Positions 1-32,000 of a stretch of DNA of 32,000 nucleotides are shown here, piece after piece; positions within the stretch are counted from its first letter, which is position 1; each line of letters opens with the position of its first letter. The position numbers and the translations under genes are program-made. The stretch is from Flavobacteriaceae bacterium (GTDB lineage: Bacteria > Bacteroidota > Bacteroidia > Flavobacteriales > Flavobacteriaceae): contig OZ245049.1 in the NCBI GenBank assembly GCA_965224465.1, forward strand, positions 3,150,001-3,182,000, in the 5' to 3' direction. Under the pieces are notes generated by a model. It did not search any database. It had not been told where the DNA came from and was given only the letters and a program-made list of their open reading frames with translations.

Positions 1-952
1 AAGCCAATTCAATGTTTTTTTCTTCGGCTAAACAGTGTGCTAAAACATAGGCGCTTTCTATGGATTGACAAGCGCCTTGTCCCATATTTGGTGTTGTTGC
101 ATGTGCTGCATCACCAAGTAAACATATGTTTTTAAAGCTCCAATGGGTGATTGGTTTTAAGTCCATCATTTCGTTTCGAATAATATCATTTTTATTGGTA
201 GCAGTTATTATTCTTCTAACCAATGGACTAAAATCGGTAAAGAGTGCAGCTAAATCTACGTTTTTAAACGCTGTTTTATACGGCTCTTTGTAGTTAGAAA
301 GTGCATACCAATACACTTCTTTTGGGTTGATATGTACAAAGCCAAAACGTTTTCCTTTTCCCCATAGTTCAATTAATTCTGTAGAGTATTTTTCTGCAAT
401 ATCGATCTTGACAATACCGCGCCAACATATCTGCTTGGGAATGCGTAGTGTGGTTTCTTTAAAAATGGAATTTCTGACCACAGAGTGAATTCCATCTGCA
501 CCAATCAATACGTTTGTAGTATAGGAAGTGCCGTCTTTAAAAGTAAAAGATACGTGGTCGTGTGCTTGTTTTACAAATTGCAACTTTTTGTCTAAATAGA
601 TGGGCACATCTTTTAATTGTTTTATTAAAAAGTCATGGAGTGTTGCTCTGTGAATGGCAATAGATGTTACGTCAAATGTTTTTTCAGCTTCGGATAGATC
701 TATTTTCGAAATTAATTTTAGTTTTTGGTCTGTAATCAAGAGTGCATTTGTGCGACTTCCTAAAGGGATTAGTTGCTCATATAGACCTAGACGCTTGAAT
801 ACTTGCATGGCGTTTATGGCTAAGTTTATTCCTGAGCCTGCTTTTTTAAAGGTGTTTGTAGCTTCAAATAGTTCAACGTCAAATCCTTTTTGTCTTAAGG
901 AGATGGCAGCTGTTAAGCCTGCGATTCCTGTTCCTATGATGGTAAATTTCAT
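1..952 (-). CDS. FAD-dependent monooxygenase (flavoprotein hydroxylase family); C-terminal end lies beyond the window
   Basis: My translation of the minus strand from ATG 952-950 gives MKFTIIGTGIAGLTAAISLRQKGFDVELFE (GxGxxG FAD fold). The frame stays open to position 2. Near the edge it reads LGDAAHATTPNMGQGACQSIESAY, the GDAAH..GQG motif of flavin hydroxylases. It is absent from the ORF track because no stop lies in the window; the 654..965 + ORF is its antisense shadow. Confidence 0.85.
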   Translation of the reverse strand, partial: MKFTIIGTGIAGLTAAISLRQKGFDVELFEATNTFKKAGSGINLAINAMQVFKRLGLYEQLIPLGSRTNALLITDQKLKLISKIDLSEAEKTFDVTSIAIHRATLHDFLIKQLKDVPIYLDKKLQFVKQAHDHVSFTFKDGTSYTTNVLIGADGIHSVVRNSIFKETTLRIPKQICWRGIVKIDIAEKYSTELIELWGKGKRFGFVHINPKEVYWYALSNYKEPYKTAFKNVDLAALFTDFSPLVRRIITATNKNDIIRNEMMDLKPITHWSFKNICLLGDAAHATTPNMGQGACQSIESAYVLAHCLAEEKNIELA

Positions 953-1365
953 GATTTATTTTTAAATAATAAGGATGTTGTAAAGCCCAAAAAGGAAATT
1001 CCAGTAAACACAATTGGTACGATAAAAAAATAATTTATGGATATAATCAGAGCGATAAAAGTGATTGTTATGTTGAAAATTAAAACATTTGAAGGGATGT
1101 TTGATTGTTTGTTGTTTTTTAAAAGGAGAAGGTTTAATACGCCGTAGGCAAAGAGCAATAGCCCCATCATAAAACTAAACCCTTGGTAAAAGGAAAAGAT
1201 ATTATTCGAAGTTCCTAATATTGAGATGCTAAAGTTTTTCATCTCTATGATAAAACGGTGTAAATTGGGCGGTATGGGAGTTGTTATATCGGTAATGGTA
1301 TGACCGATTCCAACGAGTATAAGTGACCAACTAGCAATTTGGCAGCTGAATTTTGAAAGTTTCAT
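949..1365 (-). CDS. small integral membrane protein, function unknown
   Basis: 138-aa ORF with about four hydrophobic segments. Its TGA stop (951-949) overlaps the monooxygenase ATG (952-950) as ATGA, which suggests one operon. No family recognised. Confidence 0.6.
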   Translation of the reverse strand: MKLSKFSCQIASWSLILVGIGHTITDITTPIPPNLHRFIIEMKNFSISILGTSNNIFSFYQGFSFMMGLLLFAYGVLNLLLLKNNKQSNIPSNVLIFNITITFIALIISINYFFIVPIVFTGISFLGFTTSLLFKNKS

Positions 1366-1426
1366 AGGTTGATTTTTTCTTAAGGTGTTTACGAACTAAG
1401 TTTTTGTTTTTTTAGACATGTTGATC

Positions 1427-1480
1427 TAATTTAGGTCAAATGTACTAATTATTTTATAAATTAGGTCAATCTTACTAATT
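1427..1480. promoter_or_regulatory. two tandem operator-like repeats in the divergent tetR / membrane-protein promoter region
   Basis: TTAGGTCAAATGTACTAATT (1431-1450) and TTAGGTCAATCTTACTAATT (1461-1480) are 17/20 identical and 30 bp apart. Repeat 2 has perfect inverted arms AATTAG-N10-CTAATT (1459-1480); repeat 1 is an imperfect version. Repeat 1 overlaps a minus-strand TACATTTG (1444-1437) that fits the Bacteroidota -7 box TAnnTTTG. Confidence 0.5.
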
Positions 1481-1483
1481 CTT

Positions 1484-1491
1484 TATCTTTG
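1484..1491 (+). promoter_or_regulatory. candidate -7 promoter box (TATCTTTG) for tetR
   Basis: Exact match to TAnnTTTG, ending 4 nt before the ATG at 1496. If used, the mRNA would be nearly leaderless. The motif is short and chance hits are likely in AT-rich DNA. Confidence 0.3.
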
Positions 1492-1495
1492 TAGG

Positions 1496-2107
1496 ATGAA
1501 AACAAGGGATAGAATATTAGAAGTTGCCTTAAAATTATTTAACAATTATGGGTTGCCAAAAGTTACTTTGCGTAGCATTTCAAAAGAGATGGGGATAAGT
1601 CAAGGGAATTTGAATTATCATTTTAAAAAACGAGAAGATATCATTGAAGCTTTATACTTTCAATTGGTAGAAAAAATAGATAAAAGGATGCTAGAACCCG
1701 AACTTATAGGCTTGCAATTGCTTTTTAATGTATCCACTCATATTATGCAGTGTTCTTTTGAATATCGTTTTTTTCTACTTGATTTTGTTCAGATTGTTCG
1801 TGAGAATAGCACAATTAAAAAGCATTATGCTGGATTAGTAGCGCATAGAGAAGGGCAGTTTGAGGGAGTATTTCAACAATTAGTTGAAGGAGGAATAATG
1901 CGTCCAGAAAAATTTAACAAAGAGTATCACAATCTTTATAAACGGTTTCATATTCTGGGTGATTTTTGGATTTCTTCAGCAGAAATTGTCAATGATAAAG
2001 TCTCTCGGAAAAATATATCAGAATATTCTATACTCATTTTTCAAGCAATTTTTCCGTATTTGAGTCCTTTAGGTGAGAAACAATTTAATGCTATTGTCAA
2101 GGATTAA
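1496..2107 (+). CDS. TetR/AcrR family transcriptional regulator
   Basis: The N-terminus RDRILEVALKLFNNYGLPKVTLRSISKEMGISQGNLNYHFKKREDI is a typical TetR HTH. It is followed by a helical ligand-binding-size C-terminal part. 203 aa. Confidence 0.9.
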   Translation: MKTRDRILEVALKLFNNYGLPKVTLRSISKEMGISQGNLNYHFKKREDIIEALYFQLVEKIDKRMLEPELIGLQLLFNVSTHIMQCSFEYRFFLLDFVQIVRENSTIKKHYAGLVAHREGQFEGVFQQLVEGGIMRPEKFNKEYHNLYKRFHILGDFWISSAEIVNDKVSRKNISEYSILIFQAIFPYLSPLGEKQFNAIVKD

Positions 2108-2192
2108 TTATTGGGAGGTTCGATACCTAAACATAGCAGCGGGATACTTTTAAAATAAGAAAAAGAGGATTGATTTTACAATCAATAAAAAT

Positions 2193-2238
2193 TAACACTT
2201 TAAAACCGAAGCTATTTTACCTTGGCTTTAAAGTGTTA
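2193..2238 (-). terminator. hairpin between convergent tetR and the OMP gene
   Basis: TAACACTTTAAA (2193-2204) pairs perfectly with TTTAAAGTGTTA (2227-2238), plus a few inner pairs. On the minus strand the hairpin is followed by ATTTTTATT, so it fits the minus-strand gene better. Confidence 0.45.
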
Positions 2239-2251
2239 GAGTTATGTGGTT

Positions 2252-2806
2252 TTAGAAAAAAAAGTAGCCAACGGAAAGTTGAAGGACGCTATTTTTATTT
2301 TTAGCTGTAATGCCGTCTACATTATTCATGTTTGATAATCCAAGATTATAGCGTAGTCCAAAATTAAGCCCATTATCTAGTTTATATCCAATTCCTATAT
2401 TTACACCTAGATCTACCTTTTTTAACTGATTTTTAAGATCAATACTTTCTTTTTTAGCCGAGAGTAAAAATCCAATTTGAGGTCCAGCTTCTAAACTAAG
2501 CCCTTTTGTTACGTAATATTTTGCCATTAACGGCATGTTTAAATACGTGAGTTCAACCATTTTATTTTCAATATCATATCCTTGTCCAGAATACATTAAT
2601 TCAGGTTGAAAAGAAAATTTTCCTGAAATAATCATTTCAGCCATAATACCAAAATTGAATGAAGTTACTGTTTCAATGTTTTTAGTATTGTCTCCATTAA
2701 TAGATGCAAAGTTAATCCCTCCTTTGACTCCAAATTTAATATCTTGGGCGTTCATATTTACGAATCCCAAAACAGATATTACGATTACGAGTATTGCTTT
2801 TTTCAT
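2252..2806 (-). CDS. outer-membrane beta-barrel protein (porin / OmpA-N-like family)
   Basis: Signal peptide MKKAILVIVISVLGFVNMNAQ. The sequence has alternating beta-strand patterning and a C-terminal aromatic end, LQLSVGYFFF. 184 aa. Confidence 0.8.
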   Translation of the reverse strand: MKKAILVIVISVLGFVNMNAQDIKFGVKGGINFASINGDNTKNIETVTSFNFGIMAEMIISGKFSFQPELMYSGQGYDIENKMVELTYLNMPLMAKYYVTKGLSLEAGPQIGFLLSAKKESIDLKNQLKKVDLGVNIGIGYKLDNGLNFGLRYNLGLSNMNNVDGITAKNKNSVLQLSVGYFFF

Positions 2807-2832
2807 AATTTATAATTTAAGTTGTTCAAAAC

Positions 2833-2867
2833 AAATAACATGTTATTTTATGAATAACATGTTATTT
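2833..2867. promoter_or_regulatory. two tandem perfect palindromes upstream of the OMP gene
   Basis: AAATAACATGTTATTT (2833-2848, 16-bp perfect palindrome) and AATAACATGTTATT (2854-2867, 14-bp perfect palindrome). Their centres are 20 bp apart and they lie 27-61 bp upstream of the ATG at 2806. Confidence 0.5.
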
Positions 2868-3037
2868 TTAAAACAGCTTTAACGTTTTTAACTAATTTTA
2901 ACCTAATTACTGTAAATGAGTGTTTTATCTTCTTTTTTGAGCTTGTTTTATAGCGGAATTATGTCGTCTTTTTATAGCAATTCATGGGTTTTAGGTTTTC
3001 GTATAAGTACTTATTTGGAAGCCTATTACGTTCTTTT

Positions 3038-4773
3038 TTAATCCAATAATTCTTTTTTAAATATATAGTTTTTAAAATCTACTTTATACAATAGACTATA
3101 AATAGAAGGTATAAATAATAAGGTGATAATAGTTCCAAATAGCAAGCCTATCATAATGGTTACAGCCATTGGTTCCCACATTGCCCCGCCGCCAAGGTAT
3201 AAAGGAACTAAACCTAATACAGTGGTAAAAGTGGCTAATATAATAGGTCTAAATCGTTGTAAACAAGCTGAGATAATGGCGTCTTGTGGCGTACGTTTTA
3301 ACTCTTTTTCTTCTATTTCGATCCTATCTACCAGTACAATTGCATTATTTATGACAATCCCTGCCAAAGAAATAACGCCTAAAAATGCCATAAATCCAAA
3401 AGGGACTCCGAAAATTAATAAACCTAGCACCATACCAATTACACCTAACGGAATGGTTAACACAATCATGGTCATTTTTCTAAAGGAATTATACTGAATG
3501 ATTAATAGCATCACAATTATAAATCCGGAAAGGGGTAGGTATTTAGCAACTGCTCCCATGTTTTCAGCACTACTTTCGGCATCACCTCCCAACGAATAGG
3601 TATATCCATCACCCCATTTTTTCTTCTGTTCTTCTAGCCAAGGTGTAACTATTGAACTGATCTCATTGGCGTTTCCGTTTTCTGTTAACTGGCTTTGAAT
3701 GTTGATAGTTCGAGTTAGATTTAACCGTTTAATTTTAGCGTATTGCCACTGGGGAATAATTTTGGCGACTTGTAATAAAGGCACACTATTCCCAGAGCTT
3801 TGTGAAAATATGTTTAGTGATTCTAAGGAAGCTAATGATTGTTCTTTACTAGCTTCACTTCACTTAACATTACAATTGGAATTGATTTATCTCCTTCTCT
3901 AAATTCACCTGCCTGAAAACCATCCAAAACTGTTTGTAAGGATGTTGCAATATCTTGATTTGTAATTCCAGCTGCTTGGGCATTGTTTTTATTTATTGCA
4001 ATTACAAATTTTTTCCCTTTTGGTCCCCAATCATCTTTGATGTTTTTTGTGTCAGCAATACTGAATAGTTTTACTTTTATAGATTCTGATATTGCAGCTA
4101 ATTTATCTGGATCTTTTCCTGACACTTTCACTTCAATATGTGTGCCTCCTCCTCCAGCTCCTAACAAACCTACTTTAATTTCAGCATTGGGAAAGGTGTT
4201 GAAGCAAAATGCATCAAGTTGTTTGATCATCTCGTTATTTACTAGAAAATCGGTTGTATTCACCAATATATGTGCGTAATTAGAATTTGCTTCGTCAGCA
4301 TTGTACCCGAGGTCATATGTTGAAGGTCCTTTTCCAATATAAGAAGACCAGTCTACAATCCCATTCTTTCTATCAGTGTCTATTTTTAAATGGTCTTGAA
4401 TAAACTTTTCAATGGCTAAAACAGTGGCAGTAGTACTTTCTATTTTTGTTCCTTGAGGTAAATTAACATCTATGGTAATCATGTTCCTATCACTAGGTGG
4501 GGAAAATAAAACGTCTAAATAATTGAATCCTAAAATGGATAAAAAGAACAAGGCTACAATGCCAAACAATACTGTTTTTTTTCCATGAAAGCGCCCATAA
4601 AATAAGGCCTTTGTACTTTTCTTTCATTAAGAATATCATCCGATCCAAGCCCTCCGGTTTCTTGTCTTTTTTTATGTCAATTTTCAATAAAAACACACAA
4701 AATAAAGTTATAATACTCAAGGAAATTACCCAAGATGATATTAAGGCAATTGAAATAAAGCGTTTGTGTGATG
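3038..4773 (-). pseudogene. efflux RND transporter permease (AcrB/CzcA family), 5'-truncated and twice frameshifted
   Basis: Three track ORFs (3038..3784, 3832..4569, 4493..4789) are consecutive pieces of one RND permease: a TM6-like ALISSWVISLSIITLFCVFLLK, then FSPPSDRNMITIDVNLPQG, then GIVINNAIVLVDRIE and RFRPIILATFTTVLGLVPL. The frames rejoin if one A is removed from the A8 run (plus-strand T8 at 4575-4582) and one copy of the tandem TTCAC TTCAC (3854-3863) is removed. About 470 N-terminal residues are missing. Confidence 0.85.
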
Positions 4774-4840
4774 CCAAATACATTTCCAAGTGAAGGTTTA
4801 GAAAACAACCTATTTATATCGGTCAGTTTGGATTGTGTGG
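4774..4840 (-). repeat. MITE-like repeat, copy F (67-bp mini-copy, the two ends joined)
   Basis: The reverse complement reads CCACACAATCCAAACTGACCGATATAAATAGGTTGTTTTCTAAACCTTCACTTGGAAATGTATTTGG. That is the 5' end plus the 3' end of the full copies at 16509 and 19859. Confidence 0.75.
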
Positions 4841-4929
4841 TATTATTTAACAATTCGGCCACCATTAACTAACATCCAATTAACCATTAGTTTACATAGG
4901 AGTCTGTTCTTTGTTGAAAATAGAAATAG

Positions 4930-5319
4930 ATGAAAAATTGGTTTTTTATAGGTGTGTTGCTTGTAGGCTGTCAACTGTTTTCTCAAGGACTTGATGTCTC
5001 ATTGGTCTCGGGATTTATACAGACAGGGAGTGTAAAAGGGAAGGTGTTCGATGCCAATGATGGGGATGGGCATTTGGTCTTTGCTACTGTTGTAGTTAAA
5101 GAATTAGAGCTGCAAATGGAAACAGATATAGAGGGTGCTTTTAATTTTCAGCTATCGCCTGGGCGCTATACGCTGGAGGTAAATTTTATAGGGTACCAAG
5201 AGCAGCTATTTTTAGTAGAGGTAGTTGGAGGTGACACTTCTAGAAAAACGGTGTTTTTAGAACCTTTAAAAATCCAATCAGCTCCATTGTTAGAGCCGAT
5301 TGATTCTTTTCAGTTTTAA
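4930..5319 (+). CDS. carboxypeptidase-regulatory-like (CarboxypepD_reg) domain protein; possibly the N-terminal stub of a TonB-dependent receptor
   Basis: Signal peptide MKNWFFIGVLLVGCQLFSQ, then GSVKGKVFDANDGDGHLVFATVVV...GAFNFQLSPGRYTLEVNFIGYQEQ, which is typical of the domain that precedes the plug in SusC-like receptors. Only 129 aa. Confidence 0.6.
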   Translation: MKNWFFIGVLLVGCQLFSQGLDVSLVSGFIQTGSVKGKVFDANDGDGHLVFATVVVKELELQMETDIEGAFNFQLSPGRYTLEVNFIGYQEQLFLVEVVGGDTSRKTVFLEPLKIQSAPLLEPIDSFQF

Positions 5320-5329
5320 ATAGTTTTTA

Positions 5330-5428
5330 GGCAAATGTATTTCAAGGGATCGTTCTCAAAATAGAATTGTTTAGGTTTTTTTAATGCCAAAAAAACTATT
5401 TATATCGGTTATTTTGGACTGTAATTGG
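5330..5428 (-). repeat. MITE-like repeat, copy E (99 bp, internally rearranged or deleted)
   Basis: The reverse complement starts CCAATTACAGTCCAAAATAACCGATATAAATAGTTT and ends CCCTTGAAATACATTTGCC. It fills the gap between convergent genes and ends 2 nt from the dut stop codon. Confidence 0.7.
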
Positions 5429-5430
5429 AA

Positions 5431-5862
5431 TTAGACGCCTGTACTTCCAAAACCTCCAGTACCACGCTCTGTTTCGTCAAGGGTTTCTACCAGTTTCCAT
5501 TCGGCACGTTCGTGTTTTGCTATGACTAGTTGTGCAATTCTGTCACCGTCATTCACAGTAAAATCATCATTGGAAATATTGACTAAAATTACGCCTATTT
5601 CTCCGCGATAATCTGCGTCTATAGTTCCAGGGGCATTCAAAACTGTGATTCCGTTTTTGGCTGCCAATCCGCTGCGTGGGCGTACTTGTGCTTCGGTACC
5701 TACGGGAAGTGCAATAAATAAGCCTGTTTTTATAATGGCGCGTTGCAATGGTTTTAAAACGATAGCTTCTGATATATTTGCGCGTAAATCCATCCCAGCG
5801 GAAGCTGCTGTTTCGTAGGTTGGAGTTTGGTGTTTAGACTTGTTAATTAGTTGAATATTCAT
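5431..5862 (-). CDS. dut: dUTP diphosphatase
   Basis: [31 protein letters not shown] and the C-terminal [10 protein letters not shown] motif. 143 aa. Confidence 0.95.
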
Positions 5863-5867
5863 AGTTG

Positions 5868-7322
5868 TTATTTTTTAGTGATAATGCGTATTATGTTTTT
5901 TTTTTCTTGCCAGAAAATAATCACTGAAAAAGCGATGCATAGCCCCGTGGATACCCAATAGTTCCCTCGGAAACAAAGGAAAGAAATGGCAGAAATAAGG
6001 ATAGAAGCGCTTAAGTAAATAGCGATTTTTGATAAATTATAAGATACGGGATAGTATTTTTTTCCATAGAAATAAGAGAGTGTCATCATGCATCCATAGG
6101 CGGTTAGTGTTGCCCAAGCTGCTGAAATGACTCCGTAAATTGGTAAAAACACAACATTTATGATAATTGTGATTATAGCGCCTGTTATAGAAAAGTACAT
6201 ACCATACCGTGTTTTGTCTGTTAATTTATACCAAATAGATAAGTTGTGGTAAATGCCTAAGAACAAATAGGCTAATAGTACGATAGGGACAATGGATAGT
6301 GCGCTCCAATAGTTGTGGTTGATCAACAGTTTTATAAGGTCTATATAGCTTACAATTCCAACAAAAACGAGTGCTCCAATGATTACAAAATAGTTCAATA
6401 TTTTGGCATAGGTCTCTTTGGCGTTTTTTTCTTTTGCATGATTAAAAAAGAAAGGTTCTGCTCCCAATCTAAAAGCCATAATATACAAATTCATAAAAAT
6501 AGCGAGTTTGTAAACAGCGGCATAAACACCTTCACTTTCTTTGTTTATATAATGTCCTATTAATAGTTTGTCTAAATGCTCATTAACCGTATAAGCGATT
6601 CCTGCAATTAAAATTGGCCAACCGTAGGACAGCATTTTTTTAAGTAGTTTGAAACTGAATTTAAACTTGAATTTGATTAAATACGGAATTAACAAGAATA
6701 AACAAACAGCACTTCCCAGAAGATTTGCAATAAAAATAAAGTTGATTATTTGTGTGCTATTAAATGCATCTCCTAAAAAATCTGGAATGGATATGCCCTT
6801 GTCCAATTGCAGGGGTATCCATCGTAAAAACAACAAGTTTACGAGGACTATAATTCCGACGTTTGTCAGTTTTAAAAAGGCGTATTTTAAAGGCCTGTTT
6901 GAAGCACGTAAAAGAGCAAAAGGCACCATGGCTAGGGTGTCTAAAATTAGGATTCCAACAAGTAATTTAAACTGAATAGGATTGTTTTCAAAATTAAACA
7001 ACTGAATTAATTCTGATGCAAAAATAATACTGAGCACCCCAAATAATAGCGTTGTGAAAAGGATGCTAAAAAAGGCGGTGGAGACAAGGCTGTCTTTTTG
7101 TTTTTCTTGATTGTAAAATCTAAAGAAAGCGGTTTCCATACCGTAGGTTAACAAAACGGAAAATAGTGCTGCCCAAATGTAAAAATCCGTATTTTCTGCA
7201 TAACTTTTTGGAGGTAAGGCGTCTGTTTGGACTCTGACAAGTAGAAAATTAATCACTCTTGGAAGCACGGCAGCCATTCCATAGATGATAGTGTCTTTGA
7301 AAAACTTTTTTAGAATACTCAA
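5868..7322 (-). CDS. polysaccharide/oligosaccharide flippase family protein (Wzx-like, MOP superfamily)
   Basis: 484 aa and polytopic (about 12-14 hydrophobic helices). The N-terminus [29 protein letters not shown] is typical of polysaccharide biosynthesis/flippase proteins. The stop lies 5 nt before the dut start, so the two are probably co-transcribed. Confidence 0.75.
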
Positions 7323-7346
7323 AAATGTAATGTTTTATTTAGACTT

Positions 7347-7354
7347 CAAAAGTA
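7347..7354 (-). promoter_or_regulatory. candidate -7 box (TACTTTTG on the minus strand) for the flippase-dut operon
   Basis: Plus-strand CAAAAGTA at 7347-7354 is TAnnTTTG on the minus strand, 25 nt upstream of the ATG at 7322. Confidence 0.35.
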
Positions 7355-7471
7355 CATAATATGTTTTGAATCTTGTCAAAGATCTACAAATAGATGGATT
7401 GTAAAGAGCAGATTTAAGAGCTTTGGAAAAGACTTAACATTTGTTTTTTAAGTCAATTGCTCAAGTTTTGT

Positions 7472-7479
7472 TACTTTTG
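7472..7479 (+). promoter_or_regulatory. candidate -7 box (TACTTTTG) for gpsA
   Basis: Exact TAnnTTTG match, 24 nt upstream of the ATG at 7503. Confidence 0.35.
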
Positions 7480-7502
7480 GCTATTCAAAAGGGAAATAAT
7501 AT

Positions 7503-8498
7503 ATGAAGAATGATATTAAAATAGCTGTTTTTGGTGGTGGTAGTTGGGCTACAGCCATTGTAAAAATGTTATGCGAAAATTTAAATACAGTAGGTTGGTA
7601 TATGAGAAGTCAGTACGCAATTGATTATATAAAAGAAAACGATCACAACCCTAAATATATTCCTTCAGCGACTTTTAATGTAGAGAAGTTGTATTTGTCT
7701 AGTGATATAAATCAAATGGTGCGCTATGCAGACGTGTTGATATTTGCCATTCCGTCTGCGTTTATAAAAAAGGAATTGGATAAAATAACGGAAGATTATA
7801 CTGGAAAGATTATTTTTTCTGCTGTTAAAGGGATTGTTCCAGAAACGGGGTTGATTTTGGGGGAACATTTTAATAAGTTTCAAAATATACCTCTGGATAA
7901 TATTGGTGTTATTACGGGACCTTGTCATGCAGAAGAAGTGGCAATGGAGCGACTGTCTTATTTGACCATTGCTTGTCAGGATGCTAAAAAAGCTGAAATG
8001 CTAAGCGATTGTCTCAAAAGCGATTTTATAAAAACAAAAATTTCTGACGATATTATTGGAACGGAATATGCAGCCATGTTGAAAAATATTTTTGCGATAG
8101 CCGCTGGGATTGCTCACGGTTTGGGCTATGGAGATAATTTTCAGTCGGTATTGATGTCTAATGCTATTCGTGAAATGAAACGTTTTATTAAGAAAATTCA
8201 TAAGATGAAGCGGAACATTAATAATTCGGCGTATTTGGGTGATTTATTAGTGACCGGGTATTCTACATTTAGCCGAAATCGCATGTTTGGAAATATGATA
8301 GGGAAAGGCTATACCGTAAAAAGTGCACAGATGGAGATGAGCATGATTGCAGAAGGGTATTACGCTACTAAAAGCGCCTTTGAAATCAACAAAAAAAACA
8401 AAGCCAACACTCCTATTATAAATACGGTTTATGCCATTTTGTACGAGAATAAAAATCCGAAAGATGAGTTTAAGAAATTGACAGAATTGGTGGATTAA
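7503..8498 (+). CDS. gpsA: NAD(P)H-dependent glycerol-3-phosphate dehydrogenase
   Basis: N-terminal Rossmann fold IAVFGGGSWATAIV, plus GPCHAEEV, AAMLKNIFAIAAG and EGYYA motifs. 331 aa. Confidence 0.9.
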   Translation: MKNDIKIAVFGGGSWATAIVKMLCENLNTVGWYMRSQYAIDYIKENDHNPKYIPSATFNVEKLYLSSDINQMVRYADVLIFAIPSAFIKKELDKITEDYTGKIIFSAVKGIVPETGLILGEHFNKFQNIPLDNIGVITGPCHAEEVAMERLSYLTIACQDAKKAEMLSDCLKSDFIKTKISDDIIGTEYAAMLKNIFAIAAGIAHGLGYGDNFQSVLMSNAIREMKRFIKKIHKMKRNINNSAYLGDLLVTGYSTFSRNRMFGNMIGKGYTVKSAQMEMSMIAEGYYATKSAFEINKKNKANTPIINTVYAILYENKNPKDEFKKLTELVD

Positions 8499-8624
8499 GG
8501 ACCGATGTCAATTGTATGTTGCAATGCAATATTGTAAAGTATCGTTGATGCAAGATATGCGTATTAAAGCTGTTATTCTTGATGATTCAGGACACCTGTT
8601 TTTGGCAGGTAAAAAGACAAATAA

Positions 8625-8657
8625 AAAACCTAAGCTGTAATGTCTTAGGTTTTTTTT
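8625..8657. terminator. intrinsic terminator after gpsA (bidirectional form)
   Basis: AAAACCTAAG (8625-8634), loop CTGTAATGT, CTTAGGTTTT (8644-8653), with the T run extending to 8657. An A run on the left and a T run on the right allow function on both strands. Confidence 0.7.
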
Positions 8658-8682
8658 ATCGCTTAATAGTAAGTAGTCTTAT

Positions 8683-8829
8683 CCCAAATATCGGTTTAGA
8701 AATGGAATTACTTTTTGTTTTATCTAGGTGTAAAATTTAAGGATATCCTTAAATATCGTTGTATTTTTTAACAACGCCAGCACGTAAAATAGACTATTTG
8801 TATCGGTTATTTTGGTTTTGGTATAATTG
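8683..8829 (-). repeat. MITE-like repeat, copy D (near full length)
   Basis: The reverse complement reads CAATTATACCAAAACCAAAATAACCGATACAAATAGTCTATTTTACGTGC...ATTTAAGGATATCCTTAAAT...TAATTCCATTTCTAAACCGATATTTGG. It is colinear with copies A and B, with a perfect internal hairpin and a short deletion near the 3' end. It ends 1 nt from the stop codon of the 8831..9232 ORF. Confidence 0.8.
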
Positions 8830-8830
8830 T

Positions 8831-9232
8831 CTATTTTAAAAGAACACCTCGTTTTTCTAAAAGAGGAATCATTCGTAAAGTACTTTCTTTTACGGTTCCT
8901 TTTTCAAACGAGTATCTTTTGTCAAACATTTTATGGTCGTTAAAAAATGTCACATTAAAAAAATTGGTAAGTTTTAAGAGATCTTCTTGCATCAATTCTA
9001 CTTTTGCAAATGATTTTGCAGACATAGATTCTATTTTATGGCGGAACACGGCTGTTTCTTGTAAAGTGTCCTCGTTGTATCCTTTGGATACTATCAGTAC
9101 CATATCTATTGCGGTTTCTTTGTTGTTGATGATGTATGCGTTCCAGTCATCGCATTGAAATTCTGTATTGTATTCCTTTACAATGGCCATGAATACATTT
9201 TCAACCTCGGTAATTTCAATATCTTTTTTCAT
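8831..9232 (-). CDS. hypothetical protein
   Basis: 133-aa ORF with coding-like composition. It lies downstream of and co-oriented with pheS. No motif recognised. Confidence 0.5.
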   Translation of the reverse strand: MKKDIEITEVENVFMAIVKEYNTEFQCDDWNAYIINNKETAIDMVLIVSKGYNEDTLQETAVFRHKIESMSAKSFAKVELMQEDLLKLTNFFNVTFFNDHKMFDKRYSFEKGTVKESTLRMIPLLEKRGVLLK

Positions 9233-9243
9233 AAGAGGGCTTT

Positions 9244-9269
9244 AAAAAAACCACCTTTTTTTAAGGTGG
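9244..9269 (-). terminator. intrinsic terminator of pheS
   Basis: Stem CCACCTT (9251-9257) / AAGGTGG (9263-9269) with loop TTTTT. On the minus strand it is followed by T7 (plus-strand A7 at 9244-9250). It lies 19 nt after the pheS stop and only 11 nt before the next ORF's ATG. Confidence 0.7.
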
Positions 9270-9287
9270 CTTTGTATTTTTTAAGGT

Positions 9288-10307
9288 TTAAAAAGTAGAT
9301 TTAAACTGTTGTAAAAAACGTACGTCGTTTTCGTAAAACATTCGAATATCTGGGATTTGATACAGTAACATTGCAATGCGTTCTATGCCCATTCCAAATG
9401 CAAATCCACTGTATTTTTCAGCATCAATATTGGCGTTTTTTAAAACATTTGGATCTACCATTCCGCAGCCCATTATTTCTAGCCATCCAGTTCCTTTGGT
9501 TATTTTATAGTCAACTTCGGTTTCTAGTCCCCAATAAATATCTACCTCTGCGCTTGGCTCAGTAAACGGGAAATACGAAGGTCTTAATCTGATTTTTGAT
9601 TTCCCAAACATCTCTTTTGTAAAGTACAATAAGGTTTGTTTTAAATCTGCAAAAGACACGTCTGTATCAATATAGAGTCCTTCTACTTGGTGAAAAATAC
9701 AGTGTGCACGAGCAGAAATATCTTCGTTTCTAAACACACGTCCTGGAGAGATTGTACGGATGGGTGGTTGGTTGTTTTCCATGTAGCGTACTTGAACCGA
9801 TGAGGTATGTGTGCGCAATAAAATATCTGGATCTTTTTCAATAAAAAAAGTATCCTGCATGTCTCTAGCAGGGTGGTATTCTGGTAAGTTTAATGCCGTA
9901 AAATTATGCCAGTCATCTTCTATCTCAGGGCCTTCAGAAACGGTAAATCCGATGCGAGAAAACACATCAATAATTTGATTTTTAACAATAGAAATTGGGT
10001 GACGTGCTCCTAGTTCAATAGGTTCAGAGGGTCTGGTTAGGTCGCCAAAAAATCCTTTTTGCTCATCTTTATTTTCCAATTGTTCTTTTAAAAACTGAAC
10101 TTTGGTTTCACTTTCTTTTTTAAGCGTATTTAAGGCCTGCCCAAAATCTTTTTTTTCTGCAGGAGCTACGTTTTTAAATTCAGTAAACAAATCGTTTAAG
10201 ATTCCTTTTTTACCTAAGAATTTAATTCTAAAAGCTTCAATTTCATCATTCGAAGAGGCGTTAAATGCCTTTGCTTCTCCAATTAAGGCTGTTATTTTGT
10301 CTAACAT
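9288..10307 (-). CDS. pheS: phenylalanine--tRNA ligase alpha subunit
   Basis: Class II motifs [31 protein letters not shown] and [14 protein letters not shown]. 339 aa. Confidence 0.95.
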
Positions 10308-10326
10308 TTCTATCGTAGTTAAGCGG

Positions 10327-10334
10327 CAAAAATA
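10327..10334 (-). promoter_or_regulatory. candidate -7 box (TATTTTTG on the minus strand) for pheS
   Basis: Plus-strand CAAAAATA at 10327-10334, 20 nt upstream of the ATG at 10307. Confidence 0.35.
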
Positions 10335-10439
10335 CGATTTTAAAATTATTTTATAGGATTTATCAAGGAGGAATATTTGTAATTATCTTGTGTTGATGGT
10401 ATATCTAAAAAAAACATATTAATTCCCTTTAATTTAATT

Positions 10440-10447
10440 TACATTTG
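10440..10447 (+). promoter_or_regulatory. candidate -7 box (TACATTTG) for the upstream gdh
   Basis: Exact TAnnTTTG match, 38 nt upstream of the ATG at 10485. It sits inside a small palindrome, TTACA-TT-TGTAA. Confidence 0.35.
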
Positions 10448-10484
10448 TAACGTAATTTATTAGGAATAAATAATACGTAAAATT

Positions 10485-11828
10485 ATGGAATCTAAAATTA
10501 AAGCTTTTATGGATTTGGTTGCGTCAAGAGACCAACATCAACCAGAATTCTTGCAGGCAGTGCAGGAAGTTGCTGAAACTGTAATCCCTTATATATCAGG
10601 TAAAAAGATGTATAGTGAAAAAAACTTATTACTTAGAATGGTAGAGCCCGAAAGAGTGTTAACTTTTCGTGTAGCTTGGGTAGATGATTCGGGAGAAATA
10701 CAAGTAAATAGAGGATATCGTATCGAAATGAATTCAGCTATTGGCCCTTATAAAGGAGGCTTGCGTTTTCATCCTACTGTAAATTTGAGTATTTTAAAAT
10801 TCTTAGCTTTTGAGCAAGTATTTAAAAATGCCTTAACTACTTTGCCTATGGGAGGTGGTAAAGGAGGTTCTGATTTTGACCCTAAAGGGAAAACGGACAA
10901 TGAAATAATGCGCTTTTGCCAGTCGTTTATGAGTGAATTGTTCCGTCATATTGGCCCTAATACGGATATCCCTGCTGGAGATATAGGTGTTGGGAGTCGT
11001 GAGATCGGGTATTTGTTTGGAATGTACAAAAAATTGAGAAACGAGTTTACTGGAGTTCTTACTGGAAAGGGGCTTTCTTGGGGAGGTTCTTTGATCCGTC
11101 CTGAGGCTACTGGGTATGGTACCGTGTATTTTGCACAAAGTATGTTGAAGACTCAGAAAGATTCTTTAAAAGGAAAAATAGTGACTGTTTCTGGTGCTGG
11201 AAATGTAGCGCAATACGCTATTGAAAAAGCGACAGAATTAGGAGCTAAAGTGGTTACTTTTTCCGATTCTTCGGGGTATGTATATGATGCAGATGGTGTG
11301 GATGCTGAGAAATTAGCGTTTATTATGGAGTTGAAAAACGAAAGACGTGGTCGTGTAAGTGAGTATGTGACTAAATATCCTTCGGCGAAATTTGTAGCTG
11401 GAGAAAAACCTTGGTCTGTAAAATGTGAGGTAGCATTACCCTGTGCAACTCAAAATGAAATAGACGAGAAGGCTGCTAAAGTATTAATTGCAAACGGAAC
11501 TATCTGTGTAAGTGAAGGGGCTAATATGCCTAGTGTTCCTGAAGCAGTGACCGCATTCCATAAAGCAAAAATATTATATGCTCCAGGGAAAGCATCCAAT
11601 GCTGGTGGAGTAGCAACTTCTGGATTGGAAATGTCTCAAAACTCGTTGCGTATTAATTGGACTCGTACCGAAGTAGATGAGCGCTTAAAACAAATAATGA
11701 TAGATATTCACGCATCATGTTTGAAATATGGAACTCAAGAGGATGGCTATGTGGATTATGTAAGAGGTGCAAATATTGCAGGTTTTGTAAAAGTTGCAGA
11801 TGCCATGTTAGCGCAAGGAATTGTGTAA
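10485..11828 (+). CDS. gdhA: glutamate dehydrogenase, hexameric family, NADP-type coenzyme fingerprint
   Basis: Catalytic block GPYKGGLRFHP, LPMGGGKGGSDFDPKG. The dinucleotide fold VSGAGNVAQYAIEKATELGAKVVTFSDSSG closely resembles E. coli GdhA (GSGNVAQYAIEKA...SDSSG). 447 aa. Confidence 0.9.
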   Translation: MESKIKAFMDLVASRDQHQPEFLQAVQEVAETVIPYISGKKMYSEKNLLLRMVEPERVLTFRVAWVDDSGEIQVNRGYRIEMNSAIGPYKGGLRFHPTVNLSILKFLAFEQVFKNALTTLPMGGGKGGSDFDPKGKTDNEIMRFCQSFMSELFRHIGPNTDIPAGDIGVGSREIGYLFGMYKKLRNEFTGVLTGKGLSWGGSLIRPEATGYGTVYFAQSMLKTQKDSLKGKIVTVSGAGNVAQYAIEKATELGAKVVTFSDSSGYVYDADGVDAEKLAFIMELKNERRGRVSEYVTKYPSAKFVAGEKPWSVKCEVALPCATQNEIDEKAAKVLIANGTICVSEGANMPSVPEAVTAFHKAKILYAPGKASNAGGVATSGLEMSQNSLRINWTRTEVDERLKQIMIDIHASCLKYGTQEDGYVDYVRGANIAGFVKVADAMLAQGIV

Positions 11829-11844
11829 TTTTTTTTTATAATAT

Positions 11845-11880
11845 AAAAAAAGGCTGCCTATGGCGGCCTTTTTTCTTTTC
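11845..11880 (+). terminator. intrinsic terminator after gdhA
   Basis: GGCTGCC (11852-11858), loop TAT, GGCGGCC (11862-11868): a 7-bp GC-rich stem with one G-T pair, followed by TTTTTT. An A run precedes it. Confidence 0.8.
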
Positions 11881-11987
11881 TGTGCACTTTTCTACGCTTC
11901 TTTCTTAGGAGCGGAATTCACATTATTTAAAAAGATTTCAGTTTGAAAACTAATAAATCTTACCTTGCAGAGACTAATTTCACGGAA

Positions 11988-14900
11988 ATGCAAAAAAGAG
12001 AATTGCCGAATTTAAGAACGTATGAATTTCAGGAGTTTGAATTCAATCAGCTAATGCAAAACCGCATTCAGCGAGTGTTAATTGTATGTTCTAATTACGA
12101 TTATTACGGACTGGAGGAAGATGGAAGAATCGAAGAACGTATTTTTAATGAATATACCGATTTAAACCTGAGGTATCCGCCGAGTTTTATACATGCTAAT
12201 TCTGCTAAAAGAGCATTGAAATTAATGGAGTCTCATAAGATAGATCTGATTATTACATGGCTAGACATTGAGAGTTATAAGGCGTATGAAACTGCAGAGC
12301 AGATAAAAGATGCCCATCCAGAGGTGCCTATTGCTGCCTTGAGCCACTATTCTTCTGAGTTGAGTAAAAAGCTGAAATTAGAAAAAAACGAAGTGATTGA
12401 CTATGTGTTTCACTGGAGTGGAAATGTGGATATATTTTTGGCAATTATCAAGTTGACAGAGGATCGCATGAATGCAGAAAAAGACATTAATAAGATTGGG
12501 GTAAAAGCCATTTTATTAGTCGAAGATTCCCTGCGTTTTTATTCGCGTTATATTCCATTGATCTATAAAATTATTTTAAAACAAACTCATGCTTCCATGT
12601 CTGAAGGTTTGAATGAGCACAGGCGTATGAAATTGATGCGGGGACGTCCAAAAATACTTTTGGCTACAACCTATGAAGATGGTTTGTCCTTGTTTGAGAG
12701 TTATCGATACAATTTATTAGGAGTGATTTCCGATGTGTCTTATTCAAAAAATGGAAAGCAAGATGCAGAAGCTGGTTTTATCTTTTTAAAATACGTACGA
12801 TCGTTTAAGCGGTATTTTCCTTTTTTAATTCAGTCGTCTGAAAAGAAAAATGAAAAAAAAGCATTAGAACTCAATGGGAAATTTTTATACAAGCATTCAG
12901 AGACCTTAGAAAAAGAAATTAAAAATTATATTATTAAGTATTTCTCTTTTGGTGATTTTGAATTTTGGGACCCCAATCAAATGAAAGTATTGGCAAAAGT
13001 AAATGATTTGAAAAACTTTCAGAAGGCATTGTCTTTTGTGACCGTTGAGTCTATTTCTTACCATGCCGAACGTAGTGAATATTCAAAATGGTTAAAGTCT
13101 AGGGCTTTATTTCCATTGGCAGATTTGTTTAGTGAGGTGGAGTATTACGATTTTGAGAATCCTGAAGAAATAAGGGATTTTTTGATCGATTCTATCAAGA
13201 CCTATCGCGTGTATCGTTCTCGAGGGGTAATTGCTAAATTTGATAAGAAGAGATACGATGAATATTTAGTGTTTTCAAGAATTGGTGAAGGCGCTTTGGG
13301 TGGAAAAGGACGTGGATTGGCTTTTATCGATTCGTTTCTAAAACGAAATAAATTGTTTAGTAAGTTTAAGGATGTTACCATTTCTATACCGCAAACCGTG
13401 GTGTTGAGTACAGAGGTTTTTGATGAGTTTATGGATACTCACGATTTGATTCAGTTTGTTGCAAAAAATAATGATGATGAGCTTATATTGAAGGAGTTTA
13501 TTTCCAAATCGTTGCCAATATGGGTTCGGGAAGATATTCAGGCGTATTTAGATGTGGCTAAAAACCCTATTGCTGTGCGTTCTTCGAGTGTATTGGAGGA
13601 TTCACATTACCAGCCTTTTGCGGGGGTTTTTGCAACGTATATGGTGCCAAACACCTCTGATGAGAACATGTTGGATATGGTGTGTAATGCTGTAAAATCG
13701 GTGATGGCTTCTGCGTTTTCTCGTAGTAGTAAAGCTTATTTGAAGGCGACGTCACATTCTTTGGAGGAAGATAAAATGGCAGTTATTTTACAAGAAGTGA
13801 TTGGTAAACAATATGAAGATGTCTATTATCCAAACGTTTCTGGAGTGGCTAGATCTATTAATTTTTATCCTTTAGGAGATGAAAAACCAAAGGAGGGAAT
13901 CGCTCATATTGCGATGGGACTCGGAGAGATTATTGTAGGAGGTGGGCGTACACTTAGGTTTTCTCCTTATCATCCTAAAAAAATATTGCAATTATCATCG
14001 CCAGGAGCTTCTCAACGTGATACTCAAAAATTCTTTTATGGCTTAGATATGAATCCAGATAGCTATGTGGTTTCTATTAGTGAGACTGTAAACAAGAAAA
14101 AAATAAGCTTGAGAAAAGCAAAAAATCATGGGTCTTTAAAATTTGTAGCTTCTACGTACGACTTGCAAAACAATGTGATAAGACCAGGAGTTATGCAGGA
14201 TGGAATTCGGGTACTTACTTTTGATCATATTCTTAAATATGATACTTTTCCACTAGCGGATATTTTAAAGGAACTATTGAAAATAGGTCAGCGTGAAATG
14301 CAAAACCCTATAGAAATTGAATTTGCAATAAAGTTAGATGTTCCCAAAGGACAGCCTAAAGAATTTAGTTTTTTGCAAATTAGACCTATTGTAGAAACGG
14401 CAGCTGAGGTAAGTATTGTGCCAGATGATATTGATACTAAAGATACTATTATTTATTCTGAATCTGCCTTGGGTAATGGGAAATACGAAGGGATTGTTGA
14501 TTTTGTATATGTAAAACCAGATACTTTTAATGCAGCAAATACACGTCAAATTGCATTGGCAGTGGAGCAAATGAATAAAAAGTTTGTGGATTCGGGTAAA
14601 AATTATGTACTGGTAGGTCCTGGGCGTTGGGGCTCTAGTGATCCATGGTTAGGAATCCCTGTGATTTGGCCGCAGATTTCAGCAGCAAAAGTAATTGTAG
14701 AGGCTGGATTACATGATTTTAGAATAGATCCTAGCCAAGGGACTCATTTTTTTCAAAATCTAACCTCGTTTAAAGTTGGGTATTTGACCATTAACCCGTT
14801 TATAAATGATGGCTTTTTGGATATTGATTATTTAAATGAACTTGAGGCTGAATTTGAGGATGAGTTTATCCGTCATGTGCATTTTAAAACACCACTTAGT

Positions 14901-15020
14901 ATTTTGATAGAAGGAAGTAAAAACAAGGCGGTTATCTTTAAAGAAGGAGTGGAAATAAAGAAGAAAACAGAGAGTTTGGAAGAATCTATTGATGAATTGC
15001 CGCCAGAGGGATTTCTCTAA
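11988..15020 (+). CDS. two-receiver / PPDK_N-type (PEP/pyruvate-binding, ATP-grasp) domain protein of unknown function
   Basis: The track ORF starts at TTG 11943. The first ATG is at 11988 (MQKRELPNL), which I prefer. Numbering below follows the track.
- Residues 44-175: receiver-like but degenerate. IVCSNYD replaces the acidic pair and DYVFHWSG replaces the conserved Lys.
- Residues 188-320: canonical receiver. LLVEDS, GVISD (Asp264, nt 12732-12734), FLIQSS, FLYKHS.
- Residues about 446-800: PPDK_N-like. GGKGRGLAF, IAVRSSSVLEDSHYQPFAGVFATY, MAVILQEVIG.
- C-terminal block: GPGRWGSSDPWLGIPV...DPSQGTHFFQN.
No GGxTSHAA swivel motif is present. Confidence 0.8.
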   Translation: MQKRELPNLRTYEFQEFEFNQLMQNRIQRVLIVCSNYDYYGLEEDGRIEERIFNEYTDLNLRYPPSFIHANSAKRALKLMESHKIDLIITWLDIESYKAYETAEQIKDAHPEVPIAALSHYSSELSKKLKLEKNEVIDYVFHWSGNVDIFLAIIKLTEDRMNAEKDINKIGVKAILLVEDSLRFYSRYIPLIYKIILKQTHASMSEGLNEHRRMKLMRGRPKILLATTYEDGLSLFESYRYNLLGVISDVSYSKNGKQDAEAGFIFLKYVRSFKRYFPFLIQSSEKKNEKKALELNGKFLYKHSETLEKEIKNYIIKYFSFGDFEFWDPNQMKVLAKVNDLKNFQKALSFVTVESISYHAERSEYSKWLKSRALFPLADLFSEVEYYDFENPEEIRDFLIDSIKTYRVYRSRGVIAKFDKKRYDEYLVFSRIGEGALGGKGRGLAFIDSFLKRNKLFSKFKDVTISIPQTVVLSTEVFDEFMDTHDLIQFVAKNNDDELILKEFISKSLPIWVREDIQAYLDVAKNPIAVRSSSVLEDSHYQPFAGVFATYMVPNTSDENMLDMVCNAVKSVMASAFSRSSKAYLKATSHSLEEDKMAVILQEVIGKQYEDVYYPNVSGVARSINFYPLGDEKPKEGIAHIAMGLGEIIVGGGRTLRFSPYHPKKILQLSSPGASQRDTQKFFYGLDMNPDSYVVSISETVNKKKISLRKAKNHGSLKFVASTYDLQNNVIRPGVMQDGIRVLTFDHILKYDTFPLADILKELLKIGQREMQNPIEIEFAIKLDVPKGQPKEFSFLQIRPIVETAAEVSIVPDDIDTKDTIIYSESALGNGKYEGIVDFVYVKPDTFNAANTRQIALAVEQMNKKFVDSGKNYVLVGPGRWGSSDPWLGIPVIWPQISAAKVIVEAGLHDFRIDPSQGTHFFQNLTSFKVGYLTINPFINDGFLDIDYLNELEAEFEDEFIRHVHFKTPLSILIEGSKNKAVIFKEGVEIKKKTESLEESIDELPPEGFL

Positions 15021-15086
15021 TGTTTTTGTTGTAGAATTCGTGATTTAAATGAGTGAAAATTACGGCTATTACCATAAAATAATATT

Positions 15087-15094
15087 AAGTTTGT
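15087..15094 (+). promoter_or_regulatory. candidate -7 box (TAAGTTTG) for the downstream gdh
   Basis: Exact TAnnTTTG match, 62 nt upstream of the ATG at 15156. Confidence 0.35.
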
Positions 15095-15155
15095 AGAGCG
15101 TTAAATGGCAAGTCGTGTTGCTTTTTGATTGAACACAAATTTATACGAAATTATT

Positions 15156-16493
15156 ATGAATGCAAACGAGATAATAAATAATTTAGAAGCCAAACATCCT
15201 GGTGAAAAAGAGTATTTACAAGCAGTACATGAGGTTTTAGAATCAATAGAGACTGTGTATAACGAAAACCCTCAGTATGAGGCTGCTAAAATTATTGAGC
15301 GATTGGTAGAACCAGATCGTATTTTTACTTTTAGGATTTCCTGGATGGATGATGCGGGGAATGTAAATGTAAATATAGGGTACAGAGTCCAATTTAACAA
15401 TGCAATTGGCCCTTATAAAGGTGGCTTGAGATTACACCCAAGTGTAAACTTGAGTATTCTTAAGTTTTTAGGTTTTGAGCAAATATTTAAAAATGCCTTA
15501 ACTACCTTACCAATGGGTGGAGGTAAAGGAGGTTCTGATTTTAATCCTAAAGGGAAATCAGACAACGAAATTATGCGTTTCTGTCAAGCGTTTATGTTAG
15601 AATTATGGCGCGTTATTGGCCCAAATACAGATGTTCCTGCTGGGGATATTGGAACTGGTGGACGTGAAATTGGTTTTATGTACGGTATGTATAAAAAACT
15701 ACAACAGGAAAATGCTGGTATTCTTACAGGTAAAGGATTGAATTGGGGTGGTTCTTTGATTCGTCCAGAAGCAACTGGTTTTGGAGCAACGTATTTTGCA
15801 AATCAAATGTTGACCTATAATAAAGATACTTTTAAAGGTAAAACTGTGGCTGTTTCTGGATTTGGAAATGTGGCTTGGGGGGTTGCTTTAAAAGTAACAG
15901 AACTCGGCGGTAAAGTCCTAACTATTTCTGGTCCTGATGGTTATATCTATGATAAAGATGGGTTAGATGCAGATAAAATTGATTATTTATTAGAATTAAG
16001 AGCTTCTAATAACGACATCGTTTCTCCATTTGCTGAGGAATTTCCTGAAGCCGTTTTTGTAGCAGGTAAAAAACCTTGGGAAGTGAAATGTGATATTGCG
16101 ATGCCAAGCGCAATTCAAAACGAATTAAATGGTGATGATGCAAAATTATTGATTGCAAATGGATTGAAATATGCTGTGGAAGTTTCGAATATGGGTTGTA
16201 CGCCTGAGGCGATAGCTGCATTCCATGAAGGGCAAGTGCCTTTTGCTCCTGGTAAAGCTGCAAATGCTGGAGGAGTTGCAGTTTCTGGTTTGGAAATGTC
16301 TCAAAATGCCATGAAGTTAAACTGGTCTAAAGAGGAAGTGGACGAGAAACTTAAAGTGATCATGACTTCAATACATGAGGCTTGTAAAAAATACGGTACA
16401 CAGGAAGATGGATTTGTTGATTATGTAAAAGGAGCAAATATTGCTGGTTTTATTAAAGTGGCAGATTCTATGTTAGATCAAGGAGTGATTTAA
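15156..16493 (+). CDS. glutamate dehydrogenase, hexameric family, NAD-type coenzyme fingerprint
   Basis: The track starts at TTG 15129. The in-frame ATG at 15156 (MNANEIINNLEAKHPGEKEYLQAV) aligns with the N-terminus of the other paralog. The catalytic block is the same as in gdhA. The dinucleotide fold is VSGFGNVAWGVALKVTELGGKVLTISGPDG, as in Clostridium symbiosum-type NAD-GDH (GFGNVAW...SGPDG). Confidence 0.9.
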   Translation: MNANEIINNLEAKHPGEKEYLQAVHEVLESIETVYNENPQYEAAKIIERLVEPDRIFTFRISWMDDAGNVNVNIGYRVQFNNAIGPYKGGLRLHPSVNLSILKFLGFEQIFKNALTTLPMGGGKGGSDFNPKGKSDNEIMRFCQAFMLELWRVIGPNTDVPAGDIGTGGREIGFMYGMYKKLQQENAGILTGKGLNWGGSLIRPEATGFGATYFANQMLTYNKDTFKGKTVAVSGFGNVAWGVALKVTELGGKVLTISGPDGYIYDKDGLDADKIDYLLELRASNNDIVSPFAEEFPEAVFVAGKKPWEVKCDIAMPSAIQNELNGDDAKLLIANGLKYAVEVSNMGCTPEAIAAFHEGQVPFAPGKAANAGGVAVSGLEMSQNAMKLNWSKEEVDEKLKVIMTSIHEACKKYGTQEDGFVDYVKGANIAGFIKVADSMLDQGVI

Positions 16494-16508
16494 TAGCCTT
16501 ATATGACA

Positions 16509-16663
16509 CCAATTACAATCCAAAATAACCGATATAAATAGTTTATTTTGCGTTCTAGAGTTGTTTAAAAATAGAATGATAGCTAAGGTTATCCATCCAT
16601 TTTTCGCCTAGCTAGAACAAAAAATAATTCCATTTCTAAACCGTCACTTGGAAATGTATTTGG
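16509..16663 (+). repeat. MITE-like repeat, copy A (full length, 155 bp)
   Basis: CCAATTACAATCCAAAATAACCGATATAAATAGTTTATTTTGCG...GATAGCTAAGGTTATCC...CGCCTAGCTAGAACAAAAAATAATTCCATTTCTAAACCGTCACTTGGAAATGTATTTGG. The termini are an imperfect inverted repeat: CCAATTACA versus the reverse complement of TGTATTTGG, which is CCAAATACA. It starts 15 nt after the gdh stop. Confidence 0.85.
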
Positions 16664-16672
16664 TACGATACT

Positions 16673-16701
16673 AAAAAAGCAGCCAATTTGGCTGCTTTTT
16701 T
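16673..16701. terminator. bidirectional intrinsic terminator
   Basis: A6, GCAGCC (16679-16684), loop AATTT, GGCTGC (16690-16695), T6. It lies between convergent gdh (+) and the MORN-repeat gene (-). Confidence 0.8.
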
Positions 16702-16721
16702 AGTATATACTTGCTTCTTTG

Positions 16722-17060
16722 TTACAGCGTGATTTCTTTTTTATCTAGGGCTATAATTTTATTGTTTTTGTAGGTGATGATGTTCACCACTGTAGCTTTG
16801 TAGTATTTCCAAACACCTTCTTTTTTTCCTTTTTTATAGTTGGCAATACTGGTGATGTTTCCTTCTCTGTTGTAGCTAGTCCAAGTACCATCTAAGTCGC
16901 CTTTGCCATTAAAATAACCGACTTTTTCTATGGATGCGTTGTCTTGGTAATAATATGTTGCTTTTACTTTTTTGTTTATTTTTTCGTAATCTATACGTTG
17001 TTTCTGTGCAAACCCTGTCAATACAAATAATGCTATTACGATGCTAAATAATCCCCTCAT
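16722..17060 (-). CDS. MORN-variant repeat (YwqK-like) secreted or periplasmic protein
   Basis: GKGDLDGTWTSYNREGNITSIANYKKGKKEGVWKYY is the MORN variant repeat. I prefer the internal ATG at 17060 (MRGLFSIVIALFVLTGFAQ, a signal peptide) over the track start at 17135. Confidence 0.65.
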   Translation of the reverse strand: MRGLFSIVIALFVLTGFAQKQRIDYEKINKKVKATYYYQDNASIEKVGYFNGKGDLDGTWTSYNREGNITSIANYKKGKKEGVWKYYKATVVNIITYKNNKIIALDKKEITL

Positions 17061-17143
17061 GGCTCTATGTTTTAAAATTGATAAATTGTTTTTTTTTGAT
17101 AGTATAAAATTAAGGATTTTATATCTCGTTAACAATTTAATGA

Positions 17144-17236
17144 CAAAAGCTTAACATTGGAATAGGTGAAAAACAATAAAACAAGACAGGTAAAAGCTTG
17201 TGTTTTATAGTGTTGACATCTAATGTTAAGCTTTTG
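17144..17236. other. 93-bp element bounded by a 15-bp perfect inverted repeat
   Basis: CAAAAGCTTAACATT (17144-17158) is the exact reverse complement of AATGTTAAGCTTTTG (17222-17236). The inner ATAAAACA / TGTTTTAT could form a nested stem. It lies between the MORN-gene start and the nrdA terminator. Confidence 0.5.
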
Positions 17237-17241
17237 ATCTC

Positions 17242-17282
17242 AAAAGAGTCCCCCTTACCTTATTTAATAAAGTAAAGGGCTC
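17242..17282 (-). terminator. probable intrinsic terminator of nrdA
   Basis: On the minus strand, GAGCCCTTTAC...GTAAGGGGGACTC forms an imperfect stem of about 12-15 bp, followed by TTTT (plus-strand A4 at 17242-17245). Confidence 0.5.
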
Positions 17283-17314
17283 TTTAGAGGGGGTAGTTGT
17301 ACTACAGTATTTTT

Positions 17315-17340
17315 AAGCCGTCATTTAGGAATGTATTTGG
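17315..17340 (+). repeat. MITE-like repeat, copy G (3'-end fragment only)
   Basis: AAGCCGTCATTTAGGAATGTATTTGG matches the 3' terminus AAACCGTCACTTGGAAATGTATTTGG of copy A. It ends 8 nt from the nrdA stop codon. Confidence 0.55.
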
Positions 17341-17348
17341 TTTTACAG

Positions 17349-19727
17349 TTAAGACCCACACATTTCGCAATCGTCGGGATTGTTTTGGGATGCGGTAAGC
17401 ATGGATTTTAATTCTTCTGGGGATAAGGAGGTTTCCTTATCTTTCTTTTTTGATACGGTGAATTGTATGGCGTTTACGGCGCTTTTGGTTCTCAAATAAT
17501 ACATGCCTGTTTTTAATCCAGATTTCCAAGCGTAAAAATGCATGGAAGTTAATTTGGCAAAATTCGGTTCTTGCATAAATAAGTTTAAGGATTGTGACTG
17601 GTCTATAAAATAGCCGCGTTGCCTGGACATGTCAATAATGTCTTTCATGCTCATTTCCCATACTGTTTTGTACAAGTCTTTTAATTCTTGAGGAATAATG
17701 TCTATGTGTTGGATGGAGCCATTGGCACGCATAATGTCTTCTTTCATATCGTTGTTCCACAGGTTCAGTGCTACGAGGTCTTCTAGTAGGTGTTTGTTGA
17801 CCACAATAAACTCTCCTGAAAGTACGCGGCGCGTATATATGTTAGAAGTATAAGGTTCAAAGGCTTCGTTGTTTCCTAGGATTTGGGAGGTAGATGCTGT
17901 AGGCATAGGAGCGACTAATAAGGAGTTTCTCAGTCCGTTTTTTACCACTTCTTTGCGTAGCTTTTTCCAGTCCCAACGTCCGCTTAAATCATCTTCAGAA
18001 ATGTTCCACATGTTAAATTGAAATTCTCCTTTACTCATGGGTGATCCTTTGAAAGTAGAATATGCTTCTTTTGAGGTTGCCATTTCCATGGATGCGGTAA
18101 CCGCTGCAAAGTAGATGGTTTCAAATATGTCACTGTTTAAGCTCTTGGCGGCATCGCTGGTAAATGGCATTCGAAGCATTATAAACGCATCCGCCAATCC
18201 TTGAATTCCTAATCCGATAGGGCGGTGACGCATGTTTGAGTTTTCGGCTTCTTTTACGGGATAGTAATTTCTATCGATAACAGTGTCTAGGTTGTTTGTA
18301 ATTTTCTTGGTGATTTTAAATAGGTGTTCATGGTTGAAGAATTTTTCTCCCTGTTCGTTTTCTTCAATAAACATTGGCAAGGCGATAGAAGCTAAATTAC
18401 AAACGGCAATTTCGTCTTTGGCTGTGTACTCTATAATTTCAGTACATAAATTTGAAGATCTAATTACGCCTAAATTTTTCTGGTTGGATTTACGATTGGC
18501 TGCGTCTTTGTAAAGCATATATGGGTTTCCCGTTTCTATTTGTGCTTCTAGTATTTTTTCCCATAAGAGACGTGCTTTGATTGTTTTTCTCCCTTTTCCT
18601 TCTTTTTCGTAGCGCGTGTAAAGTGCTTCAAATTCATCTCCGTATACATTGTATAGATTGGGGCATTCGTTTGGACACATAAGCGTCCATGCTGCATTTT
18701 CCTCCACGCGTTTCATAAATAAATCAGAAATCCACATGGCTAAAAATAAATCTCTTGCGCGCATTTCTTCTTTTCCTGTATTCTTTTTTAGGTCTAAAAA
18801 GTCAAAAACATCGGCATGCCATGGTTCTAAGTATATGGCAAATGATCCCTTTCGTTTTCCTCCTCCTTGATCTACATACCTAGCGGTATCGTTGTACACT
18901 TTTAGCATGGGTACAATTCCATTAGAAGTCCCGTTTGTACCTCTGATATAGGATCCTGTTGCGCGAATGTTGTGGATAGAAATTCCGATTCCGCCAGCCG
19001 ATTGAGAAATTTTAGCGGTCTGTTTTAGGGTGTCGTAGATTCCGTCTATACTATCGTCTTGCATTTGTAATAAAAAACAAGAAGACATTTGAGGTTTTGG
19101 AGTTCCCGAATTAAATAGGGTAGGAGTTGCATGGGTAAAGTACTTCTTAGACATTAATTCGTATGTAGCGATAGCTTCGTCAATGTCTTCTTTGTGAATT
19201 CCTATTGCCACACGCATCAACATGTGTTGTGGACGCTCTGCAATGTGTCCGTTTAGTTTTAACAAGTAACTTCTTTCGAGTGTTTTAAAACCAAAATAAT
19301 CATAGTTGAAATCGCGATTATAGATAATGGTGGAGTCTAATTTTGCGGCATTTTTTTTGATGATTTCGTGGACGTCATCTGCAAGTAATGGTGCTTTTTG
19401 ACCTGTGCGAGGACTTATGTATGTGTATAAGTCCGTCATAACTTCGGAAAATGATTTCTTGGTATTCTTATGTAGGTTGGATACGGAAATTCTAGCTGCG
19501 AGCTTTGCGTAATCTGGATGTTGAACAGTCATGGTTGCTGCTATTTCTGCTGCCAAATTATCCAACTCCGAAGTGGTCACTCCGTCGTACAATCCTTCAA
19601 TCACGCGCATGGCTACTTTTACAGGGTCTACTAGACTGTTCAGTCCGTAGCACATTTTTCGTACTCTTGCTGTAATCTTATCAAACATTACGGGTTCTTT
19701 TCCTCCATTTCTTTTTAATACGTACAT
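17349..19727 (-). CDS. nrdA: ribonucleoside-diphosphate reductase alpha subunit (class I, eukaryote-like)
   Basis: ATP-cone start [20 protein letters not shown]. Catalytic motifs [15 protein letters not shown] and [17 protein letters not shown]-terminal redox pair CEMCGS. 792 aa. Confidence 0.95.
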
Positions 19728-19858
19728 CTGCTGTTATTTAGTTTTTAGAACACTTTTTTATGTTTGTTTCTAAAGTGTAGTCACAAGATAATCTTGAGCA
19801 TACATGCTTTTGGTAAACATATTGTAAGTGCTGCTTATTTGTTAGTTTAGTCTTATAT

Positions 19859-20012
19859 CAATATCAATTCAAAATAACCGATATGAATAGTTTATTTTAC
19901 GTGCGGGTGTTGTTGAAAAACAGAACGATAGCTAAGGCTATCCTTAGATTTCCCGCCTAGCTAGAACAAAAAATAATTCCATTTCTAAACCGTTACTTGG
20001 AAATGTATTGGG
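19859..20012 (+). repeat. MITE-like repeat, copy B (full length, 154 bp) inside the nrdB-nrdA spacer
   Basis: Colinear with copy A throughout: ...CAAAATAACCGATATGAATAGTTTATTTTACGTGCGGGTGTTGTTGAAAAACAGAACGATAGCTAAGGCTATCCTTAG...CGCCTAGCTAGAACAAAAAATAATTCCATTTCTAAACCGTTACTTGGAAATGTATTGGG. It is antisense to the nrd genes. Confidence 0.85.
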
Positions 20013-20068
20013 TCTTATTAAAAGACGATGATTGTTTTAGCGTACTTGTTTTTTTTGTGGAGATATTG

Positions 20069-21040
20069 TTAAAAATCTGCATCAAAACCTATTGCTCCTG
20101 TTCCACCGCTTTTTACACCTGCTTTTTGATATTCCGAAACGCGTTTTTCAAAGAAGTTTGTTTTTCCTTCGAGTGATATCATTTCCATAAAATCAAAGGG
20201 ATTACTGACATTGTATACTTTTTCACATTCAAATTCTAACAACAAACGATCCGTTACAAATTCCAAGTATTGGGTCATGAGTTTAGCATTCATTCCGATT
20301 AAGCTGACGGGTAAAGACTCTGTAATAAATCTGCGCTCAATATCTAATGCATTTGTTAAAATATGTGTAATGCGTTCTTTTGGAACTTTATTGATAATGT
20401 GGTGGTTGTGTAAGTGAACCGCAAAGTCACAGTGTAGGCCTTCATCTCTAGAAATTAGTTCGTTAGAAAATGTGAGTCCAGGTAGTAAACCGCGTTTTTT
20501 AAGCCAAAATATAGAACAAAAACTACCTGAAAAGAAAATGCCTTCTACGGCGGCAAAAGCAATCAATCGTTCTGCAAAACTTGGACTGTCTATCCAGTTA
20601 AGTGCCCAATCTGCTTTTTCTTTGATTGCTGGGAAATGGTCTATAGCAGTAAATAATTCAGATTTCTCAGCTTCGTTTTTCACATAGGTATCTATCAATA
20701 AAGAATATACTTCTGAGTGGATGTTTTCCATCATGATTTGAAAACCATAAAAGAATTTTGCTTCTGGGTATTGAACCTCAGACACAAAATTTTCTGCTAA
20801 GTTCTCGTTTACAATGCCGTCAGATGCTGCAAAAAAGGCTAGGATATGTTTGATAAAATAGCGTTCGTCATCCGTTAATTTGGTTTCCCAATCAATTACA
20901 TCTTGGTGTAAGTCTATTTCTTCAGCAGTCCAGATACTAGCTTCTTGTTTTTTGTACCATTCCCATAAATCGTGATGTTGGATAGGGAAAATAACGAATC
21001 GGTTTTTGTTTTCTTGTAGTATAGGTTCAATAGCTGGCAT
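20069..21040 (-). CDS. nrdB: ribonucleoside-diphosphate reductase beta subunit (class I, eukaryote-like)
   Basis: Metal and radical-site motifs [18 protein letters not shown] and [11 protein letters not shown]-terminal FDADF tail like eukaryotic R2. 323 aa. Confidence 0.95.
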
Positions 21041-21106
21041 CGTTTTGTTTTAAGTGGTCGTTTTTAGTTTTACAAAGATTGTCATTTTTTTTTAATAAAA
21101 CTAAGG

Positions 21107-21140
21107 TGACTTATTCACAATGCCCTATGACTTATTCACA
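21107..21140 (-). promoter_or_regulatory. 13-bp perfect direct repeat upstream of nrdB (candidate operator)
   Basis: TGACTTATTCACA occurs at 21107-21119 and again at 21128-21140 (21-bp period), 67-100 nt upstream of the nrdB ATG. On the gene strand each reads TGTGAATAAGTCA and contains TGA-N5-TCA dyad symmetry. Confidence 0.45.
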
Positions 21141-21349
21141 GTTTTGAGTATTTTAAGAGTGCTGTATGTTTTATAAAATGTTGTAAATAAGTAATTTATG
21201 TTTGTGCTTATTGGTTTTTTGCTGTGTGGTTTTGCGTTTTGTACAAGGTTGGTGTGTGAAATGTTTATTGTAAAATTAAATAATTATTCCGTTCTTTATA
21301 ATAGTTATAAATAAGGATAGTAATTTTCGAATTAGTATAAACTCAGTTA

Positions 21350-21432
21350 GACCGATGGCTATCCATCCATTTATCGCCTAGCTAAAACATAAAATAATTC
21401 ATTTCTAAACCGTCTCTTGGAAATGTATTTGG
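21350..21432 (+). repeat. MITE-like repeat, copy C (3' half clear; 5' half diverged)
   Basis: GACCGATGGCTATCCATCCATTTATCGCCTAGCTAAAACATAAAATAATTCATTTCTAAACCGTCTCTTGGAAATGTATTTGG aligns with the 3' 85 bp of copy A. Weak similarity may extend upstream to about 21305. Confidence 0.75.
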
Positions 21433-21777
21433 TATTGTTGTTTTAGAAAGGATGCGTTGGTATCTCGCTCGTTTATTTTGGGCAGTGGAATTGTACTGCT
21501 CTCTTAATTTTTATAAACACCCGTAAAAGGGGAACATCGTTTTGTGTTTAAAAGGGAACGGATTTTCGGAAGTGTGTTTTGTCCCCTTGGGTTGAGCTTA
21601 TTGATTTATAGCGTTTAAATTTTTGAGAATTAACTATTTCCATCTTGTTGGCGTTTGTGGTTTTATTTTGAGGCTTTATTGTTTTACATTTCTTAAAAAA
21701 TGTGTATTTTTCACGAATCTAAAGAATGAAGCTGTTTTCTATTGATTGGGACGGTTAATTGCTATACTATCAACAAG

Positions 21778-24207
21778 ATGCATATAAATAAAGAATTAGA
21801 ATTAGCGTTTGATTTTATCGAAAAAACAGATCGTAACGTTTTTTTGACGGGAAAAGCAGGGACAGGAAAAACCACTTTTTTACATCGCTTAAAAAGCACA
21901 ACACTTAAACGTATGGTAGTTGTAGCTCCTACGGGTGTGGCAGCTATTAATGCGAAAGGGGTGACTATCCATTCGTTTTTTCAAATGCCTTTTGGACCTA
22001 TTATCCCTGGCCAAACCAGAGATAAACAGGCGCAGCAACGAAAGTTTAATAAAAAGAAAATAGATATTATACGTTCGTTGGATCTGGTGGTTATAGATGA
22101 AATTAGTATGGTACGTGCCGATTTACTGGATGGGATAGACCAAGTGTTACGGCGTTATAAGGACAGGAACAAGGTGTTTGGTGGTGCGCAGATTTTGATG
22201 ATTGGCGATTTGCAGCAATTGTCTCCTGTAGTGAGACCTAACGAATGGGAATTGTTAAAACCCTACTATGATACCATGTACTTTTTTAGCAGTAAATCTT
22301 TTATGTCTTCCAATGCTATAAGTATTGAGTTGACTCATATTTACCGTCAAGATAATCAGGAGTTTATCGCTATTTTGAACGAAATCAGAAATAATAATTT
22401 ATCAGAATCCTCAGCGTTAATTTTAAACAAGCGATTCAATCCAGATTTTGAACCCAAAAAAGAGGAAGGATATATTACGTTGACTACGCATAATTATCGT
22501 GCAGATGTTATGAATAATACGGCTTTGGAGAAGCTAAAAACATCGGTGCGAAAATTTACGGCGTCCATAGAAGGAGATTTTAGAGAACATGCCTATCCTA
22601 CTGCAGAATTATTAACATTAAAAGTAGGGGCGCAAGTGATGTTTATTAAAAATGATAGCAGCCCAGAAAAGCGTTATTTTAACGGGAAAATTGGTGTGAT
22701 TACCTATATGGATTCTGACACTGTTACCGTGCAATGTGCGAATGAATCAGAACCTATTGATGCAGGGATTGAGAAATGGGAAAATATTTCTTATACCTTG
22801 GATGGTGTGACCAAAGAAATCTCTGAGAATGTGATTGGAGAATTTTCTCAAATTCCTTTGCGTTTGGCTTGGGCAATTACGATTCATAAAAGCCAAGGAC
22901 TTACCTTTGATAAGGCAATTATTGATGCGGAAGCTTCTTTTGCTCACGGACAAACCTATGTTGCCCTGAGTAGGTGCAAGACCTTGGAAGGGATTGTTTT
23001 AAAAAGTAAAATAGGAGCATCTAGTATTATTTCTGATGTGACCGTTAAAACCTTTACAGAAGACATTGCTGAAAATATACCGGACAATCAGGATTTAAAG
23101 AATTCGGAGAAGGCCTATGAATTGAATTTAATAGCAGAGCTTTTTGATTATTATCCGTTTTTGTATCCTATAAAACGTTTGTTAGATATTTATTTTACGA
23201 ATAAAACGAGTTTCCAAGGTTTAGTACAAGAGCCCTTAGAAACAATTAAAGACAATGGTGTTGCTGCTTTGTTAAAAGTGAGTACAGGATTTAAACGAGA
23301 ATTATTGCGGTTAAATGATCAACCAAATAGTCCAGAAGTTGAAGCATTGTTTAAGGAGCGTTTTGTAAAAGGTGTAGCGTATTTTATAGCGCAAACCAAA
23401 TTGAATATTACGGAACCGCTGTCTACACTTAATTTTTCGATAGAAAATACCGCAGTAAAAACCGATTTTAACAAACAGTTGCAACTGCTAGAACAACTGG
23501 TAAACATAAAAAAAGTTTGTTTAAATGCGATGACAGACGGTTTTGAGCGAAATAAATACATTGCTACTCGTGTAAAAGCAGTGTTAGATACTCCTAAAAA
23601 AGCAAGTGTTGTAAGAGTTATTGCTGACCATTCAAAACATCCGAAATTGATGATTTCTTTAAAGTTATTACGGACAAAAGTTTCCAACAAAGAAGATGTT
23701 CCTCCGTTTCAAATTTTTACCCAAAAATCTTTGTTTGAAATGTGTGATGTCTTACCTGTAACTCCAGAACAATTGCGTAAAGTAAATGGAATGGGGAAAA
23801 TTAGGGTGCAAAAATATGGTTCGGCTATTATAGCTATTATAAATCAATATTGTGCTACGAATGATTTATCTACAGCAACGGAAGTCCAGCCAGAACTAGA
23901 GCTCGCTCCTGTTTCTAACAAAACGGACACTAAAAAGGTATCTTTAAAAATGTTTAAAGACGGGATGTCGGTAATAGATATTGCTAAAAACAGAGGGTTT
24001 GTAGCGTCTACAATTACAGGGCATTTGGCACACTATATTCCAACAGGAGAGATAGAGGTGTTAGATTTAATTGGGAAAAATCGTTACGAGAAACTTAAAA
24101 CACTTATTCTAAAAACAAAGTTTGAAACGTTGTCTGAATTAAAAAATAAGCTAGGTGATGGATTTGAATATGGAGAACTACGTTTGGTTTTGGGTAGTAT
24201 GTCTTAG
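21778..24207 (+). CDS. Pif1/RecD-like SF1 helicase with C-terminal HRDC-like and helicase-HTH domains
   Basis: Walker A GKAGTGKTT, Walker B VVIDEISMV, and ITIHKSQGLTF...TYVALSRC. The C-terminal PFQIFTQKSLFEMCDVLPVTPEQLRKVNGMGKIRVQKYG is HRDC-like and MSVIDIAKNRGFVASTITGHLAHYI is an HTH. The track starts at TTG 21742; the ATG at 21778 (MHINKELELAFDFIEKT) is more plausible. Confidence 0.85.
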   Translation: MHINKELELAFDFIEKTDRNVFLTGKAGTGKTTFLHRLKSTTLKRMVVVAPTGVAAINAKGVTIHSFFQMPFGPIIPGQTRDKQAQQRKFNKKKIDIIRSLDLVVIDEISMVRADLLDGIDQVLRRYKDRNKVFGGAQILMIGDLQQLSPVVRPNEWELLKPYYDTMYFFSSKSFMSSNAISIELTHIYRQDNQEFIAILNEIRNNNLSESSALILNKRFNPDFEPKKEEGYITLTTHNYRADVMNNTALEKLKTSVRKFTASIEGDFREHAYPTAELLTLKVGAQVMFIKNDSSPEKRYFNGKIGVITYMDSDTVTVQCANESEPIDAGIEKWENISYTLDGVTKEISENVIGEFSQIPLRLAWAITIHKSQGLTFDKAIIDAEASFAHGQTYVALSRCKTLEGIVLKSKIGASSIISDVTVKTFTEDIAENIPDNQDLKNSEKAYELNLIAELFDYYPFLYPIKRLLDIYFTNKTSFQGLVQEPLETIKDNGVAALLKVSTGFKRELLRLNDQPNSPEVEALFKERFVKGVAYFIAQTKLNITEPLSTLNFSIENTAVKTDFNKQLQLLEQLVNIKKVCLNAMTDGFERNKYIATRVKAVLDTPKKASVVRVIADHSKHPKLMISLKLLRTKVSNKEDVPPFQIFTQKSLFEMCDVLPVTPEQLRKVNGMGKIRVQKYGSAIIAIINQYCATNDLSTATEVQPELELAPVSNKTDTKKVSLKMFKDGMSVIDIAKNRGFVASTITGHLAHYIPTGEIEVLDLIGKNRYEKLKTLILKTKFETLSELKNKLGDGFEYGELRLVLGSMS

Positions 24208-24215
24208 GGTGGTTC

Positions 24216-25805
24216 TTAAATAGTTGATGGTTTTTTTTGGTTTGGAAGTGTGAAATTAAAAGAGGTGCCTTTTTTTAATACACTCTCCACCCAAATTCTT
24301 CCTTGGTGTTTTTCTATAAAATCTTTGGTTAGAATTAAGCCAAGTCCTGTTCCTTTTTCTCCATGAGTACCTGTGGTTTTATGAATGTATTCATAATTAA
24401 AAAGTGTTGCAATGCGCTCCTTAGAGATTCCTATTCCATTGTCAGATATTTTTATAATTAGCTCGTTATTTGTATTTGTACATGAAAGCTCTATGCGGCT
24501 GTTTTTGTGACTGTATTTGATGGCGTTTGATATTAAGTTTCTCAAAATTGTATTGAGCATATCTTTGTCTGCAAAGACTTCTAAATGATTGTTTTGTAAG
24601 GCGGTTTTTAGTTCTATTCCCTTGTGCATAGATTGGTATTTTAATACTTGTAACACGGTGTTAAATGCTTCTGAAATTCGAATATTTTTTGGCTCAAAAG
24701 GAAGGCTCCCTTTTTGCACTTGGGTCCATTCTAAAAGGTTTTGTAGCAAGTTAAAGGTGTTTTGAGAAACGTTTTTTATGATTTCTACAGATTCTCTTAC
24801 TTCAGGATCTTCGAGAACTGTCTGATCTTCAAGGAGTAGGTTGCTGAATCCAATTAGAGAATTAAACGGGCCTTTTAAATCATGTGCTATGATAGAAAAA
24901 AACAAATCTTTCGAGATGTTTAGCTCTTGTAAATCTTTGGTTATTTTTTTGTTGATAAAAAGGCTTTTTCGAAGCTCTTTTGTCCTGTTTTCTACGGTTG
25001 TTTTTAAGTGTAATATGGTTTCTTTTTTAAGCTGTAATGCCGATCGGATGATTAATCCAATGGTTACGATGATTAGGATCAGTGCGATTGAGGCTAAAAT
25101 TATAATTCTTTTAATTTTATGTTCCAAGTTGGATCGCTCCGTATTGGTTCTTAGTTCTATAAGTTCATATGCCTTATTAAGTTCTATCATTATTAGTGTT
25201 GTCTGACTATGGTAATGTTCAGAATTCACCAATTCGATGGCTGTTTTTTGATTTAGAATAGCGTCGTAGACCTGTTTTCCTTTTTGATTTCCATCTAGAA
25301 TATAAAATGCTGCTATTTCTAAATGTGTTAATGTTAGCGAATAATTAACAGCTTGTGTGATTATTTCTCCTTCTTGCTTTGTAAAACCCGCGGTAGCTAT
25401 GAGTTTTGATGTTGAGTTTTTAATTTTTTTAATAAATGGAGGTTCTTGATGGTTTTTTGTTGTTAGTAAACTCCAATATACACGGTTAAAATGTTGAGGT
25501 CTAGGAGATGTTCCTTTTCTTATATTTAGTATTTCAAAGTATTGGTTTCTGTACAGTGTATCCTTTGTATTGGTGTATAATCTAGCCAATCGTGTTAGGT
25601 TTTCAGAATTTTGACGGATTTCGTTTATTACTTTTTCAGACTTAAAAGTGTTCTTGGCTATTTTAGAATAGGTGTTTTGTTCTTGGTATATTTTGTAAAA
25701 AAAAGAAATGATAGCAAAAATAAATAGTCCTAGAAAAAGAATCTTAGAGATTAATTTCAGGTATACATCTTTATGGAATTTGAATTCAAGGCTTGTTGTT
25801 TTCAT
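24216..25805 (-). CDS. sensor histidine kinase (HisKA + HATPase_c) with an extracytoplasmic domain of about 190 aa
   Basis: Two TM segments (about residues 22-44 and 233-256). H-box FFSIIAHDLKGPFNSL, N-box LRNLISNAIKYS, G-boxes DNGIGI and GTGLGL. 529 aa. Confidence 0.9.
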   Translation of the reverse strand: MKTTSLEFKFHKDVYLKLISKILFLGLFIFAIISFFYKIYQEQNTYSKIAKNTFKSEKVINEIRQNSENLTRLARLYTNTKDTLYRNQYFEILNIRKGTSPRPQHFNRVYWSLLTTKNHQEPPFIKKIKNSTSKLIATAGFTKQEGEIITQAVNYSLTLTHLEIAAFYILDGNQKGKQVYDAILNQKTAIELVNSEHYHSQTTLIMIELNKAYELIELRTNTERSNLEHKIKRIIILASIALILIIVTIGLIIRSALQLKKETILHLKTTVENRTKELRKSLFINKKITKDLQELNISKDLFFSIIAHDLKGPFNSLIGFSNLLLEDQTVLEDPEVRESVEIIKNVSQNTFNLLQNLLEWTQVQKGSLPFEPKNIRISEAFNTVLQVLKYQSMHKGIELKTALQNNHLEVFADKDMLNTILRNLISNAIKYSHKNSRIELSCTNTNNELIIKISDNGIGISKERIATLFNYEYIHKTTGTHGEKGTGLGLILTKDFIEKHQGRIWVESVLKKGTSFNFTLPNQKKPSTI

Positions 25806-26353
25806 TAAAACACTTTTTGTAGTTGTATATAATTAAAATAACATTCTTTATGTACGCTCTTGACGTAGAAGGAACAATTTAAAAATAATAAAATTTATTT
25901 ATTGTAACAGGGAAGACAGAGGCGTCATATTTAAAAAAGCCAATATAGTAAACCGCTTTGTTATATGATAGATTTCTTTCATAAAATTAACAAATATTAA
26001 TTGTATGAGAATTGAGGTGTTTACGGGAGTCTATAAGTATTAAATCATGCAGTTATACCTTAAAACACATCGTTTATTACTTAAGCCCAGTAAAAACGTA
26101 CTATTATTTGTTGTTTTAATTTAATTAAGCGAATTCGTTTTCGTAGTTGAAATGATTATATTGCAACGTATTTAAAAAATATCTAAATATAAATATTGTC
26201 GTTTTTTTTAAACGTTCCCTTAAACAATGTATAATTCCTTATTAAGAAGTGATTGCTTTCTAACAGATACTTTTTAGGAAATATACCTTAGATCTAACTA
26301 TAAAGAAAGGTCTTGTTTTAATTAATGGAAGTATTTTTTATAAAACAAAAAAA

Positions 26354-27106
26354 ATGATAAGAGCCGTAATTATTGATGATGAACAAGTCAATATAAAATT
26401 GATAGCACGATTGTTAAAAAACAATTGTATGTCTGTAAATATTCTGGGTGTTTCAAATACAAAAGAAGAAGCAGTTAACCTAATCAATCAAGTGAGTCCA
26501 AACCTTATTTTTATGGATGTTAATTTGGATGCTTCTCATACTGGATTTGATGTATTGGAAGAAATTAATTCGTTAGATGCTAAGGTGATCTTTGTGACGT
26601 CTCATAACGAGTTTGCCATTAAAGCATTTGATTATAATACCATTGCTTATTTGGTGAAACCAATAGTAAAAATGGATTTGATTGTAGCTGTCAATAAGGC
26701 CATTCAGGAAATTGAAGATAAATCGTATACCAAAAACACCCAGTTACAAAGTCTTCGAGAGAGTTTGAATTCTGATGTCCGCCAGATTATAGCGGTTCCT
26801 ACAGTAAGAGATATAGAATTAATAAAAGTAAAAAACATTATTTATTTGTCTTCGGATAGTCGTTATACTCATTTTTTTATAAAAGGGGGGAAACATATCA
26901 TTTCGTCTAAAAATTTAGGGAAATATGAAAACTTAATCAGTGGAAATTTCTTTAGAATTCATGCCAAGTATTTTGTAAATGTAGATTATTTACACAAGAT
27001 ACATAAAGAGGTCGGTTCGTCTTATTGTGAAATGGAGACAGGTGATTTATTGACAATATCTCAACGTAAATATTCAGATTTTATGAAGTATTTACGTTTG
27101 AAGTAA
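26354..27106 (+). CDS. LytTR-family response regulator
   Basis: Receiver residues are intact: IIDDE, FMDVNL, VTSH, LVKPI. C-terminal LytTR region IIYLSSDSRYTHFF...FFRIHAKYFVNVDYL. 250 aa. Confidence 0.9.
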   Translation: MIRAVIIDDEQVNIKLIARLLKNNCMSVNILGVSNTKEEAVNLINQVSPNLIFMDVNLDASHTGFDVLEEINSLDAKVIFVTSHNEFAIKAFDYNTIAYLVKPIVKMDLIVAVNKAIQEIEDKSYTKNTQLQSLRESLNSDVRQIIAVPTVRDIELIKVKNIIYLSSDSRYTHFFIKGGKHIISSKNLGKYENLISGNFFRIHAKYFVNVDYLHKIHKEVGSSYCEMETGDLLTISQRKYSDFMKYLRLK

Positions 27107-27131
27107 TTGATAAAATCACTTAATTCCTAGT

Positions 27132-27180
27132 AAAGAAAGCCTTAAAAACATCAGAATATGATGTTTTTAAGGCTTTCTTT
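27132..27180. terminator. 21-bp perfect-stem hairpin between convergent response regulator and SulP genes
   Basis: AAAGAAAGCCTTAAAAACATC (27132-27152), loop AGAATAT, GATGTTTTTAAGGCTTTCTTT (27160-27180). The second arm is the exact reverse complement of the first. T-rich and A-rich ends allow function on both strands. Confidence 0.75.
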
Positions 27181-27190
27181 TATAAAACTC

Positions 27191-27242
27191 ACCAAATGTA
27201 TTTCTATTTAATAGTTTAGAATAGATGTATTCTTGTAATTGG
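27191..27242 (-). repeat. possible MITE-like repeat, copy H (52-bp mini-copy)
   Basis: ACCAAATGTATTTC...CTATTTAATAG..TTTAGAA...CTTGTAATTGG has the same two ends as copy E (GGCAAATGTATTTC ... CTGTAATTGG). It ends 5 nt from the SulP stop codon. It is short and degenerate. Confidence 0.4.
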
Positions 27243-27247
27243 TATCA

Positions 27248-28888
27248 TTAATTCATAAATTCTTCTGGGTTTGCAGCGATGTGATAATGTGGGTCATCAA
27301 TGTCGTTGATAATTATTGCAGCAAATTTAGGACTGCTTTTAAGGAGGAGTGTTTTACAATCCTGACTCAAGTGTTTTAGTTGAATTTTTTTTCCAGCTGC
27401 TTCGTATTTTTTAACAATATTAAAAATAGCTTCAATGGCAGAATGATCACTCACACGAGATTTAATAAAATCTATTTCTACGGTAATTGGGTCGCTGTTA
27501 ATTGAAAATTCATCAACAAATCCTTTGATTGAACCAAAAAATAAAGGGCCGGATATTTCGTAGACTTTGATGTTGTTTTCTTTTATCCTTTTTTTCGCCC
27601 TAATACGTGTTGCATTTTGCCAAGAGAATACAAGTGCACTTACGATTACACCTGTGATTACTGCAATGGCTAAATCAAATTTTACGGTCATAAAAGAGAC
27701 TAGAATAAGCACAAACAAATCTGCACGTGGGATTTTATTGAATATTCTAAAACTGCTCCAGGCAAAAGTTCCAATCACTACCATAAACATAACTCCTACA
27801 AGTGCTGCAATAGGAATTTGCTCTATATAGCTAGAGCCTATCATAATAAATACTAATAAAAGGGATGCCGCTACAATACCCGATAATCGCGTGCGTCCTC
27901 CTCCTTTTATATTAATAATAGACTGCCCAATCATAGCACAACCTCCCATTCCTCCAAAGAATCCTGTGATAATATTGGCAGTTCCAAGGGCTATACATTC
28001 TTTATTCCCATTTCCTCTAGTATCGGTTAAATCATCAATTAAATTCATGGTCATTAGAGACTCAATAAGCCCAATGGCAGCTAAAATCATCGCGTATGGA
28101 AAAATAAACGTAATGGTTTCCCAGTTTATAGGAATTTTTTGAAACGTTTCTAGATGTATTACAGGTAATCCCCCCTTTAAGCCAAGCCCTCCTCCTTCTT
28201 TAATAAAAGAGCCAACAGTGTCTACTTCTACTTTTAAAAAGATAACTAAAAAGCTTACTACTAGTATAGCAATCAGTGATTCAGGAGCTTTTTTTGTGTA
28301 TTTGAATTTGGGGAGTAGCCATATTATGACCATGGTAAGGGTACTAAGCCCTATCATTAACCATAGGTTTGTATTGCTAAAAAAGGCTAGAAGCCAGCGG
28401 TTCTTATCACCTTCAAAAGAGATGTTGTCTGCTACAGCAACAGGAAACATACCTAATTGTGAGAAGAAAATTACAATGGCCAATCCATTGACAAATCCCA
28501 TCATTACAGGGTGTGGTATCAACCGAACAAATTTCCCGAGTTTAAATGCTCCTGCGAATACTTGAAGTATCCCCATAAGTATAACCGTAGCAAATAGATA
28601 GTATAAGCCTAAATTATCTTCTGGCATGCCCATGGAATTCCCTTCTTTGACCAACGACACCATAACTACAGCCAATGCTCCAGTGGCTCCAGATATCATT
28701 CCTGGGCGTCCTCCAAAAACAGCTGTAATAAGTCCGACTATAAATGCTGCATACAACCCAACTAGCGGGTCAACTCCAGCTACAAACGAAAATGCAATTG
28801 CCTCGGGTACTAACGCTAACGAAACAGTGATACCTGATAGGATATCGTTTTTAATGGTGATGGATCTTTTTTTAATGAATAAAGTCAT
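27248..28888 (-). CDS. SulP family inorganic anion transporter with C-terminal STAS domain
   Basis: N-terminus DILSGITVSLALVPEAIAFSFVAGV, GGRPGMISGATGA, and a polytopic core. The C-terminal IKVYEISGPLFFGS...SRVSDHSAIEAI region is STAS-like. 546 aa. Confidence 0.9.
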   Translation of the reverse strand: MTLFIKKRSITIKNDILSGITVSLALVPEAIAFSFVAGVDPLVGLYAAFIVGLITAVFGGRPGMISGATGALAVVMVSLVKEGNSMGMPEDNLGLYYLFATVILMGILQVFAGAFKLGKFVRLIPHPVMMGFVNGLAIVIFFSQLGMFPVAVADNISFEGDKNRWLLAFFSNTNLWLMIGLSTLTMVIIWLLPKFKYTKKAPESLIAILVVSFLVIFLKVEVDTVGSFIKEGGGLGLKGGLPVIHLETFQKIPINWETITFIFPYAMILAAIGLIESLMTMNLIDDLTDTRGNGNKECIALGTANIITGFFGGMGGCAMIGQSIINIKGGGRTRLSGIVAASLLLVFIMIGSSYIEQIPIAALVGVMFMVVIGTFAWSSFRIFNKIPRADLFVLILVSFMTVKFDLAIAVITGVIVSALVFSWQNATRIRAKKRIKENNIKVYEISGPLFFGSIKGFVDEFSINSDPITVEIDFIKSRVSDHSAIEAIFNIVKKYEAAGKKIQLKHLSQDCKTLLLKSSPKFAAIIINDIDDPHYHIAANPEEFMN

Positions 28889-29981
28889 AATTTATTTTCT
28901 ATGGGTGGTTTAATGGTCTTTTTTGTTTTTAAATCAATGTTAAAAAGCTCTAAAAGATTTAAAAGAGACTTGGTTTAGCTAAAAGAAAAGAAGGGCGTTG
29001 TGCGGGTAAATCAAGTGTTAATTTAATAGCTAAAACTAGGAAAGGAATTGTTTGTCTTACAAAAGGTTTTAGGAGGCTTAAAAGAAAATAAGCTAGAATA
29101 TTGGCTTCTAACTTATTTTCATAACTATTACTAAACTTAAGCAAACGAGACTCTTACATCTTCCATGCAAATAAATACAAATTATTGGGTAGAGATTCTG
29201 TTCAAACTACAAACGATTGAATTTTGTACAAAATGCAAGTAGAATCTTCATAAATTCAATTTATCACACAGTGCTACGCAAGTATTTTTTCTAAGAATTA
29301 GGGATGCTAATTTATATAGGATCTGCTTTAAGCTAAGGATCAATTTAGCTGTTATTACTTCGTTTATTCATAGAAAGTAGGCGTTTATTACTTTGTCCCT
29401 CAATTGTTTTGTTAATAAATGTTCCTTTATAAGCGCTTCGGGCTATAAAGGCTCAAGATCTTCGCAAATAATGATAAGACAACTATAAAGAACACTATTG
29501 TGAACAGTATTAAAACAACACTAAATATTAAACGGAGTACTTTGGTACTGTTGTATGTGCTGTGTTTATTTACAAACAACAATTTTAATAGTTTGGTTTT
29601 TGGTGCTGAAATTTCGGAAGTAGATTTTGTAAAAAAAACTTCTGAGGTAAAAGTGCTTAGTTCTACTAGTACGGACTCCGTAGAAGTGGTTTCTTCTATG
29701 CATTTGCCCCCAGAATACGAGCATTATTCTAGAACAAAAAGAAGACTTATTGTAATCACTTCTGCTGATTTATTTGCTTCTATTTTTACACTTACCAAAA
29801 TGACTACAGGACCTAAAGTAGGCCTGTTTATTTTGTATTCTTCGATTAAAATCCCCTGTTGATTTATACATAGCCCAAAAAGATTGGTAGACTATTTTAT
29901 ACGGTCTGTATTTCCTTTTATTAGAATATAATTGCGGATACGTGTAACCAGTGGTAATTGTATAACTCACTTAATATAACG

Positions 29982-30344
29982 ATGCACGAGATATTTTTAG
30001 TTCGAAATACCTTCCAAAGAATTGAGGAGGAATTTCCGGAAAAGTTTGAAAGAATTTCTGAAATACATTTAAAAGTTGGCTTATTGAGTAATGTCCAACC
30101 CATTTTAATCACCAATGCCTTTAACGCATTTGTGATGGAGTTCCCACAGTATTACAATACTCAATTGATTGTAGATACGCTTCCCGTGATAATAGCGTGT
30201 ACCTGTGGGGCTAAAACGGAAGTAAAAAAGAATCGTTTTGTCTGTAAGAGTTGTGGTAATTCTTGTAAAAATATCATTCAAGGCGAAGAATTATATATAA
30301 ACGAAATAAAATTTTTTAATAAAAATGAACACGAAGAAACCTAA
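29982..30344 (+). CDS. hypA: nickel insertion metallochaperone HypA
   Basis: Starting at ATG 29982 gives the conserved MHE N-terminus (MHEIFLVRNTFQRIEEE), which is the Ni site. A cysteine cluster ACTCG-N13-CKSCGNSC forms the Zn site, followed by GEELYINEI. The track start at 29958 adds 8 residues before MHE. Confidence 0.8.
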   Translation: MHEIFLVRNTFQRIEEEFPEKFERISEIHLKVGLLSNVQPILITNAFNAFVMEFPQYYNTQLIVDTLPVIIACTCGAKTEVKKNRFVCKSCGNSCKNIIQGEELYINEIKFFNKNEHEET

Positions 30345-31032
30345 ATCATCAAAAATTACAGCAGGGAGCATAGATACAGAACACGTGACTCTTAATTTAT
30401 TGAGAGCGAATGATTTTGTTGCTCTGAAAATAAAAGAAAAGTTAAAGGACATGTTGGTAATCAATGTGTGTTCTTCTCCAGGGAGTGGAAAAACTTCTTT
30501 AATGCAAAAAACGGGAGAGCTACTTAAAAATAAGTTAACAATGGCTGTATTGGTAGCTGATCCAGAAACGGATAGGGATGCTGTTCGTATGAAAGAAGTA
30601 GGTATAAATGCACTTCAAATTGTTACTGGAGGAATGTGTCATATAGAGTCTCAAATGATTTTACAGGCAATCGAATTGATCGATTTGGAAGGGACAGATG
30701 TGTTGTTTATAGAGAATGTTGGGAACTTAATGTGTCCTTCTTCATTTGATCTAGGGGAGGATTATAGAGTCACCCTTATTTCAACTACCGAAGGAGATGA
30801 CAAGCCTAGTAAGTATCCTAAAATGTTTTTGACCAGCGAGTTGATGTTGATTTCTAAGATGGATTTATTGCCGTATTTACCGTTTTCTGTAGCGGCAGTA
30901 ACAGCAGATGCAAGGTTGGTAAATCCAGAGATTGAGGTCTTGGAGATTTCATCCTTAAAAGACACTGGATTGGAGAAATGGATTTCCTGGATTCAAGGGA
31001 AAGTCGAAGATAAAAAGAATAAAAACAAGTGA
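30325..31032 (+). CDS. hypB: nickel-dependent GTPase HypB (SIMIBI class, HypB/UreG family)
   Basis: P-loop CSSPGSGKTSL, GGMCHIES (Cys-His metal site), ENVGNLMCPSSFDLGE and SKMDLL. No His-rich or CxxCGC N-terminal extension. It overlaps hypA by 20 nt. Confidence 0.85.
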   Translation: MNTKKPKSSKITAGSIDTEHVTLNLLRANDFVALKIKEKLKDMLVINVCSSPGSGKTSLMQKTGELLKNKLTMAVLVADPETDRDAVRMKEVGINALQIVTGGMCHIESQMILQAIELIDLEGTDVLFIENVGNLMCPSSFDLGEDYRVTLISTTEGDDKPSKYPKMFLTSELMLISKMDLLPYLPFSVAAVTADARLVNPEIEVLEISSLKDTGLEKWISWIQGKVEDKKNKNK

Positions 31033-31059
31033 ATTAACTAAACTAAAAACAAAATTTTA

Positions 31060-31977
31060 ATGGAAATCAGTAAACTATTTAAAACAGCGCTTGTAGGAGT
31101 CGGGCAGATTTTTTTACAAGACAATGGTTGGACAGGAGTTCTTTTTACGCTTGGTATGTTTTTTAGCGGATGGGATTTAGGAGTTACTTGCTTCTTAGGA
31201 TCCTTAGTAGGAACAATCACTGCGCAGGTATTAAAGTATAAAGAAGAGGATATTTCGTTTGGTCTTTATGGCTTTAATGGAAGTTTGGCTTTTATGTGTA
31301 TGATGTTCTTGTTTGGGAACAGCAATCCAATAATTTGGCTTCTTGGTATTGTGGCTGCTATTATTTCTACATTGGTTATGCATCAATTTGTAAAAAGAGG
31401 AAAAGTAGCATATACATTTCCTTTTGTAAGTACTTGTTGGGTTATTTTTTATGTAGCAACAGGGACAGGTATTTTAGAACAAACGACAGCCCCATTACCA
31501 ATGTATGCAACGGAAGTAAACGACTTTGCGAGTACTGTTATAAATACGTTATACACGCCGTTTTTTGGGCAAGCCGAAGTTAATTTTGGTGCGTCTGTTA
31601 TCACAGGTGTTTTGATTTTCTTAGGCTTGGCGATTTGTACACCTACTGCTGCAGTATATTCTATAACGGCTGCAGTTATTGGCTCTATTGTAGCGTATCA
31701 TTTAGGAGAAAATCCAAATGTAGTTGTAAATGGAATTTATGGATTTAGTCCTATTTTGGTTGCTTGTGCTTTTGCGGGGCCTAAAAGGTCTGATTTTATA
31801 TACGTCATAGTAGGGACAGTTATGGCTGTTCTGATTCATTTTACTATGAGTAAGATTGGGATTATACAATATACATTTCCCTTTATACTTACCTCTTGGA
31901 TCCTATTGTATGTAAAAGCAGCTATTGAAAAGTTAAATCCAGATACGTCTAAGCTTGTTAGGTTTCTGAATCCTTAA
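31060..31977 (+). CDS. urea transporter (UT family)
   Basis: VGVGQIFLQDNGWTGVLF and GLYGFNGSL in the first half are mirrored by GASVITGVLIFLGL and GIYGFSPIL in the second half, the two-fold internal repeat of UT channels. 305 aa and polytopic. Confidence 0.8.
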   Translation: MEISKLFKTALVGVGQIFLQDNGWTGVLFTLGMFFSGWDLGVTCFLGSLVGTITAQVLKYKEEDISFGLYGFNGSLAFMCMMFLFGNSNPIIWLLGIVAAIISTLVMHQFVKRGKVAYTFPFVSTCWVIFYVATGTGILEQTTAPLPMYATEVNDFASTVINTLYTPFFGQAEVNFGASVITGVLIFLGLAICTPTAAVYSITAAVIGSIVAYHLGENPNVVVNGIYGFSPILVACAFAGPKRSDFIYVIVGTVMAVLIHFTMSKIGIIQYTFPFILTSWILLYVKAAIEKLNPDTSKLVRFLNP

Positions 31978-32000
31978 GGGTCGATGCTATAACAAGCCCC

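Follow-up and report, generated by a model that had tools for sequence, protein, structure and literature searches.

A dense family of palindromic, probably MITE-like intergenic repeats in a Flavobacteriaceae genome

One family of non-coding repeats recurs at seven or eight intergenic places in a 32-kb window (the whole stretch of DNA analysed, 32,000 nucleotides long) from the genome of a Flavobacteriaceae bacterium near Lutibacter. The family is real and unusually dense, and it is of an ordinary, well-known kind: the repeats are probably non-autonomous, non-coding derivatives of a DNA transposon, that is, a palindromic MITE of the Correia/ERIC/RUP type. The family predates the split of several species in one genus-level clade of marine Flavobacteriaceae; after their divergence it produced new intergenic insertions in the lineage of the window, and its old copies decay in place by internal deletion, tending to retain both ends. 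A sequence-only reading of the same DNA had proposed a repeat family at eight places, and this was borne out, with seven of the listed copies statistically solid and one, H, borderline.

Copies in the window

Copies A (16509-16663, plus strand, full-length, 155 bp), B (19859-20012, plus strand, full-length, 154 bp) and D (8683-8829, minus strand, a near-full unit) lie where they had been listed and are 85-87% identical to one another, with nhmmer E-values of 1e-48, 2e-49 and 1.5e-39, respectively. Copy A lies between the gdhA-2 stop codon, 15 nt away, and the terminator hairpin of that gene (16676-16699), copy B is in the nrdB-nrdA spacer, sitting within the loop of a conserved hairpin (TTAGTCT...AGAC), and copy D adjoins the stop codon of a 133-aa gene. 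Copy D carries a 4-nt duplication in its 5' arm and is missing ~10-12 nt at its 3' terminus, where it diverges after TTGGGA into what appears to be ancestral flank.

Covariance-model searches upheld copies C, E and F as well. Copy C (21349-21433, plus strand; nhmmer E = 5e-18) is a 3' half, made up of the central hairpin and the 3' arm, in the divergent nrdB/PIF1-helicase spacer; its 5' part is degenerate or lost, and the covariance-model match extends over 21329-21435 (E = 5e-8). Copy E (5330-5428, minus strand; covariance-model E = 6e-8), an internally deleted 99-bp derivative, occupies nearly the whole of a 111-bp spacer that separates the convergent genes for dUTPase and CarboxypepD_reg, while copy F (4774-4840, minus strand; covariance-model E = 2e-10) is a 67-bp short form with the 5' arm fused to the 3' arm, positioned at the exact end of synteny with relatives.

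The two smallest copies needed some revision. Copy G had been taken for a 3' tip at 17315-17340; it is real but longer, an approximately 41-nt remnant of the 3' arm (about 17301-17341, plus strand) that is 84% identical to the 3' block, lies 7 nt from the nrdA stop codon and is not significant with the full-length models (nhmmer and covariance model). Copy H (27192-27242, minus strand), listed as a weak mini-copy, is a borderline match of 51 nt (covariance-model E = 0.07, nhmmer E = 0.3), 5 nt past the stop codon of the SulP gene, and precedes the terminator at 27132-27180. Both termini are kept: the 9-nt 5' end is exact (TTCTAAAC), and the 3' end is of the E type. A pattern defined after H had been seen, CCAATTACA-N20-50-CATTTGG, has 0 matches expected in 100 shuffles.

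The copies are singletons, spaced at least 480 bp apart, and a profile and covariance-model search of the 32-kb window gave no additional convincing copy. Chance resemblance, or the segmental duplication of gene flanks that the sequence-only reading had itself raised, is an explanation to which we give next to no credence. E-values reach down to 1e-49, the 3'-block pattern matches the window four times where shuffles give an expectation of 0, and further copies occur in other genomes; moreover, the flanks of the copies are unrelated to one another, which argues directly against segmental duplication. Apart from the family, the window has just one long repeat, the gdhA paralogue pair (10636-10935 versus 15301-15600). 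The window also holds a conserved inverted repeat at 17145-17237; it was rejected as a second dispersed family, being a single orthologous locus.

The unit is palindromic over its whole length

The full unit is ~155 bp long and non-coding, with no listed ORF inside any unit, and units range from 51 to 190 bp among the copies in the window and in related metagenome-assembled genomes (MAGs). The consensus is an imperfect palindrome, 67% self-complementary from end to end, and its self-complementarity alignment score of 143 is ~7 sd above that of 500 shuffles (66 +/- 11, maximum 98). Because the unit is palindromic over its whole length, its two ends form imperfect inverted repeats that match at 21 of 31 aligned positions (about 20 of the first 33 in the earlier reading), and the arms terminate in (TA)CCAATTACAATCC... 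and ...GGAAATGTATTTGG(TA). An inverted repeat at the termini had thus been correctly recognised, but the palindrome is not confined to the tips. The quoted 5' and 3' blocks were found as written, as was the perfect palindrome that forms the central hairpin of D, ATTTAAGGATATCCTTAAAT.

MITEs are small (about 50-800 bp), lack coding capacity and carry inverted repeats of 10-15 bp or more at their termini; a target-site duplication, dispersed copies with unrelated flanks, insertion polymorphism and a cognate autonomous IS are further criteria. The unit described here has the size, the non-coding character and the terminal inverted repeats of this class, and it is present in multiple dispersed copies with unrelated flanks (7-8 in 32 kb, in addition to those at loci L001-L004, described below).

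Folding was among the checks that had been suggested, and the unit is predicted to fold as one long hairpin. The predicted consensus structure is a 45-pair rod, a rod-like fold is predicted for all long copies, and MFE z-scores go down to -5.4. The more stable strand is the element minus strand in every copy; this asymmetry was dropped as a sign of selection on RNA or ssDNA, since the consensus shows only 6 versus 2 G-U pairs and the copies are non-independent. Covariation is limited to 1-2 pairs of 21-45, from five sequences, and the central hairpin has a few both-sided changes (AAGG/CCTT versus ATGG/CCAT; CTAAGG/CCTTAG versus TTAAGG/CCTTAA).

The stable predicted folds and the intergenic location are also in keeping with independently transcribed small RNA genes or cis-regulatory (riboswitch-like) RNAs, an origin that we consider very improbable. 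The 3'-end variant of copies E and H, TACATTTG, fits the Bacteroidota promoter -7 box (TAnnTTTG), and in E a TTTG stands 17 nt upstream, which is a lead only; the promoter-like box is, however, missing from the family consensus. The fold is that of a plain palindrome rather than a multi-stem RNA, truncated and internally deleted copies are common, and the copies stand in both orientations with no consistent class of downstream gene. Rfam returned no match over the whole window at the gathering threshold, Flavobacteria motifs such as Flavo-1 included, and over 16400-21500 at E <= 10 it gave terminator matches at chance level only.

Copies and empty sites in other genomes

The search for copies in relatives, also suggested beforehand, yielded more of them: four North Pond (NORP) MAGs that differ at the species level carry copies, each at an unrelated locus (L001-L004). 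In L003 the copy is complete and shares 89% identity with A; L002 has a 190-bp variant of the unit; L004 has a 69-bp short form with the same kind of arm junction as F; and L001 has the 3' end only. Pairwise identities are star-like (84-91%), with pairs from within one genome no closer than pairs from different species. Since copies differ by 9-16%, no recent insertion can be demonstrated, and the family may have ceased to move. A family-specific pattern matched in Flavobacteriaceae MAGs only. Six matches to the 3' block in a metagenome scan (L005-L010) were discarded as chance 24-mers with no wider similarity, as was a single chance match to the 5' block in a scan of viral contigs (L018), and copy A had no blastn match among plasmids and phages.

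The sister species compared have coding sequences about 80-87% identical to those of the window. Across ~20 kb of syntenic sequence, L012-L016, L019, L021 and L022 have zero copies at A, B, D and G, and L017/L020 have a single copy in the syntenic region, at site E. The comparison of orthologous spacers that had been recommended thus found these four sites empty in sister species: site A in L012, L017, L019, L020 and L022, and site B in L012, L017 and L020, while no copy D is present in the orthologous spacers of relatives and copy G is an insertion relative to L012, L017, L019 and L022. The intergenic DNA of sister species is too diverged for base-exact alignment of empty sites, and the differences in length between filled and empty spacers are close to the length of the element. 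Insertion polymorphism at orthologous sites, one of the marks of a MITE, is therefore present in this family. The kinase gene beside the L003 copy, used as a query, returned no near-identical strain offering an empty site.

Copy E is an old insertion, common to the window, L017/L020 and L021, at a site that is empty in L012 and L019, and three lineages hold three different deletion derivatives of it (that of L021, a 38-nt remnant, was recognised by eye only). Such internal deletions in old copies account for the size series of 155, 99, 67, 51 and ~40 nt. This series had previously been read as a set of transposon derivatives; at site E, at least, it arose by internal deletion of an old insertion in situ, so that one orthologous site shows the shrinkage of the unit with its ends retained.

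Flanks and the search for a transposase

No target-site duplication had been seen by eye. TA flanks prove to be strongly enriched, although duplication itself is unproven: in 11 of 20 flanks, TA is the dinucleotide immediately outside CC...GG (background TA 0.107; p = 1.3e-6), and the flank consensus is ATA|CC...GG|TAT. The conserved TA could be a target duplication or simply part of a longer inverted repeat. Direct repeats of 7 bp at the flanks match at 5/7 positions in A, 6/7 in B (flanked by TCTTATA / TCTTATT) and 6/7 in L004. Site B is better fitted by a 7-bp duplication, and the reconstructed loop of its hairpin then equals the L017 loop in length; site A is better fitted by a duplication of 0-2 bp. 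In a permutation test, paired flanks matched no better than swapped flanks (best k = 7, p = 0.125), and a long target-site duplication, being without support in this test, was dropped.

We envisage that a transposase encoded elsewhere in the genome would recognise the ends of the unit and move it in trans. The most likely type would be one that, like IS630/Tc1-mariner, duplicates TA at AT-rich, ATAT-like targets. The window contains no transposase, as had been noted and as Pfam confirmed, and the window together with ~250 kb of related loci showed neither a transposase nor any full-length element bearing these ends; no transposase adjoins the copies in L001 and the other MAG loci. A locus reached through PheS (L011) continues the sequence 712 bp beyond the start of the window.

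Placement relative to genes

Five of the eight copies have an edge <=15 nt from a stop codon and lie upstream of a terminator, which is true of only 6% of intergenic positions as they were before insertion (P = 4e-5; the threshold was chosen post hoc). Of the five, A, D, E and H run in the sense direction of the gene before them; B and G run antisense to the transcript beside them. Surviving copies are mostly located between stop codon and terminator, where they are least harmful. Transcription through copies there would give the mRNA a long 3'-UTR hairpin, which might conceivably affect its stability or processing.

It is conceivable, though in our estimation unlikely, that the family is a selected structured element, a REP/ERIC-like 3'-UTR hairpin that stabilises or processes transcripts and was spread by an unknown or long-extinct mechanism. 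The position near stop codons and the sense orientation of A, D, E and H would accord with such a role, but orientation is mixed, and the position could equally result from purifying selection against insertions elsewhere or from a TA-rich target. Similarly, the rod-like fold is retained in all long copies and the few both-sided changes respect the central hairpin, yet the more stable minus strand is not the one transcribed in A, D, E and H, and covariation is weak. Cross-species copies are as similar as those within the genome while the surrounding intergenic DNA is unalignable, which could be a sign of constraint; against this, copies decay freely by deletion and the same genes in sister species do without them.

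If the repeats are transposon derivatives, as we prefer to think, a bolder version would hold that they are not passively tolerated MITEs, that insertion truly prefers the gap between stop codon and terminator and that a lineage-specific burst took place in this 5.2-Mb subseafloor Flavobacteriaceae genome. We regard this combination as distinctly doubtful. Were it true and the window typical, there would be about one copy per 4 kb and about a thousand copies genome-wide, in contrast to the syntenic 20 kb of the sister species, where sites A, B, D and G are all empty. A long hairpin would have been added to many 3' UTRs, and a transposase type or a mode of targeting undescribed for Bacteroidota could be involved.

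Relation to known repeat families

Several bacterial repeats share the architecture of the family, and the resemblance to Correia, ERIC and RUP is architectural only. The Correia elements (CREE/NEMIS) of Neisseria are non-coding palindromes of ~100-155 bp with imperfect terminal inverted repeats and TA borders, dense in intergenic DNA and often co-transcribed with their neighbours; a shorter class arose by internal deletion, an IHF site as well as promoter and RNase III effects are described, and the elements are not known to have a cognate transposase. The window family is likewise palindromic, TA-bordered, intergenic and shortened by deletion, but it is apparently unrelated in sequence, has a Bacteroidota host and favours the stop-codon-to-terminator gap. 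RUP of Streptococcus pneumoniae is a small, TA-flanked, intergenic inverted-repeat element with many copies, presumably mobilised in trans by a transposase of the IS630 family. The family is similar to it and to IS630-derived MITEs in being small, inverted-repeat, TA-flanked and intergenic; it differs in that the unit is palindromic throughout and that no IS630-like partner came to light in the window or the related loci, and site B suggests a duplication of ~7 bp.

The ERIC/IRU of enterobacteria is a ~127-bp imperfect palindrome over the whole unit, transcribed and intergenic, with size variants due to indels, presence/absence between related species and copies that are highly conserved across genera. 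Whole-unit palindromy, intergenic location, size variants and presence/absence between related species recur in the window family, which is, however, apparently unrelated in sequence and found in one Flavobacteriaceae clade only. REP sequences are 20-40 nt long and usually cluster in arrays of alternating orientation, with a RAYT (an IS200/IS605-like Y1 transposase) adjacent or acting on them. The sequence-only reading had left open MITE-like derivatives or REP/BIME-like elements, and of these the former is supported. The units resemble REP/BIME in being palindromic, extragenic and often 3' of genes, but a REP/BIME identity was rejected, given units of 155 bp that occur as singletons with no REP-type short palindrome, and no RAYT gene is present in the window.

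A MITE Tracker survey of Bacteroidota genomes, Flavobacterium among them, reported distinct MITEs in the tens of thousands (PMC11602168), and the window family belongs to the same general class. Literature searches gave no description of this particular repeat family. With this family, the Correia/ERIC class of units that are palindromic from end to end gains a Bacteroidota example; general knowledge of bacterial repeats is unchanged, with the stop-codon-proximal placement as the sole point of specialist interest.

The practical value of the family is as a ready-made marker for strain typing and as a flag of where insertions and breaks have occurred in a clade that is still poorly known, as with copy F at the synteny break. 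Because three of the four MAG copies lie <2 kb from a contig end, the family probably explains breaks in short-read MAG contigs of this clade. Among the genes of the window, that for a urea transporter is accessory, its next-best match being 60% identical.

Copies of the repeat family in the window

The blocks that the sequence-only reading had quoted as one recurring family were found in place when the window sequence was read, and independent repeat detection in the window recovered copies A (16509-16663, + strand) and B (19859-20012, + strand) as a 177-nt direct pair and copy D (8683-8829, - strand) as their inverted partner over 131-135 nt; the 3' and 5' blocks emerged as families with multiple members. 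A search profile made from the long copies matched A, B, D and copy C (21349-21433, + strand) with E-values of 1e-48, 2e-49, 1.5e-39 and 5e-18, respectively, and matched copies E (5330-5428, - strand) and F (4774-4840, - strand) via their two ends. Separate profiles of the 5' and 3' arms and a covariance model of the family, R1, both back F, C and E (R1 E-values of 2e-10, 5e-8 and 6e-8, respectively). Among the eight copies originally proposed, all but H are solid. Copy G is a genuine 3'-arm remnant, missing from the orthologous spacers of relatives; it extends further than first listed, over approximately 17301-17341 (+ strand). Copy H (27192-27242, - strand, 51 nt) is statistically borderline (R1 E = 0.07), yet its 5' terminus is exact over 9 nt and is followed, in the correct order, by TTCTAAAC in the interior and a 3' terminus of the E type.

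A 26-nt pattern from the 3' block occurs four times in the window, versus zero occurrences expected from shuffles. The R1 search yielded no additional convincing copies in the window, its best extra match lying at 29792-29923 (E = 0.22). The family is real and dense. Each of the eight copies lies between genes, 8 of the 17 spacers that measure 100 bp or more are occupied, and together the copies total 783 bp (2.4% of the window). Approximately 13 copies in all underlie the analysis.

Palindromic structure and size variants

The consensus, 155 bp in an alignment of the long copies (A, B, D and those at L003 and L002, two loci in North Pond [NORP] Flavobacteriaceae MAGs), aligns with its reverse complement from end to end at 67% identity, with a self-complementarity score of 143 compared to 66 +/- 11 (maximum 98) in 500 shuffles; the repeat unit is therefore a single long imperfect palindrome. 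At its centre lies the hairpin GATAGC-TAAG-GCTATC / CTAAGG-CTAT-CCTTAG, and its tips, CCAATTACAATCCAAAATAACCG and CCAAATACATTTCCAAGTGACGG, match as imperfect inverted repeats at 21 of 31 positions, so that the terminal repeats described earlier prove to be the ends of a palindrome spanning the whole unit.

Single-strand folding predicted rod-like structures, with z-scores between -3.5 and -5.4 in the best copies and 45 pairs in the predicted consensus structure of the element's minus strand. The minus strand is the more stable one in every copy, a difference that comes down to only 6 versus 2 G-U pairs in the shared consensus and was dropped as an informative sign. Covariation is slight (1-2 pairs). 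Stable folds would also suit an RNA gene or regulatory family, an origin that we regard as very improbable.

The size series holds as well, the shorter forms (E, 99 nt; F, 67 nt; H, 51 nt; and a 69-nt copy at the NORP locus L004) retaining both ends. F and the L004 copy have their 5' and 3' arms fused at ATTT, a short microhomology. The L002 copy has two internal insertions, one of 22 nt (L002 4960-4985) containing CCAATCATTTGG, a tiny palindrome similar to the element's own tips, and a second of 12 nt.

Distribution in other genomes and at orthologous sites

A scan of GTDB representatives (one genome per species) with the 3' block returned only four stretches, all from NORP Flavobacteriaceae MAGs: a full copy with 89% identity to A (L003), a 190-bp variant (L002), the short form (L004) and a 3' end (L001). 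At all four, the element alone matches the window and the flanks do not, which, together with E-values down to 2e-49, refutes chance resemblance and segmental duplication. Three of the four copies lie at most 2 kb from the end of a contig, a pattern that would follow if short-read assemblies break at the repeat. Compared in pairs, the long copies share 84-91% identity in a star-like pattern, pairs within the window being no closer than cross-species ones. Searches of JGI metagenomes, viral contigs, plasmids and phages turned up chance k-mer matches at most.

Syntenic loci of several sister species (L012-L017 and L019-L022, approximately 20 kb each) were found via relatives of PheS and share 79-87% coding nucleotide identity with the window. 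In all of them sites A, B, D and G lack a copy, and the spacers are shorter by approximately the length of the element, the sister intergenic DNA being too diverged for base-exact junctions. The nrdB-nrdA spacer measures 341 bp in the window versus 192 or 160 bp in relatives, and the spacer between the second gdhA and the next gene 228 bp versus 78-80 bp. At site A, the element separates the stop codon from the terminator hairpin, both of which can be aligned across all species; at site B, the element lies within the loop of a hairpin conserved in L017 and L020.

At site E, the dut / CarboxypepD_reg spacer, a single old insertion survives in three lineages, each with a different product of its decay: the 99-nt form in the window, a form that kept the centre and lost both tips in L017 and L020 (L017 15681-15772), and, in L021 (6635-6675), a relic of approximately 38 nt with the two tips only, TACCAATTGCAAT...ATTAATTGGT, identified solely by visual inspection. 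No copy is present there in L012 or L019. With site E filled in three lineages and sites A, B, D and G empty in the sister species, the family is therefore older than the divergence of these species, inserted repeatedly later in the window's lineage, and shrinks in place when old.

Insertion sites and nature of the element

In five of the eight copies (A, D, E, G and H), one edge falls 1-15 nt from a stop codon, on the upstream side of the terminator; B lies 56 nt from a stop codon, and C and F occupy divergent promoter regions. Under a null in which pre-insertion intergenic DNA is hit uniformly, only 6% of sites fall that near a stop codon, and the probability of at least five of eight copies there is 4e-5, with the threshold set post hoc. 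A, D, E and H are sense to the upstream gene, and B and G antisense. A selected 3'-UTR structural element of the REP or ERIC kind would agree with this placement and with the folds; set beside the antisense copies B and G and the sister species that lack the element next to the same genes, it appears unlikely.

TA stands directly outside the CC...GG ends in 11 of 20 flanks (intergenic TA frequency 0.107; binomial p = 1.3e-6), within a wider consensus ATA|CC...GG|TAT. These borders fit an element that duplicates TA at ATAT-like targets and equally fit an inverted repeat 3 nt longer. Direct flank repeats of 7 nt match at 5/7 positions for A, 6/7 for B (TCTTATA/TCTTATT) and 6/7 for the L004 copy; own flanks match at 31 of 56 positions versus 27 when swapped between copies (p = 0.125). 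Deleting B with one 7-mer leaves a hairpin loop exactly as long as that in L017, and the flank length at site A is a better fit to a 0-2-nt duplication.

The family has inverted-repeat ends, is non-coding, sits at unrelated loci in several species, inserted lineage-specifically and decays by internal deletion, and the best-supported reading is that it is probably a MITE-type non-autonomous transposon. This part of the earlier suggestion stands, as does the lack of transposase genes in the window; assignment to REP/BIME elements does not fit a 155-bp unit whose copies are singletons. A transposase encoded elsewhere in the genome would mobilise the unit in trans, insertion would duplicate TA, and the unit may be transcribed as a 3'-UTR hairpin.

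Nearest in architecture are the Correia elements of Neisseria (approximately 155 and 105 bp, with TA borders), for which no transposase is known. ERIC is also near, as an imperfect palindrome over its whole length with size variants, and RUP and other IS630-type MITEs have TA borders in common with the family; these likenesses are architectural and imply no sequence membership. Bacteroidota are already known to carry very large numbers of MITEs (PMC11602168). We found no description of this repeat family in the literature.

Gene content and other features of the region

The window (34.5% G+C) carries Flavobacteriaceae housekeeping genes, among them pheS, nrdAB, dut, gpsA, two gdhA paralogues with a PPDK_N-domain gene between them, and genes for a PIF1-like helicase, a two-component system, SulP, HypAB and a urea transporter. 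Its PheS shares approximately 87% identity with Lutibacter species and 96-97% with uncultured 'Flavobacteriaceae bacterium' MAGs. The gdhA paralogues (10485-11828 and 15129-16493; 76% identity over 300 nt) lie on either side of the gene for a 1025-aa protein with a PPDK_N domain, an arrangement kept in all sister species. Within that gene, L011 (1-1007), a near-identical ENA long-read contig of the window's own organism rather than of a sister species, differs from window 12214-13468 by what looks like a 256-bp gap and by a noisy terminal 1 kb, probably an assembly artefact at the contig end. The hypA, hypB and urea transporter block (29958-31977) looks accessory to the lineage because the transporter's top non-self homologue is merely 60% identical.

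Copy F marks the exact end of synteny with all sister species, after a conserved AAATTGTTAAATAATA (4841-4856). Past this break, the window has two RND/AcrB-type pump fragments of 216 and 248 aa (ACR_tran; 3038-4569), a truncated gene, and relatives have an HD-domain gene or, in L021, an HTH / Peptidase_M78 / Imm17 islet; the region resembles a hotspot of variable gene content. An esterase gene (PF00756) separates a polysaccharide-synthesis gene from dut in L012 (14402-15235), L017 (14412-15245) and L020, and is missing at the corresponding place in the window (5863-5867), L019 and L021.

In relatives, the site D spacer, 3' of a 133-aa gene, holds a (CCTGTGT)n microsatellite (L012 11680-11740; L013 approximately 6740-6790) or tandem units of approximately 22 nt, AATCAGGACTACTTGATCCAAG (L021 3340-3450). 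In L017 (11080-11220) and L020, the pheS terminator is separated from the 133-aa gene by approximately 140 bp more than in the window and L012; this additional sequence is unrelated to the repeat family.

Finally, a conserved inverted repeat of 16-18 bp, AAAAGCTTAACATTGG / CTAATGTTAAGCTTTT, has the nrdA terminator on one side and a 112-aa signal-peptide ORF on the other (17145-17237). A regulatory hairpin or two paired protein-binding sites are possible roles for it. It has no Rfam match and is a single orthologous locus, not a dispersed repeat. The same arms are present at the orthologous position in L012, L017, L019, L020 and L022, and the loop of approximately 59 nt is not conserved.

Follow-up and report, generated by a model that had tools for sequence, protein, structure and literature searches.

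The locus considered here raises the question why two glutamate dehydrogenase genes of a Flavobacteriaceae bacterium should bracket a large gene encoding a protein that resembles both a response regulator and a dikinase. The window, a stretch of 32,000 nucleotides analysed as a whole, contains three open reading frames with ATG starts, gdh1, gene X and gdh2. Their order, common orientation and lengths (Table 1) are those claimed in the first-pass annotation, whose observation was correct in all details. The gdh-X gene module is widely conserved, and the window carries it in its most complete form.

Table 1. Features of the gdh1-X-gdh2 locus (positions in the window; residue numbers refer to X)
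Feature	Position	Strand	Basis
Putative gdh1 promoter TACATTTG, fits TAnnTTTG, 37 nt upstream of the gdh1 ATG	10441..10448	+	sequence reading
gdh1, hexameric-class glutamate dehydrogenase, 447 aa	10485..11828	+	ORF, Pfam, NCBIfam, PDB match, fingerprint
Intrinsic terminator downstream of gdh1, 13-bp stem with 6 GC pairs, T run	11846..11874	+	terminator scan
TACCTTGC, possible promoter element of X	11961..11968	+	sequence reading, inference only
Gene X, response-regulator and dikinase-like protein, 1010 aa	11988..15020	+	ORF, homologues
Aspartate-less (pseudo) receiver, residues ~27-160	12066..12467	+	hhalign, Pfam below cutoff
Canonical receiver, residues ~172-320: E179-D180, D249, S283, K302	12501..12947	+	hhalign, conservation
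DUF5752-like linker domain, residues ~321-420	12948..13247	+	Pfam in relatives
PPDK_N ATP-grasp nucleotide-binding domain, residues 436-807	13293..14408	+	Pfam, hhalign, Foldseek, conservation
Conserved C-terminal domain, residues ~810-1010	14415..15017	+	column conservation, AF2 model
Putative gdh2 promoter TAAGTTTG, fits TAnnTTTG, 62 nt upstream of the gdh2 ATG	15086..15093	+	sequence reading
gdh2, hexameric-class glutamate dehydrogenase, 445 aa	15156..16493	+	ORF, Pfam, NCBIfam, PDB match, fingerprint
A-run, GCAGCCA-ATT-TGGCTGC hairpin, T-run; terminator-like on both strands	16673..16701	.	sequence reading

Both dehydrogenases contain the Pfam domains ELFV_dehydrog_N and ELFV_dehydrog (E 1e-51 to 1e-89), and the shared block pattern quoted in the annotation matches both proteins. 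gdh1 scores 757 bits against NCBIfam PRK09414 (cutoff 536), and gdh2 scores 824 bits against PRK14030 (cutoff 743). The two enzymes proposed for comparison are each the top PDB match of one copy: E. coli GdhA (4fcc, E 7e-182) of gdh1, and C. symbiosum GDH (1bgv, E 3e-160) of gdh2. The coenzyme fingerprints differ as had been claimed. Nucleotides 11193-11276 of gdh1 translate into GAGNVAQYAIEKATELGAKVVTFSDSSG, giving the fingerprint GAGNVAQY...FSDSSG of the NADP type, like that of E. coli GdhA (GSGNVAQYAIEKA...ASDSSG). Nucleotides 15858-15941 of gdh2 translate into GFGNVAWGVALKVTELGGKVLTISGPDG, giving GFGNVAWG...ISGPDG of the NAD type, like that of C. symbiosum GDH (GFGNVAWG...LSGPDG). The Phe and the Pro-Asp named in the annotation correspond to F238, P262 and D263 of C. 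symbiosum GDH, which were mutated to shift its coenzyme preference (PMC3157743); all three are conserved in gdh2 in the 1bgv match. The coenzyme use is predicted from the fingerprints, and the assimilatory and catabolic roles named in the annotation are likewise predictions. The identity, estimated by eye as roughly two-thirds without long identical DNA runs, was computed as 62% for the proteins and 69% for the DNA, the longest identical run being 22 nt; the pair therefore goes back to an old duplication or to separate acquisition. Bacteroidota are known to have two GDH isoenzymes that differ in coenzyme and in their regulation by the nitrogen source, such as the pair GdhA (NAD(P)H) and GdhB (NADH) of Bacteroides. 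To our knowledge, no receiver/ATP-grasp gene has been described between or beside these.

Each of the three genes forms a transcription unit of its own. A hairpin followed by a T run is found after the gdh1 equivalent in four loci of relatives (L001, L004, L006, L007). The putative promoters of gdh1 and gdh2 fit the Bacteroidota -7 consensus, and the element upstream of gdh2 is kept in relatives as TATTTTTG and TAATTTTG. The candidate element of X lies within a motif conserved upstream of this gene, with TATCTTGCA in loci L004, L006 and L007. The terminator scan found no terminators between X and gdh2. A single gdh1-X-gdh2 operon is ruled out by the conserved gdh1 terminator and by the promoter-like elements that X and gdh2 have of their own. 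The hairpin downstream of gdh2 separates this gene from a converging minus-strand ORF of 137 aa; it is absent from the list produced by the terminator scan.

In databases X is named 'PEP/pyruvate-binding domain-containing protein'. Its homologues have 1009-1013 aa and are 73-91% identical, and its relatives form 4806 clusters (50% identity, E<=1e-3). X consists of five parts: two receivers, of which the first lacks the aspartate and the second is canonical, then a DUF5752-like linker, an ATP-grasp domain and a conserved C-terminal domain. The annotation of the middle protein as a receiver with ATP-grasp agrees with the Pfam PPDK_N match (E 1.6e-38), a weak Response_reg match and hhalign. The first receiver scores 23.5-27 bits against Response_reg, below the cutoff, and is aligned with real receivers by hhalign at a probability of 96.5%, the acceptor aspartate falling on W91; most family members have Met at this position. 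The second receiver of X was not detected in the Pfam search. However, it is aligned with real receivers by hhalign (94.6%, E 7e-8) with D249 (codon 12732-12734) at the acceptor position, and its canonical residues are conserved in 87-96% of the 116 diverse family members over which alignment columns were counted. Of 36 family members, 21 have a Pfam DUF5752 match (best E 4.9e-7); the linker fragment from the window reaches 22.9 bits, just under the cutoff of 23. The catalytic residues of the ATP-grasp domain are intact: GGK440, R531-S-S-S, E537-D538, E778 and Q797 are invariant in the family.

The C-terminal domain contains the motifs GPGRWG[ST]xD (877-885) and SxG[ST]H920FF (H920 codon 14745-14747), with G879/R880 present in 115 and [ST]-H920 in 114 of the 116 members. 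Its AF2 model is confident apart from the His loop. H920 is a candidate phospho-histidine carrier. The domain matches neither Pfam PEP-utilizers nor the His domains of E. coli PpsA, PtsI and PtsA, and thus the proposed phosphorylation of His920 is suggested by position and invariance only.

Several databases call homologues of X 'phosphoenolpyruvate synthase', and PPDK_N is indeed present. The ATP-grasp domain is homologous to the N-terminal one of PpsA and pyruvate phosphate dikinase (hhalign probability 97.4% with E. coli PpsA residues 24-234), with conserved GGK and RSS..ED motifs. However, X scores far below the family cutoffs: the best PEP-synthase model, whose cutoff is 883, gives 68.9 bits and spans residues 474-667 only. 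X ends about 200 residues past the ATP-grasp domain and has neither the PEP-utilizers swivel domain PF00391 nor the PEP/pyruvate TIM-barrel PF02896. Without the barrel it is not a PEP synthase; the domain content already refutes a genuine one serving gluconeogenesis from glutamate carbon, and this reading is scarcely credible.

The domain combination itself is already catalogued. Surveys of response regulators list a class 'REC + pyruvate phosphate dikinase', described as 'Bacteroides-like' and found also in Heimdallarchaeota bins, and report that receivers without the aspartate are over-represented among proteins with this output (Galperin 2018, PMC5847659; Maule 2015, PMC4395418). X has the same combination, and its first receiver fits the enrichment. 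In the sections of the surveys dealing with this class, the architecture is listed without function or gene context. The literature searched contained nothing on a link between X-type proteins and GDH.

The neighbourhood census proposed by the first-pass annotation turned out positive: X homologues are gdh-linked both within Bacteroidota and in lineages very distant from them. In both samples, no neighbour cluster of X is commoner than GDH: it was seen at 26 of the 81 loci of the first sample and at 45 of the 83 loci of the second, where the next cluster has 8. Among loci with full-length X, those from 77 species-level Bacteroidota genomes have GDH adjoining X in 19 cases and within 6 kb in 23; for 79 distant metagenomic loci (GC 28-70%) the counts are 38 and 46. 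One possibility is that the neighbourhood is inherited synteny without functional meaning. Indeed, gdh1, X and gdh2 are transcribed separately, and GDH is absent within 6 kb from about 40-60% of sampled X loci with good flanks. On the other hand, the pairing recurs with varied gene orders, strands, GDH classes and flanks over GC contents from 28% to 70%. The observed 30-58% is far more often than the chance expectation of roughly 1% (our estimate, for 1-2 gdh genes per few-Mb genome and a ~15 kb interval), and we regard meaningless synteny as very improbable.

The bracket is not the general arrangement. Most relatives of X have a single GDH as partner, which carries one or the other fingerprint or belongs to a short class, and gdh-X-gdh is limited to some Flavobacteriaceae, where the outer flanks change between genera and the three genes stay together. 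Three classes of GDH are seen beside X: GSGNVAQY..SDSxG, GFGNVAWG..SGPDG and the short class (about 420-428 aa). This points as much to a link with the GDH reaction or the metabolites involved as to one with a particular protein surface. Genes for 2-oxoacid:ferredoxin oxidoreductase (korAB) and nfnAB-like genes also recur: korA-korB is directly upstream of X in 10-11 Bacteroidales loci, the order in locus L025 is korB-X-gdh, and in 5-6 loci a pair of nfnAB-like genes comes after gdh-X. These neighbours too point to the 2-oxoglutarate node proposed in the annotation.

The best profile and fold matches of the ATP-grasp domain are to small-molecule kinases. PDB profile matches include rifampin phosphotransferase (RPH-Lm, 5hv1, 5fbs) and PEP synthases, Foldseek matches are RPH, HpeI and PPDK, and PigC/RedH are among the NCBIfam matches. 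Rifampin phosphotransferase and the HpeHI, PigC and RedH kinases work by dikinase chemistry, in which a His located past the ATP-grasp domain acts as carrier (PMC4844700). X may therefore be a receiver-gated dikinase that phosphorylates or activates a glutamate- or 2-oxoglutarate-linked metabolite, making or destroying an effector in the manner of rifampin phosphotransferase, PigC/RedH or HpeHI. The three unrelated GDH classes, korAB and nfnAB are more easily reconciled with a metabolite common to all than with a common protein surface, and the DUF5752-like domain might be a ligand-binding module. However, RPH-Lm, HpeHI, PigC and RedH lack receivers and possess both a domain dedicated to binding the small molecule and a swivel His domain that can be recognised as such, whereas in X neither domain is detected, no large substrate-binding domain separates the ATP-grasp from the His-bearing domain, and two-component control is present. 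No candidate substrate can be named, and the same enzyme lineage contains a protein, VadK, described as acting on proteins. This explanation seems rather unlikely.

VadK (Rv1127c) of M. tuberculosis is derived from PPDK; according to its abstract, it phosphorylates itself on a histidine and binds enzymes of the methylcitrate cycle, whose flux it tunes (PMC13400623). As described there, it belongs to the PEP-synthase/PPDK lineage and no longer interconverts PEP and pyruvate, and we propose the same logic for X with GDH. The comparison is by description only, and there are differences: the partners of VadK are methylcitrate-cycle enzymes, its abstract does not mention receivers such as the two at the N-terminus of X, and the C-terminal domain of X does not match the PEP-utilizers His domain. 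As the most probable reading, we give about 0.5 to X being a phosphorylation-gated, VadK-like dikinase-type regulator of GDH or of 2-oxoglutarate flux. A histidine kinase would phosphorylate Asp249 of the second receiver, with the first serving as a dimerisation or docking unit. This phosphorylation would gate the ATP-grasp domain, which would spend ATP by dikinase chemistry and load His920. The charged protein may then act post-translationally on the adjoining GDH(s) or on another enzyme of the 2-oxoglutarate node, e.g. KorAB, by phosphotransfer or nucleotide-dependent binding, which would resemble the action of VadK on methylcitrate-cycle enzymes. Several observations speak against this reading: the C-terminal domain of X does not match the PEP-utilizers phosphohistidine domain, gdh1, X and gdh2 are transcribed separately, GDH is missing within 6 kb of many X loci, some relatives are placed in unrelated gene contexts, the association with three GDH classes suits a link to the reaction as well as one to a protein surface, and no cognate kinase was identified in the window.

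Alternatively, X could be a self-contained phosphorelay, in which the ATP-grasp domain loads His920 and the phosphate moves on to Asp249 of the same protein, or its ATP-grasp domain could be a mere ATP/AMP sensor, with its signal going elsewhere and the GDH linkage reflecting co-regulation only. The His-bearing domain and the canonical receiver are united in one chain, VadK is described in its abstract as a histidine kinase, and most X loci have no kinase gene nearby. However, a PAS-HisKA_3 kinase does adjoin X in some loci, N-terminal receivers are usually inputs, and no downstream partner is evident. We consider this quite unlikely.

Post-translational control of GDH and 2-oxoglutarate-consuming enzymes is known from GarA/OdhI with PknG in Actinobacteria and from the APRT-homologue subunit of Thermus GDH. 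These are also phosphorylation-dependent or nucleotide-sensing accessory proteins. Unlike X, they employ an FHA domain, a Ser/Thr kinase or an APRT fold, and have neither two-component input nor ATP-grasp.

If X is indeed a VadK-like regulator, its position between an NADP-type and an NAD-type enzyme suggests that in these Flavobacteriaceae it could choose which of the two carries the glutamate/2-oxoglutarate flux. The linkage of X with gdh across very different microbes points to an undescribed control device at the junction of carbon and nitrogen metabolism.

The first-pass annotation had described three co-oriented genes, two glutamate dehydrogenase (GDH) genes, gdh1 and gdh2, on either side of a gene for a large receiver/ATP-grasp protein, here X, and the open reading frames were found as described (see the table). 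Both GDHs belong to the hexameric class of about 450 aa, with ELFV_dehydrog_N and ELFV_dehydrog domains (Pfam, E 1e-51 to 1e-89). With the NCBIfam models, gdh1 reaches 757 bits for PRK09414, where the cutoff is 536, and gdh2 reaches 824 bits for PRK14030, where it is 743. They are 62% identical at the protein level and 69% at the DNA level, and the longest identical DNA run is 22 nt, in line with the earlier view that they are not recent duplicates.

The coenzyme fingerprints lie exactly at the positions claimed for them. That of gdh1 is GAGNVAQYAIEKA...FSDSSG, and its best PDB match is E. coli GdhA with GSGNVAQYAIEKA...ASDSSG. That of gdh2 is GFGNVAWG...ISGPDG, and its best PDB match is the NAD-dependent GDH of C. 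symbiosum with GFGNVAWG...LSGPDG. Residues F238, P262 and D263 of the C. symbiosum enzyme were taken to mark the NAD type, and Ser/Ala, Ser, Ser the NADP type of E. coli; mutating these three residues in the clostridial GDH raises the efficiency with NADPH more than 100-fold (PMC3157743). Gdh2 retains F, P and D at the equivalent positions, as in 1bgv, whereas gdh1 has A, S and S (S, S and S in E. coli). By these fingerprints, which are imperfect predictors of coenzyme specificity (PMC3157743), gdh1 is predicted to prefer NADP, and gdh2 to prefer NAD.

Gdh1 is followed by a strong candidate terminator, and an equivalent hairpin is present 3' of gdh1 in the Lutibacter and Gaetbulibacter loci. 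Candidate promoter elements precede gdh1 and gdh2, and every relative examined within the Flavobacteriaceae retains that of gdh2. Relatives also share a TATCTTGCA-like motif a short distance upstream of X. Since there are a terminator after gdh1 and separate promoter-like elements, the three genes probably form three adjacent transcription units, not one operon. The terminator scan found no terminator between X and gdh2, and read-through from X to gdh2 is possible. The results of a sigma-70 promoter scan were discarded, as they were at the level of shuffled sequence (24 sites found, 24.3 expected), and the Bacteroidota motif read by eye was preferred. No Rfam or tRNA matches were observed in the window, and thus the cluster contains no known riboswitch or leader. 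Between the converging genes downstream, an A-run, a 7-bp GC-rich hairpin and a T-run (16673-16701) look like a bidirectional terminator, which the terminator scan did not list.

Coordinates of candidate features in the window, in protein X and in related loci
Feature	Position	Strand	Description
TAnnTTTG match (Bacteroidota -7 element)	10441-10448	+	upstream of gdh1; read by eye
gdh1	10485-11828	+	ORF, ATG start, 447 aa
Intrinsic terminator, strong	11846-11874		3' of gdh1; terminator scan
X	11988-15020	+	ORF, ATG start, 1010 aa
REC1 (first receiver of X)	X residues ~27-160		acceptor position W91 (Met in most members), aspartate-less receiver; alignment and profile comparison
REC2 (second receiver of X)	X residues ~172-320		E179, D180, acceptor D249, S283, K302; canonical receiver
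DUF5752-like linker	X residues ~321-420		weak match, 21/36 members; Pfam
X C-terminal domain	last ~200 residues of X		GPGRWG[ST]xD and SxG[ST]H920FF; family alignment
TAnnTTTG match (Bacteroidota -7 element)	15086-15093	+	upstream of gdh2; read by eye
gdh2	15156-16493	+	ORF, ATG start, 445 aa
HisKA histidine kinase	24216-25805	-	ORF
LytTR response regulator	26354-27106	+	ORF
HypA, HypB/UreG-like GTPase, urea transporter	29958-31977	+	ORFs
Tandem X paralogs in Bacteroidales	about 3000-8950 in each of L014, L017, L023, L033, L037, L040

Elsewhere in the window, two separate ORFs on the minus strand (3038-3784 and 3832-4569) correspond to successive stretches of a single AcrB/ACR_tran profile (534-765 and 788-1020 of 1021). 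They may be the remains of a disrupted RND efflux-pump gene, or the result of a frameshift in the assembly. The HypA, HypB/UreG-like GTPase and urea transporter genes, which are related to nitrogen, lie about 14 kb from the gdh1-X-gdh2 cluster.

X belongs to a large family. A word-indexed search yielded more than 7990 homologues, and an exhaustive search, with clustering at 50% identity, yielded 4806 clusters, of which 1086 had E<=1e-30; most members have about 1000 aa. Residue conservation was counted across 116 diverse aligned members, and the receivers were in addition compared with profiles of real receivers. Pfam recognises only PPDK_N (residues 436-807, E 1.6e-38), the receiver match being below threshold. 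However, REC2 aligns with real receivers at 94.6% probability, with D249 placed on the acceptor aspartate (hhalign), and its five characteristic residues are each kept in 87-96% of the members. The acidic pair, acceptor Asp, Ser/Thr and Lys of response regulators are thus all present in REC2, whereas REC1 has no acceptor.

The ATP-grasp domain has invariant GGK440, R531-SSS, E537-D538, E778 and Q797 in the family alignment and aligns with residues 24-234 of E. coli PpsA at 97.4% probability (hhalign). The closest PDB profile is rifampin phosphotransferase, RPH (E 1.5e-10). An AF2 model of the full-length protein from a shallow alignment was poor (pLDDT 58) and was set aside; a model of residues 425-1010 from a deeper alignment had pLDDT 79. 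The only significant PDB matches of the latter, RPH (Foldseek, 3e-12), HpeI (1e-9) and PPDK, agree with the sequence-profile search. The domain is therefore closest to kinases that combine an ATP-grasp with a His carrier (RPH, VadK, HpeHI type). Judged by its sequence, X is established as a receiver-controlled protein with a dikinase-type ATP-grasp and intact predicted catalytic residues.

The domain directly after the ATP-grasp occupies the position of a dikinase His carrier. It contains a near-invariant [ST]-H920 (H920 is kept in 114/116 members) at the start of a helix, according to the alignment and the AF2 model, and the predicted order of strands and helices was read as similar to that of the carrier. 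Homology to the PEP-utilizers domain was sought in several ways. There was no Pfam match to PF00391 in 36 family members at E<=1, nor in the isolated C-terminus of X at E<=10. The hhalign probability was below 1% against the His domains of PpsA, PtsI and PtsA (E. coli PpsA and PtsI and a PpsA/PtsI/PtsA profile), and the PDB profile search gave no homology to the PEP-utilizers His domain. As all these tests were negative, His920 is treated as a hypothetical phosphorylation site.

Family members are named phosphoenolpyruvate synthase in databases. Indeed, PPDK_N is present in X, but the PF00391 swivel domain and the PEP/pyruvate-binding TIM barrel (PF02896) have no match, and X reaches 68.9 bits with the best PEP-synthase model, whose cutoff is 883. 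The domain content thus refutes a true PEP synthase, to which we assign a negligible chance, and the database name is wrong.

The neighbourhood census proposed in the first-pass annotation for gdh linkage of X homologues was run on two sets of loci. The first comprised 79 loci, one genome per species and mostly from Bacteroidota, with all neighbouring ORFs clustered. The commonest neighbour of X was GDH (26/81 loci, earlier loci included), followed by korA and korB, encoding 2-oxoacid:ferredoxin oxidoreductase (10-11 loci). Among full-length X genes, GDH was immediately adjacent in 19/77 and within 6 kb in 23/77 loci; where at least 3 kb was available on both sides, the counts were 11/36 and 14/36. 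In all Flavobacteriaceae of this set NAD-type gdh is directly downstream of X. The NADP-type gdh upstream of X is found in Lutibacter, Gaetbulibacter and Polaribacter-like loci, but is missing in Gillisia, and the outer flanks differ from genus to genus. The interpretation in the first-pass annotation is partly supported: the linkage and the enzyme types of the gdh-X-gdh arrangement hold, whereas the two-GDH bracket is lineage-specific. A conserved, syntenic ORF of 133 aa (8831-9232, minus strand, in the window; 6776-7177 in L001; also in L009, L011 and L012), with no Pfam or NCBIfam match, adjoins pheS in Lutibacter and lies directly upstream of X in Gillisia.

In Bacteroidales tandem duplication of X is common. 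The upstream copy, about 35% identical to X of the window, follows korA-korB, whereas the downstream copy, with 50-54% identity, is the orthologue of the window X and precedes NAD-type gdh where one is present, which suggests one paralog per partner enzyme. In L025 the gene order is korB-X-gdh. The glutamate racemase gene murI is found upstream of korA-korB-X in three Bacteroidales loci (L018, L029, L035); it encodes another glutamate-using enzyme, and this is possibly a coincidence. The B. thetaiotaomicron region BT1970-BT1973 was dropped as a candidate site of the arrangement, since BT1971 is a catalase.

The second set comprised 80 metagenomic loci selected by similarity to P0260, the most distant full-length member of the family (31-42% identity to it; GC content 28 to 70%). 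Here GDH was adjacent to X in 38/79 and within 6 kb in 46/79 loci. The commonest arrangement, seen in 27 cases, was GDH immediately upstream of X in the same orientation. The adjoining GDHs are of three classes, one with the fingerprint GSGNVAQY..SDSxG, one with GFGNVAWG..SGPDG, and one that is short, at about 428 aa. No GDH was found near X in three distant members (L084, L086, L087); in L084 the neighbours are a TRAP transporter and a PALP enzyme. The gdh-X link is thus frequent and recurrent, but not universal. One possibility is that this neighbourhood is synteny without meaning; by our own estimate, assuming that a genome has one gdh gene or two, chance would place a gdh in such a stretch in about 1% of cases, and we regard this explanation as very improbable.

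Three other kinds of genes recur in the second set. Firstly, an nfnA/nfnB-like pair (FAD_binding_6 with DHODB_Fe-S; Fer4_20 with Pyr_redox_2) is found beside gdh-X in L091, L095, L118, L124, L159 and L167, which suggests that NAD(P)H and ferredoxin are balanced against each other around GDH. Secondly, a gene for a PAS-HisKA_3-HATPase kinase and a response-regulator gene lie between one X copy and gdh-X in L098, L107, L108 and L110; this kinase is a candidate cognate kinase of X. Finally, a second PPDK_N-family gene, X', with a partial tblastn match to X, lies directly 3' of X in L088 (10012-13275), L091, L092 and L137, and possibly in L094 and L120, where the ORF calls do not resolve it cleanly. 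In L088, the one locus checked for this feature, X' overlaps the stop codon of X and encodes 1087 aa with a C-terminal fusion to an NTP_transf_2/Polbeta nucleotidyltransferase domain. The gene order there is gdh-X-X', with a short-class GDH. It is established that X is kept beside enzymes making or using 2-oxoglutarate, namely GDHs, whether of the NADP or the NAD type, and KorAB, and also beside NfnAB-like redox balancing enzymes.

In the most likely mechanism, with a probability of about 0.5, phosphorylation of D249 would gate the use of ATP by the ATP-grasp, His920 would then be loaded, and X would exert a post-translational effect on GDH or the 2-oxoglutarate node. As X lies between NADP-type and NAD-type GDH genes in the window, it could plausibly decide which isoenzyme is active. 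VadK (Rv1127c) of Mycobacterium tuberculosis is described as a PPDK-derived protein that autophosphorylates on His and adjusts the flux through the methylcitrate-cycle enzymes to which it binds (PMC13400623); by analogy with this description, it would be a direct precedent for the proposed mode of action. No kinase gene is adjacent to X in the window, where a HisKA kinase gene lies 9 kb away, and kinase genes adjoin X in only a few loci. Alternatively, X might be a dikinase that acts on a small molecule and so produces or removes an effector, a reading that we consider unlikely. X might also be a self-contained His-to-Asp relay or an ATP/AMP sensor, which seems quite unlikely. Returning to D249-gated action on GDH, the more specific proposal that X is the founding member of widespread signal-gated protein dikinases or phospho-His donors switching GDHs on or off is tentative and less likely than not.

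The combination of a receiver with a pyruvate phosphate dikinase domain has been catalogued (Galperin et al., PMC5847659), and aspartate-less receivers are enriched among proteins with this output (Maule et al. 2015, PMC4395418), in agreement with REC1 of X; the passages of these surveys on the combination give neither function nor gene context. A full-text search with incomplete coverage found no paper connecting an X-type protein with GDH, and nothing relevant on PPDK_N with a response regulator, on DUF5752, or on whether the GDH of B. fragilis is reversibly inactivated. X would thus be an enzymatic-output response regulator, or PPDK-derived regulator, and the new part is the documented cross-phylum link to GDH.

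GDH is a meeting point of carbon and nitrogen metabolism, and we know of no account of its post-translational control in Bacteroidota, including gut and marine species. Bacteroides GDH is reportedly subject to reversible inactivation in vivo. The census turns an uncharacterised family of thousands of members, mis-annotated as PEP synthase, into a testable candidate regulator of the GDH node, and provides residues to mutate (D249, K440, H920) and partners to assay (NADP-type GDH, NAD-type GDH, KorAB). As a regulator, X would extend the VadK finding on PPDK-derived regulatory kinases by two-component input. If X is a GDH-switching dikinase or phospho-His donor, it would provide numerous Bacteroidota, as well as other phyla, with a post-translational nitrogen/carbon switch that has no relation to the PII/GlnD, GarA/PknG and ADP-ribosylation systems, and might explain the old reports of GDH inactivation in Bacteroides.

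Follow-up and report, generated by a model that had tools for sequence, protein, structure and literature searches.

The gene at positions 11988 to 15020 of the window (the whole 32,000-nucleotide stretch of DNA analyzed here) encodes a protein in which two receivers precede a PPDK_N-type ATP-grasp domain, and it belongs to a family with a family-wide genomic linkage to glutamate dehydrogenase (GDH) genes. This REC-PPDK architecture is not new as such, and the new result is a comparative one, namely the GDH linkage across loci and gene arrangements. We infer, with a probability of roughly 40%, both a function and a substrate: a phosphotransferase under receiver control, with GDH or the 2-oxoglutarate/glutamate node as what it regulates.

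Gene and protein organization

The open reading frame begins at a TTG codon (11943 to 15020, plus strand) and has an internal ATG at 11988; we favor the ATG and a 1010-aa product, because its homologues are nearly all 1009 to 1011 aa long. The anatomy given for this protein in an initial annotation is confirmed, with every motif cited there found in place in the translated ORF. The acceptor aspartate that it called D264 is present but is D249 when counted from the ATG, the TTG start being 15 residues further upstream. The protein has five parts, these being a pseudo-receiver, an intact receiver, a linker domain, a PPDK_N ATP-grasp domain, and a C-terminal domain of ~175 aa. The full-length AlphaFold2 model has a pLDDT of 82.9 and a pTM of 0.71, with pLDDT values below 50 confined to aa 804-806, aa 915-918, and the C-terminal tail. 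The features of the locus are as follows.

10485..11828, plus strand: GDH1, upstream glutamate dehydrogenase, NADP-specific type (PRK09414), by Pfam and NCBIfam
11846..11874, plus strand: intrinsic-terminator-like hairpin, with a 13-bp stem and then a run of T, by terminator scan and sequence
11988..15020, plus strand: whole gene for the 1010-aa REC(pseudo)-REC-linker-PPDK_N-C-terminal-domain protein
12072..12467, plus strand: REC1, aspartate-less pseudo-receiver (aa ~29-160), by weak Response_reg match, PDB profile matches, and hhalign against CheY; motifs IVCSNYD (aa 32-38) and DYVFHWSG (aa 138-145)
12504..12902, plus strand: REC2, phosphorylatable receiver (aa ~173-305), by hhalign against CheY, conservation, and a (beta-alpha)5 model; motifs LLVEDS (aa 176-181), GVISD (aa 245-249), FLIQSS (aa 279-284), and FLYKHS (aa 299-304)
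12945..13292, plus strand: linker domain (aa ~320-435), modeled as a beta-hairpin and then a helical bundle, weakly DUF5752-like
13293..14408, plus strand: PPDK_N-type ATP-grasp nucleotide-binding domain (aa 436-807), by Pfam, Foldseek, and invariant columns; motifs GGKGRGLAF (aa 438-446), VRSSSVLEDSHYQPFAGVF (aa 530-548), KATSHSLEE (aa 586-594, with the sole TSH in the protein), and MAVILQEV (aa 597-604)
14421..14942, plus strand: C-terminal domain (aa ~812-985), by its own AlphaFold2 model and invariant residues, with no family match; motifs GPGRWGSSDPWLGIPV (aa 877-892) and DPSQGTHFFQN (aa 914-924)
15156..16493, plus strand: GDH2, downstream glutamate dehydrogenase (PRK14030 type), by Pfam and NCBIfam

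Receiver domains

REC1 is the sole receiver matched by Pfam, and its Response_reg score of 23.6 to 26.6 bits falls below the cut-off of 30.2. A PDB profile search nonetheless matches receiver domains over positions 45-165, and alignment to CheY with hhalign (E=6.4e-5) places W93 at the position of D57, where the family consensus is M. The acidic pair is replaced by S35/N36 and the conserved Lys is absent, in agreement with the earlier proposal that this domain is a pseudo-receiver, having the receiver fold without acceptor Asp, acidic pair, or Lys. REC2 has no Pfam match even at E<=10; many relatives with 50-55% identity have a precomputed PF00072 match. Its phosphorylation residues are E179/D180, D249 (codon 12732-12734), S283, and K302, and the claim that all of them are retained is borne out by the CheY alignment, which sets D249 on D57 and S283 on T87, and by conservation among family copies; E179/D180 and K302 were assigned from their position in strands 1 and 5. 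REC2 also aligns to REC1 with a probability of 96% (hhalign), and its AlphaFold2 model (aa 174-318) alternates strands and helices in a (beta-alpha)5 pattern, with a conserved insertion at aa ~197-222. When the AlphaFold2 model is searched with Foldseek, chains of the tandem-receiver protein PleD are matches 2-10, and other receiver proteins are also found. Despite the weak or absent Pfam scores, both N-terminal domains are thus receiver folds.

ATP-grasp domain and C-terminal domain

The linker scores 22.5 bits against Pfam DUF5752 (cut-off 23), and in a relative, P0209, the DUF5752 match exceeds the cut-off. The assignment of the output as a PPDK_N ATP-grasp domain was upheld by a profile-HMM search, with a PF01326 match well above the gathering score (E=1.6e-38, 133.3 bits versus a cut-off of 27) that spans profile positions 3-315 of 328. 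The top Foldseek match for the model is rifampin phosphotransferase (5hv1, E=1.2e-11), and in a PDB sequence search the best matches are 5hv6, 5fbs, and 5hv1, with HpeI (9goj) also among the matches.

Conservation was assessed in 93 family copies from 80 loci, counting a position where the copy has a residue there. All copies share D249, S283, K302, K440, R531, E778, Q797, R880, E905, G918, and H920 (D249 in 92/92, and S283 and K302 in 93/93), as well as E537/D538 of the ATP-grasp domain, and S916 is present in 90/91. At position 799, 81 copies have Arg and the other 12 have Lys. We take K440, R531, E778, and Q797/R799 to correspond to the nucleotide- and metal-binding catalytic residues of PPDK.

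The C-terminal domain carries the conserved motifs GPGRWG (R880), LGIPxxW, E905, and SxG[ST]HFF with H920 (codon 14745-14747). Modeled alone it has a pLDDT of 89, so that the structure prediction called for in the initial annotation did yield a confident model, for which Foldseek returned no PDB fold with E<1e-3; the domain likewise has no Pfam match and no PDB sequence match by profile search. The reported absence of a swivel domain and of a PEP/pyruvate TIM barrel stood up to Pfam, NCBIfam, PDB profile search, Foldseek, and hhalign. Neither Pfam nor NCBIfam detected PEP-utilizers (PF00391) or PEP-utilizers_C in the protein or in 45 diverse C-terminal domains, or the TIM barrel (PF02896) or a rifampin-binding domain in the protein, and the NCBIfam equivalog matches are confined to aa ~456-652 with scores far under their cut-offs. 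Against a PpsA/PtsI/PtsP swivel profile the C-terminal domain gives an hhalign probability of ~1%, compared with 97% for PtsI and 86% for PtsP as positive controls. Family members bear only generic names, 'PEP/pyruvate-binding domain-containing protein' or 'phosphoenolpyruvate synthase', and the latter is almost certainly wrong for proteins that have neither the swivel nor the PEP/pyruvate domain.

To conclude further, as the initial annotation does, that classical dikinase action is impossible for this protein is an overreach. The C-terminal domain is confidently modeled, a low-confidence stretch (aa 804-806) connects it to the ATP-grasp domain, and H920, which is immediately preceded by a low-confidence loop (aa 915-918), is invariant in the family; because of these features a dikinase-like phospho-histidine relay through a carrier that is not homologous to the swivel is possible. 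The placing of the low-confidence stretches is the signature of a mobile domain. Conservation and tethering together make H920 a candidate phospho-carrier.

The region of aa 420-1010 recurs in 822 clusters (50% identity) at E<1e-30, usually over the whole 565 residues, behind N termini that vary from two receivers to a shorter region (total length ~705-870 aa) to no extension. S916, G918, and H920 are invariant in 95 sequences that are 29-46% identical to the 1010-aa protein, and the C-terminal domain, which is family-specific and strictly conserved, is fused to the ATP-grasp domain in every member. Judged from these sequence comparisons, the ATP-grasp and C-terminal domains are one unit. The family is present in at least ~590 species genomes and comprises thousands of sequence clusters.

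Linkage to glutamate dehydrogenase

In 28/80 species loci a GDH gene lies within 6 kb of the REC-PPDK gene, and in the other 52 (~65%) there is none nearby. By our estimate, 12 kb taken at random from a ~4-Mb genome with one or two GDH genes would include one by chance in <1% of cases, compared with the 35% observed. The linked loci include all 10 of the Flavobacteriia, every one of which has a GDH2-type gene directly downstream, as well as Alistipes, Prevotella, Bacteroides/Phocaeicola, and Paludibacter. The arrangements differ, with GDH downstream on the same strand, divergent upstream, or convergent, and the linked GDHs fall into two subfamilies, of ~445 aa and ~427 aa. Distant, receiver-less members (33-39% identical) are also found beside GDH: a GDH gene precedes P0130 by 55 nt, P0209 is paired divergently with a GDH gene, behind which comes another family member, and P0241 starts 4 nt before a GDH stop codon. 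Downstream of P0241 are a paralogue with a Pol-beta nucleotidyltransferase domain and then a metallophosphoesterase, giving the order GDH-module-(module+nucleotidyltransferase)-metallophosphoesterase. Together, these three neighbors of P0241 would be compatible with a system of reversible covalent modification. Of the eight distant members whose context was usable, four lack a nearby GDH. Upstream, in the same orientation, ~10 Bacteroidales/Chlorobiota loci have genes for a korAB-type 2-oxoacid:ferredoxin oxidoreductase; only GDH and korAB recur across lineages, the other recurrent neighbor clusters coming from small sets of loci. The tie to the two GDH genes that the initial annotation implied is thus strongly reinforced, by the 28/80 loci and by the receiver-less members.

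Within the window, synteny of GDH1 with the REC-PPDK gene is conserved in the Flavobacteriia, and GDH1 is probably a separate transcript because the terminator-like hairpin lies between the two genes. The terminator scan found no such site between the REC-PPDK gene and GDH2, which probably starts at ATG 15156 (the listed ORF begins at TTG 15129). A TAAGTTTG element at ~15088-15095, ahead of GDH2, is a putative promoter element of its own. The nearest histidine kinase gene (24216-25805, minus strand) is 9 kb away beside its own LytTR regulator, as expected from the report that no partner kinase is adjacent; the term 'orphan' is apt in that sense only and implies nothing wider. Among the 80 loci, a histidine kinase is not recurrent near the gene.

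Proposed function and alternatives

The adjacency to GDH in many bacteria argues that this putative regulator therefore probably controls a key nitrogen-assimilation step. In the mechanism that we propose, an unlinked histidine kinase would phosphorylate D249 of REC2, with REC1, lacking an acceptor aspartate, in the role of adaptor that is known from PleD and other tandem-receiver regulators, and this phosphorylation would turn the catalytic module on or off. The ATP-grasp domain would bind ATP and pass a phosphoryl or pyrophosphoryl group to H920, so that the C-terminal domain would be a functional stand-in for the missing swivel with no detectable kinship to it. The group would then move to a target, most likely GDH, and GDH activity would be set by nitrogen/carbon status. 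The steps of this scheme that are inferred are control of the module by phosphorylation, the carrier role of H920, and the choice of GDH over a metabolite as acceptor. A protein substrate would be atypical for PPDK_N enzymes, the characterized ones acting on small molecules, and a shared metabolite (2-oxoglutarate) would explain the association with korAB no less well than a protein target would.

The latter consideration leads to a possible, though doubtful, alternative, in which a receiver-gated phosphotransferase, ligase, or dikinase acts on a small molecule, either a metabolite of the 2-oxoglutarate/glutamate node or a signaling metabolite, and GDH and korAB are pathway neighbors. PPDK, PEP synthase, and rifampin phosphotransferase, like HpeHI (PMC12167813), phosphorylate small molecules. 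The ATP-grasp residues are intact, and two 2-oxoglutarate-related enzyme systems are neighbors, but there is no recognizable substrate-binding domain of either the TIM-barrel or the rifampin-binding type, and receiver control together with the co-occurrence of a nucleotidyltransferase and a phosphoesterase looks more regulatory than metabolic. We also know of no pathway that needs a 2-oxoglutarate or glutamate derivative phosphorylated by such an enzyme. It is improbable that the GDH neighborhood reflects nothing more than co-regulation or chance synteny and that the function is unrelated to nitrogen metabolism. Although adjacent GDH is missing in 52/80 loci and half of the distant members, a terminator divides GDH1 from the gene, and a promoter element of its own may serve GDH2, the 35% frequency far exceeds the <1% estimated for random windows, and the linkage recurs across orientations, two GDH subfamilies, receiver-less members that are 33-39% identical, and one 4-nt overlap.

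Two further explanations concern the route of the phosphoryl group. The ATP-grasp domain and H920 could be an unorthodox histidine kinase for the protein's own D249 or for a partner, with GDH controlled through protein-protein contact. Such a self-contained phosphorelay would account for a histidine kinase being neither adjacent here nor recurrent in 80 loci, and the histidine and the acceptor aspartate, both invariant, do lie within one polypeptide; phosphoryl transfer from the former to the latter would be chemically routine. However, the arrangement is without precedent, and because receiver-less modules are common, and are GDH-linked too, the receiver cannot be the primary acceptor of the module; we consider this decidedly improbable. 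Highly improbable is a conventional split dikinase, in which, on the model of HpeHI or phenylphosphate synthase, a separately encoded swivel-histidine protein partners the ATP-grasp domain. HpeHI shows that the two are separable as proteins (PMC12167813), and HpeI (9goj) is among our PDB matches, but the swivel motif GxT[SC]H[ASTG][AS] occurs in none of ~720 neighboring ORFs at 81 loci, and in every family member the ATP-grasp domain is fused to a strictly conserved C-terminal domain particular to the family.

If the preferred reading, control of GDH or of the 2-oxoglutarate/glutamate node, is correct, the protein would be a new regulatory enzyme of central nitrogen metabolism, one in which an ATP-grasp fold of the PPDK type works with a catalytic partner domain of a new kind, and would offer a concrete gene for tractable Bacteroides or Flavobacterium genetics. 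Among the Bacteroidota are genera that dominate in the gut (Bacteroides, Phocaeicola, Prevotella, and Alistipes) as well as the marine Flavobacteriia, and to our knowledge the phylum is without the NtrBC/GlnE-type nitrogen control of Proteobacteria. A broader and rather unlikely version is that the module is the core of an unrecognized, widespread GDH-modifying system with a new phospho-histidine carrier domain, under two-component control in Bacteroidota and elsewhere accompanied by a nucleotidyltransferase paralogue and a phosphoesterase. GDH of Bacteroides is reported to undergo reversible in vivo inactivation, which such a system would explain. It would also explain why GdhA activity requires the 'trans-acting gene(s)' that the title of a B. 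thetaiotaomicron paper names, for which the REC-PPDK gene is no more than a candidate.

Comparison with known systems

'REC-PPDK' proteins already appear in censuses of response regulators (Galperin et al. 2018, PMC5847659; Maule et al. 2015, PMC4395418), where they are described as 'Bacteroides-like' and where aspartate-less receivers are over-represented with PPDK outputs. They are catalogue entries there, and the missing swivel, the C-terminal histidine domain, and the GDH linkage are unmentioned (PMC5847659, PMC4395418). We found no functional study of REC-PPDK proteins in the literature.

The protein shares with rifampin phosphotransferase, PEP synthase, and PPDK the PPDK_N ATP-grasp domain and its motifs GGK(G/A), VRSS..ED, (I/V)E(F/W)A, and LQxRP, but lacks their swivel, PEP/pyruvate TIM barrel, and rifampin-binding domain; compared with PEP-utilizing dikinases, it has the SxG[ST]HFF C-terminal domain in their place and two additional N-terminal receivers. 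It resembles HpeHI and phenylphosphate synthase in having an ATP-grasp component (HpeI, 9goj) that is not fused to a canonical swivel (PMC12167813). Those systems encode a separate swivel-plus-substrate-binding protein alongside, whereas in the REC-PPDK family none is present in 81 loci and another domain is fused instead. As in PleD-type regulators, tandem receivers, one phosphorylatable and one an adaptor, precede an enzymatic output, although the order is reversed, with the pseudo-receiver first, and the output is an ATP-grasp module and not GGDEF.

A functional analogy can be drawn with GlnE, the glutamine synthetase adenylyltransferase, and AceK, the isocitrate dehydrogenase kinase/phosphatase, dedicated enzymes that covalently switch an enzyme at a central nitrogen or carbon node. 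The catalytic module is homologous to neither, and GDH modification by the REC-PPDK family is putative. The catalytic domains of GlnE belong to the Pol-beta nucleotidyltransferase superfamily, and a parallel is provided by the distant module paralogue that carries a Pol-beta nucleotidyltransferase domain and lies with a phosphoesterase in a GDH cluster.

The gene and its flanking glutamate dehydrogenase genes

The initial annotation described an orphan response regulator with a PPDK_N-type ATP-grasp output in this AT-rich window (G+C ~29-39%); the observation is real and accurately described, and each of the quoted motifs was found at the position assigned to it. The coding sequence is contained in a single long open reading frame (11943-15020, plus strand), and because relatives are 1009-1011 aa long in almost all cases, the ATG at 11988, also the start favored in that annotation, is likely correct and gives a 1010-aa product. 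Counted from this ATG, the residue numbered D264 in the annotation becomes D249. The gene lies between two glutamate dehydrogenase (GDH) genes, whose products are 62% identical:

10485-11828, GDH1, NADP-specific PRK09414 type
11846-11874, strong terminator-like hairpin (13-bp stem, then a T run), just past GDH1
11988-15020 (+), the gene
15129/15156-16493, GDH2, PRK14030 type

The listed GDH2 reading frame begins with a TTG (15129), and the ATG at 15156 is the likelier start, as it yields exactly 445 aa, the length of the orthologues. A terminator scan found no terminator-like site between the gene and GDH2, and a TAAGTTTG element at ~15088-15095 fits TAnnTTTG, the Bacteroidota -7 promoter consensus. 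Taken with the hairpin after GDH1, these features suggest that GDH1, the gene, and GDH2 are probably neighbors with separate promoters in the source organism, rather than an obligatory operon. A sigma-70 promoter scan, with a model ill-suited to Bacteroidota promoters, returned 24 sites against 23.7 expected.

Domain anatomy

Pfam places PPDK_N at aa 436-807 (E=1.6e-38), with sub-threshold matches to Response_reg (domain 1 only) and to DUF5752 (aa 332-403). Matches of the NCBIfam models for PEP synthase, PigC/RedH, and rifampin phosphotransferase are confined to the ATP-grasp core (aa ~456-652) and score far under the model cut-offs. A full-length AlphaFold2 model built from 150 homologues (pLDDT 82.9, pTM 0.71) is laid out as two (beta-alpha)5 domains, a hairpin-plus-helices linker, the ATP-grasp, and, set apart from these, a C-terminal alpha/beta domain. 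Values under pLDDT 50 are limited to three places: aa 804-806, where the ATP-grasp meets the C-terminal domain; aa 915-918, a loop just ahead of H920 (the His of the C-terminal SxG[ST]HFF motif); and the C-terminal tail. The top Foldseek match in the PDB is rifampin phosphotransferase 5hv1 (E=1.2e-11), and PleD and further proteins with tandem receivers come next.

By hhalign the two receivers are homologues (probability 96%), and placement of their residues on CheY bears out the proposal that the first lacks the acceptor aspartate and the second is complete: W93 of domain 1 falls at the position of CheY D57, and D249 and S283 of domain 2 correspond to CheY D57 and T87, respectively. Among 150 homologues, F19, L22, M23, R26, S35, Y37, E43, G46, R47, E50, E55, Y56, L59, L61, and P65 are invariant within aa 19-65 of the pseudo-receiver, as are E206, N209, R218, R220, P221, and K222 within an insertion in the second receiver (aa 197-222). 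Conservation of both segments is above that expected for a passive adaptor, and they could be partner- or ligand-binding surfaces.

The C-terminal domain

Outside the ATP site, conservation is sharpest in the C-terminal domain. R880, G889, P891, E905, S916, G918, and H920 are invariant in 95 sequences that are only 29-46% identical to this protein, and H920 is kept in all 91 copies with a residue at this position among the best 80 of at least 594 species loci. A cryptic, divergent swivel (the phospho-histidine domain of PpsA-type dikinases) was suspected at aa ~812-985 because the secondary-structure order and the motifs, 'VLVGPGRWGSSDPW...AKVIVEAG...GTHFF', loosely resemble by eye the PpsA 'VLVTDMTDPDW...ASAIVTNRGGRTCHAA'. 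This candidate was rejected, as every homology test was negative. Pfam returned nothing at E<=10 for the protein's own C-terminus, and no PEP-utilizers match in 45 diverse family C-terminal domains; a PDB-wide sequence profile search gave only chance-level longin matches, and Foldseek with a model of the domain alone (pLDDT 89) gave nothing at E<1e-3. With hhalign, there was no significant match to E. coli PpsA (probability 0.1%), and the probability was ~1% against a swivel profile of 78 distinct PpsA swivel sequences together with E. coli PtsI and PtsP; as positive controls, the PpsA swivel profile matched PtsI at 97% and PtsP at 86%. Weak, non-significant Foldseek matches were to LD-carboxypeptidase and the PA domain (TM ~0.33), presumably other 'swivelling beta/beta/alpha' folds in SCOP and not significant evidence. 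The earlier statement that the protein has no recognizable swivel or TIM-barrel domain thus stands after the Pfam, PDB profile, Foldseek, and hhalign searches. Nonetheless, an invariant His in a predicted flexible loop, with a low-confidence junction to an intact ATP-grasp, is how a functional analogue of the swivel would be expected to look.

Family size and distribution

Close relatives number more than 7,900, mostly in Flavobacteriaceae and ~75% identical, and go by the names 'PEP/pyruvate-binding domain-containing protein' or 'phosphoenolpyruvate synthase'; the latter annotation, carried by many members, is not supported. When aa 420-1010 were searched against 1.84 billion cluster representatives, 822 clusters were recovered at E<1e-30, most of which match end to end, indicating that the ATP-grasp and the C-terminal domain together make up a single module. 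Total lengths fall at ~920-1150 aa (mostly near 1000, with two receivers), ~705-870 aa, ~520-670 aa (the module alone), and ~1520-1650 aa. With one genome scanned for each GTDB species, at least 594 loci were confirmed, the best 80 of which were used and span Flavobacteriia, Bacteroidales (Bacteroides, Phocaeicola, Prevotella, Alistipes, Muribaculaceae, Parabacteroides, and others), and Chlorobiota.

Genomic linkage to glutamate dehydrogenase

The GDH-gene-GDH order is retained in Aureibaculum and Gaetbulibacter, where the remaining neighbors differ. Within the best 80 of at least 594 species loci, GDH lies no more than 6 kb away in 28, and GDH2 is directly downstream in all 10 from Flavobacteriia. 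Its placement in Bacteroidales varies: GDH may follow the gene directly in the same orientation, lie upstream and point away from it, be convergent with it, or be separated from it by one gene. A Flavobacteriia-like MAG (L003, 407-8175) has the mirror image of the arrangement in the window, gene-GDH2-gene, with full-length copies of 1010 and 1006 aa around one GDH.

The only other neighbor family recurring across lineages in these 80 best loci (of at least 594) is the korAB-type two-subunit 2-oxoacid:ferredoxin oxidoreductase, which ~10 loci carry upstream in the same orientation, as a rule with two paralogues of the gene in tandem behind it. Such tandem duplications are present in Bacteroidales and Chlorobiota MAGs (L011, L012, L016, L019, L027, L028, L029, L031, and L034; ~2400-8950 in each), where an upstream copy of ~1150-1270 aa directly precedes one of ~990 aa, with korAB upstream in most. 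The longer copy has Lys at the position of R799 and a different pseudo-receiver, and both copies retain D249 and H920.

The GDH linkage extends to distant members that lack receiver domains.

Distant module-bearing proteins with linked GDH
P0130, 1639 aa, two module types fused: GDH 55 nt upstream, same strand
P0209, 1557 aa: divergent from GDH, with another REC-PPDK_N gene after that GDH
P0223, 594 aa, module only: GDH fragments ~1.3 kb upstream
P0241, 586 aa, module only: starts 4 nt ahead of the GDH stop codon, on two independent contigs

The P0241 gene is followed by one for a 1068-aa paralogue that likewise carries GPGRWG and SFGTHFF motifs and has a Pol-beta nucleotidyltransferase domain at its C-terminus; behind this gene is one for a metallophosphoesterase. 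A 'type B' module subfamily (L171, 8758-11964; L167, 7001-11920) has GPGRWGSRG and SFGTHFFQD motifs, a ~330-aa N-terminal extension, and, at the C-terminus, a Pol-beta nucleotidyltransferase domain. It is either encoded on its own behind a type-A module or joined to such a module in one protein, as in P0130, and GDH is adjacent in each case. The GDH beside P0223 is split into ORFs of 146 and 189 aa (L169, 4638-5685), reflecting either a pseudogene or an assembly error. No GDH was found near four other distant members; P0179 was left out of this count, its contig being too short to judge.

Other features of the window

3038-3784 (-), 248-aa ORF, matching positions 789-1020 of the AcrB/RND model
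3832-4569 (-), 245-aa ORF, matching positions 534-765 of the same model
17349-21040 (-) and 21742-24207 (+), ribonucleotide reductase large (ATP-cone) and small subunit genes, then an 821-aa helicase (PIF1/RecD-like, with HRDC and HTH_40 domains)
24216-25805 (-), HisKA/HATPase_c histidine kinase
26354-27106 (+), LytTR-type response regulator
29500-30344, small ORFs
30325-31032 (+), CobW/HypB/UreG-type GTPase
31060-31977 (+), urea transporter (UT family), at the window end

No ORF covers the first ~530 positions of the AcrB/RND model, a pattern that points to a pump gene that is disrupted or truncated, or to a frameshift from sequencing. The histidine kinase, ~9 kb downstream of the gene, is the only one in the window, and its partner is probably the LytTR regulator, not the gene product. 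The GTPase and urea transporter suggest a urease or urea-uptake cluster, and thus further genes for acquiring nitrogen, at a distance of 15 kb from the two GDH genes.

Proposed function and alternatives

The best-supported reading, to which we give a probability of roughly 0.4, is that a kinase-gated module uses ATP, probably via H920, to modify a target, most likely GDH. An unlinked histidine kinase would phosphorylate D249, the acceptor aspartate of the second receiver, and this would gate the ATP-grasp/C-terminal module, which would then spend ATP, probably through H920, on modifying its target; if this is GDH itself, as seems most likely, the modification would control the flux through the 2-oxoglutarate/glutamate branch point. 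In the receiver-less cluster, the nucleotidyltransferase and phosphoesterase suit a reversible covalent-modification system.

The main alternative is that the module catalyzes a small-molecule reaction at the same 2-oxoglutarate/glutamate node, a proposal we regard as less likely. It is favored by the korAB association, and, to our knowledge, every characterized PPDK_N enzyme acts on a small-molecule substrate. A function unrelated to GDH is improbable; by a rough estimate, a random 12-kb window of a ~4-Mb genome with one or two GDH genes would contain GDH with a chance of <1%, and with two GDH subfamilies and several gene orders involved, chance association is very unlikely. The protein might instead be a self-contained His-to-Asp relay, but as a primary role this is contradicted by the receiver-less members, and we consider it very improbable. 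Least credible is a split dikinase with its swivel partner acting in trans, as no such partner was found in 81 loci, where ~720 neighboring ORFs gave no match to the swivel motif.

Relationship to described systems

Baggio & Morrison reportedly described in 1996 a complementing trans-acting fragment of ~3 kb for gdhA of Bacteroides thetaiotaomicron. No tie between this fragment and the gene was established; BT1971, considered in this search, is a catalase and was ruled out. A protein search started from a locus labelled Bacteroides yielded nothing but Phocaeicola-type proteins, and in that locus the second GDH is followed by unrelated genes (PCMD, an outer-membrane beta-barrel, and one ORF lacking a Pfam match).

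The gene product is an uncharacterized, widespread variant of the PPDK-type phosphotransferases. Its notable features are a non-canonical C-terminal domain with an invariant His in place of the swivel domain, a putative control unit of tandem pseudo-receiver and receiver, and a family-wide genomic tie to glutamate dehydrogenase, this genomic context being the main new result. Our literature search found only census mentions of the REC-PPDK family, and no functional study. A 2018 census of archaeal two-component systems lists REC-PPDK as 'Bacteroides-like' and tabulates it for Heimdallarchaeota (PMC5847659), and a 2015 survey of aspartate-less receivers mentions pyruvate phosphate dikinase outputs (PMC4395418); because the REC-PPDK architecture is already catalogued, this is not a new protein class. 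Among known systems, we note that in HpeHI the PPDK-type ATP-grasp and swivel components are uncoupled (PMC12167813).
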